From the NCBI GenBank assembly GCA_905178155.1, contig CAJINV010000021.1, positions 912,449 to 976,448 of the forward strand: 64,000 nt of DNA, read 5' to 3'. Shown here piece after piece: positions 1 to 64,000 of this stretch (positions are counted from its first letter, which is position 1; every line of letters starts with the position of its first letter). Both the position numbers and the translations under genes were made by a program. The DNA is from Amoebophrya sp. A120. Lineage: Eukaryota; Protista; Dinoflagellata. A model generated the notes under the pieces. That model was given only the letters and a program-made list of their open reading frames with translations. It ran no database searches and was not told the origin of the DNA.

Positions 1-683
1 ATCTCCTGGCATTCGTTGTATTCAAACTCGTCGTCCTCGTCGGAGGCTGGTTCATGTAGATTGGTGTTAGAAGGAGCGGCAGTTGACTTGGAAATGTTAT
101 TTGCACTTGTTCCGCTCATCTTCGTTGCTGCCTTCTTACTACCCTGCTTGACCTCGCGAAAATCCGTGATGGCTTGCAATCCGAGAATACCGATGTGCAC
201 GTGGTCGTTTTTCGCCCAGTTGAAATTTGTGCTGTGCTTCTTACGCATGGACAGGAACAATTCTTCCTGCAGCGACTTGTAGAAGCTTCCGAGAAAGCGG
301 CTGTCGAACTCGAGGTCGGCCACGTGGTCCCAGTCGTCGGGCCCCTGCGCCTCTGCACTGCCTTGGTTGATGTAGTCAAAACTCTTCGGGGCGAGCACAA
401 ACTTCGCGAAGGTGTGGTTTCGCGCACTACCGGTTGTCGTCTTCACGAAAAACAGAGACCACAACTGGTTCTTGCCATGGACGTCGCCGCACTTTCCGAA
501 CGCTTTTGGCTTGATGGCGACGGTCCGCTCCTGGTGGTGCTGACAGCAGTTTTCCTCTGATGTGCGCGCCGACACCCACAACGCTTTCCGCAAAATATCC
601 TTGTCCTGTTTTTTGGATTTGCCGCGGACACTGTCGGGCGTCATGTCCGATGTCGTGTGGAGAAGCTGCAGGAAGTCGGCCAT
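1..683 (-). CDS. Hypothetical protein, 3' end runs off the window
   Basis: Frame from ATG at 683 (MADFLQLLHTTSDMTPDS...DEDDEFEYNECQE) stays open to position 1; in-frame TGA just upstream; absent from the ORF track because it has no stop in the window. Confidence 0.6.
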   Translation of the reverse strand, partial: MADFLQLLHTTSDMTPDSVRGKSKKQDKDILRKALWVSARTSEENCCQHHQERTVAIKPKAFGKCGDVHGKNQLWSLFFVKTTTGSARNHTFAKFVLAPKSFDYINQGSAEAQGPDDWDHVADLEFDSRFLGSFYKSLQEELFLSMRKKHSTNFNWAKNDHVHIGILGLQAITDFREVKQGSKKAATKMSGTSANNISKSTAAPSNTNLHEPASDEDDEFEYNECQE

Positions 684-1232
684 CGTGCTGTTTGTGTCGA
701 CGATTCAGTCTGCCAATAACGACAAAAACGACGTAACTACACTACTAGATTACAGTTCAAACATTTGTGAATGATCTCCAGCACCACGGAATATCTGAAT
801 GTTTTCAAGGTCCGGTTTAGAGTGCGGATGTTTGTCGTCCGTGCTGCCGCAAAGCGCAAATCATGGCCAAATTTCTCTATACTCTGCCTTCGGCTTTGGT
901 ACAACGCACGTGCAACTCGAGCAAGCTCCAGATATACGCTTTTGCAACGTGCCAGTACCTACCTCTCGTCCGTTGCTGTTTTTTATTCCATTTGGTAGTG
1001 GTAAATCGCAGTATCATGAATAAGCAGACTCCTCTCGCAGGTCTCTCGCTCTCGATAGCGTCGCACATGCTCCTTCTTTTGACGAAGGGAAGATGACAAA
1101 AATCGGGGTATATTGAACGCACGATGCAGCATCTGCTGTCGCATCGAGAACACGAGAAGCAGCGCAGCGACCTCAGCATGTGGAATAGTGTTATTGTTGC
1201 ACCATGTGTTGTTGCAATGTCAAAAGGTATCT

Positions 1233-4200
1233 CTACAGAAACCCCGGCTGCACGGTTGGTTCCTGATTGAACAATATTCTCATGCACTTGCACCACTGTG
1301 GGGACAGTCCTTTCCTCTTCATACTGGCCTCGTCCATGAACTTGGTGATGCACTTTGTGTAGTGCCCGTACACCGTGATCTCCGCCAAGTGTCGCACGTC
1401 CACGCGCCCGGAGTCTAGCAGAATCACCGCACTATACTGGAACTTGCCGTTGACCGCCTGTTCGGGTTTGGGATTTTTTGAACTTTGATCATGTTCGAGC
1501 CCCTCCATGGAAGAGTAGACCAAGTGCTCCTGCGCGAATTCCACGATCACGTTCACGGTTGCAGAGTCCAGCACCTTCTGTCGGTTGTTGTTATCCCTTG
1601 TTTCGCTCGGGCGGATCAGGGCCGAGCTGGACTGGACCACACGACAGGGGGATTCGTGGAAGGGGAGGTCGCAGTATGACAGTGCACAATTCCCGCCCCC
1701 ACCTCATGTGTCATGCAAAATCCCAAATCCAGTCCTCACTGCCTCGTGGCACTGTTTGCATGACTGAATAAATTTCGAAAGGAGCCCAAACAGTACTACA
1801 GCAAGTGCATAGATTTGTCATGCACAGGCTCCAGGGTCGCTGGCGCCTGTATTGCTGTTCATGCAATACAAATGAGGGGAAGGGGGAGTTGTGCACTGTC
1901 ATACGCATATTTCGTCGACGTTCTCCACGTCGTCCTCCGGTTTCAGGGTGCGCAGCAAGGTATCCACTCAAGAAGTACTATCGCACTCGTAGTAATTATC
2001 GCAGTCATGCATTATAAATCCCCTTCTTGAGGTGCATCCGCATCACAAATCCTGTTTCTCAATCTCATGCTGAAGAAGTTTGTCATGCGGTTGCCACTAA
2101 CTAGTACGGTAATAAACTTTTGCATTTCATACACGGACCGCGGCATGTCCCCGATCTGGACCTGCCGGCGTTTGTAGGCGTGGTACCCGCCTCGATACTG
2201 CGTAATCTTGTCCGCGATCGCGGTGCAGAACTCGCGCTGCAGCTTCGCGGGCCACTCGAAGTGCAGAATGCTCTCGAAGCTCCACTCGGTCGGGACCTGG
2301 TTGTCCGCGGTGAGGTACTGGTATCTTTGTTCTACTTTAGGAGTTATAGTAGTTTCTACTGCTCCTGTGGCGCTTGCCGCTGCGCCGGGCGACTTTTTGC
2401 CTGACGTTATGACGGAATACAAAACGTCGTAAATATGGTGGGGCGACAGAGGTTTCTCCGCCGCGTAGGTGGCCAAGTTTTGCTCTAAAACAGCGCCCAG
2501 ATGTTGAGGAACGACTTCGACGCCATTTGGTGCTGTTGAACCAGCTGCAGGAGGGGTCGTGCTGGGAGCACTAGCACCAATTTTCTGGTCCTTCCCGAGC
2601 TTGACCACCAGGGGTGGATTGCGGTGGTGAAAGGCCTGGAGTTCCAAAAACGGCGACACCGGGGGGATGCGGCCGTGGTCGGAGCACAGGATCAGGGACA
2701 AGTTTGGGTGGCGCAGGAAGAGCTCGCGGAAAAAATCGCGAAAAAACGTATCCATGTTGTTCACCACGGGGGCGCCGGGGCGGTACTTCGGGTGCAGCAT
2801 GGTGTGTCCCTCGTCGAAATAGGCCACGGCAAAGGCCTTTTCGTCCTTGAAGACGTCGTAGAAATCCAGGAGGTCTTCAAGTAACAGCTTGGAAACTTGA
2901 TGCTCCGACTCCAGCTCTATCGAAGGGTCTTGGATCGTGGAAGACGGCCCGGTGCGCCGTCCTTGTTTTCCAACGCCTTTTGTATTTTTGCCAAAAGAAG
3001 ACGAAGTAGATCCAGCTGTAGTTCCTTTTCCGTCGTCGTCCGGTGGATCTACAACTCCACCTGTAGTCGCTCCAGCTATTATTGTTCCGGGCCGCACGGT
3101 GCTGTCGGTTTCAGCGATTTCTTTTTCTTTCAGAAGGGTTTTCAGGCCCAGCGACTCCTGCACGTTTTCTTGGCCGCCGCCAAAGTAGTAGCTCGCGCCC
3201 GTTTCCATCGGCGCGACATGGATCAGGCGCTCGCCCGTCACGCGATCAAAACAAACGCTGTACCCGTTTTCGGTGCGACATTCCAAACCTTCCGGAACCA
3301 CGCCGGCGTCCAGCTGCTTGGCGAGCTGCTCGCCCTCCTTCTCCTGGTCGCTCCACGCGTTCACGATGGTGTTGGCCGGTTTGGATGTTGCGGGGAGATG
3401 TTGAACTTGAATCCCGGAGGAGGTTATTACACTTGCACTGCTTGACTCTGCTTCGAAGATTTCCGACGGAGCAAGTGTCGCTGCAGTACCATCGTTCCCG
3501 TGGTCAACATCTTCCCCTCGGCCTTTGTTTTCCACAATAGCTGCTGAGCTACTTGTGCCAGTTCTGATCTCTGCTCCATCAGTCCTCCTTATTCGCAACT
3601 CCGTACTGCTGCTGAGGAATTGCCGACCCTCTGGCGCACCTTGGACCTTCTCCCCGGGCTTCAGCCCCAGCTTGTCCGCGTCCGGACGCTGCCCGTGGCC
3701 CCAGCGCTTGAAACTGCGCAACCGCACCGCCGTGCCGTTTTGCAGCGTCGCGTTGAAGGCCGGAGACAACACTTGCGTGGCCCGCCCCGTGCTGCACCAC
3801 CCTTTCACCGGCGACCACGTGCGCGCGGCGTACTGGCTCTGCAGCTCGGCGAAATGCATCCAGTAGCTGAGGCAGTAGCACTTCTGGAACCGCGTGTGCA
3901 GGCTGCAGTCGCAGCCGGCGAAGGTGCGAAAGCCCTCCTGCTGCGCGACGCTCAGGATGTGCTTCTCCTTGTCCGTCCACACGTCGCGGTCGCGCCATAT
4001 AGAGTTCTCAACCGTCACACTCTCAACTGTTACATGAGTTTGTGATGCACGAACAGCAAAGGTTAAATCGGGTAGCTTGCAGCTCTCGCATCACAAATAT
4101 GGCGCAGATTATCAGCCTGTTTAGCACTTGGGGGATTTGTCATGCGAAGTAGCTTGATCGTGTGGCAGCTGGTAGCAATTTTGCATGGCAAATCGTGTAA

Positions 4201-5958
4201 CAGTTGAGAGTGTAACGCTTGAGAATCCCATACGCCAAAACTTCTGCCCGGTAATTATTCCGAGTAAAAACATCCCCACCCCAGAGTTGTCATGCAAATT
4301 TGCATGCCAAAAAAGTTTCTCATGCGAAGCCCCATGAGAAGCTTTTTCTAGTCGCGTTTTGGGATTTGTGATGCTAGAAATAGCATGATATGCTAGATCT
4401 GTGATGCTGCTGAACTAGCTAAACAGGACTACACTACGAGGACAAACTTGTCATGCGAGACCACCAAAGTTGGCCGATTTGTCTAGCAGATTTTCCACGT
4501 TGACTCTGGTATGGGGACGTTTTTACTCAGGATAGTAATATTCACGCCGGGGCGGGCGGGGAAGGGTTCGCCGTGCGCCATGGGATACTGATTCAGCGGA
4601 GAATTCGGCTATGCAAGAATACAAATTTTTTGCCGTACACACAAAATGCATCGTACACATTTCAACATCCCCCAATGAATGAGGGAGAGCATGTTGGCAT
4701 TTGGTGTACGCTACTACAAAAACCTCGAAGGTAGTGCATTTGTAAGTACAATAAGAATAAATTGAAACTGTGTACAACTATTACGGCATAATGAATTTCC
4801 TGTCCATATCGGCCCGACGACGTTGAAGTTGTCGAAAATTGTAGCATTCAAGTACTGCGACAGGTACAGCATCGTCTTCGGCAGGCTGCGAAGCACTTCA
4901 CGAAAGCTGAGCATATCGAGAATGATGAGAAGGACCTTTTTCTTTGTGTCTTCACCGTCCTCTGCGGTCTCTGCTGCGGTCGTTTTACTAGCGGATGTCG
5001 AGGGGTTCTCAATTTCTCCTCTTTCCTGTTTAGTATCTTCCAGTGCACCTTCACCTCCGGAAGCGGAGGGCAGTCGCAGTGCGTGTGGTTCATCAAGATC
5101 TGCAGGAAGAACTTCCGAGGAGGTACTACTTCTAGAACTTGTGGCGCTAGCAGTACTGACCCCTTCTTTACGTTTACTTTTTTCTCCGCCAAGAGAAGCT
5201 GCATCCCGAAGAACAAAATCAGCCGCGCCTCCTGAGGCCCGTTTCCCCCGTGCGTTGACCAATTTGCTCGGATGCGGCATGCCCCCCTTCTCCGCGACGC
5301 AGTTTTTCACGGCGTCGGGGATGTTTTTCTCCTCGGTAAACAGGCTCTCCATCGCGCACCCGTCCCGACGATTGGCGATCTCCTTGTGGTTCAGCGCCTC
5401 CACCAGTTCGTCCATCCTCCGGAACTCTTTCACCGCTTTCAATTTCTGTCGGTGGGCCCGGTCGTCGCGGCAGAAGCCCCAGGGGTGGTCGAAAAAGAAC
5501 GGGTCCGCGACGTCCTCATTGGTCCAGCTCTCGTGCTCCTCGAAAAACAACGTGACTTCATCAAGTGACCCCGATGCGGTGGTTATTGTGGTGTTTTTCT
5601 GCATGAGGGCTTCGTCCTCGGCCCGCTCTCGCTGTGTAACTTCTGGTCGTGCAGTTTCTGTTTCTGGTAACGCAGATTCTGTCTTCCTATCCTCCTCGTT
5701 GTAAATTTCGCCCTTTGCAGATGCCTCGTCCTGTATTTCTGGCAGCATTATTCTATGCCCAACTGGAATGTCCATGCGCAGACTTGTGGCTGCCATGAGG
5801 CGGTTCCGTCTCTTCAATTCCTCCAATCCCTGCCTCCGAAGCGCGCCTCCGCTTACCGAGCGAAAGCTGCTCGATAGTTGTACACAGGTGAGGCAAGCAA
5901 CAACAAAATAGAGACCACGGAGAGCGGCCAACATTGAGAACGGACGCAGACGCAACAT
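1233..5958 (-). CDS. DUF229 / alkaline-phosphatase-superfamily protein with signal peptide; 6 exons
   Basis: Removing 5 introner elements joins the ORFs in frame: VLLIILDMLSFREVLRSLPKT...FNVVGP|NSPLNQYPM...GVNI|TGQKFW|RDRDVW...LILCSDHG...HHRNPPLVV; motifs resemble DUF229; hydrophobic N-terminus. Confidence 0.7.
1675..1903. mobile_element. Introner element, family A (TIR tatga(c/g)agtgcacaa(c/t)tccc)
   Basis: TAT...ATA ends; direct repeat cgcag/cgcat; removal gives DEIC|DLPF in frame. Confidence 0.9.
1961..2131. mobile_element. Introner element, family B (TIR tat..tgcaaaagtatcg), degenerate
   Basis: Direct repeat caagg/cacgg; removal keeps frame PRS|(V/L)LRTLKP. Confidence 0.8.
3998..4232. 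mobile_element. Introner element, family C (TIR tatgg.gttctcaa.cgttacactctcaactgttac)
   Basis: About 35-bp TIR; perfect direct repeat cgcca; 235 bp. Confidence 0.92.
4256..4534. mobile_element. Introner element, family D (TIR tatcctgagtaaaaacgtcccc)
   Basis: Perfect direct repeat gtaat; frame restored GVNI|TGQK. Confidence 0.92.
4610..4808. mobile_element. Introner element, family E, degenerate TIR
   Basis: TAT...ATA ends; perfect direct repeat tcggc; restores VVGP|NSPL. Confidence 0.82.
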
Positions 5959-6509
5959 CTTTAATTTCAAGAGTCGACTCGTAAAAATTTCAATTATGAA
6001 GGCTTAGGCTGCAGGTGCAGCCAATTTTTGCTCTTGCTCTCACACTGCGCTGAGCGTGACTTCTTCTCTCGTGGAATGGTAAAAGAAATATGGCCGCTGG
6101 ACGTCTCGGTCTCCTGTTTGACTTTGACCAAAAAGGAAAAAAACAGAGCGCATAGAAAGACCTTCTTCTTGTTACACTCCTCGATGGATGTTGAACAAAA
6201 GTGCATGTATTGATAAACGAAAGGCCACGACCCTCCTGCTTGGATCTAGGTTCAACATCAACAGATGGAAACATCATATGAGCAATTGCGTGAGCGTGCG
6301 ATTGTCGTGGCGAAAAATGTGGTCGTGGTGCACAGAAATGTTGATCTTGATAGCGAATCCACATCATGTTTGTTGCAAAGAGAAAAAAAAAACGTGTCGC
6401 GGTTATTTAGAACTCGTCAGCGGGCCGCGTCCGAGTCGGTTCGTCTTAGCAGTTGTGTGTGACTGACTACATAAAGTACTTTCAATGTTCAAACCGCTAC
6501 CGGGATCTT

Positions 6510-9113
6510 CTACTGACCAACATCATGATCATCTCCCAGGATTAGCCTAGCTCTATTGAGACAATTCTGCAAGCGTTGGATATTTTTCTCCTCGCTCATG
6601 AATTCGGGAATCGGACCGCTCCAGACTGGATGTTGAACGGTTTCCTTCCTTTCGGCCGCGTTGTCCCCATCAACATTGTTCGAAGATCTACTAGTATTCC
6701 ACCCCTTGTACCACCGGACGATCGCCATGGCCTCGTTTTTGTTGACCAGCACCCAATTTTCCGGGAAACTGTAGAACTTCTTCGGGGGCGGTGCAAGATC
6801 CTCCTCCGTTATCGGCGCATCGAAGAGGTCAAAGGCCGTGTCATGCTCAAGGTCGCTGTCTTCAGCATGCACAGCATTCTCACGTTCGACGCACTTCTGC
6901 TCCGTGGTGGCAGGGGCCACGACGTGTTCATCTTCTCCCGCCACAACGAAACTCGCAGGTGTAGTACCTGAGTTCTTGGTCTCCGCTGTCAACGTTTTAT
7001 CTTCCTCGTCAACTTCTGCAAGAATTTTTGCGTCCCCGCTTGTACAACTAGTTTTTTTATTCCCTTCCAACGTTAATACTTTCATCAAACACTGCCCTAG
7101 CACTTCCGGATCTACGGGCACGAGCTGCAACTGCTCGCCTTTCGTGTCTTGCAGGCAGCCCCGTCTTTTGTACACGTCGTAGAGCAGAATCTCCGCGTGT
7201 TCGCAGCTCACCCAGTGCGCCTCGAAGGGGAGCATCAGTTTGGCCTTTTCCAAGTACCGCCGCCACGTTTTGGTTTTCAGCGGCTCCCGTTCGGCCTGCA
7301 GCGGCTGGCCCGACAATTCCGCGAGCACGAAGCTCGCCAGGGTGTAGCCGGCGCACGCGGGGACCGGGGCGGTCACCGGAAGCGTCCGCACCCGAAAGTT
7401 TTCCAGGGGCGCAAAGTCCTTGGCGTTCTCCGGGGTCTGGTGCTCCTTCAGCGGCATCAGACTGCGCCCGGTGCGCTCCACGCTGTAGCAGACCATAATG
7501 TCGTCGAGGTCGACGATGTGGTTGAGTGCAGGAGGAACAGGAGAGGGGGAAGACGCGGCGGCTCCGGAAGTAGTTGTATCTGTCTTCAATATTACCCCAT
7601 CTTCGCCTCCTACGTTCGTCGTGGGACCAAGATCTTCGTGTTGCTCCAGTGGTCCTCGAAGCAGTCCGGCTTGTTTATGATCCGCCGTACGATAATTATC
7701 CTCGGAACAAGTACTTGGTGTACTGTCGCAATTCTTTTCATCGACGTTCTTCTTGGCTGATTCGACGATTTCATGATCCTCATCTACACGACAAAATATA
7801 GAGTCCTTCGACACGGAACAAGACATGTTGACCACAGCTTTACTGTTCCTCAAACGCAGCTCCTGTCGCACCCGCTTCGCAAGCTCGCATTCCACCGTGT
7901 CCGTCAAGGAGCCCAGGCGCAACTTCGTCGGGTCTGCCTTCGCAGCCATCCCTGCGGAGACCACCAAGGGGATCTGGTGCAGACTGCAGAATTGGATCAG
8001 GTCGCATTTCGTCGGCAAATTGTCAATGCAATCCACAACGAAATCCGGCTTAGCTGTAGAGTTGAGGTTCTGCAGGTCCTCGTGGGGACGAGAGGTGGAC
8101 GTCGAGATGTAATTTTTAGCACGACCGTGGTCCTCCGAAACAACTACATCAAATTCGTCCAGAAGGAGCTCTTCCGCTCGGTCCAAGCTGAACAGCGCCT
8201 GCCTGGCGTCCACTTGGCAGAACGGGTTTGCTTTTAAAATGTAGTCCTTGACCGCAAACACCTTCTCCTTCCCGACGTCCTCCCAGGCGCTGCAGGCGTG
8301 GCGGTTCAGACTCGACAGGGAGACCATGTCGAAGTCAATGATGCGGATGCGGCCGACGCCGGACCGAGCCAGCGCCATGGCACAGTGGCTCCCGACCCCA
8401 CCAACCCCAACCACGACGGCGAACCCGTTCTGCACCTGCTTCTGGCCTTCTTCTCCGAAAAACTGGAGGTTGCGCACCAGCATCTCCTGTTGGATTTTCC
8501 GCCCGGTTGAGCCAGATGGAAGTTTCGTTTTCGTTCGGGATTGTGATAATTGGGACGAGGATGATGATGATGATGGAAAAGCGTCCTCCACTTGTAGTTC
8601 ATGAGGTCGACGTTCATCTTGGAGCTCCTTCTCATCTTCTTCAACCACGATCTTCTGAACAAGCGCCTGATCAACATGTCGCGCCGTGTTTAATATTTCT
8701 CCAGTAGTTGCGGTTCGTTCTTTTGCGGGTCTTTTTCTTTCATCTGCTTCTGCGCAGCTGGTTTCTTGGTCTTCTTGATCAACATGATCCTGAAAACAAG
8801 CAGCCTTCGTCAGAATGTTGATAAACTGAAGGAACCGACGGTAGTAGTAGCAGAGACCACGCTCCTTACTTTGAAGTACTTCTAGTCCGGCAGTGCAGCT
8901 GGTGCTCGTAGTTGATTTTTTGGAATTGTTGCTCTTATTGTTCCGTGAGACGACGTTCCTTTCGAACTGAACCGCCCGGCTTATCGCTCGCGCAGCTACG
9001 AGGCACACTATCAGGGTCTCAACTGATCTCCACGCCACTAGAGGTAGAGCAGTAGTTGCCACCGGTGGCTCCGGCACGGGCGATTGTGTCGTCCAAAAGT
9101 AGAGACCAAACAT
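6510..9113 (-). CDS. tcdA: ThiF/E1-like tRNA threonylcarbamoyladenosine dehydratase (TcdA/TCD1-like), single exon
   Basis: RNLQFFGEEGQ...VVVGVGGVGSH...LARSGVGRIRIIDFDMVSLSSLNRH...FVVDCIDN...GMAAKADPT; N-terminal hydrophobic segment as in yeast TCD1/2. Confidence 0.85.
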   Translation of the reverse strand: MFGLYFWTTQSPVPEPPVATTALPLVAWRSVETLIVCLVAARAISRAVQFERNVVSRNNKSNNSKKSTTSTSCTAGLEVLQSKERGLCYYYRRFLQFINILTKAACFQDHVDQEDQETSCAEADERKRPAKERTATTGEILNTARHVDQALVQKIVVEEDEKELQDERRPHELQVEDAFPSSSSSSSQLSQSRTKTKLPSGSTGRKIQQEMLVRNLQFFGEEGQKQVQNGFAVVVGVGGVGSHCAMALARSGVGRIRIIDFDMVSLSSLNRHACSAWEDVGKEKVFAVKDYILKANPFCQVDARQALFSLDRAEELLLDEFDVVVSEDHGRAKNYISTSTSRPHEDLQNLNSTAKPDFVVDCIDNLPTKCDLIQFCSLHQIPLVVSAGMAAKADPTKLRLGSLTDTVECELAKRVRQELRLRNSKAVVNMSCSVSKDSIFCRVDEDHEIVESAKKNVDEKNCDSTPSTCSEDNYRTADHKQAGLLRGPLEQHEDLGPTTNVGGEDGVILKTDTTTSGAAASSPSPVPPALNHIVDLDDIMVCYSVERTGRSLMPLKEHQTPENAKDFAPLENFRVRTLPVTAPVPACAGYTLASFVLAELSGQPLQAEREPLKTKTWRRYLEKAKLMLPFEAHWVSCEHAEILLYDVYKRRGCLQDTKGEQLQLVPVDPEVLGQCLMKVLTLEGNKKTSCTSGDAKILAEVDEEDKTLTAETKNSGTTPASFVVAGEDEHVVAPATTEQKCVERENAVHAEDSDLEHDTAFDLFDAPITEEDLAPPPKKFYSFPENWVLVNKNEAMAIVRWYKGWNTSRSSNNVDGDNAAERKETVQHPVWSGPIPEFMSEEKNIQRLQNCLNRARLILGDDHDVGQ

Positions 9114-9989
9114 GATTCTTTTTCTGTGTAGTTTCAAATTTTTCGACGGAGTACTACAGAAGAAAGAGTAATTTATTCCTGATCTTCCGAGCAGGGGCTG
9201 TACTAAACTACGCTCCTACGGAACCATGAAAATCTCTAAAAAGTGTGGTCCTGGTGTTCGTCAAATTCATGTAAAAAAAAGATTTCTGTCTTCGAAAATG
9301 AGTCGTAAGAACTCTCCAAGAGCAAACACTCCTTCGTGCGGTTTCTCTACCGACGAAGGATAATGAGAGTGAGATCGAGGATCATCTGCTATTTTCATCA
9401 TTCCGAAGAAAGAACATAAACAATTTCTGGAGCATTCGAGAGTAGACTCTTCTTGTTCGTCAACAATGAAATGTTGTTTATTGGACCCAAGAAGAACTCG
9501 CTTTTGTCGAAAAGTTTGGATCTATTGAGCCGACTACAACTCTTCAACGAAAAATATCTGCGTTCTTTGATCAGATTTCAATTGTGAAAAATGCTGGAGA
9601 TCAACAGACACATCATCAAAAGTATGCACTTACACGACCACGGGTATTTCATTAAATTTTGCTTTCTTTCTTGCTTTCTGTTCATGCCCGGGCATGGCAT
9701 CAATTTCAATTGTTCCGAGGCCCTACAGTCCAACTCCGTGCTTTCACCAAAATTTTGCTCTTCCGTGCTCTTCAGCAAAATTTTCGGTGCTCCTCAGCAA
9801 AATTTTCGGACGGAAAGCGCCGCGCATGTGACACTACACCACAGCAGGCCGCGAGTTCTTGTATATGTACAACTAGAGCTATTGGAAGGGGACTAAGTAG
9901 TACCTTGAAGATTGCACCCGCGACATAGCTACAGGAATTTGAAGTCTGCTGTGATCGGTTGATTATATGCGGAGAACTATACTAGAGCT

Positions 9990-12900
9990 TCACCGCCCAG
10001 CTCGAACCCTGGCCTCCGCGATCCTGGTCAGCCTTTCATTGCCGGAAAACAGGGAGTCCGATCCCAAGGATGGTTCGCAGTCCACGGGCTCTCCGAAGAC
10101 TTTCCTCGGCAAAGAGATTGCTCGCAAGTACTGCCAGCCAAATCGGACGTTGAAAGCCAGCCACAAACTGCACAGAAACGTGAAGGGCAGATTATGGCAC
10201 TGGATCTGCTCCAGTTGCTCAGACCAGTAGTAGCCAATCACATTTTCCAAGCAGATCAAAACCACCGTGAACAAACAGCACTCGGCGTCCCAACTAAAAA
10301 CGTCCCCACCTACCCAGAGCAAAGATGGGGATTTTCTTGCAACACAAACTTAGAAGTTTTGGGCGTCAAGCATGACACGTAGCAGTCCGTAGTGTAGTAG
10401 TGCAGGTATTAGCAAGGACAGCCGCATTACCATCTGCTTATCCTGTATACAGCATTGCAAATCCCACCACACGGTCGTTGGAAATAAGTACTTATCATGG
10501 AGATGCGCATCACAAACGTTCCTGTCATTGCAAATCAGTATGTTGACAACTCTGGGCGGAGGTGAGGACGCTTTTGCAGAGGATAATCGGCATAGAAGTC
10601 CAGTTTGGTCGCGTAGGCAAGGCGCGGCAACTTGTCCCCGATGACCAGTTTGAACGCGAGCTATCCACAGGAAATTTCCCGCACACGAGCACAACGTACA
10701 AATGCTGTCTCTGCATCACAGAACATGCCTCCAATCTCAGTCAGAACGACAGGTTGCGTTGGATACTTCATCAAGTTCTTAGTTTGTTATGCATAATTTT
10801 GTACCTGTTGTACGGAAAATTTGATGTATTTCATACCACTACGGTTAAAAGCATGGTAAAAACAATGGACAGCCGGCCCGGTAAATCTTGAACGGGTAGA
10901 ATGAAGCTCGTGAAGGCACAACAGGTCAAGCCGAGCAGCGGAAACAGCACCGACCGCGTGAAGTGCTGGTGCTTGCGCGATATGATCAAGGTCGATTCAA
11001 ACTTCTGTATGCAGTGCAAAAGTTCTTCTTGTATCGCACTCGTAGTAAAAATTGCAATTTAATGCATCACAAACCTCGACTCTTAGGCGGGTTAGGTAAA
11101 TCTATCAGCATATACAATTTTCAGTTCTATATTTCTTTTCAGGAATTTCTACCACATACGATTTATTACTTTTGCGATGCATACTCTGCTTTTCGAACCG
11201 GTTTCCAAACACTTGCGCCCCCGGCGGATGCAGGTTCCACTCGTCAATCAAGCTCTCCCCCATCATTTTCTGGTTGATCCGATATCCACAGGAAAAGACC
11301 TATCGATCTCCATCCATTTTTTGCATGACAAAGAGCACAGGCAGGTTTGAGGCATGCTTTATTGCGAGACAAATTCGATGCTGGTGGGGAACAACAATCA
11401 AGGGGTTTGGTCTTTTTTGTGGATCATATCCGGTTCCGCTTTCCGACGAAATACTTTCCGTAGTCCGGGTTCGCGGCCACACCGGCTATCCTATGTAAAA
11501 CCATCGCACTCGTAGTAGTTGCAGTCATGCATTACAAATTTTTTACTCAAGGTAGATCCACATTACACATTTGGTTTCTCATGCTGAGGGAACAAAAATT
11601 TGTCATGCATTTATACGAGTACGATACTTTTGCAATGCATACCGGCCCCCCACATGCGAATCTGTATCGTTAGGCTTTGGACGTCGCAGGGAAACTCGCG
11701 GAGCTGAAACGATTCGGTAAAGGTGCCGGTAAAAAAACCGGACTTCCGCAGTGTGCCGGGAGGATTTTTCACAGCGCCGTCGCGCCGGTACATTACCTAG
11801 GGGAGTGTGACTACATATGAATTTTGGACTGTCCTTCCCATATGGCATAATCCATTAACAATACCCAGCCACCCAATGTCGTCGTGGTACTCTCAAGCAT
11901 TAAATGAATGTGAATCCAACTGAGACGACGAATAAACAGTAACAAGCCGTACTAGAGGTGTGGAGAACTGTGCTGTCAGTACCTTCTCCGCCGGCCGACC
12001 GCCCTCCGCCTTCTCCCTGTCGCCGTCGTGGTCCAATTGCAACATGGGCCCAAACGCCGTCTCTGTCAGTTCGACGCAGTTCGCGAAAAACAGAACCGGC
12101 CGCGTGTTGGCGAACACGAACTCATCGGATCTATCAATGTAGGGTCCGTGTGCGAATGCAGGGTCAAACCAGTCCACGGTCAAGTATGGAACTCTCAAGC
12201 GTTACATTCTCAACTGTTACATGATTTGTCATGCAATTTTACCACCAAGACCGCCGTGCTTACGCTCCTTCGCATGGCAAATCTACGAAGGGCTGGACAG
12301 CATCTAAATCTGTGCCAAATCTGTAATGCAAAAGGCGCAATCTTCCCCCTTTCACTTTTGCCGTTTTTGCATGACAAATCTAGGTAACAGTTGAGAATGT
12401 AACATTTGAGAACGCCATATCAAGTTGATGCGCGCCTTGAACGTGTTTTCCAGCGGGTTCACCGCCAGCAGCGCGACCCACTCCAGGTGGAGGGTGACCG
12501 CATTCGGAAATTTTGGGAAGTGCCCGTGATTGGCGAAGAAACGAAATTGTGGCAGGTCCGTGGAGTCGAAGGGGTACTTGATATACGGGCTTTCGTTTGA
12601 TTCCTTTTCTACTTCCTCTTGTTCACGAGGTGCAAGTTTGTGTTTGACAAAAACGCCATTATCGACTACATTGCTTCCGCTTCGAATTAGCGCATCTTTC
12701 TCTGACTCTGTTGTATCTGGCCGCGCGATCCACGAGACTGCGATGTTGCAGTTGCCTGAACAAGCGGCAGTGGTTGCCTCTGATTCTACGGGAGAAGCTT
12801 TCTTCGCGTCGGGTTGGCTAGTCGATAATGTTGTTTCTTGTGCGACGACAGCGATGCTGTCGAACACACCACAACCCTGTCGAGGGTCATCGTGGCCCTT

Positions 12901-13260
12901 CACTTGTTTCTTCACAACCAGTGTCTCATCGTCCTGTTTGATGTATTCTTTATCAGGCCTTTTTATTTCACCGCCAGAAGCAGAAGCAGGGCCTAGAAAA
13001 GCAGGCTCTCTATCAACATCCTCTTTCTTTCCTTTTGTTTTAGTGCCACCAGAAGAATTTTTCCTCGGGAGCAGCGATACCGTGTGACCCACCGACGCCG
13101 GTCGCTGCAAGTCACAAACTGACAGATCATGGCCCAGCAGAATCAGTTGCGTCGTCAAATGAGCGTCATGTTGCTCATCGGTTGTGCTCACACGACCTGA
13201 ACCACGACCTGGTTCGTCGCAGATAACGGCCCCACAACTGTCGGTATACTGTTTTGACAT
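9990..13260 (-). CDS. Pentameric ligand-gated ion channel subunit (Pro-loop, Cys-less); 8 exons
   Basis: Spliced product has VNPLENTFKARINL|TVDW, PVLFFAN, FQLREFPCDVQSL, then M1-M3 (SRKHQHFTRSVLFPLLGL...GRLSIVFTMLLTVV|LAFKLVIGDKLPRLAYATKLDFY) and M4; 6 element-type introns plus GT-AG intron 11797-11952. Confidence 0.82.
10286..10585. mobile_element. Introner element, family D
   Basis: aaaaacgtccccacc...ggtgaggacgctttt..ggata; direct repeat ctcgg/atcgg; left terminus decayed. Confidence 0.8.
10662..10835. mobile_element. Introner element, family E, now bounded by GT-AG
   Basis: tatccacaggaaattt...aaaatttgatgtatttcata; direct repeat lost; minus strand reads gtg|GTATGA...GATAG|ctc in frame. 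Confidence 0.75.
11008..11183. mobile_element. Introner element, family B
   Basis: tatgcagtgcaaaagt...acttttgcgatgcata; direct repeat ttctg/ctctg. Confidence 0.85.
11283..11428. mobile_element. Introner element, family F (TIR tatccacaggaaaagacc)
   Basis: Direct repeat tccga/tccgg; restores KRNR|INQK. Confidence 0.82.
11487..11641. mobile_element. Introner element, family B
   Basis: Perfect direct repeat ccggc; restores MWGAG|VAAN. Confidence 0.9.
12185..12419. mobile_element. Introner element, family C, opposite orientation to the 3998 and 36280 copies
   Basis: Perfect direct repeat tcaag; 235 bp. Confidence 0.92.
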
Positions 13261-13833
13261 ACTGTTTGGACTACTTCTGCGTGTCGTGCCACGACCACCA
13301 AGAGATCAACGTAATTGTAGTAGGAGCTAGATGAACTAGGTCTAGGGCTACTTAGCACGAAGATCTTGATGGCGACTTACATGCTCCACTAGTACCAACA
13401 AGAGGAAGACGATCATACCATTCTTCACCATATCAAGATCCTTTTTCCGAAGATATTTTCACGACCGACAACATCATACAACGAATACGAATACGAATCC
13501 GGGGAACTACTTGCAAAGAAAACGAATCGGTAGAAAGTGTGAAGATATGTTGATAAAGCAAGGTTCTAAAAGTTGTATTAAACACGATAAAAACAAGTAC
13601 GTGTTCCTGCACATCCTACGAACACAAAACCGTTCTCTGACAGCATCAGCACGAGCGGAGGTGCATCGCCAGGACTCTGATTCCTCCAGATCGTGTTCGG
13701 TTTGTACATCTGTTTTGGCTCCTAGTACAAGGAGCGGATGTGGCTGTAGATGAAGCTGTAGACACAGCGACAGCACCAATCGCAATGATCGCAATACTTA
13801 TAGACCAAAACGACCGGACAACTACAGCATGTC

Positions 13834-13921
13834 AATGTCTCAGATCTTTTCTGGTAAAACCCTAATTTCGGTCGCGCGAAGATGGAGCACGATCGAAACT
13901 AGAAGCCAAACCACCACACTG
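13834..13921. repeat. 88-bp direct repeat, copy 1 (duplicate of the 3' end of the neighbouring gene)
   Basis: aatgtctcagatc...ccacactg identical to 14770-14857. Confidence 0.92.
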
Positions 13922-14769
13922 AGAAAAAATGTCAATCAGCTCTTCTTTGCAATTGGTAGCGAGGGGCTTCAAGGGGGTGGAAAGTGACGGACGAACCTTG
14001 AGAATTTCAATGTCAAGGGTGAAGAGAAGAAACATCTTATGCCCCTTCTCTTCGGAAGATATAGATGTCGCACTTTGATAAGAAAGCAGAGGATGACCCC
14101 TAGTTCCGACAATTCCGCTACCATGGACATTATTTGTTGAAAAGCAGTCACGTGTCTTCAATTTGCAGGTGCCTTGCGCGCGACCTCTAGAGATAATTTC
14201 CGTCTCCTCTAATCAGATTTTGTCTCTGAAGAGGGCAGAAAGAAGACTAGCTACGCTGACGAGAGATCCTAACTCGTCATGATTGCTCTTTCCAAAAATG
14301 TCCGCCACTGTCGTTCCTTGCTGATGATCATGCCTTCCAATCCCCTTTTTTTATTCAACGAAAAGCTTTGTTTTGGGCTAGTCAGCTTGGGCGACAGGGC
14401 ACAAGGAGACAGGTACAGTGACACAGCCGCCAAGACATAGCAGAGGCTAATGGAGTCGAAGACAAAGTCAGTCTCTTGGGTGCCCGCTTTCTTCGCGTAG
14501 CAAGATCGTGCGCGCCCTGGCTGTGTCTTCCCAAGCGTGACGGGGTGGAGCGATTACGTACCTACGAGGATGAGGAGCCTCGGCTTGCTAAAACATCATT
14601 GCGGATGGCCCCGCATTGATGTCGGACAAGTCCCGAAGACGCATGCTGATCACATTGAACCGCGGTGGAGGAGGAGACGAGCAGAGACCTATCTTAATCC
14701 TCCTTGAACACTAGGATCTGCACTACTTCTCTTTGCTTATGGTTTATAGTTGATCTCATACAAAAAAAA
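13922..14769 (+). mobile_element. Putative retroposed insert (5'-truncated non-LTR-like) ending in an A10 tract
   Basis: Lies exactly between 88-bp direct repeats, with an A-run abutting the right copy; no intact ORF. Confidence 0.4.
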
Positions 14770-14857
14770 AATGTCTCAGATCTTTTCTGGTAAAACCCTA
14801 ATTTCGGTCGCGCGAAGATGGAGCACGATCGAAACTAGAAGCCAAACCACCACACTG
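14770..14857. repeat. 88-bp direct repeat, copy 2
   Basis: Identical to 13834-13921; contains the last codons and stop of the 14776 gene. Confidence 0.92.
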
Positions 14858-17800
14858 CTTGCTGACAAAAACTTTTTGTTAAAAATGATGCCGGATAAAA
14901 AGACGCGCAACCAGTGCCACGGTGCTGAGAACCAGTTTGTTTCGTCAAGGCCGCTCATTTGGGCACTTGGTGTTACTTGTCGTCCTCCTCCTGCTCCTCC
15001 CCAGGTGTAGTACTCCTGCACATTTTGTATCATTGCGTAGAATGGGAATGGGTCTTCATGATGTTCACCGCTGTTTGAGTTAGAGGACGACGGAAAATGA
15101 TAAAAGGAAGTGCTGTCCTCGTTGCTTTCCCAGGCGGATTGGTTCCCTGGCAGTACTTCTAGCATAGTGTTCGCATTTTTCGCCTCTCCTCCGTGCAGCC
15201 CCCCCGCGCCGCCGTCCACCTCAACGCCCTTAGCCGCCATAGCGCACCAGTAGAAGTAGGCTGCCCCAGCGAAATAGACGAGCAAGGTCAAAGGTGCTAA
15301 CACGTGCGAGTACTGCACCGTGGTGCGACACCGCTCTAAGTCCTTGAAATACTGGTAACGGTCCGGCAGGCGCGGGACAAGTCCGGTCTGCATCCAATTT
15401 TCCTCCTCGTCAAAAACGCGGCGCGAGATCGACATCACCGTAGACGCGTTGGTCGTCGTTCCTGCGCCACTGGTTAACATCATTTCACCTGCATCTTCCT
15501 GCGAAAACACGTCCAGAGCCAAGTCGTCATAAATGTCGACAAGAGAATTTGCACCATGACCATCCTCTTGGTTTCCATTTGTTTTCCATTCGTCAAAAGG
15601 GCCTGGTCGTGCAAGAAGTGCTATCGGGTCCTCGAAGGATCGTCCGAAGGGTGCTTCCGTTGATGAAGATCGCAGTCTTTTTCTATTTCTTGTCGAGCTG
15701 GAAAAGGCGCTAGATGTGCTGCGCCGCATGATTCTAGTCTTTTCCGGGAGTTGATGTTCACGCTTGTTCGAAATAAAGGATCGACGGGCTTGTTTTTCGA
15801 CGTAGTTTTTACCACGGGCATTGGCAGCGTTTGGGACGAGGAGGTCTTCGGTGTCGTGGCTCCGGGATGATGCGTTTTGCTTCTGGTTTTGCAGCCATTT
15901 TTGCCGGCTCGGGCTCATCGGTGGAGTAGTCCCAGGAGATACTCCTGGTGGTTGTAGTACAACATTACTACAGGCACCTTCATCGCTGGTACTCGCTCTA
16001 GGTCGTTGTGGCTGATTTCTACAAGAAGCCACTTCCGCAGGAGCAGCTATTACGGACCCTGGTGCAGAAGGGATAGACGCTGACCCGAAATTATCCACCA
16101 CCCCGTGTTGAGGGCCTTGTGTTCTTCTTGAGGGTTCAAATTCATCGCTTGCGATCATTTTTCGTTGTGTCTGCTCCACCAGGTGGTCCTGCAGGTCGCA
16201 GTGGGCGGGAGGTTCCAGGACAACTTCTTGATTCGCAAGCAACCTTTGGTGGTCGTCGGGTAGCTGGTCGGTACAAGAATTTTCGTCGTGCAGGGGACCT
16301 TCTCGACCTCCCTCATGAAGGGGAAAGCTACTTTGCTCCTGTGCAACTGGTAGCACTTCATCTCCTGCAGAACGACGATGAACCTCCACTCCTCGCACCG
16401 GTGAAAGCTGCGTCGACAGAGGGCAACTTTGACTTTTCCGAAGCAAAGTGCTGTCCTCCTCCTGATCGCGGTCCGAGATCCACCTCTGCGCCAGCATATT
16501 ACAGTCCGAAGTCCTTGCGGTCCCCATGGTAGTTAATTCGGCACGAGAAGATGAAGTATCTGTCCCCCGCCAGTTATGCTGTTGCAAAAGTTGTTCTGAA
16601 ATTGAGTTTGACTTGGGTTTAGCTCGCCGTTGTCGCTTGTTTTCACGGTCATCGAGAACGTAGTCCGGAGAAAATTTCTGCACTTCTTCTTCATCTCGAA
16701 GGAGATGATCGCGATTCATCAAAATGAAATCATCAGGCTGCTGGTCTTGCTGCTCCGCAATAAAACTGCTAGTACTATCGTCCTTGGAAAAATTCAGAAA
16801 ATCTTCCAGGAACGAAGTTCCGTCGTGTGACAAAGCATCTTCGTCAACAGCCCGCGCAGGACTGCTTGCTCGTACAGCTACATCAACTTGAGCAGGAGCT
16901 TCCTCCTGTGGCTGTTCTTCACAAAGGGCCGCTGTGCTGCGTTCCTCTTCTTCTTTTCTGTAGCTCCTGCCTCGTCGTCCCGAAGTAGAGATTGATGTTA
17001 TCTTTTTCCCTCCTGGTCGTGGCCCTGCTGGTCCAAAGACGACATGCGCTTTCGCGGCTAACTCCACTGAAGACGTCGTGGACAATTTCCTCGACGGAGG
17101 TGCCGGGAAGTGAAGATTTATTTCATCATCCCGGCCGCCGTCTTCCAGCGCGGCCGCGTTGAAGTTCTTTAGCTTATTTCTTACGTCGCCCAGTCCATCT
17201 CCATTTTGTGTGATCATGCGTCGTCCGCCGTGCTGTGGCGCGTCGGGGTCTACAACTCCGGTACTAAAAGAAGTGCTACCTCCACCCACTTCTCGTCCAA
17301 CATCATCAGGGGTAGAAAAACCAGCACTACCTCCACCCCGGGCGAAGACCCCGCCCCAGGCAATGTGCTGCAGATACTGCACCACGATAGGCGGCACGGC
17401 CGGGACACTGAGGTACAGTGTGTCCAGGATGAAGCACTGGATCCAGAGCGCAACCGTGAGGTACCGAATCGTCCACAGCAGTTGCACCCAGGTAGTCTGT
17501 CGGTGGGAGAGCACCGTTCCGAACGTGAGGTTTTGCACGACGAGGAAGAAAACCAAGTTGAGAAACTTGAAAAGCAAACTGCTCAGCACGGGTCGTCGCC
17601 TTGGAGAGGACGTAGAAGAACTACTTGTTTCCAAGCTCCCTGTCAAGCCTGGCCGTTGCTGTTCACGCGCCCGGGCCCCTACGTCAATGATGTGCTCCTG
17701 GTTGTCGTTTCCACCAAAGCTACGGCCGCAGAAACAGGCACAGATCAGGGCACAGCACCTACATTTAGTATTCGTATTGCTGTTCGGTGCAGCTACAGAT

Positions 17801-19797
17801 GAAATATCAACCGGCACTGCTGGCGTTCTTGCCGTCGTTTGTTCCTCCCCAAATAAATGACTATCTGCTTGATGTTGTGCGACGTAATTGAAGTCTTCTG
17901 TGCTGGTCCTCGCGCTGGTCAACATTTTGACATTTCTATTCGTAACATCCGCTTGTTGCACGTGCGACGGCTGCACATCATGTTGGACCTCCTCTTCTAA
18001 GAAAAATTCCCGTGAGCAGAGGTTGGACTGTGTCTGTGTCTGTGCTCGCCGTTGATGTTCCTCTTATGAGAGTGCACAACTCCCCCTCCCCCTCATTTGC
18101 ATGGCATAAGCAGCAACGCAAGTGCTGGCATAAATGCAGCTTTTGCATGACAAATTCGCTACCGATTCTAGTGCTGTTTCGGCTTCCGAAATCTGTCATG
18201 CAAGATGTGCCAAAATAAAGAAAAGAGTAGATTTGGTATTTCGCATGACAAATGAGGGGGAGGGGGAGTTGTGCATTGCCATACCTCCCCTGCTCGTCCC
18301 ACCACGACGACATCGTCGACACACTGGCAGAGACACAGGTTATCAAATGTAAAAATGTCTGGGCCTGGAACACTGCAACTTGTCATGCTAAATCTGAACG
18401 ATGCAAAAATCTGTGTTGCGTGAGTACTCAAAGCTGTCAGCTTTTGACCAAGTTGAGATGGAGTTTCTCATGCAGAAAAGGCATGATAGAGGCCTGAAAG
18501 AATCTGTCACGCTAGGTCTCGCATTCCAGACCTCATGGGTCATGGAAAACTTGCATGACAAGTCTTGCAACGTTCCAGACCCAGACGCTTTTGCATTTGA
18601 TAGAGGTAATTCTGCAACAGAAAAGGGTCCGTTTTGTAGATCGTCCGGATGACCAGGTAGTTGCACGCAAACCACGCATACCAGGCCACGGCGAGCCCCG
18701 GGTGGACGATGAAACTCAACGCCGACGAACTCGCCGGCGCCGGGTCGCTGGTACTATAATAACTGCTCGCGGGCGGTCCGCAGGTGTCCTGGAAATGCTT
18801 CTTGGCAGAGGCGTACTGGAGAAATTCGGGGGCCCACAGTGTAATGGCCAACATCGTCAGCCAGGATGCAAGAAAATGCGCGGTCCAGAGAAGGGCCACG
18901 AAGACGGCGCTCCAGTTGATCCTTTTATTTCGATGTTGTTGTGGTACGGCCATATCCACAGTTTGGTTGTTGATGTACCCATTATTTTTTCTATGATCCA
19001 CCTCATTGCGCCCCCTGCTGGTGGTGACTCCTTGATGTTGATGTTCTTCGCGACCACACGTCGACTTATCCACCTTTAAGATTCGGGCAGAAGTCGACGT
19101 CGTGTGGGAAACGCAGCGCAGAATTTGCACCAGCGCGAGCACGCCGATGAGGGAGATTTGCGGAAAAATCGGCAACGCCGGCCAGGTCTTTGAGGTAGTC
19201 CCGTCCTTTATCCTGAGTAAAAACGTCCCCCCCCCGAGTTGTCATGTAAATCTGCATGGTAAAAATGCTTCTCATGCGGAGCCCCATGAGAGGCATTTTC
19301 TATTCGTGCTTCGCAATTTGTCATGCTCCAATCGGCATGCTGTGCTGCCTCTGTGATGCTGCTGAACTTGCTAAACAGGATCACACTGCGAGGCCAAATT
19401 TGTCATGCAGAACTCCCAAAACTTGGGAACTTGTGTTGCAGACTTCCCATCTTGACTATGGTGTGGGCATGCTTTTACAGATGATATCCTTTTCGAACAG
19501 GTTCGCGCACTCGTACAGACGACCCTGCCACCGGTGCTCGAAGAGGAAAACAACGAGGCAGGTCGCCGCGAAAACCGTGCCAAAAAAGTGACTCAGCGTC
19601 ACACGCATGTTGATGCTGGAAGTTTTTCGTATGCTACAACGATGTCCTGCTGGAGGAAAAATTCTTCGAAAAAGAATCTGCTTTGGTAAAACTATATATT
19701 CTTGATCTTCTAATATGTCCAGTGCCTTGGTCGGCAACTTGGAAAGCAAAGGGAAGCTGCTGCAGCTAGTACCTACATGATCATTTTTGGACCTCAT
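14776..19797 (-). CDS. Large multi-pass membrane protein of unknown function; 4 exons; start codon uncertain (19797 or 19608)
   Basis: Three element removals join the ORFs in frame (LFEKD|GTTSK, LQNYL|CLCQC, RAGE|EHQRR); several hydrophobic helices separated by low-complexity loops. Confidence 0.65.
18065..18283. mobile_element. Introner element, family A
   Basis: Long TIR; direct repeat cctct/cctcc. Confidence 0.9.
18341..18602. mobile_element. Introner element, family G (TIR tatcaaatgtaaaaatgtctgggtctggaa)
   Basis: About 30-bp TIR; direct repeat caggt/gaggt. Confidence 0.9.
19209..19486. mobile_element. Introner element, family D
   Basis: Perfect direct repeat tcctt; body similar to 4256-4534. 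Confidence 0.9.
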
Positions 19798-21069
19798 TAG
19801 ATGGCCAGAACGACGATCGACAAGCGGTATCGACAAAAGAAAACGACTATGAAAAGAAAATGAGGATGGCCACCGATCATGGGAGTCATGATATGGTCAT
19901 GGAGCTACACGACGAGTGGAGGGGACGTTCTTTGTTGATCTTCATGGTCAAAAAATGACAAGATATCATGGCACAACAATGGAGACCACTCGTCTTCCCG
20001 TAATGGCCACATCTTTTTGTTGCTAGAATAGTAAGGTAAAGACCAGATCATTTTGTCGTGTGCCTTCTGGTGTATCGGAATGAAAAAAACTGATGCTCGT
20101 CTTTCAGCAGCGTCCCTTTTTTTTCAAATGATCCACCAATCACGGGAAGCTGAAGGCTGCTGAGTGTAAACACATAGGTCAACAAGTACATTCGCGGAAC
20201 TCGAATTCATCACAGCTTTCCTGTCATCTTGCGAAATCATGTTACTGATTCGGTAAACCGTCTCTACAAACATGACCCACCACCAGGAGCTAGAATACTT
20301 CCTGTTGTTGCCTTGTTGTAGTTGGTAGAAGAGCAATAAACCTCGCAGATCGAAGAGAACAACCCTTGATGTACACCGAAACTACACCTCCGGGCGGACA
20401 TGCACGACTGATGTCATGTCTGCATGATATCAAGCAGACTGCATGTTCGCACATCGGCTTTAGCTTATTTTGTGCACAGTAGCTTCAGCCACTTCAACAC
20501 GTGATAGTACGAGTGTACAAGAAGCATCTTCGCGTAAAAATAACAATGCGCACTGGCGTGTTTCCATTTCAGCAAAGTCATCGAGGGGTCCTCGGCGCCG
20601 GTGAATGGTTCTTCATGTGCTTGAAGTTGCAGAACTACTTACAACTGGACAATGCACTACACGACCGCACGTAAGTACTGCTAGCAAAATATCGATAAAG
20701 GGTCATCAACTGAATACAGATAGAACCACACAAAGGGTCGAAGAAGTAGGGGCGTTTTCATTTCGTACAGCGGACATCTTCAATCATAGTCATACCAACG
20801 TTCATTATCATTTGCAAAAATAATTGCAGAAGTAGAGTGTAAAAATTATATATCTGTGGGCACAACGCGACCCAAGGATGCTTCCCAAGGGAGCCAGAAC
20901 TACCTCCACCTGAAGTCTTCTTGCAGCTCTTCACGCTCGTCCTGATGTGCATCACCAGGACGGAACAAATATATGTTCATCTTCAAGTTCGGGAGCGTAT
21001 TGTTCGCGAAGCGACGAAACAGTGCTGCTGCTGGTGATCCTCTTCATAACTGACAGGACACAGGCATTC

Positions 21070-24000
21070 TTAGTGGTGCTCGTCCCCCGGATCGTCATTT
21101 TTCAAAACCGCCACCTCAGCCGCAGAATTAGTACTATTCCCGAACAACTCATCGACGGTAGGCTTCGCGCCGGGCCGCGCCGGGAACGTGTCCGCGTGAC
21201 CCTCCACCAGCACCGGCGGAGAAAGCAACGCCGCCCCCGCGAGTGGCGGGTCCTGGGTAGTACTAAGGAGACCGGAGTTTAGCGGCGAGTAGCCGAATTT
21301 CTGCAACATGGCGGACAGAACCAATCGCAGCTCGCTCGGATTTTCGACCCGGTATCGCGCTAGCGTCTTGCCTTGGCCCACCTGAAATGAAGAGATTTTT
21401 TCGGCATGATAGACACCCATTGAATTTTTTTGCGGCAGGCTTTTGGTTGTCGAAATATAAATAAATGCAAGACGGTAATAAATTTACGATAGGAAATCGA
21501 TATATTCTTTTTTGGAGGGAGTGTTTATTTCTGCGAAGATAATCTCTTTACACTTGACTGCCTCAGCTATATATAATTCGAGGAAATGGAAACCCATAGA
21601 AAGGGAAAGCTACACGTCAAACGTCCTTTCACCGTACCTTGATCGACAAGAGGTGCGTTTTCCGGGAGAACAGGGCCTCGTCGTCCGCTATGAAATGCAA
21701 AAGCATCGTACTAGTATAAATCGCATGACAAATTTCCTCAGCATTAGAAATAAAATTTGCAATGCAGGTTTGCCTTAGGAAAGAGATTTGTAATGCATGA
21801 CTGCGATGACTACGAGTACGATACTTTTGCACAGGATATCCGCCAGAGCGAACATGGTCTCGTCCGTGACGTTATGAATTGCAAAAGCATCGTACTAGTA
21901 GCAATTGCATGACAAATTAGCCCAGCAATACAAATTGAATTTGTAATGCTCATTCCCCTTGAGAAAAAGATTTGTCATGCATAAATGCGATTACTACGAG
22001 TACGATACTTTTGCAATGCATATACGTCGTCCCCAGCGCAGAAGACCAGCGTGCGGCAGGACTCCCCGAACTCGTGCAGGAACCGTAAAATCAGGTCCCG
22101 CATTGCCCCGCCCTTAGTCGGGCCCTGCGGCCCGAAGACCTCGATCATCTTGTTGCCCCGCGAAACCCGCGCCATGGGGTACTGGAGGGAAAACTCCAGC
22201 AGTTGCAGCAACTGGTCCACGCCCTCCTGCCCCTCCTCCGGCCGGCACGCGCGGTAGTGCCAGACCAGGGATTTGTATGACTGTGCAAAACTGCCCCTCC
22301 CCCTCATTTGTATGGCATGGACAGCAATACAAGCGTCAGCAAGAATGCAGGTTTTGCATGACAAATCTGTGCAGGAGTGCAGTGCTATTTGGACGGCCAC
22401 AACTTGTGATGCAAACAGTGCTTCAAGGCTTAGCGTGAATTTGGTAATTCGCATCACAAATGAGGGGGAGGGAGAGTTGTGCACTGTCATAACTTGGTCT
22501 TTTCCTCCACAAAGGATCCGTGCACGTTCGCGAGCTTTTATCACAAGAACAAGTGTTAACGTTAATACAGTTTTTCTTTTTCACAGATTGCAGCCATGCG
22601 TCACAAATTTAGCATAGTATGCATGCTATGCATGACAAATTTGGGCACGCTTTGTGATGCCTTGCCGCATCACAAATTTCATAAACGTTAACATTTTTTC
22701 CTGTGATAGCTTTTTCATCTCGTTCATCACCGCCGACCGCCAGTCCTGCTGGTGGTCAAAAAGTTGCGACGAGGTATATCCTGTGCAAAAGTATCGTACT
22801 CGTATAATCTTGCATATACAAATCTTGTTCCTAAGGCAAATCTACATTACAAATTTCATTTCTCATGCTGAGGAAATTTGGAATGCATTTATACGAGTAC
22901 GATACTTTTGCAATGCATAAGGCACTGCCACTGGTCATTTCTTGCTGTGAAGATGATACTACAGCTGGCCCTCCGCCGGGTGCATTCGTGGAAGAGGAGC
23001 CCAGCATCGTCGTGGTGGACAACATCGACCCGCTCGTGGTCCCACCGCCCGAGGGCGAGGGAATTTGCTGCTGCAGGTGCTGCATCGAAGAAGTTGCTGC
23101 TCCGGAAGCTGCAACTGTGTTTTGTGTCGTGCCCGCACCAGCACCACCAGAGGCGGTCGAAATAGCATTACTGCCCATAGCTGTGGTAGTACTGGTGTGC
23201 AGGTTCAACCCGCCGGATGCCGGCGAGGGAGAGTTCATCGTCCCGAGCGATGTCGCATGGTCCGTCGCGGTGGAGACTTGGCTCAGTGTCGGCACGAGCA
23301 AGTTGGTACTACTACTTCCACCGCTGGCTCCTGCTGCACCAACTACCGCGCCAGTCGTCGTGCCAAGCAGGTTCAAATTATCCAGCAGCGCGTCGGCGGC
23401 CATCGTTGGGCCGCCGCCAGTCGCCATGGACGAGGTGACGTCGCTGAAGCTGGTGCCCTAGTATCCCGTGCAAATCAAGCATCGCACTTAGTAGAAATCG
23501 CATGACAAACTCCTTCATAGCAACATCACAAATTGACTTTGTAAAAATGCGGGTTCACCTTAGGCTTAGCCTTCGGAATGAGATTTGTGTTGCACAATTG
23601 AAATTGTGTTGCGCGATTGCAGACTTGTGTTGCACGATTGCCATACAAGTGCGATACTTTTGCAATCCATATACCCCCGCCGGTCGAGGTCGTCCCCGCG
23701 ATGGTCCACTCGGTTTCGTATGCATGGCGGATCTGGTAACCGTGTTCCGCAACTAGCGTGAGGCCCTGGTGCTGCTTCCCCATGTAGTTATCCAAAAACC
23801 CGGCGTCGCGCCCGCTGATGATGACCACCTTCAACTTTTCTTTCAGCGAATGCGAAAGTAAATGCAGCAGGTTATTCAAGTTGTCCGTCGGGACCGCCGC
23901 GACCGGGTCGTCCTCAAACTCTCGCAACGTCCCGTCGTAATCTAAGAACATCAAAATTTTGTCGTAGTTCGCAAGCTTCAGGCATTTCTGTGGCGTGGTC

Positions 24001-26388
24001 GAGGGCATCAACATCGAGGAAGTAGAAGGTCCTCCTGCGTTTAATATCTCTTTTTCTTCCTGCTGCAGCAAAGATGGTGGTGGTGATGATGAAACTTGCT
24101 GAATCAGCGTCCCCGTCGTGCTGTGCTGCGAAGTGCTGGTCTTCGAGGAGGCCATATTTTTGTGATGGTTTGACGCAAAAGTCTCTTGATGCTCCAGGTG
24201 GATGTTTCCATCTTTCTTGTTCCCCTGTTCAACCTCGTGCTGCTGGTCCTCATGCGCCATGTCTTGGTCTACGCTTGCAGCAGGCACTGTTCTTCCTGGA
24301 TTACTAGGCTCCTGCGTAAGAGTACCAGCACTAGCACCAGCATCTTCTCCAAGAGAAGTTCTTTTTGTTATATTGCTAGTACACAGTGGCGACTGCAGTG
24401 CGAGACCGCCTCCGAGGATCACATTCCCGGCAGCGACATCCATGTTGACGGCCTCCTTCGTGATGACCTCGCCATCCTTATTTGGATTTGCAGCTCCACC
24501 TGGAAGATTTGTTTCTCCTCCTGCTCCGAGTGGAGGTCCGCCAGATGGTGTGGCCGGTCGTGGGGGGACGTGAGTTACACCAGCGCCGTCGTGGTCGACG
24601 ACCAACGGTTTATTATTTTTCCTTGTGGGAGGATCGTATTGCAGGAGCTTCGGAGTGGTCCCAGTCATTTCGCTTGTTGCTCCTTCGCCCTCGGAAGCTG
24701 CTTGTCCTCTTCGGAAAAGAACATCATCATCATGGTGCTGGTGGTCTTCAGGATCAACTTCAACTGGATTCATTCCAGCATCGGGCACCACATCCACCTC
24801 GTCGTCATGATCGACATCACCTTGCGGTGGCAAACTGCTCCCTCCCGGACTAGTTGGCGCACCGCTGCCCCGAAATTGGTGCCGGTGCTCCCAATGGATC
24901 GGAAACAGCGCATCGAAGTCGACGACGTGCTCTACCAGATCTGACGTAACGAGCGGCACAATCCCGGCCAGCGCACTTTCGGTTGGCGCAACGCGGACGA
25001 GGCAGGGAGATGGTGAACGCGTACGGTCGGAGCCTGTACGGATAGAATAATTGATTTTCATTTTTCAATAGACTTGCGCTGTGGACTGTAATGTTTATGT
25101 ATGGCCCAAAAAAATGTTCGTACAACGCGCACTGATCATTGAAATAGTACAACCGCGTAGAAAGAAGAGAACAACAACCTGCTCACACCGAAAAAAAAAA
25201 GTTCGAGTTTTTATAACTAAGTTACCTCCCCCTCCCCCACTCGCGGAGTGATCTTCAGATCCCCGCTATGAGAGTGCACAACTCCCCCTCCCCCTCCTTT
25301 GTAATGCAACATACCAAGAAGCGAGCCCACCCTTTGCCTCTTGGCACTTTTTGCATGACTAGTTCGGGCAGGAGCCCAAAAAGCACTACACTCCTGTGCA
25401 AATTTGTGATGCAAAATCTGCATTCTCGATGACGCTTGTAATTGCCGTTCTTCGTGCTATACAAATGAGGGGGAGGCGGGGGAGTTGTGCACTGTCATAC
25501 CCGCTCGAGCGTCCGCGTTAGCATCCCGGTCACGTGACTGACGGCCCGACTCGGCGACTGCGACGGCGTCGGTAGCGCCACTACCGGAGTCGGCATAGCC
25601 ATCGCCCCGGCGAACAGATCGACGCAGTGTGGCTCGCTGTCCCGCATAGAAGTGCAACTCGTCCCGTCGAGAAGCGGCACCGCCTGCGCGCCCGGCGTAC
25701 TGCTCAGTTGCGCAGCCAGCCCCCCGGTCGCCATGGACGTAGGTTGTAGGTGGACTTGGGAAGTAGAAGAAATAAACTGGTGGTCGATATTACTAAACAT
25801 CGGGGGACCGCCAGCACCTCCTGCTACTGCTCCGCCAGCGGCTGAAGACGGGATCTGATAGTTGTGATGCTGTTGCTCAAAATGAAGCATGTTGCCTGTC
25901 GCGTCGAACTTCTTCAGCTGGTGTTCAAGCAGTATGAGAGTGCACAATTCTTTTCCCCTCATTTGTCATGCAAAACCCCAAATTCAAGCGCTTCCCACCT
26001 CTGGCACTGTTTGCATGACAGGTTCGGGAGGGAGCTGCCCAATAAACACTACTAAGTACACTGGAAGTGCATGAGTTTGTCATGCACAGGCTTCACGTGT
26101 GGTCGTGGTGTTTGTAATTGTATTGCTGTTCATGCAATATTACAAATGAGGGGGAAGTAGGTTCTTGTGCACTTTCGTAAGCAGCATGCCGGAACCAGAT
26201 GCGTTGTTCCAGGTGGACGAGAGCCCGGATGGGTCGTCTTCGTCCACCGAAAGCCCGCTGAGCGAGCCCGGTGAGTCGTCGACCGGCAACTCGATCCCGC
26301 CAATACAGAAGTCACCCTCTTCCTCAAAGAACTGGAGTTCCTCGGAGGCCGAGCGCCGCTCCGACGGTAAAATGGCTGCGGCCGCCAT
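21070..26388 (-). CDS. Trehalose-6-phosphate phosphatase (HAD-IIB) with long low-complexity N-terminus; 11 exons
   Basis: MFLDYDGTL, VVIISGRD, LVAEHG, GSFVEEKTK|SLVWHYR, GNKMIEV, TKGGA, FCAGDDV|TDETMF, SIK|VG..TLARYRV; 8 element introns plus GT-AG introns 21382-21637 and 25034-25225. Confidence 0.88.
21689..21838. mobile_element. Introner element, family B
   Basis: Perfect direct repeat tccgc. Confidence 0.92.
21873..22022. mobile_element. Introner element, family B
   Basis: Direct repeat gacgt/tacgt; splits the HAD motif GDDVTD. Confidence 0.92.
22276..22491. mobile_element. Introner element, family A
   Basis: Direct repeat atttg/acttg. Confidence 0.9.
22539..22708. mobile_element. Introner element, family H (TIR tatcacaggaaaaaa.tgttaacgtt)
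   Basis: Perfect direct repeat gcttt. Confidence 0.88.
22777..22919. mobile_element. Introner element, family B
   Basis: Direct repeat aggta/aggca. Confidence 0.9.
23462..23671. mobile_element. Introner element, family B, direct repeat decayed
   Basis: tatcccgtgcaaa...gcgatacttttgcaatccata; flanks not a clean repeat; junction approximate. Confidence 0.75.
25267..25499. mobile_element. Introner element, family A
   Basis: Perfect direct repeat cccgc. Confidence 0.92.
25933..26179. mobile_element. Introner element, family A
   Basis: Perfect direct repeat agcag; right end is gta instead of ata. Confidence 0.88.
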
Positions 26389-27784
26389 GATCGATTTAAA
26401 TTTTCCTTTATGAATTAGAGAACAATCCTCGTCGTCACGTCTGGACCTGACGCTGTTGTCGCGTAGAAGTGCAGCTTCCTGCTGGGGCCTGCTGTAGTGC
26501 TAGAGAGAAGTCGGCTCTTCTCCGGCAACTTGACCTACTTCCGCGGCTACTTGTTGTTAGGGTCTTGTACAGTTTGAGCGTGAAACAGAACCGGGGAGGT
26601 CAACTTGAAGATGACCGAACGTGCTGCAATAGTACTTACAACCATGCGGGGGAGGGGTTCAAGATCAACATCAAGATGTCCGACCGTGCTGCGATGGTAG
26701 GAGGTCCCCTGAGTTGCCAAGTCAGGAGACACCGCGGTCGTGGCAGCAGATGGATCTCCACCCTTGCAGCTTCACGACTACAAGCTCCCGCAGTATAGTG
26801 TTGCCCCCAGATGAACAAGTAGCCCCCTGCACCTGCTGCGCCACCTCAACGCGACGTACTTGAGTCGACGTAACCTCCGACATTTTTATGCCTCGACTCA
26901 AAAAAATATTCAGCATAGTCCTAATCCTTCTTGCTTCTCCTTAATTTGTTGGCTTTTAATGATGTGGCTGATGTGGAAAACGAAAAACGAGAATAAACAA
27001 CATAAGGCTGATATTATTCCTGTGGCGCGTAGCTTTCTAATTCGAATTCGTGTGGAAGTAGTCAGGCATAGTGATAGTGATTTGCTTTCTCAGTACCTAC
27101 TTGAAACCTTTGTCCAGTGTACTAGTACACAGCGACGGCGCTGCTGAGGCTCAACCTGAGACGGAGACTTAAAGATACACCAAGAACAAAGGAAACAACC
27201 TCCAATGAATTTCCTGGCACTGCAGGTAAAGAGCGAAAGAATATCTGCTGCTACGTCTTACCAATTTTGATTTTCGTTAATTTTCGTACTGTGTTGAATC
27301 GTCTCATGGCTTTGTATTTTTTCGGAGTGCGAGTGACAGGTGTGTTGACTCAGCGTTTCCATAATGCGCCTTCTATTGCTTTTGCAGCACGCACCTGCTG
27401 GCGCTGGATATTTATACAATCAGCCCGTGTGTAAGCTCAAGATAGCAGTACAGGTACACTCATGCAAAATTTTAGTATGTAACATCATTCATCATTATAA
27501 CTGCGTTCTACTGCCCTCTGACGGCTTTGATAGATTTAGTACATAGAATGTGTGAATGTGATGTGGTCGCTAGAAGCGCACCTCTCTTGTATTAAACTGT
27601 ATTTGATTTTGACGTGACACAATTCTACACTTGTTCAGCATCAGCACGTCCGTGTTTCTTGTCGGTTATCATTGCTAGTACCTGGGATGAATAATCAAAT
27701 GAATCCACGAAACAGACCTCGTAGACACAAAGAAACGAGAAATAAGACGCTGCTGCGTCATTAAGACCTGTAAACAATTTAAAC

Positions 27785-30700
27785 TCACGCCGCGATCAAC
27801 GCACTCGTCGGGTTTTGCGCCACTTGGGGTTGGTAAATCCGTCTTCGCGACTCCAGCGCCTGCTCCCTGGCCTTGATTTTGCGTTTCTTCTCACGAATGC
27901 CGCCAAAAAGTTGTTGTGTCACGGGAAAATGATGATCCATGTGCAATTCTTGCAAATGCAATGCAAGCGTCACGGCACGATATTATGAATGTACAACTTC
28001 CACTTACTACAACAACTTTTTCCGATGCATATCGCGGATGCACACCTGAAACACGTCTCGGATCTCTCGCAGCCGCACAAGCGTCTTCGATGCGCTCGCG
28101 ATCAGTTTGTCCATCTCCTTCAGCGCCACTTGCAGCGTTTCTTGCTCTTCCGTCAAGAGTATAAGAGTGCACAAGAACTCCCCCTTGTGGTCCCCCTCAT
28201 TTGTGATGTCTGAACTGCAACAGGCACGTCGGCAACCAAGAGTGCAGCTTTTTGCATGGCAATAAAGTAGAAGTGCTTTTGGGTGTCGACGGAGCGTGTC
28301 ATGAAAACAGTGTGTCTACTGGAGGGAACAACGGGTGAACTTGACTTTTTGCAGCATGACAAACAAGGTCATGGCGCGGGGACAGAGTCCCCGCGCTGCG
28401 ACCTTGCAGCGAAGAAGAGCCACCCGCGGTGGCTTTTCTTGCCCATGATGCGGCAGGATTTTTATTTTTTTTGCGACAGAACGGGATGGCCCTGCCGCCC
28501 GTGGAGCCGGCGCCCCCCCTGGAAAAGTGCGCCCTTTTCTGCCCCCCTCGGCGGGGCGCCCCCCCCCCAAAGGACTCCCCACGGCCAACCGAGGGCGCGG
28601 CCTTCCTGGGGGCTGTTCTCCCGAACCAAGGCGCGCGGACCTGTTCCTGCGCCCCTGGGCGGGGCGCCCCCCCCATAGGACTACTGCCGACCAACCGAGG
28701 GCGCGGACTTCCTGGAGGCTGTCCTCCCGAACCAGGGCGCGCGGACCGACCCGTTTCTGCCTGCACCCCCGGGCGGGGCGCCCCCCCCAAAGGACTACCC
28801 ACGACCAACCGAGGGCGCGGACTTCCTGGAGGCTGTCCGCCCGAACCAGGGCGCGCGGACCTGTTTCTGCGCCCCTGGGCGGGGCGCCCCCCCCAAAGGA
28901 CTAGTCACGACCAAGGGAGGACACGCCCTTCCTTGCCCCTGTTCTCCCAAACCCGGGCGCGCGGACCTGTTTCTGCGCCCCTTGGCGGGGCGCCCCCCCT
29001 CAAAGGACTACCCACGACCAAGGTAGGACGCGGCCTTCCCGGGGGCTGTTCTCCCGAACCAGGGCGCGCGGACCTGTTTCTGCGCCCCTGGGCGGGGCGC
29101 CCCCCCCAAAGGATTACCCAAGACGGACCAACCGAGGGCGTGGCCTTCCTTGCGCCTGTCCCGCCGAACCAGGGCGCGCGGACCTGTTTCTGCGCCCCTG
29201 GGCGGGGCGCCCCCCCAAAGGACTAGTCACGACCAAGGGAGGACGCGTCCTTCCTTGCCCCTGTTCTCCCAAACCCGGGCGCGCGGACCTGTTTCTGCGC
29301 CCCTTGGCGGGGCGCCCCGCCCAATGAATAGGCAACCAACCTTCGGCCCCCGGGGTCGGGCCTCACTCTTGAAAAGTGGCGCCCGGGGTCGGGTGTTTCT
29401 TTTCCGAAGTCAGTCGGGGGGCGCGTTTTGAGTTGTGCAGGAGGTTTTTTGCCAATTCAGGTCGTATTTGATACCCCAGAACACACCCCGAAACATACCC
29501 CAGAACACACCCCGAAACATACCCCAGAACACACCCCGAGACATACCATAGACCATACCCCGGGAGCCACTTTCCGACAGTCAGGCTCGGGGTCGGACCC
29601 GACTCTCGAAAAGTGAGGTCCGGGGTCGGACGTCGCTTTTCCGGAGTCCGGTGTGGGGTATGTTTTGGGGAGTGCAGGACGTTTTTGCCGATTCAGGTCG
29701 TGACTGATACCCCGGAACAGGGGTCGGAACATACCCCGGAACACCCCCCAAATGGACATTTTTGGGCAGTTGCTGCAGTTTAAATAGTAATCCGAAAGCT
29801 TGGCCGGGGTGTGTCCGAAAGTCTGCCCGGGGTGTGTCCGAAAGTCTGCCCGGGGTGTGTCCGGGGTGTGTCTGGGGTATGTTCGGACTTTTTGCCTGGG
29901 GTGTGTTCGGGGGTCTGTCTGGGGTATGTCTGGGGTGTGTCTGGGGTGTGTCTGGGGTGTGTCTGGGGTATGTTTATACCCCACCTTCTGCTTTTTCGCC
30001 AAAAATGTGTACTCAGGTCGTGATTGACTGCCATTTGCATACCCCTGACACACCCCCGAACATACCCCCGAACATACCCCTCGCATGCATTTTTGACCAG
30101 CTGCTGCAGTTTAGATAGTAATGAGGGCGCAGTCGTGGGGGAGTTCGACGTCGAGTTGTGCAATCTCATAAACAAGTTCTGGGTTTTTACTCGCGCCGCG
30201 GTGGTTTTCAGTACGGACTCCTCAAACTGGCGTAACCGCAGCGACTCGGTTTCTTCCGCGGCCAGCCTCGCTTCCTCGGCCGTGCGAAACACGTTCTTGA
30301 TTGGCAGGTGCGGCGAGAACGAGGGGATAACTTCTTCCAATTCGTCCTCATGTTCCTGACCGCTAGAGGTCAGCAACGTAATTGGTCTGCTGGGAACAAG
30401 CTGGTCGCGTGCTGTCGTGTTTTCACTGCGACCCTGCCCGTGGTCCATCGGGTCCTCGACCAGGAAGTCTACGTCGGCTACATCGACCGTGTGCTTGTTC
30501 TGGTTTGATGTCCCAGCCGGAGGAGCACTGCGAGTTGTACTAGTAGAAAAGCCGTTTTCGCCGCCCACACCACCATGTTGCGACGTACCGAAGAACATAC
30601 CTTCCGCGTCATTTTTGCCCGAAAACTCGTCCACCACAGACACGCGCGCGCCCCGAAACCGCGCGCCGAGCGACTGCGACGAGGCGGCCGGTGGCGCGGC

Positions 30701-31285
30701 ACCGCCGGCTCCAACAAAGAAGTTGTCCCTCGTGGTGCTGTTCTTCAGAATAGACCTTTTCACCGTATTAACTGCTGGCTGTTGCTGGGAGAAGTTCTTA
30801 TCAACGCGGTCCGGCTCCGGGTTGTGCTTAATACCACTAGTTCTCGTGCTTTGATCCATCTGCATGAGTTCGCCCGTTACTTTCACTTTGTCTTGATCAA
30901 GAGGTGGATCAATTGCGCTTGCCGCGGGGGAGGTTGAAGGGCTACCAGGCTGCTTGTTCTCCGTCGAACTGTCACTAATCGGCTCTGCTCTACCTGCAGT
31001 TCCTCCAAAAGGAGCGACACCGTGTTCTTCTCGATCAGTCGTTTCACCTCCAGCAGAGGCCTCTGCAAGAACTTCTTGATCTTGCCTGCCCGCACTTTTG
31101 GACTGTGTGCTGGGCGTGGATTGGACGCTGCTCCGCGAGGCAGAGGAGAGCGGCCTGGACGTCGACGCGGAGTCGCGCCTGCCGCTCTGTTGCTCCTGTC
31201 GGGACTGCCGTCGCAGAGAACTCCGGCGCGCAAACGTGGTGAGTGCCAGCGCGCGACTACCGCAATCGAGTGTCGCCGCAGGCAT
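27785..31285 (-). CDS. Hypothetical protein, low-complexity N-terminus and coiled-coil C-terminus; about 3 exons
   Basis: KTQN|LLTEEQETLQVALKEMDKLIASASKTLVRLREIRDVFQ...LFGGIREKKRKIKARE joins across the 2-kb element 28160-30170; start codon uncertain. Confidence 0.6.
27917..28031. mobile_element. Degenerate introner-like intron
   Basis: tgtcacgggaaaa...ttttccgatgcata; removal with 5 nt keeps frame, but the direct repeat is largely lost. Confidence 0.45.
28530..29320. repeat. GC-rich minisatellite, about 106-bp unit, about 7 copies
   Basis: gcgcgcggac anchor at 28631, 28737, 28851, 28957, 29064, 29174, 29279. Confidence 0.9.
29457..30119. repeat. Short C4/G4 tandem arrays in inverted arrangement with higher-order repeats
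   Basis: About 12-bp cccc(a/g)aaca(c/t)a units at 29470-29560, 11-bp ggggtgtgtct units at 29806-29972; tcaggtcgt anchor three times; gctgcagttta.atagtaat twice. Confidence 0.85.
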
Positions 31286-31736
31286 GCTGGCGCGGTTCAC
31301 CTGGTTGTCGTGGGGTGAGATTTCAGAAAAAGTATTTTCGCCTTTCGAAGTCAAAATCTGTGCTTCTCACGGCAGCTAAAGTAGTGTGTAACGCACAAAC
31401 AAACAAAAAATTGTTGCCACAGTGTTCTTGATACTTACTTCAGTTCAGACATCACAGGCTATACCTGGCCGACGCTCATCCGGCGCACCTCCTCCCCGAC
31501 GGCCGATGACGCTCGATTCCGATACGTGTTCGCGTCCGTCTCGCGATCGCCAGTTTGTCTTGGTGCCAGTGCCTCCGCAGTGACCAGGTACGGACCGCGA
31601 TGCTGAAAGACAGAAGTACGTATAAAAGATAGGTTTATCTTTATTTAAATTCAATATATCCATCGTATCGAGTTGTCTACTTGCTGCTGTTCATGGAGTT
31701 CTTCCAAGCATATTACAAGGCGCATGCAGGAGGAGC

Positions 31737-34084
31737 TTACCAAAAACTACTTTTTCTTTTACTTTTAGTACTTACCTTAACTGCGTCCACACCATTCCTG
31801 CCCCTCCTGTTTCCACCGCTTCCAGCACTTCCGCCGGCATTACCGCGACGCCCGCTCCCTCCTTGCAGCCGATTGTTCCCGGGGGGAAATGGAGGCCCGC
31901 CGAGGGTCGTGTAATAATTGTTGGCGCTGCCAGTGCCGGCTTTTCTATCAACGCTGCTTGCCTTCAAGACGTTTCGGTGCGTGTCCAGCTCGGTTATGGA
32001 ATACAAAATTCCTGCACACGTTCACGTGTACGTGTAGTAAAATGCATCACAAATTATAATTCATCAATTTACAGTGTTGCAGCTACAGCAGCTTGCCATG
32101 CTATCTAAGATCGAAGCCAAAGTTTGTCATGCAGAAGCTGCACTACTTAATTTGTACGTGTACTAGGGTAAATTCACTGTGGATCATATCGGTCGCCACA
32201 GACTGGAACCAGATGGCCGAGTGGGCCTGCGTTTTCTGAATGTACAGGGCCAAGTCAATCCTTTGCAGCTCTTTATACGTGGCAAAAGTATCGTACTACG
32301 TCCTCGTAGTACTTGCCATCCGATATAGAAACTTTTTGTAATGCTGGTGGAAAACAAGAAAAAGATATACGATGACGAAGGACATCTTTCATGAAAGATT
32401 GCGACTAGTTGAATGAGTACGATGCTTTTGCAGCACAGGATACTCCAGGTCCTTCAACAACTGCAGCTCCGTCTCCAGCCGGCCACAAAACGTCGTCATT
32501 TCCTGCTCGAGGATGATGAGCTCGCCCGAGAGCTTCACGATCTCCTCTTCCTCGATCTCATTCTGGTCTTCCACGGTGTCGTATGAGAATTAGGCGCAAC
32601 ACGAACTCCTCGTCCCCCTCATTTGAGAAGTCTACTGCGCACCAGCAGGAGCAATACATGCTATGGACAACTCGTCCATGACATATTTTTTTTTGCTTAA
32701 CTTGTTTTCTGCCTTTAATCCAAATACGCCCTGCCTGTCTTATTTTACTTTGTTTTCTGTGAGATACTCAAACGCACGACCTGCTAGATGAGTAATTATC
32801 CGCGCGGTAAGGATTGCGCTACTGTTAAGGCGGGTCTGTTGTGACGCAAACAGTCGTGCTTCTAAAATGCAGAGCAAGAGAGTGCAGCATTTGGTCGTGT
32901 TTGCATTTGGATTTGCGCTGAAAAATGAGGGGCAGAAAAACCACACTGAATTGCGCACTTTCATATGTCCTGTTCGTTCGCCAGTCGCTCGGAAATCGGG
33001 CCCCACCACTTCGCGACCAAAGCGCGCTCCAGTGATCTGTTGAAAAATAGAACTTCAGGTATTTAGGATGGAAGGACGTCTGTCCGCGGCGATTTATCCT
33101 AGTAGTAGACGGACAGGACGGTAATGGACACTACGACGGAAAAACCTACTATCTACACCGCCAACACCAAAAAAAATTGAGATAAGTACAATGTGAAAGT
33201 GATTCCTGCTCTTCATCTTCTTCACATCATAACATATACAACTTACCTGGGCTGCTGCATGACCGATTTTCCCGGCCTGCCAACCTTCCCGAGCGCCATG
33301 GACTGAATTTTCACTCGATTTCTCGTTTCGGAACGAGAAATCGAGTGAAAATTCACTGAATTTTCACTTTTTGAAAATTTTCACTCTGCGAGCTCAAGTC
33401 TCTCTCCAGGAACATTCGTGATCCAAAAATGATTTTTTTCAAAAAGTGAAAATTCACTGAATTTTCACTCGGCTTCTCGTTCCGGAACGAGAAATCGAGT
33501 GAAAATTCAGTGAGTTTTCACTTTTTGAAAAAAATCACTTTTGGATCGCGAATTTTCCGGGATTGAGAATTCAGTGAATTCTACTCACTCCATTTCTCGT
33601 TCCGGAACGAAAACCAAGTGAGAACTCATTGAGTTCTCACTTTTTGAAAAATCCTGGAGTGAGAATTCAGTAAATTCTCACTCCATTTCTCGTTCCGGAA
33701 CGAGAAGCCGCGCAAGAATTCACTGCGTTCTCACTCTCTGAAAAGTCCTGGAGTGGCAATTCAGTGAATTCTCACAGCGTTTCTCGTTCCGGAACGAAAG
33801 AGAGCCCACACGAAAACTCGCCGCGTTCTCACTTTTTGAAAAAATCCGGGGTATGTGCGCCTCGTTCCCGAACGAGGATAGTTTCCGATGTCGCTTTGTT
33901 TTAGAGGTTGCAAGTCATGATATTAATATCGATACCTGGGTTGCTGCATGACCGATTTTCCCGGCCTGCCAACCTTCCCGAGCGCCATGGATAGCTTGGA
34001 GAAGGGAATGCCATCCACCTCTGTGGTGCAGCTCACGTTGCCCGCTGGTAGAAGTTCGCTCCCCCGGTCTGATGTGGTGGTCAT
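31737..34084 (-). CDS. Hypothetical protein; 5 exons
   Basis: MTTTSDRG...VMQQPR|SLERALVAKWWGPISERLANEQD|TVEDQNEIEE...KDLE|LQRIDLALY...VAT|ELDTHRN; GT-AG intron 33037-33935 plus 3 elements. Confidence 0.6.
31995..32188. mobile_element. Introner element, family E
   Basis: Perfect direct repeat tcggt. Confidence 0.85.
32274..32442. mobile_element. Introner element, family B, degenerate
   Basis: gcaaaagtatcgtact...agtacgatgcttttgc..caggata; flanks ctctt/ctcca. Confidence 0.78.
32582..32965. mobile_element. Introner element, family A, degenerate and expanded (384 bp)
   Basis: tatgagaa...ttgcgcactttcata; direct repeat tgtcg/tgtcc. Confidence 0.75.
33244..33991. repeat. 59-bp direct repeats (33244-33302, 33933-33991) flanking a 630-bp palindrome array
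   Basis: Repeats differ at 1 base; the insert has 6 copies of the ttctcgttccggaacgagaa-type palindrome and a 52-bp near-perfect hairpin at 33304-33355. Confidence 0.88.
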
Positions 34085-34993
34085 GATGATCTTTCTTCTT
34101 CTTGGCTTCTACTCCGCGACTGCAAGTAAGAAAAATCTATCAATCGTGGTGTGCTGCTTTTGCCTGTGCTTCCAACCGAAGCTGCGGCAGCTCCGTCGCG
34201 GACGATGCGGTTCAATCGCGGAGATGCATCACACACCTCGACATCATCTCGGCTCTTTTCGATTTTTTTGAACGCCGCTGGTTGTCGTGTCGCAGTTCAG
34301 CCATCTTCTCGGCCGTCCACAAATCTCTACTTATCGCATCCGGATAATCGGGAAGATCACTTTGGAGCAGGGGGCGCTAGTACTCTCTTTATCTTTATGT
34401 TGTCTAAGAAAGTCATACAGTAGAGCCCTCAGTCGGTCGTGTCAACTGCTCATCACAGTGAGTATAATAAATTTGTTGCTTTATTTTGGATACTACGTCT
34501 AGTACTTATTCAGACGCGTCATCTACATCTACAACGCTTCCAGCCACCGTGCGTCAAACAGGGTTCGAGATAATTTTTACACTATCCCGTTCCGCTCGTG
34601 ACAATCTCCGTTTCCGCGAAACAAAAAATGCGCTCGGACCACGAACCCGACAGTTTGAAATTGAATCAAGTACATATTCATAACCAGGTCGTCCAGGCAG
34701 CCGCAGTAGAACTAGCCTGCAGTTCTTCTTGTTTCCCTTTCCGCGACTAGAGAATGAAGATGCGCACTAAAAAACTTGCGTACTCGGAAGTATCATGATG
34801 TTCTTCGGCGAAGAAGAAGAAGTTTTCATTTTTCATTAAACTTTCAAAAACCCGATATGGTCATCATGGTGCAGTTTTTTACTTACAACCACAGCTCTTC
34901 ATTTCGAGGATTGATTGAGTCTGCTTTTATTTCGCAGAGTACTTACTTCTTTTACGTGCATCAAGCTGTTCTTTCGAGACTGATGCCACCTTC

Positions 34994-37900
34994 TCACACC
35001 TCCCCCTCTTCCGGCGGCCCGGCCAGTTGCATCCCTTGGCCGTCGGATTTCTTCTGGCGAAGCTTCGCCTGCATCAAAGTGTGCCCGACCACCCCGATTT
35101 TCACCTCGATTTGTCGCGTCTCGGCGCGCAGCTTTTGGAAGGCGTCCTTTATCTTCACTATGGGCGCGGTATCGGTCACCGTCGTCGACAAGGACTCCAG
35201 TCGTATCAAACAAAAAAAATGTCCACTTGTTATACGGTCATCACCATCAGAGATTTTTGCCGTCGTGCATGATAAATTTTACCGAGAATGCATGCTATGC
35301 AAAAATACAGATTTCCTGGTCACCTTACCTGTTTTCTGATTACATTACTGCATCACAGATTCCGTTATTAAAGTTTAACACTTTATTTTCCATTTCCTGT
35401 GATAATTCGCCCCTTGACCTCGTCTAACTCCTCCGTGACGCCCTTGAGTTCGATCTGGAGGTTCATTACGCCCTCATTCAGCTCGTTGTACTGTCGGGTA
35501 ACCTGCAAGGTTTTTTTGATAAACATGCAAGTGAGTGCGAGTGCGTCGAAGGCGCGATCGAACGCCACTTGAGTCCAATTTCCATGAAATAAATAACTCG
35601 GAAACAAAATGAAATTGTACGCGGTTGTGTAGTTGTACATGAACTCGAATTTTTACATTTCTTTTCACTTTTGTGGCACCTGTGTAAGCTCCTCTTGTCT
35701 ATTTCGAAACTCGAGTGCGCGGTGGTCAAACTGCGAGTTGATAAACGCCTCCTTGTTTCGCATCCTCTCTGACAAGGAATGCAGCTCCTTGTGCAGATTT
35801 TCCAAGCCACCCCGTGCTTCCGGAAACGTTTCGTCTATGACCTGAGTTGGTAGGATAAGGATTTTCTTGTATGACCATGATGAAACAATATTAAACTACT
35901 CCCAGTTGTAGATCATCTATCAGGCACTTCTGCAACTGGTAGGGCGGAAGCAGCACAGCACGTCATCACGTCGATAGTACTCCTACCCCAGTACCAGGAA
36001 AAAGGCTTGCAGTATCCGTACCTCTACCAGTTCAACATGGAGAAGGAGAAGCATGATGAACGTACTTAACATCAACCTCAATCAGACTGAAAATTTTCAA
36101 CCTTCTCAAGAAAACTGTAAAAGTTAAAGTGTATATATCAATGTCAATCATGTACTTCCTGGTAGCTTTTTGTTTGTGACAAATGTGCGCGCCACTCCTT
36201 CGAGTTCTGCTCCATGCCCGCGACTTTGAGCTTCGGCCCGACCCGCTCCAGCTCGAGCGCCCACTGCTGTGGATCGATGTATGGCGTTCCCAAACGTTAC
36301 ATTCTCGACTGTTAAGTGAATTTGTAATGCAAGAATGGCAAAAGTGCAAGGGTGAAGATTGCGCCTTTTGCGTTACAGGTTCGGCACAGCTTTATAATGC
36401 TGTCGAGCCCTTTGGAGATTTGTCATGCGAAGCAGCTTGATGATAGTGATACTGATGAGAGTTTTGCATGACAAATAATGTAACAGTTGAGAGTGTAACG
36501 TTTGAGAACGCCATACGATGGTGGCCTCCATTACGCCCTCGAAGGTGTCGCTCTCCTCCAGCATGGCGCCCGCATTATCCAACAGATTAAGGCAGACAGG
36601 TCATATTTGTAATGCAAAAATAAATACACGGGAAAATCTGTCATGGGCGAAGCCATGGCATGCTGTTTAGGGTATGCAATGCAGGTGCTTTTGTCTATTT
36701 ATTTTTGCATTACAAATATGACCTGCCGGTCTTTTTCTGGGGGATACGCATTGTTGCGCTCGTCCGTCATTGGAAAGAATTCCTCTTCGTCGTTGTGTTG
36801 CAGTCCCTCTTATGCATTGAAAATGTGTCTGGGGGGCGAAGGAGATTGTTTTTATATGCATGTGATAACTTTCAATCCGCCGTTCATCTTCATGTTGTCC
36901 CATTGCATGAGCAGCATAAAAAACAAAAAGGCACTCGACTTCTTCTTGTTGCCACGACGAGAGGGAATTCCTCATTCAAGATAGGTATGAACAAGCCTTC
37001 GCGATAAATGCTGTGACGCCTGATGAACATGCATCACCACCGTCGTCGGTCATGAAATTTCTGCATGAAGAAGACGAACTCCTGCAATCTATCTACTTCG
37101 AGACACAGCAGATGACACATTTGCCGTTGATACCTCTTCCTCTTCTATGTCGCTGCCCTGCGCATCGTCATCGACTTCGGCTTCGTCAGCCAACGCCTCG
37201 TCGGGGTACCTGAATTTGTGCATGATAGGGCACGTCATAGTTGTTCGCGGGGCCAGCAAAAAATTGTCAACCTCGAAAGGCCTCGGAACAAAAACTCGCT
37301 GTCGATAAAGATAGTGCACATTTTTCGTAGCAAACGCGATAGTAGTACAACTAGTAGTACAAGAACGACAAATGTACTACTTATGCAGTATCATACTGTG
37401 GCTGGTTGTATCGGAAATTCGCTCTCTGCAAGGTCAGTTTCACGAGCGAGTGTAATATTCCCAGCACGCTTTCCCCGTACCCCTGTTTCAACTTCTGGGG
37501 GCTCACCGACTCACTGCCGGCCACCCCGGCGTCCTTTAGCAATACGCACAGGTTCGTGCAGATCGTCTGGGGATCGTCGTACTTGCCCCAGGTGGGCTCG
37601 ATCTGCAGCCGCCGGAACAGCCAGGCGCAGAGCTGGGCAAAGTACTTGAACTGCAACGCGGCGTTGGGGGCGGCGCCGGAGAAGTAGCTGCGGGGCATGG
37701 GCATCATCTCCTTGTCACAAAACTGCCCCTTGCCGTCGTAGTCAAGCAGTTGGAGCATGTCGACGATCTGAGGTGCAGTTGTCGCAAGAGAAATATATCT
37801 TCATTTTTGGCTTCACCTTCATCGGCAACCCAGTGGGAAGCGCGAGGTCGACCACGACGTCTAGGTTTACATAAACCTTCATGTACAAGAAAAAGCATTA

Positions 37901-38083
37901 CGCATATCTATGCATACACGTACATTTGCATCAGTAGACATGACGATGACTTCTATTAGCAGGAGAATGATCCTGAACGACAGACGAAAAAAACGGCATT
38001 GGCGTAAGAGGTACCTCATCGTTGAGAATGAGCATTTCTCCCGTAATTACGGGGCCCTGGGGCGCTGCAGGTGCTGCTGCCAT
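34994..38083 (-). CDS. IFT57: Intraflagellar transport protein 57 (HIPPI); 9 exons
   Basis: LQLLDY..FC, QFKYFAQLCAWL, YDDPQT, PQKLKQGYGE, WALELERVGPKLK, KEWRAHL, TDTAPIVKIKDAFQKLRAETRQIEVKIGVVGHTLMQAKL; 4 GT-AG introns (35503-35679, 35842-36155, 37210-37396, 37768-38014) plus 4 elements. Confidence 0.92.
35204..35404. mobile_element. Introner element, family H-like
   Basis: tatcaaacaaaaaaa...tttcctgtgata; direct repeat agtcg/attcg. Confidence 0.78.
36280..36515. mobile_element. Introner element, family C
   Basis: Perfect direct repeat cgatg; 236 bp. Confidence 0.92.
36576..36746. mobile_element. Introner element, family F-like, with about 50-bp inverted arms
   Basis: caggtcatatttgtaatgcaaaaataaata / tatttatttttgcattacaaatatgacctg; perfect direct repeat cgcat. 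Confidence 0.9.
36811..37132. mobile_element. Introner element, family G-like, degenerate
   Basis: tatgcattgaaaatgtgtct...gacacatttgccgttgata; perfect direct repeat cctct. Confidence 0.8.
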
Positions 38084-39248
38084 GCTGCTGATGCTGTGCG
38101 AGTAACACGAGAAAAAAGGGTGATGTTGTGCTGCAGCTGCAGCCCCGCTTTTTACTTCAATTTCGTCGTGCGTTAGTGTTGCTTCGCGACGTGTTTTGAT
38201 GTGCTTGTCTTGTTCGATCTGTATAAAGGAGCCAGATGATGTTGATGTCCTCGTCACCGTTACACAATGGGTGCTCGTGCTGTGCCGCAGCAAGAACGCA
38301 AGACAAACAAGTCGGCTTCAGCACTGCGTCCACACCTGCTCCACTGCGTCCACCTTCAATACGTGCGTCCTGAAAAAGCGCTGCCTCCTCTGCCCCCGCA
38401 CAAAGTACTTACTTATCTTCGAGTTCTTTGTTTCTCGCCCGGTCGCAGCTACCTTCCGGCGGTGATGGTCACTACGCCCTGTGGTGCTCCTGTCGCTCTG
38501 TGACTCCTCGATCGTGTAGTCGCGGAAAGAACAAGAAAGTGGCACTGCGAAAACCAAAATTTCTTTTTCGGGAAACAAGTGCAAGATCTTCACTCGAAAA
38601 AATCTAGCAAAAGAAGCTCAAACTCGCTCCGACACAGACACAGACACTCAGAAGAAGACAACAAAACTATAGATTATCGCACTGATCCAACTCTCTCGCT
38701 GTCGGGCATCTCCATCTGCTCTGATTCCCAGTGAAGATGCATGTGTCACCTTCCGGAGAGCGAGCACTAAGAAGATATTTTTCCATCCCTCTTTTTACTA
38801 CGCTCGGCCTCGAGCAGGTGGAAAGAAGTCTAACCATGATAGCGCCGCCCCAGAACGCAACAACCAATCTGTAATATCGGCAATGGTCTTCCTGTAGTTT
38901 TCCTTCTCGACGATCAAGAAGTACGTCTGTTCTCTTTTTCTTTTCACACCAAATTCAATCAATTTATCGGTGTCCAACATATTCAACAACAAGGTTTTTT
39001 CTCGTACCTCATGAAAGAGCCACATCGTACAACAAAAGGGTATACATTCATCATCAGTGGTGCCAACACGGTTTCTGGAAAGAAATTTTTCAGGAGGAGT
39101 TCTTTTGTTTCTGAAACGATAGCACAAACAGTGTCAGGATGGGGTATCTTCATTTTCGTAGAAAGTACTTCACTTGTTCGGCTTCGGACTTGGAAGCCGC
39201 AACAACGAACAGCACCAAAGCAACATTAACGTCCGGAAAAAATCGCTG

Positions 39249-42200
39249 TCACTGTACTGCTCCACCGCCACCCGTCGCTGGTACCATCACCGTGGAAGGA
39301 GGTGCTGATGTCGCTGTCGGGGGTACGACGACAAATTGCGCAATGATGTCGCGCAGCATGATCAGCTTCCCGGGGTCCACGCGCGCCGGGGCGATGAAAA
39401 AGCGGTCTATGAATCGCAAAAGTATCGCACTCGTACAAATGCATTACAAATTGAAATTTCCTTAGCATGAGAGATAAAATTTGTAATGCTGATTCACCTT
39501 AAGAGAAAGATTTGTAATGCATGATTGCAATACAAGTGCGATACTTTTGCACAGGATACGGTCCGGTTCGCGGCGAAAACCCATGGCGTCCAGGATCGCC
39601 GCACTGGCATATCCTGTGCAAAAGTATCGCACTCGTAGTTGTAATCGCAGTCATGCATTACAAATCTCCATCCCAAAGCAAAACAGCATGACAAATTCCA
39701 GTTGTCATGCTGAGCCAATTTGTAATGCCATTAAGTACTACGCAGTGCGATACTTTTGCAATGCATATGGCAGCGTTGTCGACCAGTGCGCGTATTTTCG
39801 CGTTGCTTAGCGGCAGCTGCCGGTACTTTTCCTCCGTCGGGTGCTGGACCAGGTTGCTGCACACACGCTGAATCAACGTCAGTAAATGTTCGCTACTTGA
39901 TGCTCCTTTCTGCTGCTTCAGCTTTTGCAAATTTTTCCGCACCGAGATGAGGAGTTGCGCACCCTCAAACCCAAGCAAATCCGCCCACTCCGCTTCGTCA
40001 AACACCGGCTCCTCGGGCCGGTGTTGATCATGCTCTTGTTCCTCCATGGGCTCGTCATCGTCTTCAGGATGTTGCTGTCCATCTGGCAGCTTGTTCATCA
40101 CCTGCTCCGCTGCGTTTGGCCGCTGGGTTGTCGGTGCGCTGTCCAATGGCAGTAAAGATGCTGCAGCAGTCCTCTCAGTCACCCGCTCCGCTAAATTTCC
40201 GTCTGACGCAGCTGGTGCTGTCCCGGCTTCTTTGCAAACGTCCATGGGAACTACAGGTTCCATGACTGGACGAGATATCGGCTCGCAAACTCCGCAAGGA
40301 CACCTTTCGGGGTGCTGATAGGACATCATCTCGTGGTCGCTTATTTCCTGCACAGAAACCACGTTCTTGCTTGCGTCGTCTAACACCACATCCATACGAC
40401 CGTTCCCTGCAACTGCTCCTGGCGCCGCGGGAGCTGCAGCACCAGCTCCTCCTGCTTGTAATTGTTCTTGATCCACTTCTACTTCTCTTCTGTCACTCGT
40501 AGTATTGTTCGCACCTGCTCCGCGACCCACCTGCGGAGAAGGAGAAGAAGATGCGAGCAGTTTCATCCTCTTTTCCGCGATTTCGGCCAGCTGCTCCCGT
40601 CGATTTCTCGGCGTGAAAGTCCCATCCTCACGACCACTCCCCGCCATGGAAATACCACCAGCCACGCTTTCCAGCGCCGCACCCCCGAGTCGCTGCGGTT
40701 TCTCCCCCTCGCTATCGGAGTCGACGTTTGCAGCGGCGCCGCCGCGACCCATCAGGCTCTGCCCGTTCCGGGAGTAGTAATCGTGGAACTGGTCGTAGCG
40801 CTTCTTGTAGTTGCGAAACAGGTTCCAGAACTTGTCGTCGTGCGGGCCGAAGGTGTTGTGCACCAACTCGTGGATCAGAGTGTTCACTAAGTCGTGGTAG
40901 GGCCGAAACCCCTTGGTGTCGTCGGTTCGCAACCGCAACACGATTCGCGCCCCTGCGTTTTCGTTGAAGCCGAGCAGATATCAAATGCAAACATGTCTGG
41001 GAGGTCTGGAAGATTGTCATGCATCTTTAGGATCACGCACATGGTCTGGAATGCACGAAGGCGCATTACAGATTATGCACGAGCTTCATAAATAACATGC
41101 CTATTCCGCATGAGGAATCCACCCATTGCGTGGGGAGAAGTGAAGGACCACTCTTTCCGTTCATGCAACACAGATTTCTGTACGATCTAGACTTGGCATG
41201 ACAAGTTCCACCAGAGGACGACATATTTGCAACGCATAGCAGATCGCCGTCCTTTCCCTCCATCTGCATCCGCGCCTGCGCCTCCGCAGGATATGAGAGT
41301 GCACAACTCCCCCCTATTGCACGAACAGCAATACAAACACCGCCACACGTGACGCCTGTGCATGCCAAATTCATGCGCCTCGTGTAGTACTGTTTGGGCT
41401 TCCTGAATCTGTCATGCATAATAGCGATACAAGGGAAGCACTTGGATTTGGGATTTTGCATGAGAAATGAGAACGACAGGGAGTTGTGCACTCTCATACA
41501 GGAGACATCTCCGTCAACAGCCCGACGTGCAGTTTCTCTTCCGTCATGATCTTCACGATGGCCGGGTCGTGGGCCATATGCATTGCAAAAATAGCGCGCT
41601 ACCTAGTATCAACTGTAACTAGCATCACAAATTTTGGTAAGCACAAAAGTGATGATGAAAGTTGTAAAGTTGCATTGCTATTATTCGAGTTGGGAAAGAA
41701 GAAGATATTTGTCATGCATGACAGCAATTCATCAAAGGAGTGCGATATAACACTTTTGCAGAGCATAGGCCAACTTCGTCAGCAATTTCTCGGCCTCGAA
41801 CGGCGTCGGGGTGTTGTACTTGTACTCCGCCGTGATCTTCGAAAACCGAAACTCCGCGTGCATCTTACTCCCCCCCCAGCCGTATCAAATGTAAAAATGT
41901 CTGGGTCTGGAAGGGTGCAAGGTTTGTCATGCTTGTCTGGCATGACTGAAAAGTCTGTGATGCGTGTCCAGAAAGAGACCCTTTTGCTTGTCATCATCAT
42001 CATCATTGAGACGAACCCCCTGTGGTCGTCCTCACGGTGTCGTCTTCGCCCTAGGCTGTTTCGGACAGATGTTGGTTGTGTCCGGCAAGAGGACGGCCCT
42101 GCCAGGACAAATGTTGGTAATGTCCAGCGAGAGCGCTGCCGTGGCCCGTTTTCTGCCGGTTTTTGGCTTTCGCCAGGAATACCCGCAACACCACCCGTGG

Positions 42201-43597
42201 ATAGTGAAACCCATGGCAGGCTTTCGCCAGCCCTGTCATGCAAAAACGCCGTTTGTCATGCGGAAAGCGCAACACTAAGCCTCGGAAATATTTCTCATGC
42301 TTGGCCGCTATGCATTACAGACCATTCACTATTCACAACTCAGCATTACAAGTTTCCAGACCCAGACATTTTTACATTTGATAAGCCGCCACTCTCCTTC
42401 GCGAGCTTGCGTTCCCGCCGCCGCCGCGCCTTCTCATCCCGCTCAAGCGCCGCAAACCCCTTCACCAGCGGGTCGGCCTTCGCCTTTTATGCAATGCAAA
42501 AGCATTGTACAAGAATGAATTGCTATTGCATTACAAATTAACCCAGCATTACAGATTAAATCTGTAATGCTGGTTTACCTTGAGAAAGAGACGTGTAATG
42601 CATGAATGCAATTACTACGAGCACGATACTTTTGCAGTGCATACCTTTTGAAAAAAGTCAATGTCCTTCTCGCTGCTACCGGTAATCAGGATATCAAATG
42701 CAAATGTGTCTAGGTCTGGAAACTTGTGATGCTAAAATGTGGATGATGGAGACACAAACAGTTCCCCGGAATGCAATTTAGCATGACAACTTTCATCCGG
42801 AACGCTCTCCCATAGGCAATCCGCATGAGAAACTGCGTGTTTGCATGTACAAAAGAGGCTGCGGCTTTTGCTGGTTGCGCAATACAGATTTCCTAGGTAT
42901 GGAAGGCTAGCATTACAAGTTCCAACCTTCCAGACCCAGACATATTTGCAATACATACAGGATCTTCACAAACGACGGAAGCTGCTGCACTACAGGAAGA
43001 GCAACCTGAGCGGGGCGGGGCGAAGATGAAGAGAACGAAGATGGTGCCAGTGTGCTGCTGCTGGCGTCAACGATCATAGTACCACTCTCCACTATGCAGC
43101 CCGCCCCTCCATTTATTTCCTCTACTTCCGAGGGTTTTTCCGGCACTGCCGCCTCGGACGCGTAGTTCATCTCCTCGTCAACGTTTTTAGAGTTAATGTC
43201 ATCTTGATGTTGTGATGGTGATGCCGCATGATTCGGATTGGGATGATCTTCTTGCGGCCCGAGCACCATGTCTCTGGCTTTCACAAAGGGCGAAACCTTC
43301 TTGCCATGGTAGATGATCGTGCAGGTTTCCTTACGCACGTCGAACAGCTCCTTCAAGATGTCAAACAGCGAAACCTATGAACTGCAAAAGTACCGTACTC
43401 GTATCTATAAATGCATTACAAATTTCCTCAGCATGAGAAATGAAATTTGTAATTCGGATTTACCTTGAGGAAAAGATTTGTAATGCATGACTGCACTACG
43501 AGTACGATACTTTTGCACAGGATAAAACCAACCGCTCCTCCCCGTCCCCAAACGGGACGTCGAACGGCGTCCCGCGAAACGTGAATCGAAGGTTCAT
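39249..43597 (-). CDS. WLM (Wss1-like) zinc metallopeptidase with ubiquitin-like N-terminus and C-terminal PUB domain; 10 exons
   Basis: Nine element removals give EAEKLLTKLA|HDPAIVKIM...VGLLTEMSP|...DL|LGFNENAGARIVLRLRTDDTKGFRPY..TLIHELVHNTFGPHDDKFW; PUB-like NLVQHPTEEKYRQLPLSNAKI. Confidence 0.88.
39408..39558. mobile_element. Introner element, family B
   Basis: Perfect direct repeat cggtc. Confidence 0.92.
39610..39767. mobile_element. Introner element, family B, opposite orientation to 39408
   Basis: Perfect direct repeat tggca. Confidence 0.92.
40979..41238. mobile_element. Introner element, family G
   Basis: Perfect direct repeat gcaga. Confidence 0.88.
41292..41498. mobile_element. 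Introner element, family A
   Basis: Perfect direct repeat cagga; TIR tatgagagtgcacaactccc. Confidence 0.92.
41577..41767. mobile_element. Introner element, family B-like, degenerate
   Basis: Perfect direct repeat ggcca. Confidence 0.82.
41883..42383. mobile_element. Introner element, family G, with about 245-bp internal insert
   Basis: Perfect 30-bp TIR; perfect direct repeat agccg. Confidence 0.92.
42488..42643. mobile_element. Introner element, family B
   Basis: Perfect direct repeat ccttt. Confidence 0.9.
42692..42957. mobile_element. Introner element, family G
   Basis: Perfect direct repeat cagga. Confidence 0.9.
43376..43524. mobile_element. Introner element, family B
   Basis: Perfect direct repeat aaacc. 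Confidence 0.92.
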
Positions 43598-44679
43598 TAT
43601 TTTGAGCAAAGTGTAGGAGTAGGTTTCGGATCAGAAGGTCGCCATCTTCGACGTCATCTGATTTACTACTTGCAAAGCTGAACAATGGATGCTGGTGCTG
43701 GACTATTGTTCTAGTTGTACTACAGTAGCACAAATTCGCAGCAATAAACCCAAACTGCCAAAATCATGCTGCTGTAGGCGGAACTACGAGAATGCCAATC
43801 TGCTTTTTAACTTTGTTTTCATCGATCTAGGAAGGAGCGTAATGAAGATAAATTCAATATCAGTAACGTGGGGTCCTGGTGGTGGTTTTAGTACATCTTT
43901 CTTTTTGGTTAGTACATTTCAGATTTGGTACTGAACGTACCCCGCTCGTCCAGCAACTGGTGGTGCCACTCCTGTAATCATTAATATTCGACACAAACAC
44001 ATGCAATCAGGTCGATGGAAATAAGGACTCAGGTATTTACTCAGAATTACCATGTGATATCACATCCTGATCTTACAGTCAGAGGCATTTTTGAAACTCT
44101 CAGCACCCCTAGCAGGAGGGCGCGCTTTTGCTGCTAGGGACAACGAATAGTATAGGCTAAGAAGCGCCATTATAAAATCAGATGACTCGAGAACGCACGA
44201 AGCCGAATACAGGGGGTCGGGTAACTTCACAAAAAACCTGTGCCCGAAGCTTCAAGTGACCACACCCGCAGCCCCTTCGTATCGTGATCGATCTTGGTGC
44301 GGCACTTCGATTCGGATATGATGTTTTGATGTTTTCATCAATCGCGATGTTGCACTTGGCATTGTTCTTTTTGAGCACATGGGTGCACTCCTTGCGAAAT
44401 TGCAGGGACCTGTCAGTCTTGCAACCGTTGAAGAAATATTTCAAGCCCCCCGTGTGGTCAAGGGGCAAGGCCTCGCATGTTATTTTTACAAAAAAAAAAC
44501 CGACTATCAACGCAACATAGATAAATCTATTTCCTTCCTTGCCCTCACGGCGGTGTGCTACGCGGCTCCTTGGGAGCCAGATGTAGATTCAATTTTCTTC
44601 CTTACAAACCATCGTGGCTTCGCCCACGTGCTGCTTGCTTCCACGCGTCAACCAGGCAGGACGGACGAGCCGGCGCCGG

Positions 44680-46322
44680 TCAACGGCCATAATGAATCAG
44701 GCCCACTTCCTTGTGGAATTGGTTGACCAACTCTTCTACTGTCCGCCCGTACACCTGACCGTCGCCAACTTTTGCGTTTCCGGTTTTCCACAGATTAAAG
44801 TAGTCGTGTTGGACGCGTTCGAACTTTGGGAAGAAGTTTTCTTCGGCCGCCTCTACCTCGTCGAGCAATTTCTTCAGAAAGTCCAAGCTCTTTTCATGGT
44901 TCGTGGGGCCGCCCCTGTATGAAATGCAAAAATATCTTGGTCTGGAAGAACAATGCGCGATGTGTCACGCAGCTTTTCCATGACCCATGAGGTCTCGTCT
45001 GGAATGCAGGACCTAGCATGACAGATTCTGTGCGATCTCTCTCATCATGCCTATCCTGCATGAGAAACTCCCTCCCGACTTGGTCAAAACTGGACAACTT
45101 TTGGTAATCACGCAACACAGATTTTTGCATGCTTCAGATTTAGCATGACAAGTTGCATTGTTCCAGACCCAGACATTTTTACATGTGATACCGTGACCAT
45201 ATTGGAAATTTTGGATGGAATCATGGACTTGGCGACGGAGAGGATGCTCTCCGCCTCCTCGTGCTCCGCCAACCGCTCAAGTTGATGGAGGCCGCGCTTG
45301 ATGCTGCTAAGAGCCGCCTTAAAGCGGAGGGCGTCGTGTGGTGTGGCCACCTTCCCCTCATCCGTCTTCCAGTATTTTTTCTTGACATCAAAGAGCACCT
45401 CGCGCGATTTCGTCAACACGTCGTGTAACTCGGAGTGCACACGTTCCATCGTGGCGGGGGCGTGACAAGCTGAATGGAACCTGCCACGCTTTGCCCATTC
45501 CTTGTGCCCCGAAACCACTTCCAGCAAGGAGGCCTGTTCCGTCTTCTTGCCGGCAAAATCCTCCGGCGCCCCGGCGTCGATTTGACCGGTTGCGGAGACC
45601 TGCAGAGTTGCTGCCTCGTCGCTCGCCGCAGAAGCAGCAACAAAAGCTGTTATGCCGAGCCCCAGCCCTTTTTCGACTAACAGCGGACACTCCTTCTCGG
45701 TCAACTTCTCGCTTCCGTCCTGGTCCAGCGCGACAAAATCCGTAAAAAAGACCGCGCTGGTAGGCTGCCGCGACGTTCTCCGTCCGTTCTTCATACGTAC
45801 TACCACTCGCCGGATCCGTCAACACGGTCATCATCAGCTTCACCTGAGAAGTAAACGCGTACAAAAAATCCGAATGAAAATGAATGACCACACTGCAGCA
45901 ACACCAACACATCGATCCTGTTTATGGAGGTTATCAAAAAAAAATGCCTCACGTCGAGGAAGCAGCAGAGCAGTTAAAGCAAAGCGCTTCAGCAAGAGCA
46001 TCAATTACAATTTCATCACCTGCGGCTCCGGGTACCCAGCAGCGAGCAAAGCCTCCTTTTGCTGCGTCGCGTCGTGGTCCTTCTCGTTCATGAGGAGGTC
46101 GAGCAGGGCGGCCGTGTTAGCGGCGTCCGGGTGCGAAACCGTAGGCGGAGAATGCAGATTCGTGGTCGTCGTCGGGGGGGGGGGAATCTCCGCTGTCTCA
46201 GATTTTCCTCGCAAATTTCCCGAAACCGGAAGCACTTGGAAAAACGTGGCGAGAGGCCAGGAGAGGAGGCACGGGAAAACCGCCGTCTTCACGACGGAAG
46301 CCAGGAGGTGACGGCTTGCCAT
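44680..46322 (-). CDS. Hypothetical protein with hydrophobic N-terminus and an EF-hand-like loop; apparent frameshift near 45745
   Basis: MASRHLLASVV...PEPQ, GT-AG intron, VKLMMTV...; DQDGSEKLTEKE lies in an adjacent frame; element removal gives MVT|GGPTNHEKSLDF. Confidence 0.5.
44918..45190. mobile_element. Introner element, family G
   Basis: Direct repeat ccctg/ccgtg; body is a reverse-complement relative of 18341-18602. Confidence 0.9.
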
Positions 46323-47652
46323 TTTCAACAGGTGTAGTAGATTGATGAGACTGTGACTCACACTCACCGAGACCTACGGAATTGTACTTAATAGAATGTA
46401 TACGCTAGTCGTGTCTTGCTTTATGTTCATGGACTTTGGTCTAACTCTAGGGCCGGATCATCTGAGCCTGCGCCTGCTGCGGTGGCATTGCTTCTTTCTT
46501 TCCCTTGCAGTCAGATCGCGTCGCGCGGCTTCTGCATGTCAGCGACTTGATTCAGCACCAAGCGGGTGAACTCTTCCTCTCAATATTTTTCGCTCTCAGC
46601 ATGTGTAGGAGAGGATGCACTTTTGTAGGGACAGAAGGTCTTCAAACGCAATCAAAAAGATTTATCTTTATGAATCGAGAACAATAAGCCCAAACGTCGT
46701 CGGCGCACGCGCAATGCGATTTTGCGCATCTCCATTGAAGCAGCGACTTGTTTTTTTCATTTTTTGGGCATTGTAAATCGGGCGGGGTAGAAGTAGTACT
46801 TACATCTGGGTTATTACAAACGAAGTTGGAGAATCTCATCAAACAGTCTAATGAGAGCTTTCCCTGAACGAAGGCTCTTCCACCAGGACGAGAGAAAGTG
46901 AGCAGCACCTACGAGTACGAATTCTTTTTCATCGGAAAAGTCCAAAAGTCCTGTCGCATGACCCTTTTATCCGCTCCTCCACGAAGGAGCTTCCTCGCGT
47001 GTCGTGTCGCAGTAGCAAACTTACATTTTCACCCAAAGGGTCCGGGCGTCGGAGGATTTTTTGCTTTTGACTGTCAGTAAACACTTAACATCAACGTAGA
47101 AGTGAATGTAAAATCTGATAAAATTGAGAGGTGAGACTGTGATGACGACAACATTTAAAGTAAGTAAGTAAGTACGCAAAAACAAAAAGTGATAAGTATA
47201 GAGGTACATAAAAAGGCATTTACTCGGAGGAGTGAACCTAGTTTCTTAAAAATTTGCTGATAAACCTGCTTCGAGAGCCCATTTGTTCATGGTTCCGCAT
47301 TACTCCGCCGACATATTACAGTAGAAGTCGCTAAAAAAAACTTCAGCCCCTCTCAGCACACCGGACATTGGCTTGAAGTCCGTTTATTTTTCCGTCGTTT
47401 GGTCATCTTCTCGAAGCAGTACCTCTTGCGCGTTCTCCTAGCTTTGTTACCTGATTAGCGAATATTAGTCACAATGAAGATACAACGTATGAAAAAAACG
47501 CACAACGACAAAACACTGCCTAGCTTTATCTGTAGCAAGAACTTCTACGCATTATTCGATTTGACGAAAGTCACAGGTTGTACAGCATGAATTAGAGAAT
47601 TAATTCATTCTAAACAACTATATATTTATCTACCTTGTTCGAACTGTCAGGT

Positions 47653-48100
47653 CTACAGCTCTTCTCCGCCGCCGGACGACATCATCATCGTCTTGAATTT
47701 GGTCATGATGTACTATCCACTCCAAAAGTATCGCACGATTTAGCTGTGACGCATGACAAATCCTGTATCTTTACGTAAATCAGCATTACACATTACACTT
47801 TTCTTCTTTGCATTAAGATTTGTCATGCAATTTCCACTAGTAGTACGATACTTTTGCAATGCATATGTGCAGGAACACGACGATGACCATGTAGCTCAGA
47901 GCCATCACCAGCACCGTGACCGGCCCCACCTTCAACCCGGTGCCGTCCCCCTCGCTCGAGAACCGCAGCAAGTTGTTGGTCGGCTGTCCCGCAACGGTAT
48001 CCTTGCTCTTGCTCGCCTCCTGGCGCCCCGGGCGGCGACCGGCCGTTCGCAAACCGGCTCCGACGGCCAACCGTCCTCCAGCAGCAGGGGTGTCAGACAT
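47653..48100 (-). CDS. SEC61B: Protein transport protein Sec61 subunit beta; 2 exons
   Basis: LLRFSSEGDGTGLKVGPVTVLVMALSYMVIVVFLH|IMTKF matches the Sec61-beta signature GLKV.P..VLV.SL.F...V..LHI. Confidence 0.88.
47714..47865. mobile_element. Introner element, family B
   Basis: Direct repeat tgtac/tgtgc. Confidence 0.85.
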
Positions 48101-49273
48101 TTTTCGCTGGGTAGTTCGCGGACGAGCTAGTTTAGACCTACAAGTTGTAGCTAGTAGGATGAAAGAGTCTACTCTTCTTTGAAATAAAGCAAAATCTTCT
48201 ATCCCTAACGGCGTTCTATTGGTGTTCAAAACTGATGATGATTCTGGTCGGCTACACTGCGCCCTGTGACAAAATATTGGCACGAAATTCTTTACTTGTG
48301 GAAGTTTTTTCTTTCGTAAAATGGAAGGACCAGCGATGATCGGGTTTTTGTGCATTTTGTATTGTGATGAACCTCGTCGCAAGGTGAAACACAAACAATA
48401 GAAGTTGAAAGCGTTGAAGTCTCTTTGAAATGAGCTCCACCTGCACGCTTAACAGAATGAGTGCAAGCTTCGTTGTTTCGATCTTTTTTGGAATTTGCGT
48501 TCTTCTGATATAGCAAATTGAAAACTAAAGTTTTCTAATGCGGACGCGCATCAATTAGTAGTTGTATATGGGCATGGCGTAATTCCATATCATATTCATC
48601 AAATTGCTTCAAGTGCTGTTGAGGTCGCGGGCGCAATGCTGTTGCTGTATTTTTGGCTGTGTTAAGGATCGCTTTAATTTTGCGCAAGAACGACGCTGTG
48701 CTCCTCGTCGGTAATAGATCTTTTAGTGTTGAATATTTATACATCATCAAGAGCCAACGCGTGTAGAACATCTTCGCAAGACTGGCAGACGGATGCTGGG
48801 ACACCAGCGGACGAGCGGTGCACAACAAACTGCGCACCAATTATTGTAGCTCGCCACGTAGATCCCGACCAAATTTTGGGTCGCTGCCACCTACCAGTAG
48901 AGACAGCGAGTAGAGATCTATTCTACGGGGGAAAATACACATCAACTGGGGCGGTATTAAGGACTTAAAATCAATAGCGCACGACCAGGTTGCAGCATGC
49001 TGCTTCTAGGCGTTCTCTTGGGCGGCTGTAGTGCCATTCTTCAATCCCCCTTTATTTTCGCACTTGTCACAGAAGCAGTCCTCGGGTGAACTGATCTACT
49101 CATCAAATCCGGACGAGAGATCACACCGGCCACACAGCAAAATAACCCGTGTTCATCTACCTCCACCGGATCGGATTCGTCGTGACACGCAGGTTTCTAC
49201 TACGAAGCCCGACCAAGACATGCATGCTAGCTGAAGTTGGGGTAGTTGTCAACATCGTATCTTCTATTGAGTT

Positions 49274-49576
49274 TTACATCTCGGACCCGCCAGACCCAGT
49301 AGTGTCAAAGCGTGCGGAGACCTTGGAAATCTTGGCGAAGAACTGCAGGCAGAGGAGGACGATCATGAAGACAAAGGTGAGACCCAAAAACAGCGCCGGG
49401 TGAATTTTCGGCCCGACGCCGTCCTCGTTGTTGCCCGAAAACTTCTTTGTGCTCGCCCCGCTTCCCGACGTCGGGCCGGTCGACGTGCCCATGCGCTGCC
49501 GCCGCCCCGAGCGAACGCCACCAACCACAGCGGCGGCCGTGGCGCGACCCGTCGTTCTCGGTTCTTCCGTGGACAT
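49274..49576 (-). CDS. Divergent Sec61-beta-like tail-anchored protein, intronless
   Basis: 100 aa; R/G/S-rich N-terminus, KFSGNNEDGVGPKIHPALFLGLTFVFMIVLLCLQFFAK parallels the adjacent Sec61-beta. Confidence 0.6.
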   Translation of the reverse strand: MSTEEPRTTGRATAAAVVGGVRSGRRQRMGTSTGPTSGSGASTKKFSGNNEDGVGPKIHPALFLGLTFVFMIVLLCLQFFAKISKVSARFDTTGSGGSEM

Positions 49577-50335
49577 AGTGGATGTATTTTCTTTGCCTGT
49601 TGAGAGAAAATCTTTATTACAACGATGGCAATACTTGTGTCCTTCTACTAGTACAATGTCTCCATAACAAAAAAAAGTTTCTTGTCCTTCACAGAGGGCA
49701 CACAGAGACTACTGTACAGCACGCTGAAAAAAGCAAGAAAAAAAATCAGAAAATGAACATGGCATGATGTATCAAGTCCAAGTCGCGAATGAACGGAATC
49801 AAATCTTCAACGCCAATGGTGAACGAAAAGCAGTGCCATCGGTAGGTTTTCATTTGGTCTCGATCCAGTCCAATTGATCCTGTTCCTGATTGCAAGAAGC
49901 GCAGAAAAAATCCGGCTCTAGCCGGTTTCCTTAGTTCTTCATCTTCTTTTATTTCATGTTACGCCAAGATGAAGGTCCATGGGAATCTAATTTTAATTTA
50001 TCTTGAAGGGAACAACAAGTTGGTTCTACTTTTCTGTGATTGGAATTGGATTTTGCAGCACGTACAGAAAATACCAAAAACAAAATCCTCGTATTTTCCG
50101 GTGATTCATCATTTTTTTTCAGAGTTGAAATCGGACACAACTTGGAGCGGGTCTTTTCTGTGGGTATGAGTTAATATGGCTCTGCATGTATCTCGAATCT
50201 GTCTTATCTACGACCATCTTTCTGACAAAAACTTCTGTCTTATCAGATAAGTCCATGATCACATCTCAACATTGGATTTTTTCGGTCGTGCCCGCGCGCT
50301 ATTTCACTTTCAGCGGGTAACGATAATATCGTTAC

Positions 50336-53300
50336 TCACTTCGCTATCCCTTGCGGTTTCGAGGACCCACCAGCAGGAGCGTACCGTCCGTTTGGCATTC
50401 GCCGCCTCGTATTTGCAGTCTTTCTGTTTTGATGTCCCCGTTGTACAGTAACCCGAGTCGTGCTCCTGGCACTCTTCTGCGCCCCTTGCTTCTGTCCGCA
50501 GCGCCCCTGTAAGGCATTTTTTATCTCTACTCGGCCTGCTGAGGCCCGACCCGCGACACTGCCGGATCCACTGCCGCTCCCACTGGACCCCGGCGTGATA
50601 TCTTCGGAAGAAGAGTCCATATCTTCAAAAGGCATGTTCTTTGATGCAGAAGTTCCTGCGCCCCAATTGTTGATCATGATCTGCCGTTGGTGGTGGGAAT
50701 CGATCTTCGAATCTGGCAGGAGAAGGGACTGCTTTGGCTCTTGCGGGTCCCCCTGGAATGATTTCTCTCGGAGGTGCTCGTCTACGACCGCCATCTTCTG
50801 CATTGTAGTTCCCTGCATGATCTGCTGCTGATAGGTGGTTGGATTGAACCTCTCGCCAAAGTTGTTTGCTGGCTGCTGCTGTCGGCAGCTGTCAATGACG
50901 GAGGACTGGTGCAGCTGGTGCTGTTGCATATTTTTGCCGTGATTTTTTATTTTGCAACTTGCGACGCTACTTATTGGAGCGTAAGTGTAGACCGTACTGC
51001 CGTCTGCCAACTGCATTGGCATCAGTGCAGGCATGGGGTTTTGTTGATAGTGGTGCTGGTTATAATTTTGGCCGGGGGAAGCGTGGTTGTTGTCGTGTGT
51101 TGTCGTGCCGTTGTACTTCTCCTGATCTACTTGGCGACACAAGACGGAAGAGGACGCCGCTCCGCCACCGAAAAAAGTGCCATTTCCTGGCAACAGCTGC
51201 ACTGGTTGCTGGTGCAGCAGTAGTTCTGCTTGGCGATCCTGAGTTAGTTCTTGCCCCAGAAGCTCAAGCTGCTGCACTGCCACTGGTTGATGACCTTCTC
51301 CTCGTTTCCCACCCTCACTTCCTGGAAACAACATTGCTCCCCGCTCATGATCTGCGGTTCCGCGCCCGCCTCCCCCGGCGATATTCACGAGGACACCGCC
51401 TCCCGTGGCCTTGGTCGTGTTGTCCTTCTCCTTATTCTTGCGCTTAATGTTTAATTGTCCAGCGTCAACAGAAGCAAAATTCGGTGTATTTTTTTCAATC
51501 TTCGCTTTTTTGCTTTTCCGCTCTCGTCCAGCACTTCCAGAATGGTGTATCAAATATTCCTGATCTCGCGACCGCATGTAGTGCAACTGTGATAGGCCAC
51601 CGCCACGACGAGCATGAACATGATCTAGGTGCTCGCCCACTTGCAGCAGCTGCTGCTGTTCCGATTGTCTTTTCCGCGCCCACTCCTCATTTTTCCTGCT
51701 CTCGCTGCTCATAAAGTCGAGACACAGACTATCCACACTAAATTTATTCCCGTACTACCACACGCACAAAATGCATCGATAATTATTTGTTCTCCAACTT
51801 AGAGCATGTAGTTGCCACTTGTCATGCTAACTACTTAGGATCGAAGGCAAGCTTTGTCATGCAGAGACCGCGTTTGTCGGTCGTCGTCGTGGACAGGAAA
51901 TTTACTGTGGACCATACGGATCCTCCGTCGCCAGCTGGAAGGGCAACTCCGGGCCGCGGTACACGTCTGTGTTACGGATGCCCGCGGCCCGCGGAAACGG
52001 CCGGGACGGGTCCTTCCACCAATAGTCGGGAACAGGACTTATTTTTTTCCGTTTATTCGCAACATGTACATGAGGAGGTGCACCACCTTCTAGGTTGACT
52101 TCGTCTGTTTCCTGGTAGTTGTAGTTCACTAACATCTTCTTCTCATCATCTCTACTCTCGACGGCCGCTGCGCGCTCCTTGCGCTCGTGATAGCTAGACT
52201 CCAGCAGATTTAGAAAGGAGCTAAATTTGCTCAAAAATTTCGAACCCAGAGACGAAGATGAAGTGGTTGCACTTGTTGCCTGATCCCCCTCCGCAAGTAG
52301 AACATCAGCTTCGCCGCGGTGGGACGGCGGAGGCCCGTTCTTGGCCGCAGGTCCCGCAGTTCTCCCCAGTGTGGTGGTAACGGTATTTTCAGCTGGTTCA
52401 ACAGTAGACCCCGGCTGCAGCTCCCGCACCGGTGACAGAGATAATTGGGCCTGACGCTCTTGCTGCGGTCGTCGTGTGCCGTCATTTTGATGATGCGTCT
52501 CGGTTTGGTCTTTTCGCGCGGCGGTAGTTGTAATTTGCTCTGATGTTCTTGTTGAACATGTCCACCCTTTCGCGACCTCCTCGCGGAGTTCGAGTTGGTT
52601 GATGTGAAGGGAGAATGCGCTGCAAGAGTAATTATACTGCTCATTCTCATTGTAATCACGCATGACAGAAGAAATCGTGTTTCTATAGCCAAATCAGCAT
52701 TACAACTCCGAACTCCATGTCCATTTGTTTTTGTCCACCTTCTGAAAATAAACTGGTAACGCGATGTATTTATTACACTAGTGCGAAGATATAGTACTTT
52801 TGCAATCTGCATAGTAAGAAGTACTCCGTTTTCCGGAGCAGTTGCATGACCTGCAGGTCTTTGTCTGGCGGGGGAAGCCGATGGTCGGCCATCTTCTTGA
52901 AACTAGCCTTCCACTCTTCGATGGCGCGCTGCAGCCAGGGAAACGGGGCATGGATCACCTCAAACACAAAGAACTCCTGCTCGTCAGGTTGTAATTGCAC
53001 ATCTACTTCCTGCACCTGCTCGACGAGATGACCATCTTTGCCAGAAGTTTCTGCTGTCTCAGCTTCGCGCGGTGATGTGCTGGGCTTCGATCTTGGATAG
53101 ACAGATGCTTCTCTACTCTTCCCTGTGGTTGTAGTTGAGGTCGTGGCCACTTTAACATTTTTTTCTGGCAGCTGCGGATCGTGCTGCGCCAAACAACCCG
53201 AATCACAACCACGTTTCGTCTTAGGCACAACGATGTTCCTCCTTTTCGTTTTCCTCAACCCCACCGCTTCCCCGGTGATGTAGTCCCGGCCGGTCTTGAC

Positions 53301-53645
53301 CGCAAAGTCGTTGATATTTGCAAATTCGTAGGCGTGGCCGTGCGGCGTCACGGCCACCGGGTTCTGCATGAGGCAACCGGAAATGGGGCAGCAAAAGCCG
53401 GGCGGCGGGCTGTGGCGGTGACGCAACGCCGTGCGCAGCGCTCGCTCCTGGTTTATGTGTTCTTGCTCTTCTTCTGCTTGCAGCTCGTCAACTGGTTCGA
53501 GTTGGAGGTCGCGGAGGTCGCGCCTTAAGAACATTTGGGGGGAATCCGAACCACCGACCTCCACATGGCTGTTGCCGACACCGTTCCTCTGTGCTTCGTC
53601 ATGGTCATCCGTGCTCCCCGCACGACCCTCTACAAGTCGCTCCAT
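50336..53645 (-). CDS. U-box domain protein with long Q-rich low-complexity tail; 3 exons
   Basis: PPGFCCPISGCLMQNPVAVTPHGHAYEFANI...DYITGE...LQRAIEEW; the 51730 element joins the downstream ORFs in frame; the 52633 junction is unresolved. Confidence 0.65.
51730..51916. mobile_element. Introner element, family E
   Basis: tatccacactaaattt...aaatttactgtggaccata; flanks cagac/cggat. Confidence 0.8.
52633..52813. mobile_element. Introner element, family B, degenerate
   Basis: Right end tacttttgcaatctgcata; direct repeat gtaat/gtaag. Confidence 0.7.
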
Positions 53646-54215
53646 GCTGTTTCTCGGTGGAAGAGTAGCAAAGGAGACCACAGCACGAAAACAATTTTAT
53701 AATTCCGAGGAAGGGCAGGCAAGCGCAAGACCAAGGACAAATTCTCTTGTTCGTAGTTCTCAAATAGGTGCGGCTTTTAGGATTTTTGTCCCGGAAGCGA
53801 AACTAAAAGTACAAGTAGAACAAGCAGCACATGAAGAGGAACTTAGCAGTATACTATCACGTGAACCATGACAGAACGGAGGATACTGTACGCATACGAG
53901 AACAAATACATAAACATCTACATCCACATCTCAGAAGTAAGTATTCACATCAGAGCACTTCATCCACCGAATTGGGCGACGAGAAATTGTTTGAAGATGA
54001 GACAGGTGCAAATCGACCGGCAGCACCAGATGAACTTGAACATCAAAAACTTATAAACACATACACAACATCAAAGCGCTGCCTCCCGCTCCCAAAGTAG
54101 CGCTGCTTCCCGGGGGCGTGGTCTCTTTCAGTACTGCTATTCGTGCTTTTGTTTCGTGCATCTGTCTGCGTTTCGGTCTCACTTGAACTTCTATCTAAAA
54201 CGTTCGCCTTATCTA

Positions 54216-56923
54216 TCAGTCTTCGTGCTTGTACACGTGGGTTTGCGTTCCTTGGCTGTCGTAAAAGTGTATTTCGCGCAGATTCGGAATCGTGCCCCAG
54301 CAGGTCCAGTCGACTGCGCACCAAATGCGGCTCACCTCCACACGCGGATTGTACAGAGAAAACGCCCGACTGCTGCTGTGCGACGCCGCGCTGCTCGGGA
54401 ACCAGATTTATCCTGTGCAAAAGTTGTACCGTACTCGTATTGCAGCACTTTTCTGAAGCTAAATCCGCATTTACAAATTTTATTTCTCATGCTGAGGAAA
54501 TTTGTAATGCATGACTGCATTTATACGAGTACGATACTTTTGCAATGCATAATATTCGCGCGCAGTCGATTCCCTCGGTTCCCACTAACTGCACCACTTT
54601 TCCACTCTCAAAAACCGATGCACTGCTGGCGCAGGAAGAGCTAACGGCAAGATTCGTCGTTGCTCCCACGCTGTTGGAGATCCCACTTGCTGCTGCTGTA
54701 GTCGAGGTCGTTGTCGAGGCTGCTGTGGTCACTGCGGTGGACGAAGTTACGCTTGCGGTTCCTGAAAATTGCGCGGCAGTTAATAGTTCTGCTGGTGCTT
54801 TCGTTGTGTCGTTCATGTTCATGTTCATCTTCGTGCTCCCGCTACTATTTTTGTTTTTCTCAAGCAGCTTTTTAGGCTGTTCCTTCGCAAGCTCTGCTGC
54901 GTCTTCCTTCGCGACTTCAGCTTCGTCGTATGAGAGTGCACAACTCCCCCTCCCCCTCATTTGTCATGCAAAATACCTAATTTACGCCTTGGCTCTCGGC
55001 ACTGTTTGCATGACAAGTTCTGGCAGCCCAAATAGCACTACAATCCTGTCCAAATTTGTCATGCGAAATCTGTATTCTTGCTGGCGCTTGTATTGCTGTT
55101 CATGCAATACAAATGAGGGGGAGGGGGAGTTGTGCACTTCTATACGTCGCGCAACGTGAACCCCTTTTTCACCTTGAGCGTCTCGGTCACTTTTCCGAGC
55201 AGCTTGCTAAGGTTATCCTCGAGGAGAATCTATGAACTGCAAAAGTATCGCACTCGTATAAATGCATGACAAATTCCCTCAGCATGAGAAATAAAATTAG
55301 TAATGCGGATTTACCTTGAGAAAAAAATGCGTAATGCATGACTGCAATACGAGTACGATACTTTTGCACAGGATAGAACCTGAGGGGAAAATTCGTCCAC
55401 GTTCTCCTTCTTCGAAACCTCGCGCCACTCATATCCAAGAAAAAAACTAAGCGAGTGTAAATTTGTGATGCTGAATTATGTAGAACAGTTATCACTTGTC
55501 ATGCTGGACTTGCGTCATAAGCTACTTTGACTTTCATGATCCGCGTTTCCACTAATACTGGCTGCGCATGACAGGTTCCTTTGTTCCCGGTAAAAATGCA
55601 AAACGAATTTGTGATGCTGCTCTCCATAGAAAGTTACACTTACGCAGTTTTTTTCCTGGATGACTCAGCCTCGATCACCACTGACGAATCGTCTTGCATT
55701 GACTCGTCGGCTTCTACACATTTACCAGAGGTGGCACCAATTGTCGTCCTATCTTTATTTTTCATCGACAGCTGAGCAGTGGAACTAGAAGTACAACCTT
55801 CTTGTCTCTGCGCAAACTTCCGTCGCAATAGCAAGGCCCGTGGGTACTTCTGAATGAATATTACCAGCGTCGCGGAGCGTGAAACGCCCAGATTGCTAAC
55901 GCCACTCCCGGTGGACAGATTCCTTCCGAGCTTTAATGTTTGTTCCGCGGCGCTTGTTGTATATGTATCCCCGGCGGAGGAAACGGATTTTGTCTTTTCT
56001 ATCCTGTAGTTCTCTCCTCGTGGTCCACGACCATCCTGGACGTTTAATCGATCTGACGGACCTACTGCTGCACTTCCCCCTGCTTGCGACGGGCGGGTAG
56101 AAAAAGTGGTCGTTACGTGTGCGTCAAAGCTGCCGCTCTGTTGGTGCAGAAAAAACTGCTCGGAGGTCAAATCCGCCGGTGTCGGTAAGTACTCCTTCGC
56201 CATATAAAAGTGCACAACTCCCCCCCCCATTTGGATGCCATGAACAGCAATACAAACACCACCACACGTGGAGCCTCTGCATGACAAATGTGTGTGCTTA
56301 GTGTAGTACTCTTTGGGCTTCATCCGGAATTTGTCATGCAAACAGTGCCACAAGAAAGCAACAAATAACTGGATTTGGGTTTTTGCATGACAAATGAGGG
56401 AGAGGCGGAGTTGTGCACTGTCATACGCCAGCTCATTGATGTAGTTCCCGGCCGTTTTTACGTAGTCTGTCCAGGAGATAGTAGTTGCAATTTGGTTCAT
56501 TTCTCCGCCCTGCGCACCAGAATTATCGCCTTCGGTCGACGGCGACGTCCTATCTGCCTCGTTGATGACCTCTGCGAAGTCCTCGATTGCGAGCCAGTCA
56601 TCTTCCTCGTCGTAGTCAGTTTCATTGTCGTCTATAATTTTCTCAGCTGGTTGGGCAGAATTAACATCTTCTGCCAGCGCTCCACCGCCAAGCACGACAC
56701 TGCTAAGTTTCTGCAAGGGGCCCCTACTACACGCCGACAGTTCCTTCCTGTTGTGGTCCTTTGACTTTGATGTTCTCGCAGCTGCATTCGATTGTGCAGT
56801 CGGTGAGTACACGCGGATCGGCTGGATCAAACACCATCCAGGTTCGCCCTGCTCCGGTGGTGCAGTGTCGCCCTTCGAGGGGTCTTTCTCCTGACTACCG
56901 CTGCCGGTGTTCACGTTTCCCAT
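54216..56923 (-). CDS. Hypothetical protein with MG N-terminus (possible myristoylation); 6 exons
   Basis: Five element removals link the ORF segments, ending CAR|IWFPSSAASH...HVYKHED stop. Confidence 0.6.
54409..54551. mobile_element. Introner element, family B
   Basis: Direct repeat agatt/atatt. Confidence 0.9.
54929..55144. mobile_element. Introner element, family A
   Basis: Perfect direct repeat cgtcg. Confidence 0.92.
55231..55375. mobile_element. Introner element, family B
   Basis: Direct repeat gaatc/gaacc. Confidence 0.9.
55432..55662. mobile_element. Introner element, family H-like
   Basis: tatccaagaaaaaaact...agtttttttcctggatg; perfect direct repeat actca. Confidence 0.82.
56203..56425. 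mobile_element. Introner element, family A
   Basis: Perfect direct repeat cgcca. Confidence 0.92.
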
Positions 56924-58123
56924 GCTAGGGCCGCTGTGGTAAGTGGCTGGGTCGAAGCAAACGGAGGTGCAGGAGGTGCTGGGTTAAGCAGTAGTAGCAC
57001 TGCTAGCCTGCACCAGCCCTCCTTGCGCTAGTAGTTGTACTACTGCTTTCGAAGGCGAATACCATCTACAGAAGATAAGTATCACATGCGTTCTTACAAG
57101 TAGATCATGCACTCCTGGCTCAACCTAGGAACCATACGGGTGATATTTGAGGCACTGTTGTGCTTGTGGTTTGGATCAGGATTCATTTCTGTAATAGGGT
57201 TAGCCGGAGACTAGTCAAAAAAACTGCCTGGCGACCCGAAACATTTTCTAGAAAACAACGTAGTTGATGCCGGTCGGGCGTCTGGCTTGGCGCTGTTAGG
57301 GCGTGTGCAAATACGTGGAAGCACAAGCACCCCAGCAGGAGCTGACAGAATAGAGCGACAAGCTAACAAGGGATCGCCATCGCAAAAGAAAAACGAAGAG
57401 CGAAAAGTATTGTACAAACATAGTCAGGCAAAGAAAAAAAATATGTTGCGTCGTCGTGTGGGGAAAAAATACTGTACCAGAAAAAGGGAAAAAGTGTTGA
57501 TGAAGAGGGCCCTGTGTGCGACCGAGGTGGATCGTCTTGCAGCAGATTTTTTTTGCTATCGTCGCTCAAGGTAGCCAAAACTAGCATGTTTTTCGTCAAC
57601 ATCATGTCGATTCTTATTTGTTTCCTCTCTCTCATCTCTCCAACATGTAATTCATCGTTTGGATGACATGGACATCTTCATCCAAAGTGTCAGAATATTA
57701 CACCACGGGGTCTGGTGCCGCTGCCCAACGAATATCGGACCGAGAAATTGAAATACCGGACCAGGCTCTACTTCTACCTGTGCGTTGATGAACAACAAAT
57801 CGCGTCGCAACGACCCCACAACTGCGGCACACGCGTAGAACGGTAAAAAAGCTCAAGTAAATCAGTGCGAGTTTATGTTCCTCGTGTTTACTAAGAATAC
57901 AAGTCGTCGTGCTGTCGTTTTCCGACAAAAAATCTCTGGAACTACTGCAAGCCGAAGCCAGCAAACAGAAACACGTACAAAGTTGCTTCGACATGATATT
58001 AATTCTCTTGTGTTGCTCCTTGCCAGGAAGTGTTCCAGCAACTTCGTTAGCGTTAATCCAGCTAGGCACTTTTAAAGCACGACTTTTTCGTCCTTGCTTT
58101 CCAACAGCTACAGCCTTCATTTA

Positions 58124-58962
58124 TCATTTTCCACCCCCCGTCGGTCTGTTCTCCGGCGGTTTGCTGCCGACCGGAAACCCTGCTGGATCCAACCGCACCG
58201 CCACGCCCTTCGCTCCCCCAACCCAGCTGAGCATTGTGGAGTCGCAGAGCATGCCCTCCGACGCCGACCCGCCCACCGAGGCCTTCTGCACTGAAGTTCC
58301 GCCGTCCTCGACAGATTTCTATGGATTGCAAAAATGTCTGGGTCTGGAAATTTGTAATGCTGCGTTGGGAATAATGAATGCTCTGTAATGCACAGCCAAG
58401 CATGAAAAATATGATCTGCGCTTCTTTGTGTTGCGTTTTTCGCATGACAAACTGCGTTTTTGCATGACAGGCCACAGGGTGAGGGTCTCTTCTTGGACAC
58501 GCATCACAAACTTTTTGGTCATGCCAGACAAGCATGACAAACATGCATTCTTCCAGACCCAGACATTTTTACAATCCATAATTTCCCCGCCGGCACGATT
58601 GCGCCGACCTGCGCGACCACCACATGCTCACCGACTTTGACCTTCACATCGTTGGTGACGATGGTCAATAGGGTCTTCTTGTCTTCTTCGTCGTCGTTTT
58701 CTTCTTCTCTTATCCTAACCTGCAACTTGTTCAACTTCTTTCCGGATGGCTCGGCGGATTCAACTTTTCCAACGACAAAATTGGCAAATTTCTTCACCCA
58801 GGGGAATTCCTCGTAGGGGAGACTCTCGCCGCAGGAGAGGCACATCGCGGGGCCATGCTCGTCTTCCGGGTCCTCCGGCTCAAACTCCGTGCTGCCGCAA
58901 TCCGGCTGCGGGCACGCCAGGCGGCCCCCGTAGGGCGTTTCTTCCGAGGCGTCGAAGGTCAT
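58124..58962 (-). CDS. tRNA-binding OB-fold protein (EMAP/Trbp111/PheRS-B2-like) with N-terminal Cys4 zinc ribbon; 2 exons
   Basis: CPQPDC..CLSC, FVVGKVESAE..KLNKLQV..TIVTN..VKVGEHVVVAQVGA..GK|SVE..KASVGGSASEGMLCD. Confidence 0.78.
58320..58580. mobile_element. Introner element, family G
   Basis: About 30-bp TIR; perfect direct repeat atttc. Confidence 0.92.
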
Positions 58963-59536
58963 TTTCGTAACTGTAATGATACAACTTTTTCCGCGGGTTC
59001 TAGTTCTTCTTGTCTAGTACTCCTGTATCCTTGTGTATGCGACGTTGCGGACACTTTATTTTCAAAGTACAGTCGTGCTGCGAGTCGCGAGAACTAGAAC
59101 TGAAAAGAGATGAAAGCTGTGGTCGTGGCGTAGTTGTACTATCTGTAATTCATCGCCCATTTTACATCGATCACCCGGTTTTTGTCGCTGTGGTGGTTTT
59201 TTGTTTCATGGCGCAAATAATGATCTTCCTGATATTATATATTCACTTCAGAAACGGAAATAGATGCCATAACAATTCAAGCGACGAATGCCACGATTAG
59301 AACAGCGCTTCATAATTTTCTGCAGACACGTAGACGTACTCAATCAAAGATTTTCCGTCCGTATAATCGTAGAGTTTCATAAATTTTTCGTTTCGCTTGT
59401 TCAACATGTTGTTCTCATTTTTTCATTTCTTGGAAGTAGAGCGACGTCGTAGTACGCGCCAGCTCTCCATTTCTTTGCATTTGTTTCGCGGAGCCAAGTC
59501 ATCTTGTTCACGATGCTGCAACCTCTTCGCAGCTGC

Positions 59537-61004
59537 TCATCCAACAACCAATTCTTTCACTTCATCGATCCCATATCGCAAGGAAAAATCCCCCCTCCCC
59601 ATATCGAAAACGAAATTTGTGATGCTTTATTTGAGGTCACAAATCGATTTGTCATGCTAGAAGGCCAAGAGCCGCAGCCGTTGCCTCGTTTGCAGACAAT
59701 TTGTCATGCTGTTTCCCACTCTCAGATGCCTCCTCTCATGCTGAAGATGCAAGGCTTCGCCACGCCACCCAGCACTACAGTCCGCATCTTTTCCCGTGTA
59801 GCATGACAAAGCTGATTTGTGACAACAAATCTGCATTACAGATTTCCGTTTTGATATGGGGAGGGGGGATTTTTCCTTTTGATATCCCACCGCCATTCTT
59901 CACATTTGAATACCTGGTTTCATTTGTTCAACAATTTTTTCAGCGATCGTGTCTGTGCCATCGCAGTACTACAGCATGACAGATCTGGCTTCTTAGCTTC
60001 ACGTATAGCAATACAAATTTATCATTCGTTTTTCCTTCTGGAAGAACTTGTCATGCTATTTCTACTAGTGCGATACTTTTGTAATGCCTATCCCTATTAA
60101 CGATAAGTAGCGACTACCCGAGTTCCCTCAAGGCGTCCGCGGCCCTCTGCGCCCGTCTATGCGAAGAAAAAAGTGTTACAGTCACACACTGTGTTGCGAA
60201 ACAAGCAAGACAGGCAACCTTTGTCATGCAGGACATGCTTGGCAGCCTCATTTAATTCGTGTTTTCCCTTATAGTCTGCGCATCACAGGTTTGCTTTGGC
60301 ATGTCGAGCAACTTTGTGATGCAGAAACTCCAACAAATGTGTAACTGTATCACTTTTTTCCTGGGATACCGTCCACCCACCGCACAGTAGACCAGAATCG
60401 GCTTTGCCTTGTCGTCCGCAGGCAGCAATTGACTAGCGGCGTTGAAGGCCGCGATCGGATCGTCTGTCATCCGAATAGAGATGTTGACCGAATTGGGCAC
60501 CTGCTTTTCCGCAAACTCCTCCGGCGTGCGGACGTCCACCAGCAGCGCATTTGGATCCTTCGCAGTTTTCTCCCACTCCGGCTCCGTCACCTTGCTCGCC
60601 TGGAAATCCGGCCCACGCGTAGTGCTGCTCATCGTGCGCTTTTGGTGGGATAATGATAAAGGAGTGCGAGTTGATGAAAATCTTGTGCGGTCTTCTTCGT
60701 GCCCGCGGCTTTCTCGGGTTCTTGCGGTACCGTGTTGCCGACGAGAACTTTTACTCGCTGACGGATGAACAAGATCTGCAGGATGTTGTTGTCCTGCCAA
60801 AGCGCCTTTTGATGTAGTTGAACCTCCGACCAGAAGTTCCGATGCCCTTATGCCACGAAGAATTGGTGAGGGTAGTAGATGTAGAAGTCCAGCGAAATTG
60901 TAAATATCGCTATTCAACAACGTCAAGGTGGAGGAAGGAAACAAAGTAAGTTTTTGATTTCGGCTCGTCGGAAGAGATGCCCTGCGACAGATACTGCGAA
61001 GCAT
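59537..61004 (-). CDS. Single-domain rhodanese (sulfurtransferase), probable mitochondrial presequence; 4 exons
   Basis: LLVDVRTPEEF..VPNSVNI..ILVYCAVGGR|AQRAADALRELG|YSNVKNGGG|IDE; R/S-rich leader ending KRTMSS. Confidence 0.85.
59574..59884. mobile_element. Introner element, family J (about 50-bp TIR tatc..aaggaaaaatcccccctccccatatc)
   Basis: Perfect direct repeat tccca. Confidence 0.92.
60158..60368. mobile_element. Introner element, family H-like
   Basis: Perfect direct repeat ccgtc; inserted in the active-site loop CAVGGR. Confidence 0.88.
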
Positions 61005-62083
61005 GGTTCGAAATGAAATCTCGAGAAATAACAAACTCGTTGCAAACCTCTTGTCTTATCAATTGCTGGAGCAGCACGTGCCTACTTTTGATGTCGTGGA
61101 CCGATGTTTATTTTGATTCCTCGCTAATCTTGCAGGAGGGGTAGGAACATCAAACGTGGTGTGAAGATATGGCGTTGTAAGTCGGGGTGCGTGTGGTGTG
61201 CGAGACCGAAACCAAAAAACAGTCCAGATCTTTTGTAAGTCATCATAAAATTTTCGGATCGGGATCTTGACAGGTTTAGTAATGATGTTGGACTACTTGT
61301 AAGTACTTCCTCGTCCACCTCGCCAAGGCATTGGCATAGCTAGGCTTGTTTCTCGTGATCTTTCTCTGCATTTAAGATTTTTCGTTTTATTCGCCTCCGT
61401 CGGGGGAGCACCCACCAAGCAGTACCAGAGCAGACCTAAATCCTGTGGAAATAACTTCAAGTCTCTGGGGGGGAGGAATCAGCGTTGGTCTTTCGTGCCC
61501 AGTTGTTCTCTGCAGATCATGAAGAAAAAAGGAAGAGAATGGACGACGAAGCAGCAACAAAAGAAGTAACCGAGAAAATGATCTGCCACGTAGTGTACGA
61601 TTTTTAAAAGGCAATATAGAAAAGCCAAATGCATATATGAGTGAGTATTCAACCAAGTAATAGAACTGCATATCATGAAAAGTGGCCTGACGTCGGGAAT
61701 TTTTAGGGCTGCTGCATCGAAGGGCACGTATTGCAACAAAACACGATAGGGCTGTGGACTACATGTTCAGATTGTAAACAAAACTCGGAAAACCAAACGC
61801 TGTCTTATTGTCAGACGAAACCAACTGCGAAAAGCAACATTGAGCATCTGACTGATAACTCTTCGTTGAAAAAAATACTGTACGTGTACGTAGCTACGAA
61901 CAATAAAGAGTTGTAAGAGCTTAAAAATCTTTGCTTCGAAACCAAGGTAGGAGGAAAAAAGTCGCAATCATTGACAAAAAGTTCTCCTGCAGGCTGTTTT
62001 TCAGGCGCTGCCTGTAAATTATCGTCCACAGCAAGGATTTCATTTCCAATGCCGTACTGCCCCCGCCGCCGCCGCGCATACAT

Positions 62084-64000
62084 TCACATGAAATCGAAAT
62101 GCTGCGCGAGGTCGCTGGATTCCGATTCAGACCCATCTCCGTCCCCACCCTCGCTCTCCTCGTCCGCGTCCAGCTCAAATTCGACGGCTTCCATCACTGG
62201 ACGGGTCAGCGGAGCTTGGTGGGCGGCTGGTCGTGCTGGGGCAGCTTCCACTTGCCGCCGTGGTTCTTGCGGTGGTGCTGCAAAAATCGCGCCAGGGGTT
62301 CCTGCCGCACTAGGTGTAGTGCTACTCGTAGCTCCTCCTGGTGCTCTACCTGCTGTAGTGCCACTACCACCGCAATGGAAGTTGTTTGATGATGACGAGG
62401 ATGTTGACGTCGCAGCAGGAGCAGAAGTTGTCGGCCGTGCTAAATGGTTTTGCGTGTTGCTCCGTTCACCTCCTGCAAGAAGATGTTGATTTAACGATGA
62501 AGGCGCTGCAGCCAGTTGTCCCGCTTCGTGCGGATCTGGTGCGGACGAGGTGGCTCCACCGATGTTGTTCACAGGAGTAGTCCAAGACTCAACCTCGTTC
62601 TGGTTCTGAACAATTGCATACGGAGTGCTGGAGGGAACAGCTGTACTTGTACTACCCCTCGCGGGAGGAAAGGGGCACACAGCAGGCACGGAGATCGACG
62701 ACGATGGTGGAAACCCTGCGAACGGCGGCGCGACAGGAACAGGTCGTGAGCCTCCACCAGCATGAAGGGGATCAGCAACAGAACCTGCTCCTCCACCGTC
62801 GAGGAGCACGTGCTGGCCACCGCTGCTAAAGGTAGTAGTTGTTGCCAGCGGAAAGGTGGAAGAACTGGCGTGGTGCTGCAGAAAAGACTGATCTTGGTAA
62901 ACAGCCACCGGAAACAAGATAACTTGCTGCTGCAACTGCTGTTGCATGTCCGCGAGAGAAGAAGCACCACAACTGGTGGAAGAGCTAGTATTACAACTGT
63001 GGAGCTGCAGGACATTTGCGATTTCGCTTGTAGTTTGCGCGCACGGATATTGATGGCAATTCTGTTGCGCTGGTGGGTGCGATTGCGATTGCTGACTGGA
63101 AGCAGTCAGGGGCACCACCCAAGGCAGTAGTTCTTGCGCCATCGGTTGTTCGTGTGCAGAAGCTGCTCCCGAGAAAGAGGACATTCGAGGAGGAGCATTG
63201 CATTCCATTGCCCCCGCACTCCCGGGCAGTATTGCATTTCTTGCAGCGTCAACATCCATGGTACTGGCAGGCGGAACTCCCGAAGCTAAAGGAAATAACG
63301 CTGGGCCTGAACAAGTTGCAGTAAAACTGGAACAAGTACTAGTTGCAGGCGCAATTCCAATCGTAGTTGCGCCGGTCGACGTCGCAGTTTCTTTTACCTG
63401 CTCAACAGAAGCGTTCATCTGCAGCATATCGAAGCTGGGCTCTTGCTGATCTTCCTGCACCACCGCTATGTCGCTTTGTTTGGCAAGAGGGAAAACTCCC
63501 GGACCTGCTGCGCTGGTGTTAATATCGTCCCAGGAGTCCCAAGAATCTTCCCCAGAGCGCGCATCATGATCTTCGCACAAATCTTCGTTTTCCTCCTCCT
63601 CGTCAATATCCTGATCAATTTCGGTTACTGCCAGCGGATGTTGCGGTTGCGAAATCTTTATTCGCGGGGCATTCGCATGAAGATTTTTGTCTTGTGCAGA
63701 AGTCGTGTGGCGGATCTTCATGGCGTCGTGGTCCTGTGGAACTGCGACTGGAACTGCTTGTCCTTGCTGCTCGTCTTCTTGTCGTCCAGCCTGTGGTTGT
63801 TCGTCAGTTGTTTTCATGCAGGTCGTTTTGGTTGCTCGACTGCTGGAACTGGTGGTGCCAGTAGTGTAGTTTTTAGTGCTACCAGGCTCAGCCAGGGGAC
63901 GTCGTCCAGATGCCGTTGCAGCTACAGCTTCTGCTTCCTTTAAAAAAGCCCCACTCGAGGACGCAGCAGGTGGTGGAACTGCAACGTTTTTGATATCGCC
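62084..64000 (-). CDS. Low-complexity hypothetical protein, 5' part probably outside the window
   Basis: 577-aa ORF whose frame stays open upstream to position 64000. Confidence 0.6.
   Translation of the reverse strand, partial: GDIKNVAVPPPAASSSGAFLKEAEAVAATASGRRPLAEPGSTKNYTTGTTSSSSRATKTTCMKTTDEQPQAGRQEDEQQGQAVPVAVPQDHDAMKIRHTTSAQDKNLHANAPRIKISQPQHPLAVTEIDQDIDEEEENEDLCEDHDARSGEDSWDSWDDINTSAAGPGVFPLAKQSDIAVVQEDQQEPSFDMLQMNASVEQVKETATSTGATTIGIAPATSTCSSFTATCSGPALFPLASGVPPASTMDVDAARNAILPGSAGAMECNAPPRMSSFSGAASAHEQPMAQELLPWVVPLTASSQQSQSHPPAQQNCHQYPCAQTTSEIANVLQLHSCNTSSSTSCGASSLADMQQQLQQQVILFPVAVYQDQSFLQHHASSSTFPLATTTTFSSGGQHVLLDGGGAGSVADPLHAGGGSRPVPVAPPFAGFPPSSSISVPAVCPFPPARGSTSTAVPSSTPYAIVQNQNEVESWTTPVNNIGGATSSAPDPHEAGQLAAAPSSLNQHLLAGGERSNTQNHLARPTTSAPAATSTSSSSSNNFHCGGSGTTAGRAPGGATSSTTPSAAGTPGAIFAAPPQEPRRQVEAAPARPAAHQAPLTRPVMEAVEFELDADEESEGGDGDGSESESSDLAQHFDFM

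Follow-up and report, generated by a model that had tools for sequence, protein, structure and literature searches.

The 64,000-nucleotide stretch of Amoebophrya sp. A120 DNA analysed here (the window) contains genes interrupted by short elements with terminal inverted repeats (TIRs), which raises the question of what these elements are and how they are taken out of the message. The elements are published, and their mode of removal has been open since 2021, when the borders were marked unknown.

Inverted-repeat elements and their likely origin

A scan for TAT...ATA pairs (inverted-repeat matches of at least 10/16, flanking repeat of at least 4/5) returned 41 raw pairs in the window; each of ten Markov controls yielded between 1 and 9. 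Three of the 41 (52384-52750, 54481-55293 and 59602-59884) were judged to be inner pairs or chance matches and removed, and 11 weaker elements were added through looser scans and by eye, leading to 49 elements of 136-501 bp, all located in 14 host genes on the minus strand (Table 1). An orphan end at 28160 and a decayed copy at about 59950-60090, which could not be delimited, were left out, as was the candidate 57378-57560. TAT start and ATA end were present in 45/49 elements. The flanking 5-mers matched at 5/5 positions in 28 elements, 4/5 in 17, 3/5 in two, 2/5 in one and 0/5 in one; a 5-bp repeat with at most one mismatch is carried by 45/49. These figures come close to those of the sequence-only reading, which had counted 51 elements in 14 genes, nearly all TAT...ATA, with 29 perfect and 17 one-mismatch repeats. 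That reading's estimate of about nine families compares with a blastn grouping of 37 elements into 6 multi-copy groups, with 12 left as singletons.

When elements were called without regard to the repeat, the 5-bp register was perfect in 22/33 in the window, with none at 3-4 or 6-10 bp, and in 269/377 at loci of a second assembly, with 2/377 at 4 bp and none at 6-10 bp. This assembly (JACKZZ01) may or may not be of the A120 strain; a one-exon search led to 5 candidates, none named A120. A near full-length relative was found in loci L001-L148 for 35/49 window elements. The end matrix reads TAT[GC]NNNTGCAAAA, and ends located by the inner motif started with TAT in 185/192 and with TGT in 3/192.

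The elements are almost certainly the known introners of A120. In the available parts of Farhat et al. 2021 (PMC7789003), these are non-canonical introns with RNA-seq support that form a hairpin, with a TAT-starting inverted-repeat motif, seven weaker bases and then at least three A, and with direct repeats measuring 3-5 nt, given as 5 bp in the Fig. S19 legend; no clear dinucleotide signature is given and the border is marked variable or 'unknown'. The window elements share the inverted-repeat start, a 3-5-nt border repeat, removal without GT-AG and the repeated families. Organism and evidently elements are the same, whereas here every tested junction is compatible with a single register, and removal does without the repeat and takes place in both orientations. 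Gozashti et al. 2025 describe the A120 families mostly as TIR DNA transposons (PMC12130899, supplement file 8, in the part available); in the 41 of 58 rows compared, target-site duplications (TSDs) of 2-6 bp and differing splice-site recruitment contrast with the one 5-bp rule and one register seen here. TAT ends, 5-bp repeats and an origin from TIR transposons are accordingly in print for this very genome (available parts of PMC7789003 and of the PMC12130899 supplement), in agreement with the earlier statement that the class is not new.

We consider it likely that the elements are non-autonomous DNA transposons. As in MITEs, they combine TIRs, a constant TSD, short length, no coding capacity and dispersed copies. 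In the DNA-like run X1, 58-110 contigs exit the window at each of the element ends 36515, 54551, 54928 and 54929, and enter unlike flanks (agreement 0.36-0.40). Shared ends, inner motif and a single duplication length make one transposase type for all families, as proposed in the sequence-only reading, plausible, and whether this enzyme is integrase-like is an even call. Such a DDE transposase would act in trans, bind the inner TTTGTNATGC motifs as well as the ends, and insert with a 5-nt stagger, by which 5 bp of any sequence would be duplicated. No autonomous partner with the same ends was found in the window or among overlapping loci totalling 623 kb, and Pfam detected no transposase or integrase in 120 of 139 long locus ORFs; the available text of Farhat et al. 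(PMC7789003) likewise reports none in A120. Long TAT...ATA pairs in the loci included one true copy of 815 bp (L031 6184-6998, also in L117 and L127), whose four interior frames had no Pfam match; the others, with many inner ends inside, were discarded as chance pairs. Two end motifs had 0 matches in viral contigs.

Transposons of the hAT5 group have a 5-bp TSD. Terminus matches to hAT5/hAT6 are listed in one A120 row of the Gozashti table, where family 38 is given as '5-bp TSD, TA/TA Termini', Ginger, with ORFs like the transposase/integrase regions of LTR elements (PMC12130899, available part). Judged by ends and TSD alone, the window elements share the TA..TA termini of IS3EU/GingerRoot but not their usual 6-bp TSD (0/377 and 0/33 perfect at 6 bp); IS481EU (TNT..AYA) has a TSD of about 4, 15 or 25 bp versus 5 bp here (2/377 perfect at 4 bp, scan up to 10 bp), and Ginger2 one of 4-5 bp (PMC10045372).

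Removal from transcripts and position of the cut

All 14 elements with a listed junction are skipped in transcript-like contigs (11/11 in 17900-26300 and 3 more in 36000-56000), each by the element length plus 5 nt, and the same runs skip ordinary GT-AG introns. The junctions come from contigs of one sample, which lose minor forms, and the kind of run was guessed. For families A and B, the RNA-confirmed copies include elements in each orientation. The DNA-like run X1 crosses 46249-54489 with an ungapped contig and has no 47707/47865 joint among the joints listed. The raw-read run X9 barely maps: it gave 190 reads, almost all of which lie on a single element and continue into unlike sequence. 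We are highly confident that the elements are removed at the RNA level. The view of the sequence-only reading that they act as precise non-canonical introns, for which transcripts retaining them would have been the counter-evidence, agrees with removal at 14/14 listed junctions.

Removal creates an open minus-strand frame over 49/49 junctions, including GDDV|TD, DL|LGFN and GGR|A; these HAD, WLM and rhodanese motifs had been noticed before, and the Pfam assignment of the hosts (trehalose-phosphatase, WLM, rhodanese, IFT57 and Sec61beta) is in accord with them. If kept, 45/49 elements shift the frame or bring stops in all three frames. Two window exons match Amoebophrya sp. A120 proteins at 100% identity; the IFT57 exon does so with P0001, named Amoebophrya sp. 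A120. No second-assembly locus overlaps a window gene to offer an orthologous empty site in DNA. At the protein level, the orthologue P0099 aligns without gap over four junctions and ends at the fifth.

The position of the cut was expressed as a register k, where k=1 denotes an intron of 1 nt + TAT...ATA + 4 nt. This register fits 14/14 junctions, versus 11 each for k=0 and k=2 and 7 for k=5, and any common register would arise with a probability of 0.018 under independent uniform cuts. The lower bound is set by 18341, 21873 and 23462 and the upper bound by 22276, 51730 and 23462, where 23462 is the one element that pins k exactly, 18341 and 51730 come from one run each, and 5/14 junctions have perfect repeats that are uninformative. 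Element 23462 has no repeat left and is still cut at k=1. Three protein-level checks are concordant with k=1: Met337 of IFT57 (P0001), a Met in 93/96 aligned homologues, requires k<=1 at 35204, and the Lys and the Glu of P0099 are obtained with k>=1, whereas k=0 would give Arg and Asp. A fixed register, with the cut 1 nt before TAT and 4 nt after ATA, is therefore probable. Neither GT or AG ends nor the flanking repeat is necessary for removal. The proposal that the element is lost with one repeat copy thus holds for the length, but the loss takes 1 nt from the upstream copy and 4 nt from the downstream copy, and removal does not need the repeat (23462); that of one removal machinery is supported by the single register over several families.

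The 1 and 4 nt add up to the 5 bp that are duplicated, and any insertion would thus be restored exactly. This geometry cancels the duplication, so insertions would need no splice dinucleotide, which would account for invasion, and the likely fixed cut would explain how elements can land anywhere in a gene harmlessly. We did not find a fixed 1+4 register in print; under it, the 'variable' junctions, which number tens of thousands, would all follow one code. A comparison of the repeat copies for GC-to-AT asymmetry, made on 277 oriented second-assembly elements, yielded no usable signal. An enrichment of G at intron +1 (19/45 in the window) was dropped, as G was at only 28% in 255 locus elements; strand calls in the loci agreed with the rest of their locus in 177/211.

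Table 1. Inverted-repeat elements, control introns and one remnant in the window. Repeat, matching positions of the flanking 5-mers; k, register as defined in the text.
Feature	Position	Strand	Repeat	Observation
TIR element, family A	1675..1903	-	4/5	
TIR element, family B	1961..2131	-	4/5	
TIR element	3998..4232	-	5/5	
TIR element	4256..4534	-	5/5	
TIR element, one end decayed (CGT on +)	10286..10585	-	4/5	orthologue residue favours k>=1
old TIR element	10662..10835	-	2/5	+5 removal restores channel-like helix matched by P0099
TIR element	11008..11183	-	4/5	orthologue residue favours k>=1
TIR element	11283..11428	-	4/5	
TIR element, family B	11487..11641	-	5/5	
TIR element	12185..12419	-	5/5	A120 protein P0098 contains junction
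TIR element, family A	18065..18283	-	4/5	RNA junction k 0-4; GT-AG at k=1
TIR element	18341..18602	-	4/5	RNA junction k 1-5, one run
TIR element	19209..19486	-	5/5	RNA junction
TIR element, family B	21689..21838	-	5/5	RNA junction, 4 runs
TIR element, family B, within HAD GDDV|TD	21873..22022	-	4/5	RNA junction k 1-5, 4 runs
TIR element, family A	22276..22491	-	4/5	RNA junction k 0-1, 4 runs
TIR element	22539..22708	-	5/5	RNA junction, 4 runs
TIR element, family B, orientation opposite to 21689 and 21873	22777..22919	-	4/5	RNA junction k 0-3, 4 runs
TIR element, family B, flanking repeat gone	23462..23671	-	0/5	RNA junction 23457/23673, k=1 without slide, 4 runs
TIR element, family A	25267..25499	-	5/5	RNA junction
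TIR element, family A, transcript 5' end TAC	25933..26179	-	5/5	RNA junction, 4 runs
TIR element, one end AAT on +	27896..28031	-	4/5	
old TIR element	31995..32188	-	5/5	
old TIR element	32274..32442	-	3/5	
old TIR element	32582..32965	-	4/5	
TIR element, IFT57	35204..35404	-	4/5	Met337 of P0001 needs k<=1
TIR element, IFT57	36280..36515	-	5/5	
TIR element, IFT57	36576..36746	-	5/5	
TIR element, IFT57	36811..37132	-	5/5	GT-AG at k=1 (37133/36807)
TIR element, family B, WLM-PUB gene	39408..39558	-	5/5	
TIR element, family B	39610..39767	-	5/5	
TIR element at WLM DL|LGFN	40979..41238	-	5/5	
TIR element, family A	41292..41498	-	5/5	
TIR element	41577..41767	-	5/5	
longest TIR element, 501 bp, GC-rich interior	41883..42383	-	5/5	
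TIR element, family B	42488..42643	-	5/5	
TIR element	42692..42957	-	5/5	
TIR element, family B	43376..43524	-	5/5	
TIR element	44918..45190	-	4/5	RNA junction k 0-2, 2 runs
TIR element, family B, Sec61beta	47714..47865	-	4/5	RNA junction k -1 to 3; joint absent from DNA-like run X1
old TIR element, stem offset 3 nt	51730..51916	-	3/5	RNA junction k -1 to 1, one run
TIR element, family B	54409..54551	-	4/5	
TIR element, family A	54929..55144	-	5/5	
TIR element, family B	55231..55375	-	4/5	
TIR element, transcript 5' end CAT	55432..55662	-	5/5	removal inferred from frame alone
TIR element, family A	56203..56425	-	5/5	
TIR element	58320..58580	-	5/5	
TIR element, last exon of rhodanese gene	59574..59884	-	5/5	
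TIR element at rhodanese GGR|A	60158..60368	-	5/5	
ordinary GT-AG intron, control	21382..21637	-		runs X3-X6 = spliced RNA
ordinary GT-AG intron, control	25034..25225	-		
ordinary GT-AG intron, control	47451..47633	-		
decayed family-B-like remnant without intact ends, limits approximate	52640..52750	.		retained in RNA-like contig

Candidate machinery

The explanation that we favour overall, and hold to be reasonably likely, is that transposon-derived A120 elements are cut at 1+4 by a modified spliceosome; for the machine itself, a spliceosome without U1, the balance tips only slightly in favour. The element ends are predicted to pair in the pre-mRNA, whatever the orientation, so that UAU and AUA form the base, and the intron would be N-UAU(G/C)...(G/C)AUA-NNNN, a single register that we infer from the mismatched repeats; coding sequence would be restored without GU, AG or repeat. 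The 5' site may be read from +2, its UA being that of ordinary introns starting with GUA, by the spliceosome reported without U1, and the 3' site may be set by the distance from AUA. In agreement with this scheme, 7/8 ordinary introns found start with GTA, which matches +2/+3 of the elements, and those with GT-AG ends on the transcript strand (18065 and 36811) have them at k=1. A120 keeps 83/89 spliceosomal proteins, with U1 undetectable (PMC7789003, available text). Counting against a spliceosome, UAU is predicted to be paired in most copies, and 55432, by the evidence of its frame alone, starts with CAT and lacks U+2. GT-AG ends of the U2 type are present at k=1 in 3/49 elements, no branch-point motif was identified, and the first and last intron bases are close to background, with no G.G or A.C pairing preference (255 elements, k=1). 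The register predicts the ends of the excised RNA exactly, which makes the spliceosome question directly testable.

It is possible, although less probable, that the same elements and 1+4 register are read by a dedicated endonuclease and ligase acting on the paired ends, much as has been proposed for Euglena. The unconstrained first and last bases would suit such enzymes, as would the symmetric signals with removal in both orientations and the folds, in 45/49 of which at least 10 of the first 16 nt pair with the 3' end (no shuffled control). The non-conventional introns of Euglena (available parts of PMC12501133) have a paired terminal motif at fixed unequal distances (N3-CDG / CH'G-N5-6), no GT-AG and a suspected MITE origin, and their authors suggest non-spliceosomal factors. 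They also have a purine at the exon start, whereas the form here is N1-TAT / ATA-N4 and no rule for an exon base was seen, and the window elements do not carry the euglenid signature; the lineage is unrelated, and the signature was tested genetically there and deduced in A120. Against dedicated enzymes stand the TA at +2/+3, shared with ordinary GTA starts, the nearly full spliceosome of A120 (PMC7789003, available text), and the fact that poor terminal pairing does not prevent cutting at the motifs. In 23462 and 51730, for which no outermost UAU:AUA pairing is predicted, the motifs still determine where the cut falls, an observation that speaks against a hairpin acting purely as a ruler. That A120 possesses a second splicing system for mRNA, independent of the spliceosome, with paired UAU/AUA and a 1-nt/4-nt stagger matched to the 5-bp stagger of the transposase, is possible but less likely than not; if true, exonic insertions in either orientation would be erased from the message by a portable, sequence-independent intron, convergent with the Euglena code.

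Introners of Micromonas, Aureococcus and Symbiodinium (PMC11282704, PMC9860276) are alike in that TIR/TSD insertions become introns and part of the duplication serves as splice site, but they carry or co-opt GT/GC and AG, and the A120 elements need neither.

Alternatives to a fixed cut in RNA

Instead of being fixed, the cut could slide within the repeat from intron to intron at exact length, the common k=1 being coincidental. Farhat et al. call the splice sites variable relative to the hairpin (PMC7789003, Fig. 3 legend), the co-opt/carry calls differ between families in the available part of the Gozashti table (PMC12130899), and perfect repeats hide the register. We regard sliding as improbable, given the fit of k=1 to every junction, the repeat-less element cut at k=1 and the concordant protein checks; moreover, sliding by the aligner is expected to yield the published variability: of the joints here, two show GT..AG on the non-coding strand alone.

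Excision from DNA, as for ciliate IESs, in a nucleus or stage outside the assembly would suit transposon ends and exact restoration by a domesticated transposase. It is very unlikely, since X1 keeps the elements without the Sec61beta joint among those listed and the register asymmetry follows the transcript, not the element. Least credible of all are reverse-transcriptase template switches over hairpins between short direct repeats, a known artefact substrate according to the available literature, as 23462 is joined in 4/4 runs without repeat or slide, the product keeps positions 1-4 of the upstream copy whereas template switching would presumably retain the downstream one, the depth of 3.0-3.5 in bin 22396-22676 is the value expected from its 41-nt exon alone, and conserved proteins require removal.

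The 1+4 rule is also of use in correcting gene models. In the deposited protein P0098 the frame shifts at element 11487, and two junctions fall where the model is off-frame; application of the rule at this locus generates a protein that matches the orthologue P0099 to its end.

Elements and their earlier description in A120

The window is eukaryotic DNA whose GC content is about 50% and whose genes lie on the minus strand. A search under strict criteria recovered 41 TAT...ATA pairs that have inverted repeats and are flanked by a repeated 5-mer, versus 1 to 9 in ten Markov controls; removal of three of these pairs and addition of 11 weaker copies gave a final list of 49 elements of 136-501 bp each, 10.6 kb in sum. 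TAT and ATA ends are both intact in 45 of them, and the flanking 5-mers agree at 5/5 positions in 28, 4/5 in 17, 3/5 in two, 2/5 in one and 0/5 in one. When elements were called without a repeat criterion, the window showed duplication at 5 bp alone, perfect in 22 of 33 elements; in the loci of a second assembly, JACKZZ01, called in the same way, the 5-bp repeat was perfect in 269/377 elements, with none at 6-10 bp. The ends share the consensus TAT[GC]NNNTGCAAAA, and 185 of the 192 ends found via an inner motif start with TAT. An inner motif of 10 nt, TTTGTNATGC, occurs 71 times within 42 elements, being carried by 34 of them, and eight times outside those 42, always in later-added or decayed copies; it is likely a transposase-binding repeat.

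An exon of IFT57 matches, at 100% identity, a protein named Amoebophrya sp. A120, and a second exon of the window is 100% identical to an A120-named protein across 79% of the query. In the available parts of Farhat et al. 2021 (PMC7789003), the inverted repeats of A120 introners consist of TAT, seven weaker bases and at least three A, and their direct repeats measure 3-5 nt, with one 5-bp example. Most A120 families are TIR DNA transposons in the accessible material of Gozashti et al. 2025 (PMC12130899; 41 of the 58 A120 rows in supplement file 8). Given the A120 identity of the window and the published TAT ends, 5-bp repeats and TIR class, the finding as first stated was therefore already known: the elements are real, and their class has previously been described in A120 itself, which confirms the remark of the sequence-only reading that inverted-repeat introners are known in Amoebophrya. 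All element-bearing genes lie on the minus strand, as do nearly all long frames (1-64000); unidirectional gene clusters are reported for Amoebophrya, and this bias agrees with them.

Removal from RNA and its register

The contigs of runs X3-X6, which come from one sample and whose sequencing kind was guessed, behave as RNA, since ordinary GT-AG introns are skipped and the intergenic bin 19867-20147 has zero depth. All 11 elements of 17900-26300 are skipped in these runs, and further joints, among those listed, are at elements 44918, 47714 and 51730 (named by window start). The sequence-only reading had proposed that the elements act as precise non-canonical introns, and this is borne out by the RNA-like contigs, in which the sequence lost at 14/14 listed junctions equals the element plus 5 nt. 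Excision of the elements at the DNA level is unlikely; the DNA-like run X1 gave an ungapped contig over 46249-54489 and lacks the 47714 joint. Once elements are removed, an open frame crosses 49/49 junctions, and frames of 765 residues (WLM-PUB) and 788 residues (trehalose-phosphatase) are restored over nine and six elements, respectively; retention would shift the frame or bring stops in all frames for 45 of the 49.

Repeat mismatches were used to set limits at each junction on k, which counts how many bases of the left (+ strand) repeat copy are retained. Elements 18341 and 21873 require k of at least 1, and 22276 and 51730 require k of at most 1. At 23462, whose repeat is lost, four runs place the cut at k=1 without slide, and creation of the junctions by template switching of reverse transcriptase is unlikely. 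Only k=1 fits all 14 junctions, k=0 and k=2 fitting 11, and when cuts were simulated as independent and uniform, a shared k value arose in 1.8% of the trials. In proteins, Met337 of IFT57 needs k of at most 1, and 93 of the 96 aligned homologues also have Met there; the Lys (at 11008) and Glu (at 10286) of the orthologue P0099 are the residues produced by k of at least 1, the Glu being the last P0099 residue and hence weak support.

The earlier claim that an element leaves together with one repeat copy holds for the length of the loss; the 5 nt are probably 1 nt of the upstream copy and 4 nt of the downstream copy. On the transcript strand, the intron probably reads exon / N-UAU(G/C) ... (G/C)AUA-NNNN / exon, and because 1 + 4 equals the duplication length, a target of any sequence is restored intact. 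In 255 oriented locus elements, the base composition of the target stays close to background at each of its five positions, and both orientations of element families A and B occur among RNA-confirmed copies in minus-strand genes. The Fig. 3 legend of Farhat et al. gives splice sites as variable and the border as unknown (PMC7789003), and splice-site calls are mixed among families in the Gozashti table (PMC12130899); the 1+4 register is stated nowhere in the available text of the Amoebophrya introner and splicing literature that we found, including PMC11282704 (2024 review) and PMC9860276 (Gozashti 2022). Our addition is a single 1+4 register, independent of repeat, orientation and GT-AG; it rests on 14 junctions, all seen in a single sample, and on three checks against proteins, and it makes the open mechanistic question testable.

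Candidate removal machinery

We lean towards the spliceosome as the removal machine. Points for it are the GTA start of seven of the eight ordinary introns found, with which element positions +2 and +3 agree, the placement of the cut at k=1 when the ends of 18065 and 36811 are read as GT-AG, and the presence in A120 of 83/89 spliceosomal proteins, U1 being undetected (PMC7789003, available parts). Against it count the lack of any preferred G.G or A.C pairing of the first intron base with the last (255 locus elements), the mostly paired UAU in predicted folds, one copy that starts CAT, and a search for a branch motif that found none.

Removal by a dedicated nuclease-ligase is the less probable rival. 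Its nearest working analogue is Euglena, whose introns are described, in the accessible part of PMC12501133, with a paired motif, spacers that are fixed but unequal, and suspected factors outside the spliceosome. The outermost pairing is absent from the predicted folds of 23462 and 51730, and the main stem of 51730 is offset by 3 nt; both losses still fit the motifs despite this poor end pairing, and a reading of UAU/AUA is therefore favoured over a stem-only ruler.

Transposon class and neighbouring features

No transposase was found in the window, among 120 of the 139 long ORFs of the JACKZZ01 loci (compared with Pfam) or, via two end motifs, in viral contigs. Family 38 is annotated '5-bp TSD, TA/TA Termini', Ginger, in the Gozashti table, and is without homology to known Gingers according to the accompanying text (PMC12130899); because of this annotation, an integrase-like DDE enzyme is our best lead for the source transposase. 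The available part of PMC10045372 gives TA..TA termini and duplications usually of 6 bp for IS3EU/GingerRoot, TNT..AYA termini and duplications of about 4, 15 or 25 bp for IS481EU, and duplications of 4 or 5 bp for Ginger2. IS3EU/GingerRoot and IS481EU were rejected, since the 5-bp duplication fails both, and the elements are for this reason filed in no named class. A possible alternative class for them is hAT5.

Coordinates of individual features (window positions unless a JACKZZ01 locus is named)
Feature	Position	Observation	Reading
P0098 gene	10150-13305	The deposited A120 protein P0098 goes out of frame at element 11487; under the 1+4 rule the product is channel-like and agrees with P0099, which has no Pfam match	
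Orphan family-A end	28160-30120	End at 28160, then about seven GC-rich units of ~107 bp; also 11-12-bp microrepeat blocks bearing a repeated 35-bp end	Probably a long intron in which repeats are nested, other end unplaced
59-bp direct repeat	33244-33302, 33933-33991	98% alike; resembles a duplicated first coding exon; ~630 bp of AT-rich palindromic arrays between copies	Read as an insertion or duplication of a different kind from introners
Element end	45103-45190	~180 reads of the otherwise unmapped raw-read RNA run X9, with fixed differences and one unlike flank	Read as a related element left in a transcript that comes from another strain or locus
X6 contig	50090-53804	RNA-like; covers a U-box-like frame (52773-53696) and a downstream 721-residue frame, only element 51730 missing	Read as overlapping UTRs or read-through
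Remnant without intact ends	~52640-52750	Retained in RNA-like contig	
Decayed family-B copy	~59950-60090	TAG replaces TAT, other end eroded; seemingly within a GT-AG intron of ordinary type in the rhodanese gene	Decay of element ends seems to occur where splicing is independent of them
815-bp element	L031 6184-6998	Ends of the window's 3998/12185/36280 group, GC-rich interior; no Pfam match	Length near that of Gozashti family 38 and family 196, both put at about 810 bp
Esterase frames	L036 2022-5251	Erythromycin-esterase-family frames adjoin ubiquitin-conjugating and RINGv domains, partly in the same frame

Follow-up and report, generated by a model that had tools for sequence, protein, structure and literature searches.

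A regularly spaced internal motif shared by the introner families of Amoebophrya sp. A120

Introduction

The introner elements of Amoebophrya A120 were described by Farhat et al. 2021 as non-canonical introns carrying inverted repeats (IRs) and short direct repeats (PMC7789003). More than 60% of the introns of A120 are non-canonical, and both their mobiliser and their splicing mechanism are unexplained (PMC7789003). These elements were sorted into 1,954 families, no transposase was reported and it was argued that they are not generally mobilised by a transposase (PMC7789003). In the passages of Gozashti et al. 2025 considered here, A120 introners are assigned to several mechanisms and one family, fam38, is given as "Ginger, 5-bp TSD, TA/TA termini" (PMC12130899).

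The text and supplement text of PMC7789003, as far as they were covered, deal with terminal IRs and direct repeats only and mention neither an internal motif nor a spacing. In the same way, the passages and searched supplements of PMC12130899 (40 of 58 A120 rows) mention no internal motif, and no description of the motif reported below was found in the literature searched.

Introner elements of the window

The window, i.e., the whole 64,000-nucleotide stretch of A120 DNA analysed here, carries 52 elements that begin with TAT and end with ATA. These are the A120 introner elements of Farhat et al. 2021, with which they share the TAT followed by seven variable bases and an A run, the short direct repeats and a match to an A120 protein (PMC7789003). 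They are also like the A120 families found in the part of Gozashti et al. 2025 considered, which are DNA elements of 149-320 bp with terminal inverted repeats (TIRs), fam38 having a 5-bp target-site duplication (TSD) and TA ends (PMC12130899). The elements are listed below without strand, with window positions, TSD (matching bases out of five) and exact motif copies; "hand" marks hand-delimited ones.

1675..1903: family A; TSD 4/5; 1 exact
1961..2131: family B; TSD 4/5; 2 exact
3998..4232: family D; TSD 5/5; 3 exact
4256..4534: family E, sites nearly all one-stranded; TSD 5/5; 1 exact, 7 PWM sites
4610..4808: old element; TSD 5/5; no site of at least 7 bits, stops in 3 frames; hand
10286..10585: family E; TSD 4/5; 1 exact; hand
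10662..10835: degenerate element; no recognisable TSD; 1 exact; hand
11008..11183: family B variant; TSD 4/5; 1 exact
11283..11428: family H; TSD 4/5; 1 exact
11487..11641: family B; TSD 5/5; 2 exact
12185..12419: family D; TSD 5/5; 2 exact
18065..18283: family A; TSD 4/5; 2 exact
18341..18602: family C; TSD 4/5; 0 exact, 6 PWM sites
19209..19486: family E; TSD 5/5; 2 exact
21689..21838: family B, within a trehalose-phosphatase-domain gene; TSD 5/5; 2 exact
21873..22022: family B; TSD 4/5; 3 exact
22276..22491: family A; TSD 4/5; 2 exact
22539..22708: family I; TSD 5/5; 3 exact
22777..22919: family B; TSD 4/5; 0 exact, has PWM sites
23459..23671: family B variant; TSD 4/5; 1 exact; hand
25267..25499: family A; TSD 5/5; 2 exact
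25933..26179: family A; TSD 5/5; 2 exact
28160..30170: 2-kb element, family-A-like ends, GC-rich internal repeats; no clear TSD; 1 exact; hand
31995..32188: element, no family given; TSD 5/5; 2 exact; hand
32274..32442: family-B-like; TSD 3/5; 1 exact; hand
32582..32965: old element; TSD 4/5; no interior site of at least 9 bits; hand
35204..35404: family I, within IFT57; TSD 4/5; 0 exact; hand
36280..36515: family D, within IFT57; TSD 5/5; 3 exact
36576..36746: family J, within IFT57; TSD 5/5; 2 exact
36811..37132: old element, within IFT57; TSD 5/5; no interior site of at least 9 bits, stops in all frames, absent from database protein
39408..39558: family B; TSD 5/5; 3 exact
39610..39767: family B; TSD 5/5; 3 exact
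40979..41238: family C; TSD 5/5; 0 exact, 6 interior PWM sites
41292..41498: family A; TSD 5/5; 0 exact, 4 PWM sites
41577..41767: family-B-like; TSD 5/5; 2 exact
41883..42383: 501-bp element, family-C ends; TSD 5/5; 2 exact, sites concentrated near the two ends
42488..42643: family B; TSD 5/5; 1 exact
42692..42957: family C; TSD 5/5; 0 exact, 5 interior PWM sites
43376..43524: family B; TSD 5/5; 2 exact
44918..45190: family C; TSD 4/5; 0 exact, 6 PWM sites
47714..47865: family B, within Sec61-beta gene; TSD 4/5; 2 exact
51730..51915: element, no family given; no clear TSD; 1 exact; hand
52633..52813: old B-like; TSD 4/5; 0 exact, 2 PWM sites; hand
54409..54551: family B; TSD 4/5; 1 exact
54929..55144: family A; TSD 5/5; 2 exact
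55231..55375: family B; TSD 4/5; 1 exact
55432..55662: family K; TSD 5/5; 2 exact
56203..56425: family A; TSD 5/5; 3 exact
58320..58580: family C; TSD 5/5; 4 exact
59574..59884: family F; TSD 5/5; 4 exact
59940..60102: degenerate B-like, approximate ends; 1 exact (60078), apparently the altered terminal repeat itself; hand
60158..60368: family K; TSD 5/5; 2 exact

Statistics are based on the window and on 533 kb of non-redundant sequence from 134 of 143 related loci (9 were redundant and removed, 4 were trimmed) of one public assembly, none overlapping the window, giving 579 elements in total. Retrieval of the loci relied on a family-B pattern in which the motif is included, and family B is over-sampled as a result; B copies matching the pattern were excluded from the rate tests and kept in counts, spacing and orientation tallies.

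These TIR introners are non-autonomous TIR transposons: they duplicate 5 bp of the target and insert in either orientation, without target preference. Twelve families have at least 4 copies; their members are short (median length 116-321 bp), non-coding and TIR-bearing, and all families have TAT ends and a 5-bp TSD. In a terminal matrix of 1,142 ends, the IR starts with TAT (found at 98-99% of element positions 1-3), followed by about seven variable bases and at least three A, a pattern partly imposed by the caller and already evident in the first scan, which was blind to the A run. Among 571 called elements, 422 have a TSD of 5/5 and 149 of 4/5, the callers having required at least 4/5. Comparison of filled and empty sites between loci L010 and L058 reveals doubled and single 5-mers, respectively, which indicates that the target is duplicated on insertion. 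There are indirect indications of removal from the mRNA: without the element, the frame is open at 437 of 505 junctions, and the database A120 protein of the intact, colinear IFT57 gene omits four window elements.

Coding capacity for mobilisation was searched for in the longer elements. Five of these occur in the loci. ORFs of three of the five were compared with Pfam and none resembled a transposase; the four frames tested of the 2-kb window element have no Pfam match at all. The ORFs tested, some of the 136 long ORFs listed, yielded no rve/DDE match, and no transposase was found among the long elements of about 0.6 Mb. An ORF nested in locus L044 was rejected as a transposase, having no Pfam match and retrieving only itself in a homolog search. 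Viral contigs gave nothing of the kind: the family-C end has no match in them, and none of the 6 viral-contig matches of a spaced motif pair is element-like. The two of these six that were examined both adjoin a phage terminase-like gene.

A motif common to all families

The first-pass annotation had reported a short motif repeated across element families with different TIRs, and this motif is real. The window contains 79 exact matches of GCATNACAAA (34 on the plus strand, 45 on the minus strand) for about 0.9 expected, 100 shuffles of the window giving a mean of 0.92 and a maximum of 4. All 79 lie inside the 52 elements. Seventy of them fall in 40 elements (about 8.6 kb) whose calling made no use of the motif (38 elements with 65 matches and 2 further ones with 5), and the other nine in hand-delimited elements, some of which were delimited with the match list already known. 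As the annotation had claimed, the motif is scarce elsewhere: once the 52 elements are masked, the other 51,061 bp hold no exact match and 19 PWM matches, and the six GT-AG introns of the window (1,357 bp) hold no exact match and two PWM matches of at least 9 bits.

The true motif is wider than first proposed, roughly A-YYTGTSATGC, and its variable base N is G, T or C, almost never A (1 of 79 window matches and 7 of 998 from the loci). The degenerate form is common to 12 of 12 families; at least one site is found in 571 of the 579 elements and at least two in 559, for 0.0-0.37 sites in shuffled element interiors. Elements carry 3-6 copies. Among 48 tallied window elements, the claim of several copies per element holds for exact copies in 27 and for PWM sites (at least two) in 44 of 48. 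The examples given at 4256-4534, 12185-12419, 22539-22708, 39408-39558 and 59574-59884 hold 1, 2, 3, 3 and 4 exact copies, respectively. The first of them has a single exact copy, yet seven degenerate ones. Both orientations occur within one element in 483 of 579 elements, as had been proposed; this does not extend to families E, H and I. The motif has an apparent likeness to the Sox2-Oct4 composite site, which we take to be a coincidence.

Spacing and helical phasing

Regular spacing of the sites is an addition to the first observation. In 11 of 12 families, same-orientation pairs recur at a distance of 31-33 bp, whereas site number, order and orientation vary among families. Overall, the sites are spaced at nearly whole turns of the helix. 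The flanks of these pairs share 0.10-0.51 identity, mostly 0.2-0.4, near background, so the spacing does not stem from recent tandem duplication. Furthermore, the stretch between paired sites has fewer indels (8.0 vs 11.7 per kb, p=0.002). Inward-pointing sites peak at 31-33, 41-42 and 61-64 bp from the element end. The periodogram is maximal at 10.25 (Rayleigh p 0.001-0.005, one value per family, 11 families), a broad optimum (9.75-10.75) from which 11 bp is not cleanly separated. Outward-pointing first sites are not phased (6 family-ends, p>0.5), and the stretch from the element end to its first site is not depleted in indels.

The termini themselves may be related to the motif, which they resemble significantly, in either orientation, in only 3 of 12 families. 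Left and right ends are concordant at positions 16-29 (z 1.4-10, values inflated by the caller and by subfamily structure). Both are hints only.

Conservation and decay of the sites

Motif columns are more conserved than spacer columns in 8 of 8 families. Private substitutions reach 0.0495 in the motif and 0.0854 in the spacer (386 elements), a difference that holds within base classes; where four neighbours agree on the column, the motif changes at 0.58 of the spacer rate. Site labels being consensus-based, these comparisons are biased towards conserved columns, and the families, possibly of shared ancestry, are not fully independent. With flanks at near-background identity, the motif does remain recognisable where its neighbours have diverged, as had been noted from the sequence.

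Whether this constraint persists after insertion receives contrasting answers. Older copies (TSD 4/5) have gained 0.020 substitutions in the motif and 0.022 in the spacer, and lasting constraint remains in 13% of bootstraps of a TSD-stratified test. In the same way, one insertion shared by L010 and L058 differs at 3 of 40 motif positions and 14 of 187 others, i.e., at equal rates. On the other hand, the slope of motif on spacer in an end-decay test is 0.57 (95% 0.21-1.06), a value at least as compatible with lasting constraint as with neutral decay, and the motif indel rate is flat with age (4.3 per kb in older copies vs 4.5).

These data bear on an orientation-blind splicing licence acting alone or beside transposition, in which a host protein, bound to the phased DNA sites or reading either RNA strand, would recruit non-canonical splicing co-transcriptionally. 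The motif is near-universal in these introns and rare in those of the GT-AG type, A120 has no detectable U1 snRNA or transposase (PMC7789003), the slope and the flat indel rate suggest that constraint may outlast insertion, and 3-6 redundant copies could make the decay of each copy look almost neutral. However, decay is equal in the TSD-stratified and shared-insertion comparisons, and interior sites of at least 9 bits are lacking from 8 of 579 elements, in which stops close all three frames. One of these, 36811..37132, lies in the intact IFT57 gene and is omitted from the database protein, although it retains 8-bit remnants of the motif. Such a licence is a possible, if unlikely, explanation.

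The motif could also be a functionless relic of one repeat-bearing ancestor of all families. The common TAT ends and 5-bp TSDs make shared ancestry likely, and the labelling bias would favour this reading. A mere relic is nevertheless improbable, since the motif persists amid flanks of near-background identity, changes at the reduced rate given above where neighbours agree, and retains its 31-33 spacing in families that differ in site number, order and orientation.

Orientation and RNA-level signals

No bias of exact copies relative to the transcript was found (381 vs 380), family insertions being about 50:50. Inward sites change at the same rate at the 3' end (0.042) and the 5' end (0.041). 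Family E is nearly single-orientation, with 195 sites on one strand and 3 on the other. The variable base of mirror copies, scored without G-U pairs, agrees no more often than under permutation in 3 of 4 families (28/104 vs 42, 1/15 vs 4 and 2/18 vs 2), family 22 being exceptional (9/15 vs 5, p=0.02).

A strand-specific RNA signal (a branch-point-like UNAC read by a variant snRNA) or base-pairing of opposite copies is hard to sustain and highly improbable. UNAC is part of GCAUNACAAA, which several families carry 35-46 nt from the 3' end, and motif bases are predicted to be paired more often (0.68-0.83) than spacer bases (0.51-0.64). However, a protected sense copy near the 3' end is not found in every intron: the nearest one is 74-93 nt away in family B, and in family E a strong sense copy is present in 1 of 16 elements of one orientation, yet the two orientations occur equally often (16 vs 18). 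No extra protection was found for the 3' sense copy (p=0.87), and the discordant mirror copies argue against pairing. The UACUAAC branch-point consensus carries A at the position matching N of the motif, which avoids A. The motif is disfavoured as an RNA splicing signal and probably is not one. Sites of a chromatin or host DNA-bending protein that aids spread through accessibility or protection would predict the same helical spacing and strand symmetry, but a general chromatin protein should also have sites outside elements, where exact copies are absent and PWM matches few, and this explanation is very unlikely.

A putative DNA-level binding-site array

Of the two options first offered for a common recognition code, the strand-specific RNA or small-RNA mark is unsupported, and DNA-level binding sites are favoured by the helical spacing, the lack of strand bias, the non-covarying mirror copies and the site-less elements inside intact genes. 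The code itself is supported by the presence of the motif in all 12 families, its conservation above spacer and its regular spacing. Judging from these sequence patterns, the motif is probably (about 0.6) a double-stranded DNA binding-site array for one shared transposase or cofactor. Protomers of this protein would bind on one helix face and bring the catalytic complex to the TAT-N4/5-TGCAAAA ends common to the families; in this way one enzyme could cross-mobilise families of otherwise different TIR sequence. More tentatively, splicing might rely on the ends and on TIR pairing at positions 9-29, and the motif might decay once a copy has inserted. The lack of a transposase among the ORFs tested, the slope of 0.57, the flat motif indels and the unphased outward sites count against a transposase array.

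It is also conceivable, though quite unlikely, that the phased array is a DNA-level code recognised by a single protein, perhaps a domesticated transposase, with two roles: moving the elements and flagging them for removal from the transcript in either orientation. Such a dual code would replace the missing U1 and explain how exon insertions are tolerated in the tens of thousands, arbitrary as their boundaries are. Whatever the reading, two sites 31-32 bp apart are a defined bait for isolating the missing protein, and the sites allow a clean genome-wide test of splicing dependence.

Comparison with known systems

Subterminal transposase-binding arrays include the TnsB sites of Tn7 and the TnpA sites of En/Spm. 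The part of PMC11707139 considered documents such arrays for eukaryotic DNA transposons, and the A120 elements resemble piggyBac/piggyBat, Tol2, Ac and Tag1 in their arrays of a short repeated motif, with left and right ends that differ. Unlike in these systems, one motif is found here across many families with otherwise different TIRs; it fills elements of 140-320 bp at a 31-33-bp spacing, and the elements double as introns.

Ginger1 and Ginger2-Tdd elements have TIRs, TGTNR ends and target preferences, and TDD-4/5 make 5-bp TSDs (PMC2836005). The A120 elements share with them the TIRs and, with TDD-4/5, the TSD length, but end in TAT instead of TGTNR, have no target preference and yielded no integrase in the ORFs tested. 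According to section 6 of PMC11282704, euglenid nonconventional and Fritillaria non-canonical introns likewise combine a MITE-like origin, TIR pairing and TSD-like junction repeats; no phased internal motif is described in that section.

In contrast to the view taken in PMC7789003, an internal array common to the families, together with genuine 5-bp TSDs, suggests that the elements are moved by a single system. With one phased motif running through the families, many of the 1,954 families would fall into this single system, which runs against the published exclusion of general transposase mobilisation (PMC7789003).

Occurrence of the motif

The 10-base motif GCATNACAAA, which the first-pass annotation had noted in element families with different termini, is a real feature of these elements: the window contains 79 copies of it or of its complement, for 0.92 expected. 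Seventy of these 79 exact matches lie inside 40 elements called without use of the motif, by criteria limited to TAT…ATA ends, similar TIRs and a 5-bp repeat in the flanks, and the main caller made no false call in 194 kb of shuffled DNA. The nine remaining matches all fall within hand-delimited elements. The scarcity proposed for other DNA was also found, the exact motif being absent from the 51,061 bp left once all 52 elements are masked and from six GT-AG introns (1,357 bp). These introns hold two PWM matches (degenerate form of the motif) of at least 9 bits, versus 18 per kb inside elements.

Sample and type of the elements

A pattern scan gave 143 loci of one other public assembly (533 kb non-redundant), which carry the same families as the window and whose codon usage is consistently stranded according to a window-trained model. 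In total, 579 elements were analysed, with 12 families of at least four copies. An IFT57 exon of the window has a 99% match to a protein labelled Amoebophrya sp. A120, and all Pfam-matched gene fragments tested are on the minus strand, minus-strand frames alone having been submitted. The element ends agree with the A120 IR signature as given in the text of PMC7789003.

Two homologous loci, L010 and L058, have one insertion in common, and at least five more are present in one locus and absent from the other. Since the empty sites hold once the 5-mer found on both sides of the filled site, the elements are DNA transposons with 5-bp duplications (TSDs). No target base preference was found at insertion sites, and neither GT nor AG is enriched at either junction. 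After element removal, the frame is open at 437 of 505 junctions, the elements apparently lying overwhelmingly in coding context; by eye, the long intergenic stretches of the window carry none. In families B and C, the left end differs systematically from the right end at positions 4-8, and the TIRs are therefore asymmetric; of 234 family-B copies, 166 pair a G at one end with a C at the opposite end.

Conservation and spacing of the sites

The family-weighted PWM has a consensus close to A-YYTGTSATGC. Because it was trained on the same elements, shuffled interiors serve as control: family means are 1.9-5.7 sites per element versus 0.0-0.37 in shuffled interiors. At least one site is present in 571 of 579 elements. 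In all eight large families, conservation is higher in motif columns than in spacer columns. Furthermore, private substitutions, scored in 386 elements against four agreeing neighbours, are rarer in the motif (0.0495) than in the spacer (0.0854), and this persists at A/T, G/C and CpG positions.

The spacing of the sites is new relative to the first-pass annotation. Inward TTTGT… sites begin 31-33 or 41-42 bp from the element end, with further peaks at about 52-54, 61-64 and 70-75 bp. Their periodogram has a broad maximum at 10.25, and their phasing gives Rayleigh p values of 0.001-0.005 with one value per family, families that are not fully independent, which counts against a helical reading of the spacing statistics. 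Same-orientation pairs 31-33 bp apart recur in 11 of 12 families; the identity of their flanks is near background, and indels between the paired sites are fewer (8.0 versus 11.7 per kb). Three turns of B-DNA span about 31.5 bp. Also counted against a helical reading are the absence of phasing for outward-pointing first sites and that of indel depletion in end-to-site intervals.

Proposed role of the sites

Of the two forms of recognition code put forward by the first-pass annotation, transposase binding sites or a mark licensing splicing, the former is the most likely. One transposase or cofactor probably binds the sites in the form of double-stranded DNA (probability about 0.6). Its protomers would line up on one helical face of the site array, the bound protein would load cleavage at the TAT ends common to all families, and this one protein could cross-mobilise every family, presumably sharing tasks with splicing. 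The elements, their TSDs and the conservation, spacing and symmetry of the sites are observed; the protein itself, its binding and this sharing of tasks are inferred. The long elements examined yielded no transposase.

It appears doubtful that the sites act as an orientation-blind splicing licence, alone or combined with transposition. Eight elements, all with stops in three frames, have no interior site of at least 9 bits. One of them, the old element at 36811-37132 inside IFT57, keeps weak 8-bit remnants; the exons of this gene are colinear with the Pfam model, and the database IFT57 protein, a gene model and not a junction read, continues across the insertion as though both this element and a single TSD copy had been excised.

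The motif had been described as remaining recognisable among diverged bases, and its decay gives a divided answer. Older copies (TSD 4/5) show an equal gain of substitutions in motif (+0.020, CI 0.007-0.034) and spacer (+0.022), and the insertion common to L010 and L058 differs at 3 of 40 motif and 14 of 187 other positions. On the other side, the slope from a second estimator is 0.57 (0.21-1.06), and motif indels are no more frequent in older elements; proportional constraint is permitted in 13% of bootstraps.

Among the 505 of 579 elements with an assigned gene strand, the eight large families are inserted about equally in both orientations, the sole departure being family H (0 versus 6, p=0.03 uncorrected), and exact motif copies are balanced on the transcript (381 versus 380). 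In family E, 195 sites lie on one strand versus 3 on the opposite one, yet its insertions number 16 in one orientation and 18 in the other. Inward sites change at 0.042 at the 3' end, where they could be read as branch-like, and at 0.041 at the 5' end, and in three of four testable families no covariation is seen between the mirror copies of the two TIRs. Because of this orientation balance, these equal rates and this lack of covariation, a strand-specific RNA mark, or a pairing role, is unlikely.

Other repeats and long elements

Indels between elements and their nearest neighbours (685) include 226 of 3 nt, 207 of 1, 72 of 2 and 53 of 6. Between L010 (1300-2210), an upstream, apparently non-coding stretch, and L058, 13 of 21 indels are of 3 nt. 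This surplus suggests a triplet mutational bias in non-coding DNA. Other features are as follows.

Window 13820-13917 and 14773-14857: intergenic direct repeat of about 85 bp; raised depth in a DNA run in the region of the second copy.
Window 28400-30100: GC-rich tandem repeats of about 120 bp and short CCCC/GGGG-rich repeats, inside the 2-kb element.
Window 33247-33305 and about 33935-33990: short duplicated segment on both sides of an array built from another repeat, which includes inverted units; no exact motif in 33247-33960.
Locus L044, 476-2934: family-C element whose TIR is interrupted by 2.2 kb of inserted DNA lacking an obvious target duplication; the 415-codon open frame of the insert has no Pfam match, and a homolog search returned itself alone.
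Loci L065, 6184-6998, and L003, 2129-2941: TAT…ATA elements of 815 and 813 bp, with no transposase match in their ORFs; by size alone, near fam38 ('Ginger', 808-810 bp) in the A120 rows covered of Gozashti.

Comparison with known systems

The motif belongs to already known elements and is apparently undescribed. No internal motif or spacing is described in the searched text and supplement text of Farhat 2021 (PMC7789003), whose Fig. S25 logos could show the motif, nor in the passages, 12 of 14 supplement files and 40 of 58 A120 rows covered of Gozashti 2025 (PMC12130899). The same is true for the parts covered of Gozashti 2022, of the A. sp. Kv genome, piggyBat (PMC11707139) and Ginger (PMC2836005) papers and of the Mobile DNA review (PMC11282704), including section 6; theses and subscription papers lie outside this survey. 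By terminus the elements differ from Ginger transposons, their ends being TAT and those of Ginger TGTNR.

The motif array would work like the subterminal binding-site arrays of DNA transposons. Compared with these, the present variant is new in that its motif is common to the families and helically spaced.

Follow-up and report, generated by a model that had tools for sequence, protein, structure and literature searches.

The closest described relatives of the element analysed here are the introner elements of Amoebophrya strain A120, described in 2021 by Farhat et al. (PMC7789003). According to that paper they have TAT-starting inverted ends with seven variable bases and an A run, direct repeats of 3-5 nt, variable splice dinucleotides and a length of ~240 nt. 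For A120, 29,850 repeated introns of introner type were reported, RNA-supported non-canonical introns were published, and ~65% of the RNA-supported introns are non-canonical (Table S4, PMC7789003). U1 snRNA is described as missing from this strain and minor snRNAs as absent (PMC7789003), and A120 introners have been assigned to diverse transposons (PMC12130899). In the text, legends and tables of PMC7789003 the cut register is not fixed and orientation independence is not reported; the register may be shown in the figures (Fig. 3, S19-S25).

Similar features are found in other lineages. Nonconventional introns of euglenids share with the A120 elements terminal pairing, repeat-like junctions, the lack of GT-AG, coexistence with ordinary introns and a probable MITE origin, and circular excised introns have been reported for them (PMC11282704, PMC11170887); they differ in their CAG/CTG at +4..6/-8..-6 and their pyrimidine-purine junctions, both of which are absent in A120 elements. 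In animals, pairing of terminal inverted repeats triggers excision from the mRNA by SOS splicing, which is RTCB-dependent, apparently spliceosome-independent and cuts near the repeat termini (PMC12779559). Paired terminal repeats are also present in the element studied here. However, SOS splicing is an imprecise process that leaves indels behind (PMC12779559), whereas the A120 elements appear to be removed exactly from conserved coding sequence: such imprecision was not seen in 14 homologue-checked elements, for which minor imprecise isoforms are possible. Our literature search, mostly without subscription journals, returned no paper resolving the removal mechanism and none linking Amoebophrya to SOS splicing.

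Structure of the element and its host gene

We analysed a 64-kb stretch of DNA, hereafter the window. The host gene (1233..5958, minus strand, as are the other features of this gene given below) codes for P0001, a 1195-aa DUF229 (PF02995) protein with the source name Amoebophrya sp. A120, to which its large exon matches at 100%, and all five of its introns are TAT..ATA elements. The element of interest (4256..4534; 279 bp, non-coding) interrupts this gene, as judged by register and orthologue analysis. Read on either strand, it starts with TAT and ends with ATA, and a perfect 5-bp direct repeat, likely a target-site duplication, lies on both sides (upstream copy 4535..4539, downstream copy 4251..4255). 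The sense 5' inverted-repeat arm (4503..4534) consists of TAT, seven variable bases and an A run, and the sense 3' arm (4256..4287) is complementary to it at 27 of its 32 bases; over 43 nt the arms are 77% complementary. The sense RNA is predicted to form a long closing stem (fold z = -6.64), with 0 of 100 shuffles folding as well. An exon of 70 nt (4535..4604) lies upstream, and downstream a micro-exon of 18 nt (4233..4250) separates the element from the next one. The sister elements are located at 4610..4808 (perfect repeat, weak arms), 3998..4232 (perfect repeat; family in the opposite orientation at 12185-12419), 1961..2131 (mismatch at repeat position 3) and 1675..1903 (synonymous mismatch at repeat position 1).

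A second copy of the 4256-4534 family, at 19209..19486 (minus strand; 78.6% over 234 interior nt), is flanked by a different 5-bp repeat, as expected of a target-duplicating transposon. Being an insertion with inverted-repeat ends and a 5-bp direct repeat, 4256-4534 is likely a non-autonomous, MITE-like DNA transposon. MITEs, IS3EU/GingerRoot and IS481EU share with it a short, non-coding body, inverted ends and site duplication, and their TA..TA and TNT..AYA termini match (PMC10045372); the duplication is usually 6 bp in IS3EU and ~4, 15 or 25 bp in IS481EU (PMC10045372), against 5 bp here. Membership of IS3EU/GingerRoot was considered and rejected, since the termini fit while the duplication is 5 and not 6 bp, and with no transposase in hand we make no superfamily assignment.

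The comparison with A120 introners revealed no class-level difference. The strain is the same (by the source names of P0001, P0004 and P0011), the inverted ends are paired, the 5-bp repeat falls within 3-5 nt, TAT is followed by seven variable bases and an A run (at least three A), and the element is repeated elsewhere with another flanking repeat (19209-19486). Thus, 4256-4534 fits as a member of the published introner class and is a rediscovery of something already known; the novelty implied by the original prediction, which had described the element from its sequence, was too high for a class described in 2021 (PMC7789003).

Exact removal and collinearity with the orthologue

Exact removal takes out the element plus one repeat copy, 284 nt, and is possible in six registers with the boundaries AT..TA, TT..AA, TA..AT, AC..TT, CT..TA and TA..AC. 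These are the pairs listed in the original prediction, and we could confirm them with coordinates and with the 5-bp repeat at 4251-4255/4535-4539. GT-AG, GC-AG and AT-AC are all missing among these six registers. The prediction had claimed their absence from any frame-restoring register, which holds for exact registers only, as inexact removal nearby offers eight open, frame-restoring pairs, four GT-AG (donor at -11 or +16, acceptor at +12 or +15) and four GC-AG. In terms of intron types, the GT/GC-AG ends of U2-type introns are not provided by the exact registers, and the cryptic pairs break orthologue collinearity; AT-AC or GT-AG ends of the U12 type are found in no exact register either.

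Retention of 4256-4534 would cause a frameshift and an early stop, giving 423 aa instead of 1195. Removing the five TAT..ATA elements exactly from 5958-1233 yields P0001 letter for letter, and the deposited A120 gene model has exact removal at 4256-4534. The A25 orthologue of P0001 is P0002, with DUF229 in both proteins, and the junction of 4256-4534 sits in a 173-residue ungapped block in which 156 of 173 residues are identical between the two. Against this orthologue, exact removal produced 0 gap columns and a score of 510, whereas the cryptic GT/GC-AG pairs, of which six out of eight were tested, each produced 2-17 gap columns and scores of 400-468. A non-GT-AG removal route is therefore supported, because, of the tested options, only exact removal preserves the collinearity of the protein with its A25 counterpart. 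Cryptic GT-AG use at 4256-4534 was rejected, as the tested pairs introduce gaps into the conserved block.

RNA and DNA contigs

We also examined assembled contigs from sequencing runs, taking run X3 as RNA by guess and treating run X1 as DNA because its depth is even (41-50). Between its pieces 1284-1669 and 2132-3776, record 10 of the putative RNA run X3 has 52 letters, which is the exon size predicted if both intervening sister elements were exactly removed. In record 11 of the same run a piece stops at 4809, the last base before element 4610-4808. In the putative DNA run X1, record 6 is unbroken from 4506 to 11532 over the sense 5' end of 4256-4534 at a depth of 42, and record 3 is unbroken from 1985 to 4049 over two sister-element ends. 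The original prediction had called for a search of genomic reads for precise empty sites; in our hands the displayed contigs of this one putative DNA run, which drop rare variants and come from a possible source of the window itself, showed no sign of precise removal from DNA. Contigs of X1 continue without a break over element ends, at the depth of a single copy, and this disfavours abundant empty sites. The summed contig depth of the 4256-4534 family reached ~50,000 against ~42 in X1, a figure that is not a copy number. In addition, a metagenome scan with P0001 gave 82 pattern matches, 0 of them confirmed, and no wild empty-site allele. Ciliate internal eliminated sequences interrupt coding sequence, are bounded by short repeats and are exactly removed from DNA; 4256-4534 differs from them in that its sense 5' end stays in the putative DNA run X1, and ciliate-style DNA excision of this element is unlikely. 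The sister elements, the gene model deposited for A120 and the comparison with A25 make us highly confident that 4256-4534 is removed exactly at the RNA level.

Of two raw-read RNA runs, X9 gave 0 reads in the window and X10 gave reads at 6077-6944 only, where loose poly(T) ends occur near 6277-6286 and one resembling an adaptor at 6696. These reads likely mark the 3' end at which the transcript of the ThiF-family gene 6513-9215 is polyadenylated.

Elements across the window

To delimit the class we scanned the window for TAT/ATA ends with 9/16 or more arm matches and no more than one mismatch in the 5-bp repeat. Forty elements were counted, namely 39 of the 45 hits plus 4610-4808, after six weak or nested hits were dropped (5584-5876, 20466-20850, 38965-39532, 47864-48186, 52384-52750 and 59602-59884). 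Perfect-repeat TAT..ATA segments with at least 9/16 arm matches numbered 25 in the window, compared with a mean of 0.35 and a maximum of 2 in 20 dinucleotide shuffles. A canonical exact register is absent in 33 of the 40 elements, GT-AG being available in 5 and AT-AC in 2. After exact removal 39/40 lie inside minus-strand ORFs of at least 150 aa, and the removal length is not a multiple of three in 30/40. All 14 homologue-checked elements fit exact removal. Element 10662-10835 (minus strand), whose repeat has decayed to 2/5 matches, still obeys the exact length rule against its AT5.2 orthologue, and its sequence suggests that an intact repeat may not be needed for exact removal.

The 40 elements have an arm profile of TAT-S-N6-A-rich. 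Arm positions 3-6 are paired in 20-27 of the 40 and positions 7-15 in 33-39, pairing statistics that the scan criteria bias upward; in this layout a loose patch separates a short stem at TAT/ATA from a firm one. The loose patch could be a recognition feature, or it could merely reflect unequal left and right ends.

Ordinary GT-AG introns are also present nearby, as the original prediction had noted, four of them in the IFT57 gene and one at 11797-11982. The IFT57 gene (34994-38100, minus strand) combines these four with four TAT..ATA elements and is a ready internal control with both intron types in one gene. Its ordinary GT-AG intron 37210-37396 (minus strand) starts with G followed by TATGA and has a terminal duplex of -14.4 kcal/mol; it may be a decayed element turned canonical.

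Several other genes are rich in elements. Gene 10300-13305 (minus strand) has at least five, and near 11641 its A120 model, P0011, departs from the frame of P0012, the AT5.2 orthologue, probably because the gene model is wrong or represents a minor isoform; no Pfam family was found in P0012. A gene with a trehalose-phosphatase domain (21632-25064, minus strand) contains five counted elements, with a 150-nt family in both orientations, and a further arm pair without a matching repeat occurs at 23462-23671. At 39252-43630 (minus strand), exact removal of nine perfect-repeat elements, one of them of 501 bp, opens an ORF of 765 aa. Three clusters of short tandem or inverted repeats (28550-29330, 29470-30080 and 33300-33880) are unrelated to the TAT..ATA arms.

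Placement of the cut

We used mismatched repeats to place the cut, as the original prediction had proposed. Single-mismatch repeats numbered 14, of which seven are synonymous and uninformative at the protein level; three of the seven residue-changing ones were checked. With the mismatch at repeat position 3 (1961-2131), the upstream copy is kept in the deposited protein. At position 4, the Met of the upstream copy is invariant in 7/7 IFT57 sequences. At position 5, the AT5.2 orthologue has a Lys that is encoded by the downstream copy alone, a case that consists of one conservative Lys/Arg difference in one distant orthologue. P0011 is unusable for this last site, since it leaves the orthologue frame before it, and looking for additional homologues at the position-5 mismatch gave only the AT5.2 protein again. 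With one case per position, the probable cut sites are one base ahead of TAT and four bases past ATA.

A cut at -1/+4 would remove exactly one repeat-length whatever the repeat sequence, and would give 4256-4534 a CT..TA boundary. The predicted actual intron, extrapolated from the mismatched repeats at other elements, is then 4252..4535 (284 nt, minus strand, register -1). This register places U at +2 and A at +3, as in an ordinary donor. All nine predominant non-canonical boundary types of A120 have T at +2 (Table S4, PMC7789003), in which aligner bias is possible, and they are consistent with the -1/+4 cut.

Mechanism of removal

The sense strand was also inspected for signals bearing on the mechanism. 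Three families, grouped by us, occur in both orientations within sense transcripts (6 vs 6, 3 vs 4 and 2 vs 1), and the third has both orientations at homologue-checked junctions. In the 40 elements there was no sense-specific pyrimidine tract (0.505 vs 0.491) and no sense-specific YTRAY motif (12 vs 9 of 40). G at the would-be +1 was mildly enriched (18/40 vs 32%, p = 0.063). Terminal duplexes were weak in 2 of the 14 homologue-checked elements (-4.6 and -5.9 kcal/mol), while those of five ordinary introns span -2.8 to -14.4.

We propose, at about an even chance of being right, that a hairpin-guided pathway of cutting and ligation, separate from the GT-AG spliceosome, takes 4256-4534 precisely out of the pre-mRNA. 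The inverted-repeat arms would pair in the pre-mRNA, a nuclease would cut at fixed distances from the base of the TAT/ATA stem, and an RtcB-type ligase would join the exons; such a pathway could resemble SOS splicing, but in a precise version, or the nonconventional route of euglenids. Cleavage and ligation is favoured by the lack of acceptor, tract and branch signals, by function in both orientations and by ancestral introns that are still GT-AG. In this regard, introns at conserved positions are 98.6% canonical in the Amoebophrya strains of the published study (PMC7789003), and two routes therefore fit better than one loosened route. Against cleavage and ligation stand the two weak duplexes, the loose pairing at arm positions 3-6 and the imprecision of SOS splicing; U+2/A+3 together with the mild +1 G enrichment would suit a spliceosome.

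The strongest competing explanation, which we regard as possible at clearly less than an even chance, is a modified major spliceosome in which the hairpin holds the ends together and replaces both U1 and the AG scan, so that only the donor U+2/A+3 is read. In A120, 83/89 spliceosomal proteins and U2, U4, U5 and U6 are reported and U1 snRNA is not (PMC7789003), but the U1 proteins are present as well (Table S6, PMC7789003), so the U1 RNA may be merely divergent. The predicted register gives N-T-A-T starts, in agreement with the T at +2 of all the Table S4 types, a GT-AG exact register exists in 5/40 elements, and 15% of A120 canonical introns are reported to have the same anatomy (PMC7789003). 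Furthermore, non-canonical transposon introns are reported to be spliceosomally removed in Fritillaria (review PMC11282704). On the other hand, a spliceosome would have to work with no AG, pyrimidine-tract or branch-motif bias on the sense strand and tolerate both orientations, the long stem would presumably hide the donor and the branch region, and the ancestral introns have stayed GT-AG (PMC7789003).

Self-splicing, or a transposase-like activity on RNA that is encoded by the elements or hijacked, appears improbable. Many unrelated families share just the terminal TAT..ATA and the arm motif, which a single trans-acting protein could read; however, the interiors of different families are unlike each other and function in either orientation, as would not easily be expected of a ribozyme fold, and no transposase is reported for A120 in PMC7789003. 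Still less credence can be given to the ordinary spliceosome acting at cryptic GT/GC and AG sites close by, an option for which the eight open pairs speak, but which is opposed by the gaps that each of the six tested pairs opens in the conserved block, by the deposited A120 model and by sister elements skipped by exact length in the putative RNA contig. Equally little can be given to DNA-level excision in some life stage, where TA-containing ends and a direct repeat resemble the anatomy of internal eliminated sequences and the counter-evidence is one putative DNA run, yet X1 records 6 and 3 run straight through element ends. The second removal route of the original prediction is accordingly supported as a non-GT-AG route by the A25 collinearity and by the published introns (PMC7789003), whereas its option of DNA-level excision is disfavoured by the X1 contigs.

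Implications

Our analysis adds to the published description the presence of families in both orientations in transcripts and a probable fixed cut derived from mismatched repeats, and these fixed-register and orientation results lead to concrete predictions that are testable on existing RNA-seq. If true, hairpin-guided cleavage and ligation would represent a naturally occurring, precise equivalent of SOS splicing and might be turned into a tool for excising RNA without scars, as programmed by its structure. For Amoebophrya as a whole we suggest tentatively, at somewhat less than an even chance, a second, spliceosome-independent mRNA splicing system, in which precise inverted-repeat-triggered cleavage and RtcB-type ligation at -1/+4, in either orientation, would act at tens of thousands of sites and erase the 5-bp duplication together with the transposon. 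If removal is both exact and spliceosome-independent, this would amount to a genome-wide second splicing system that silences DNA transposon insertions.
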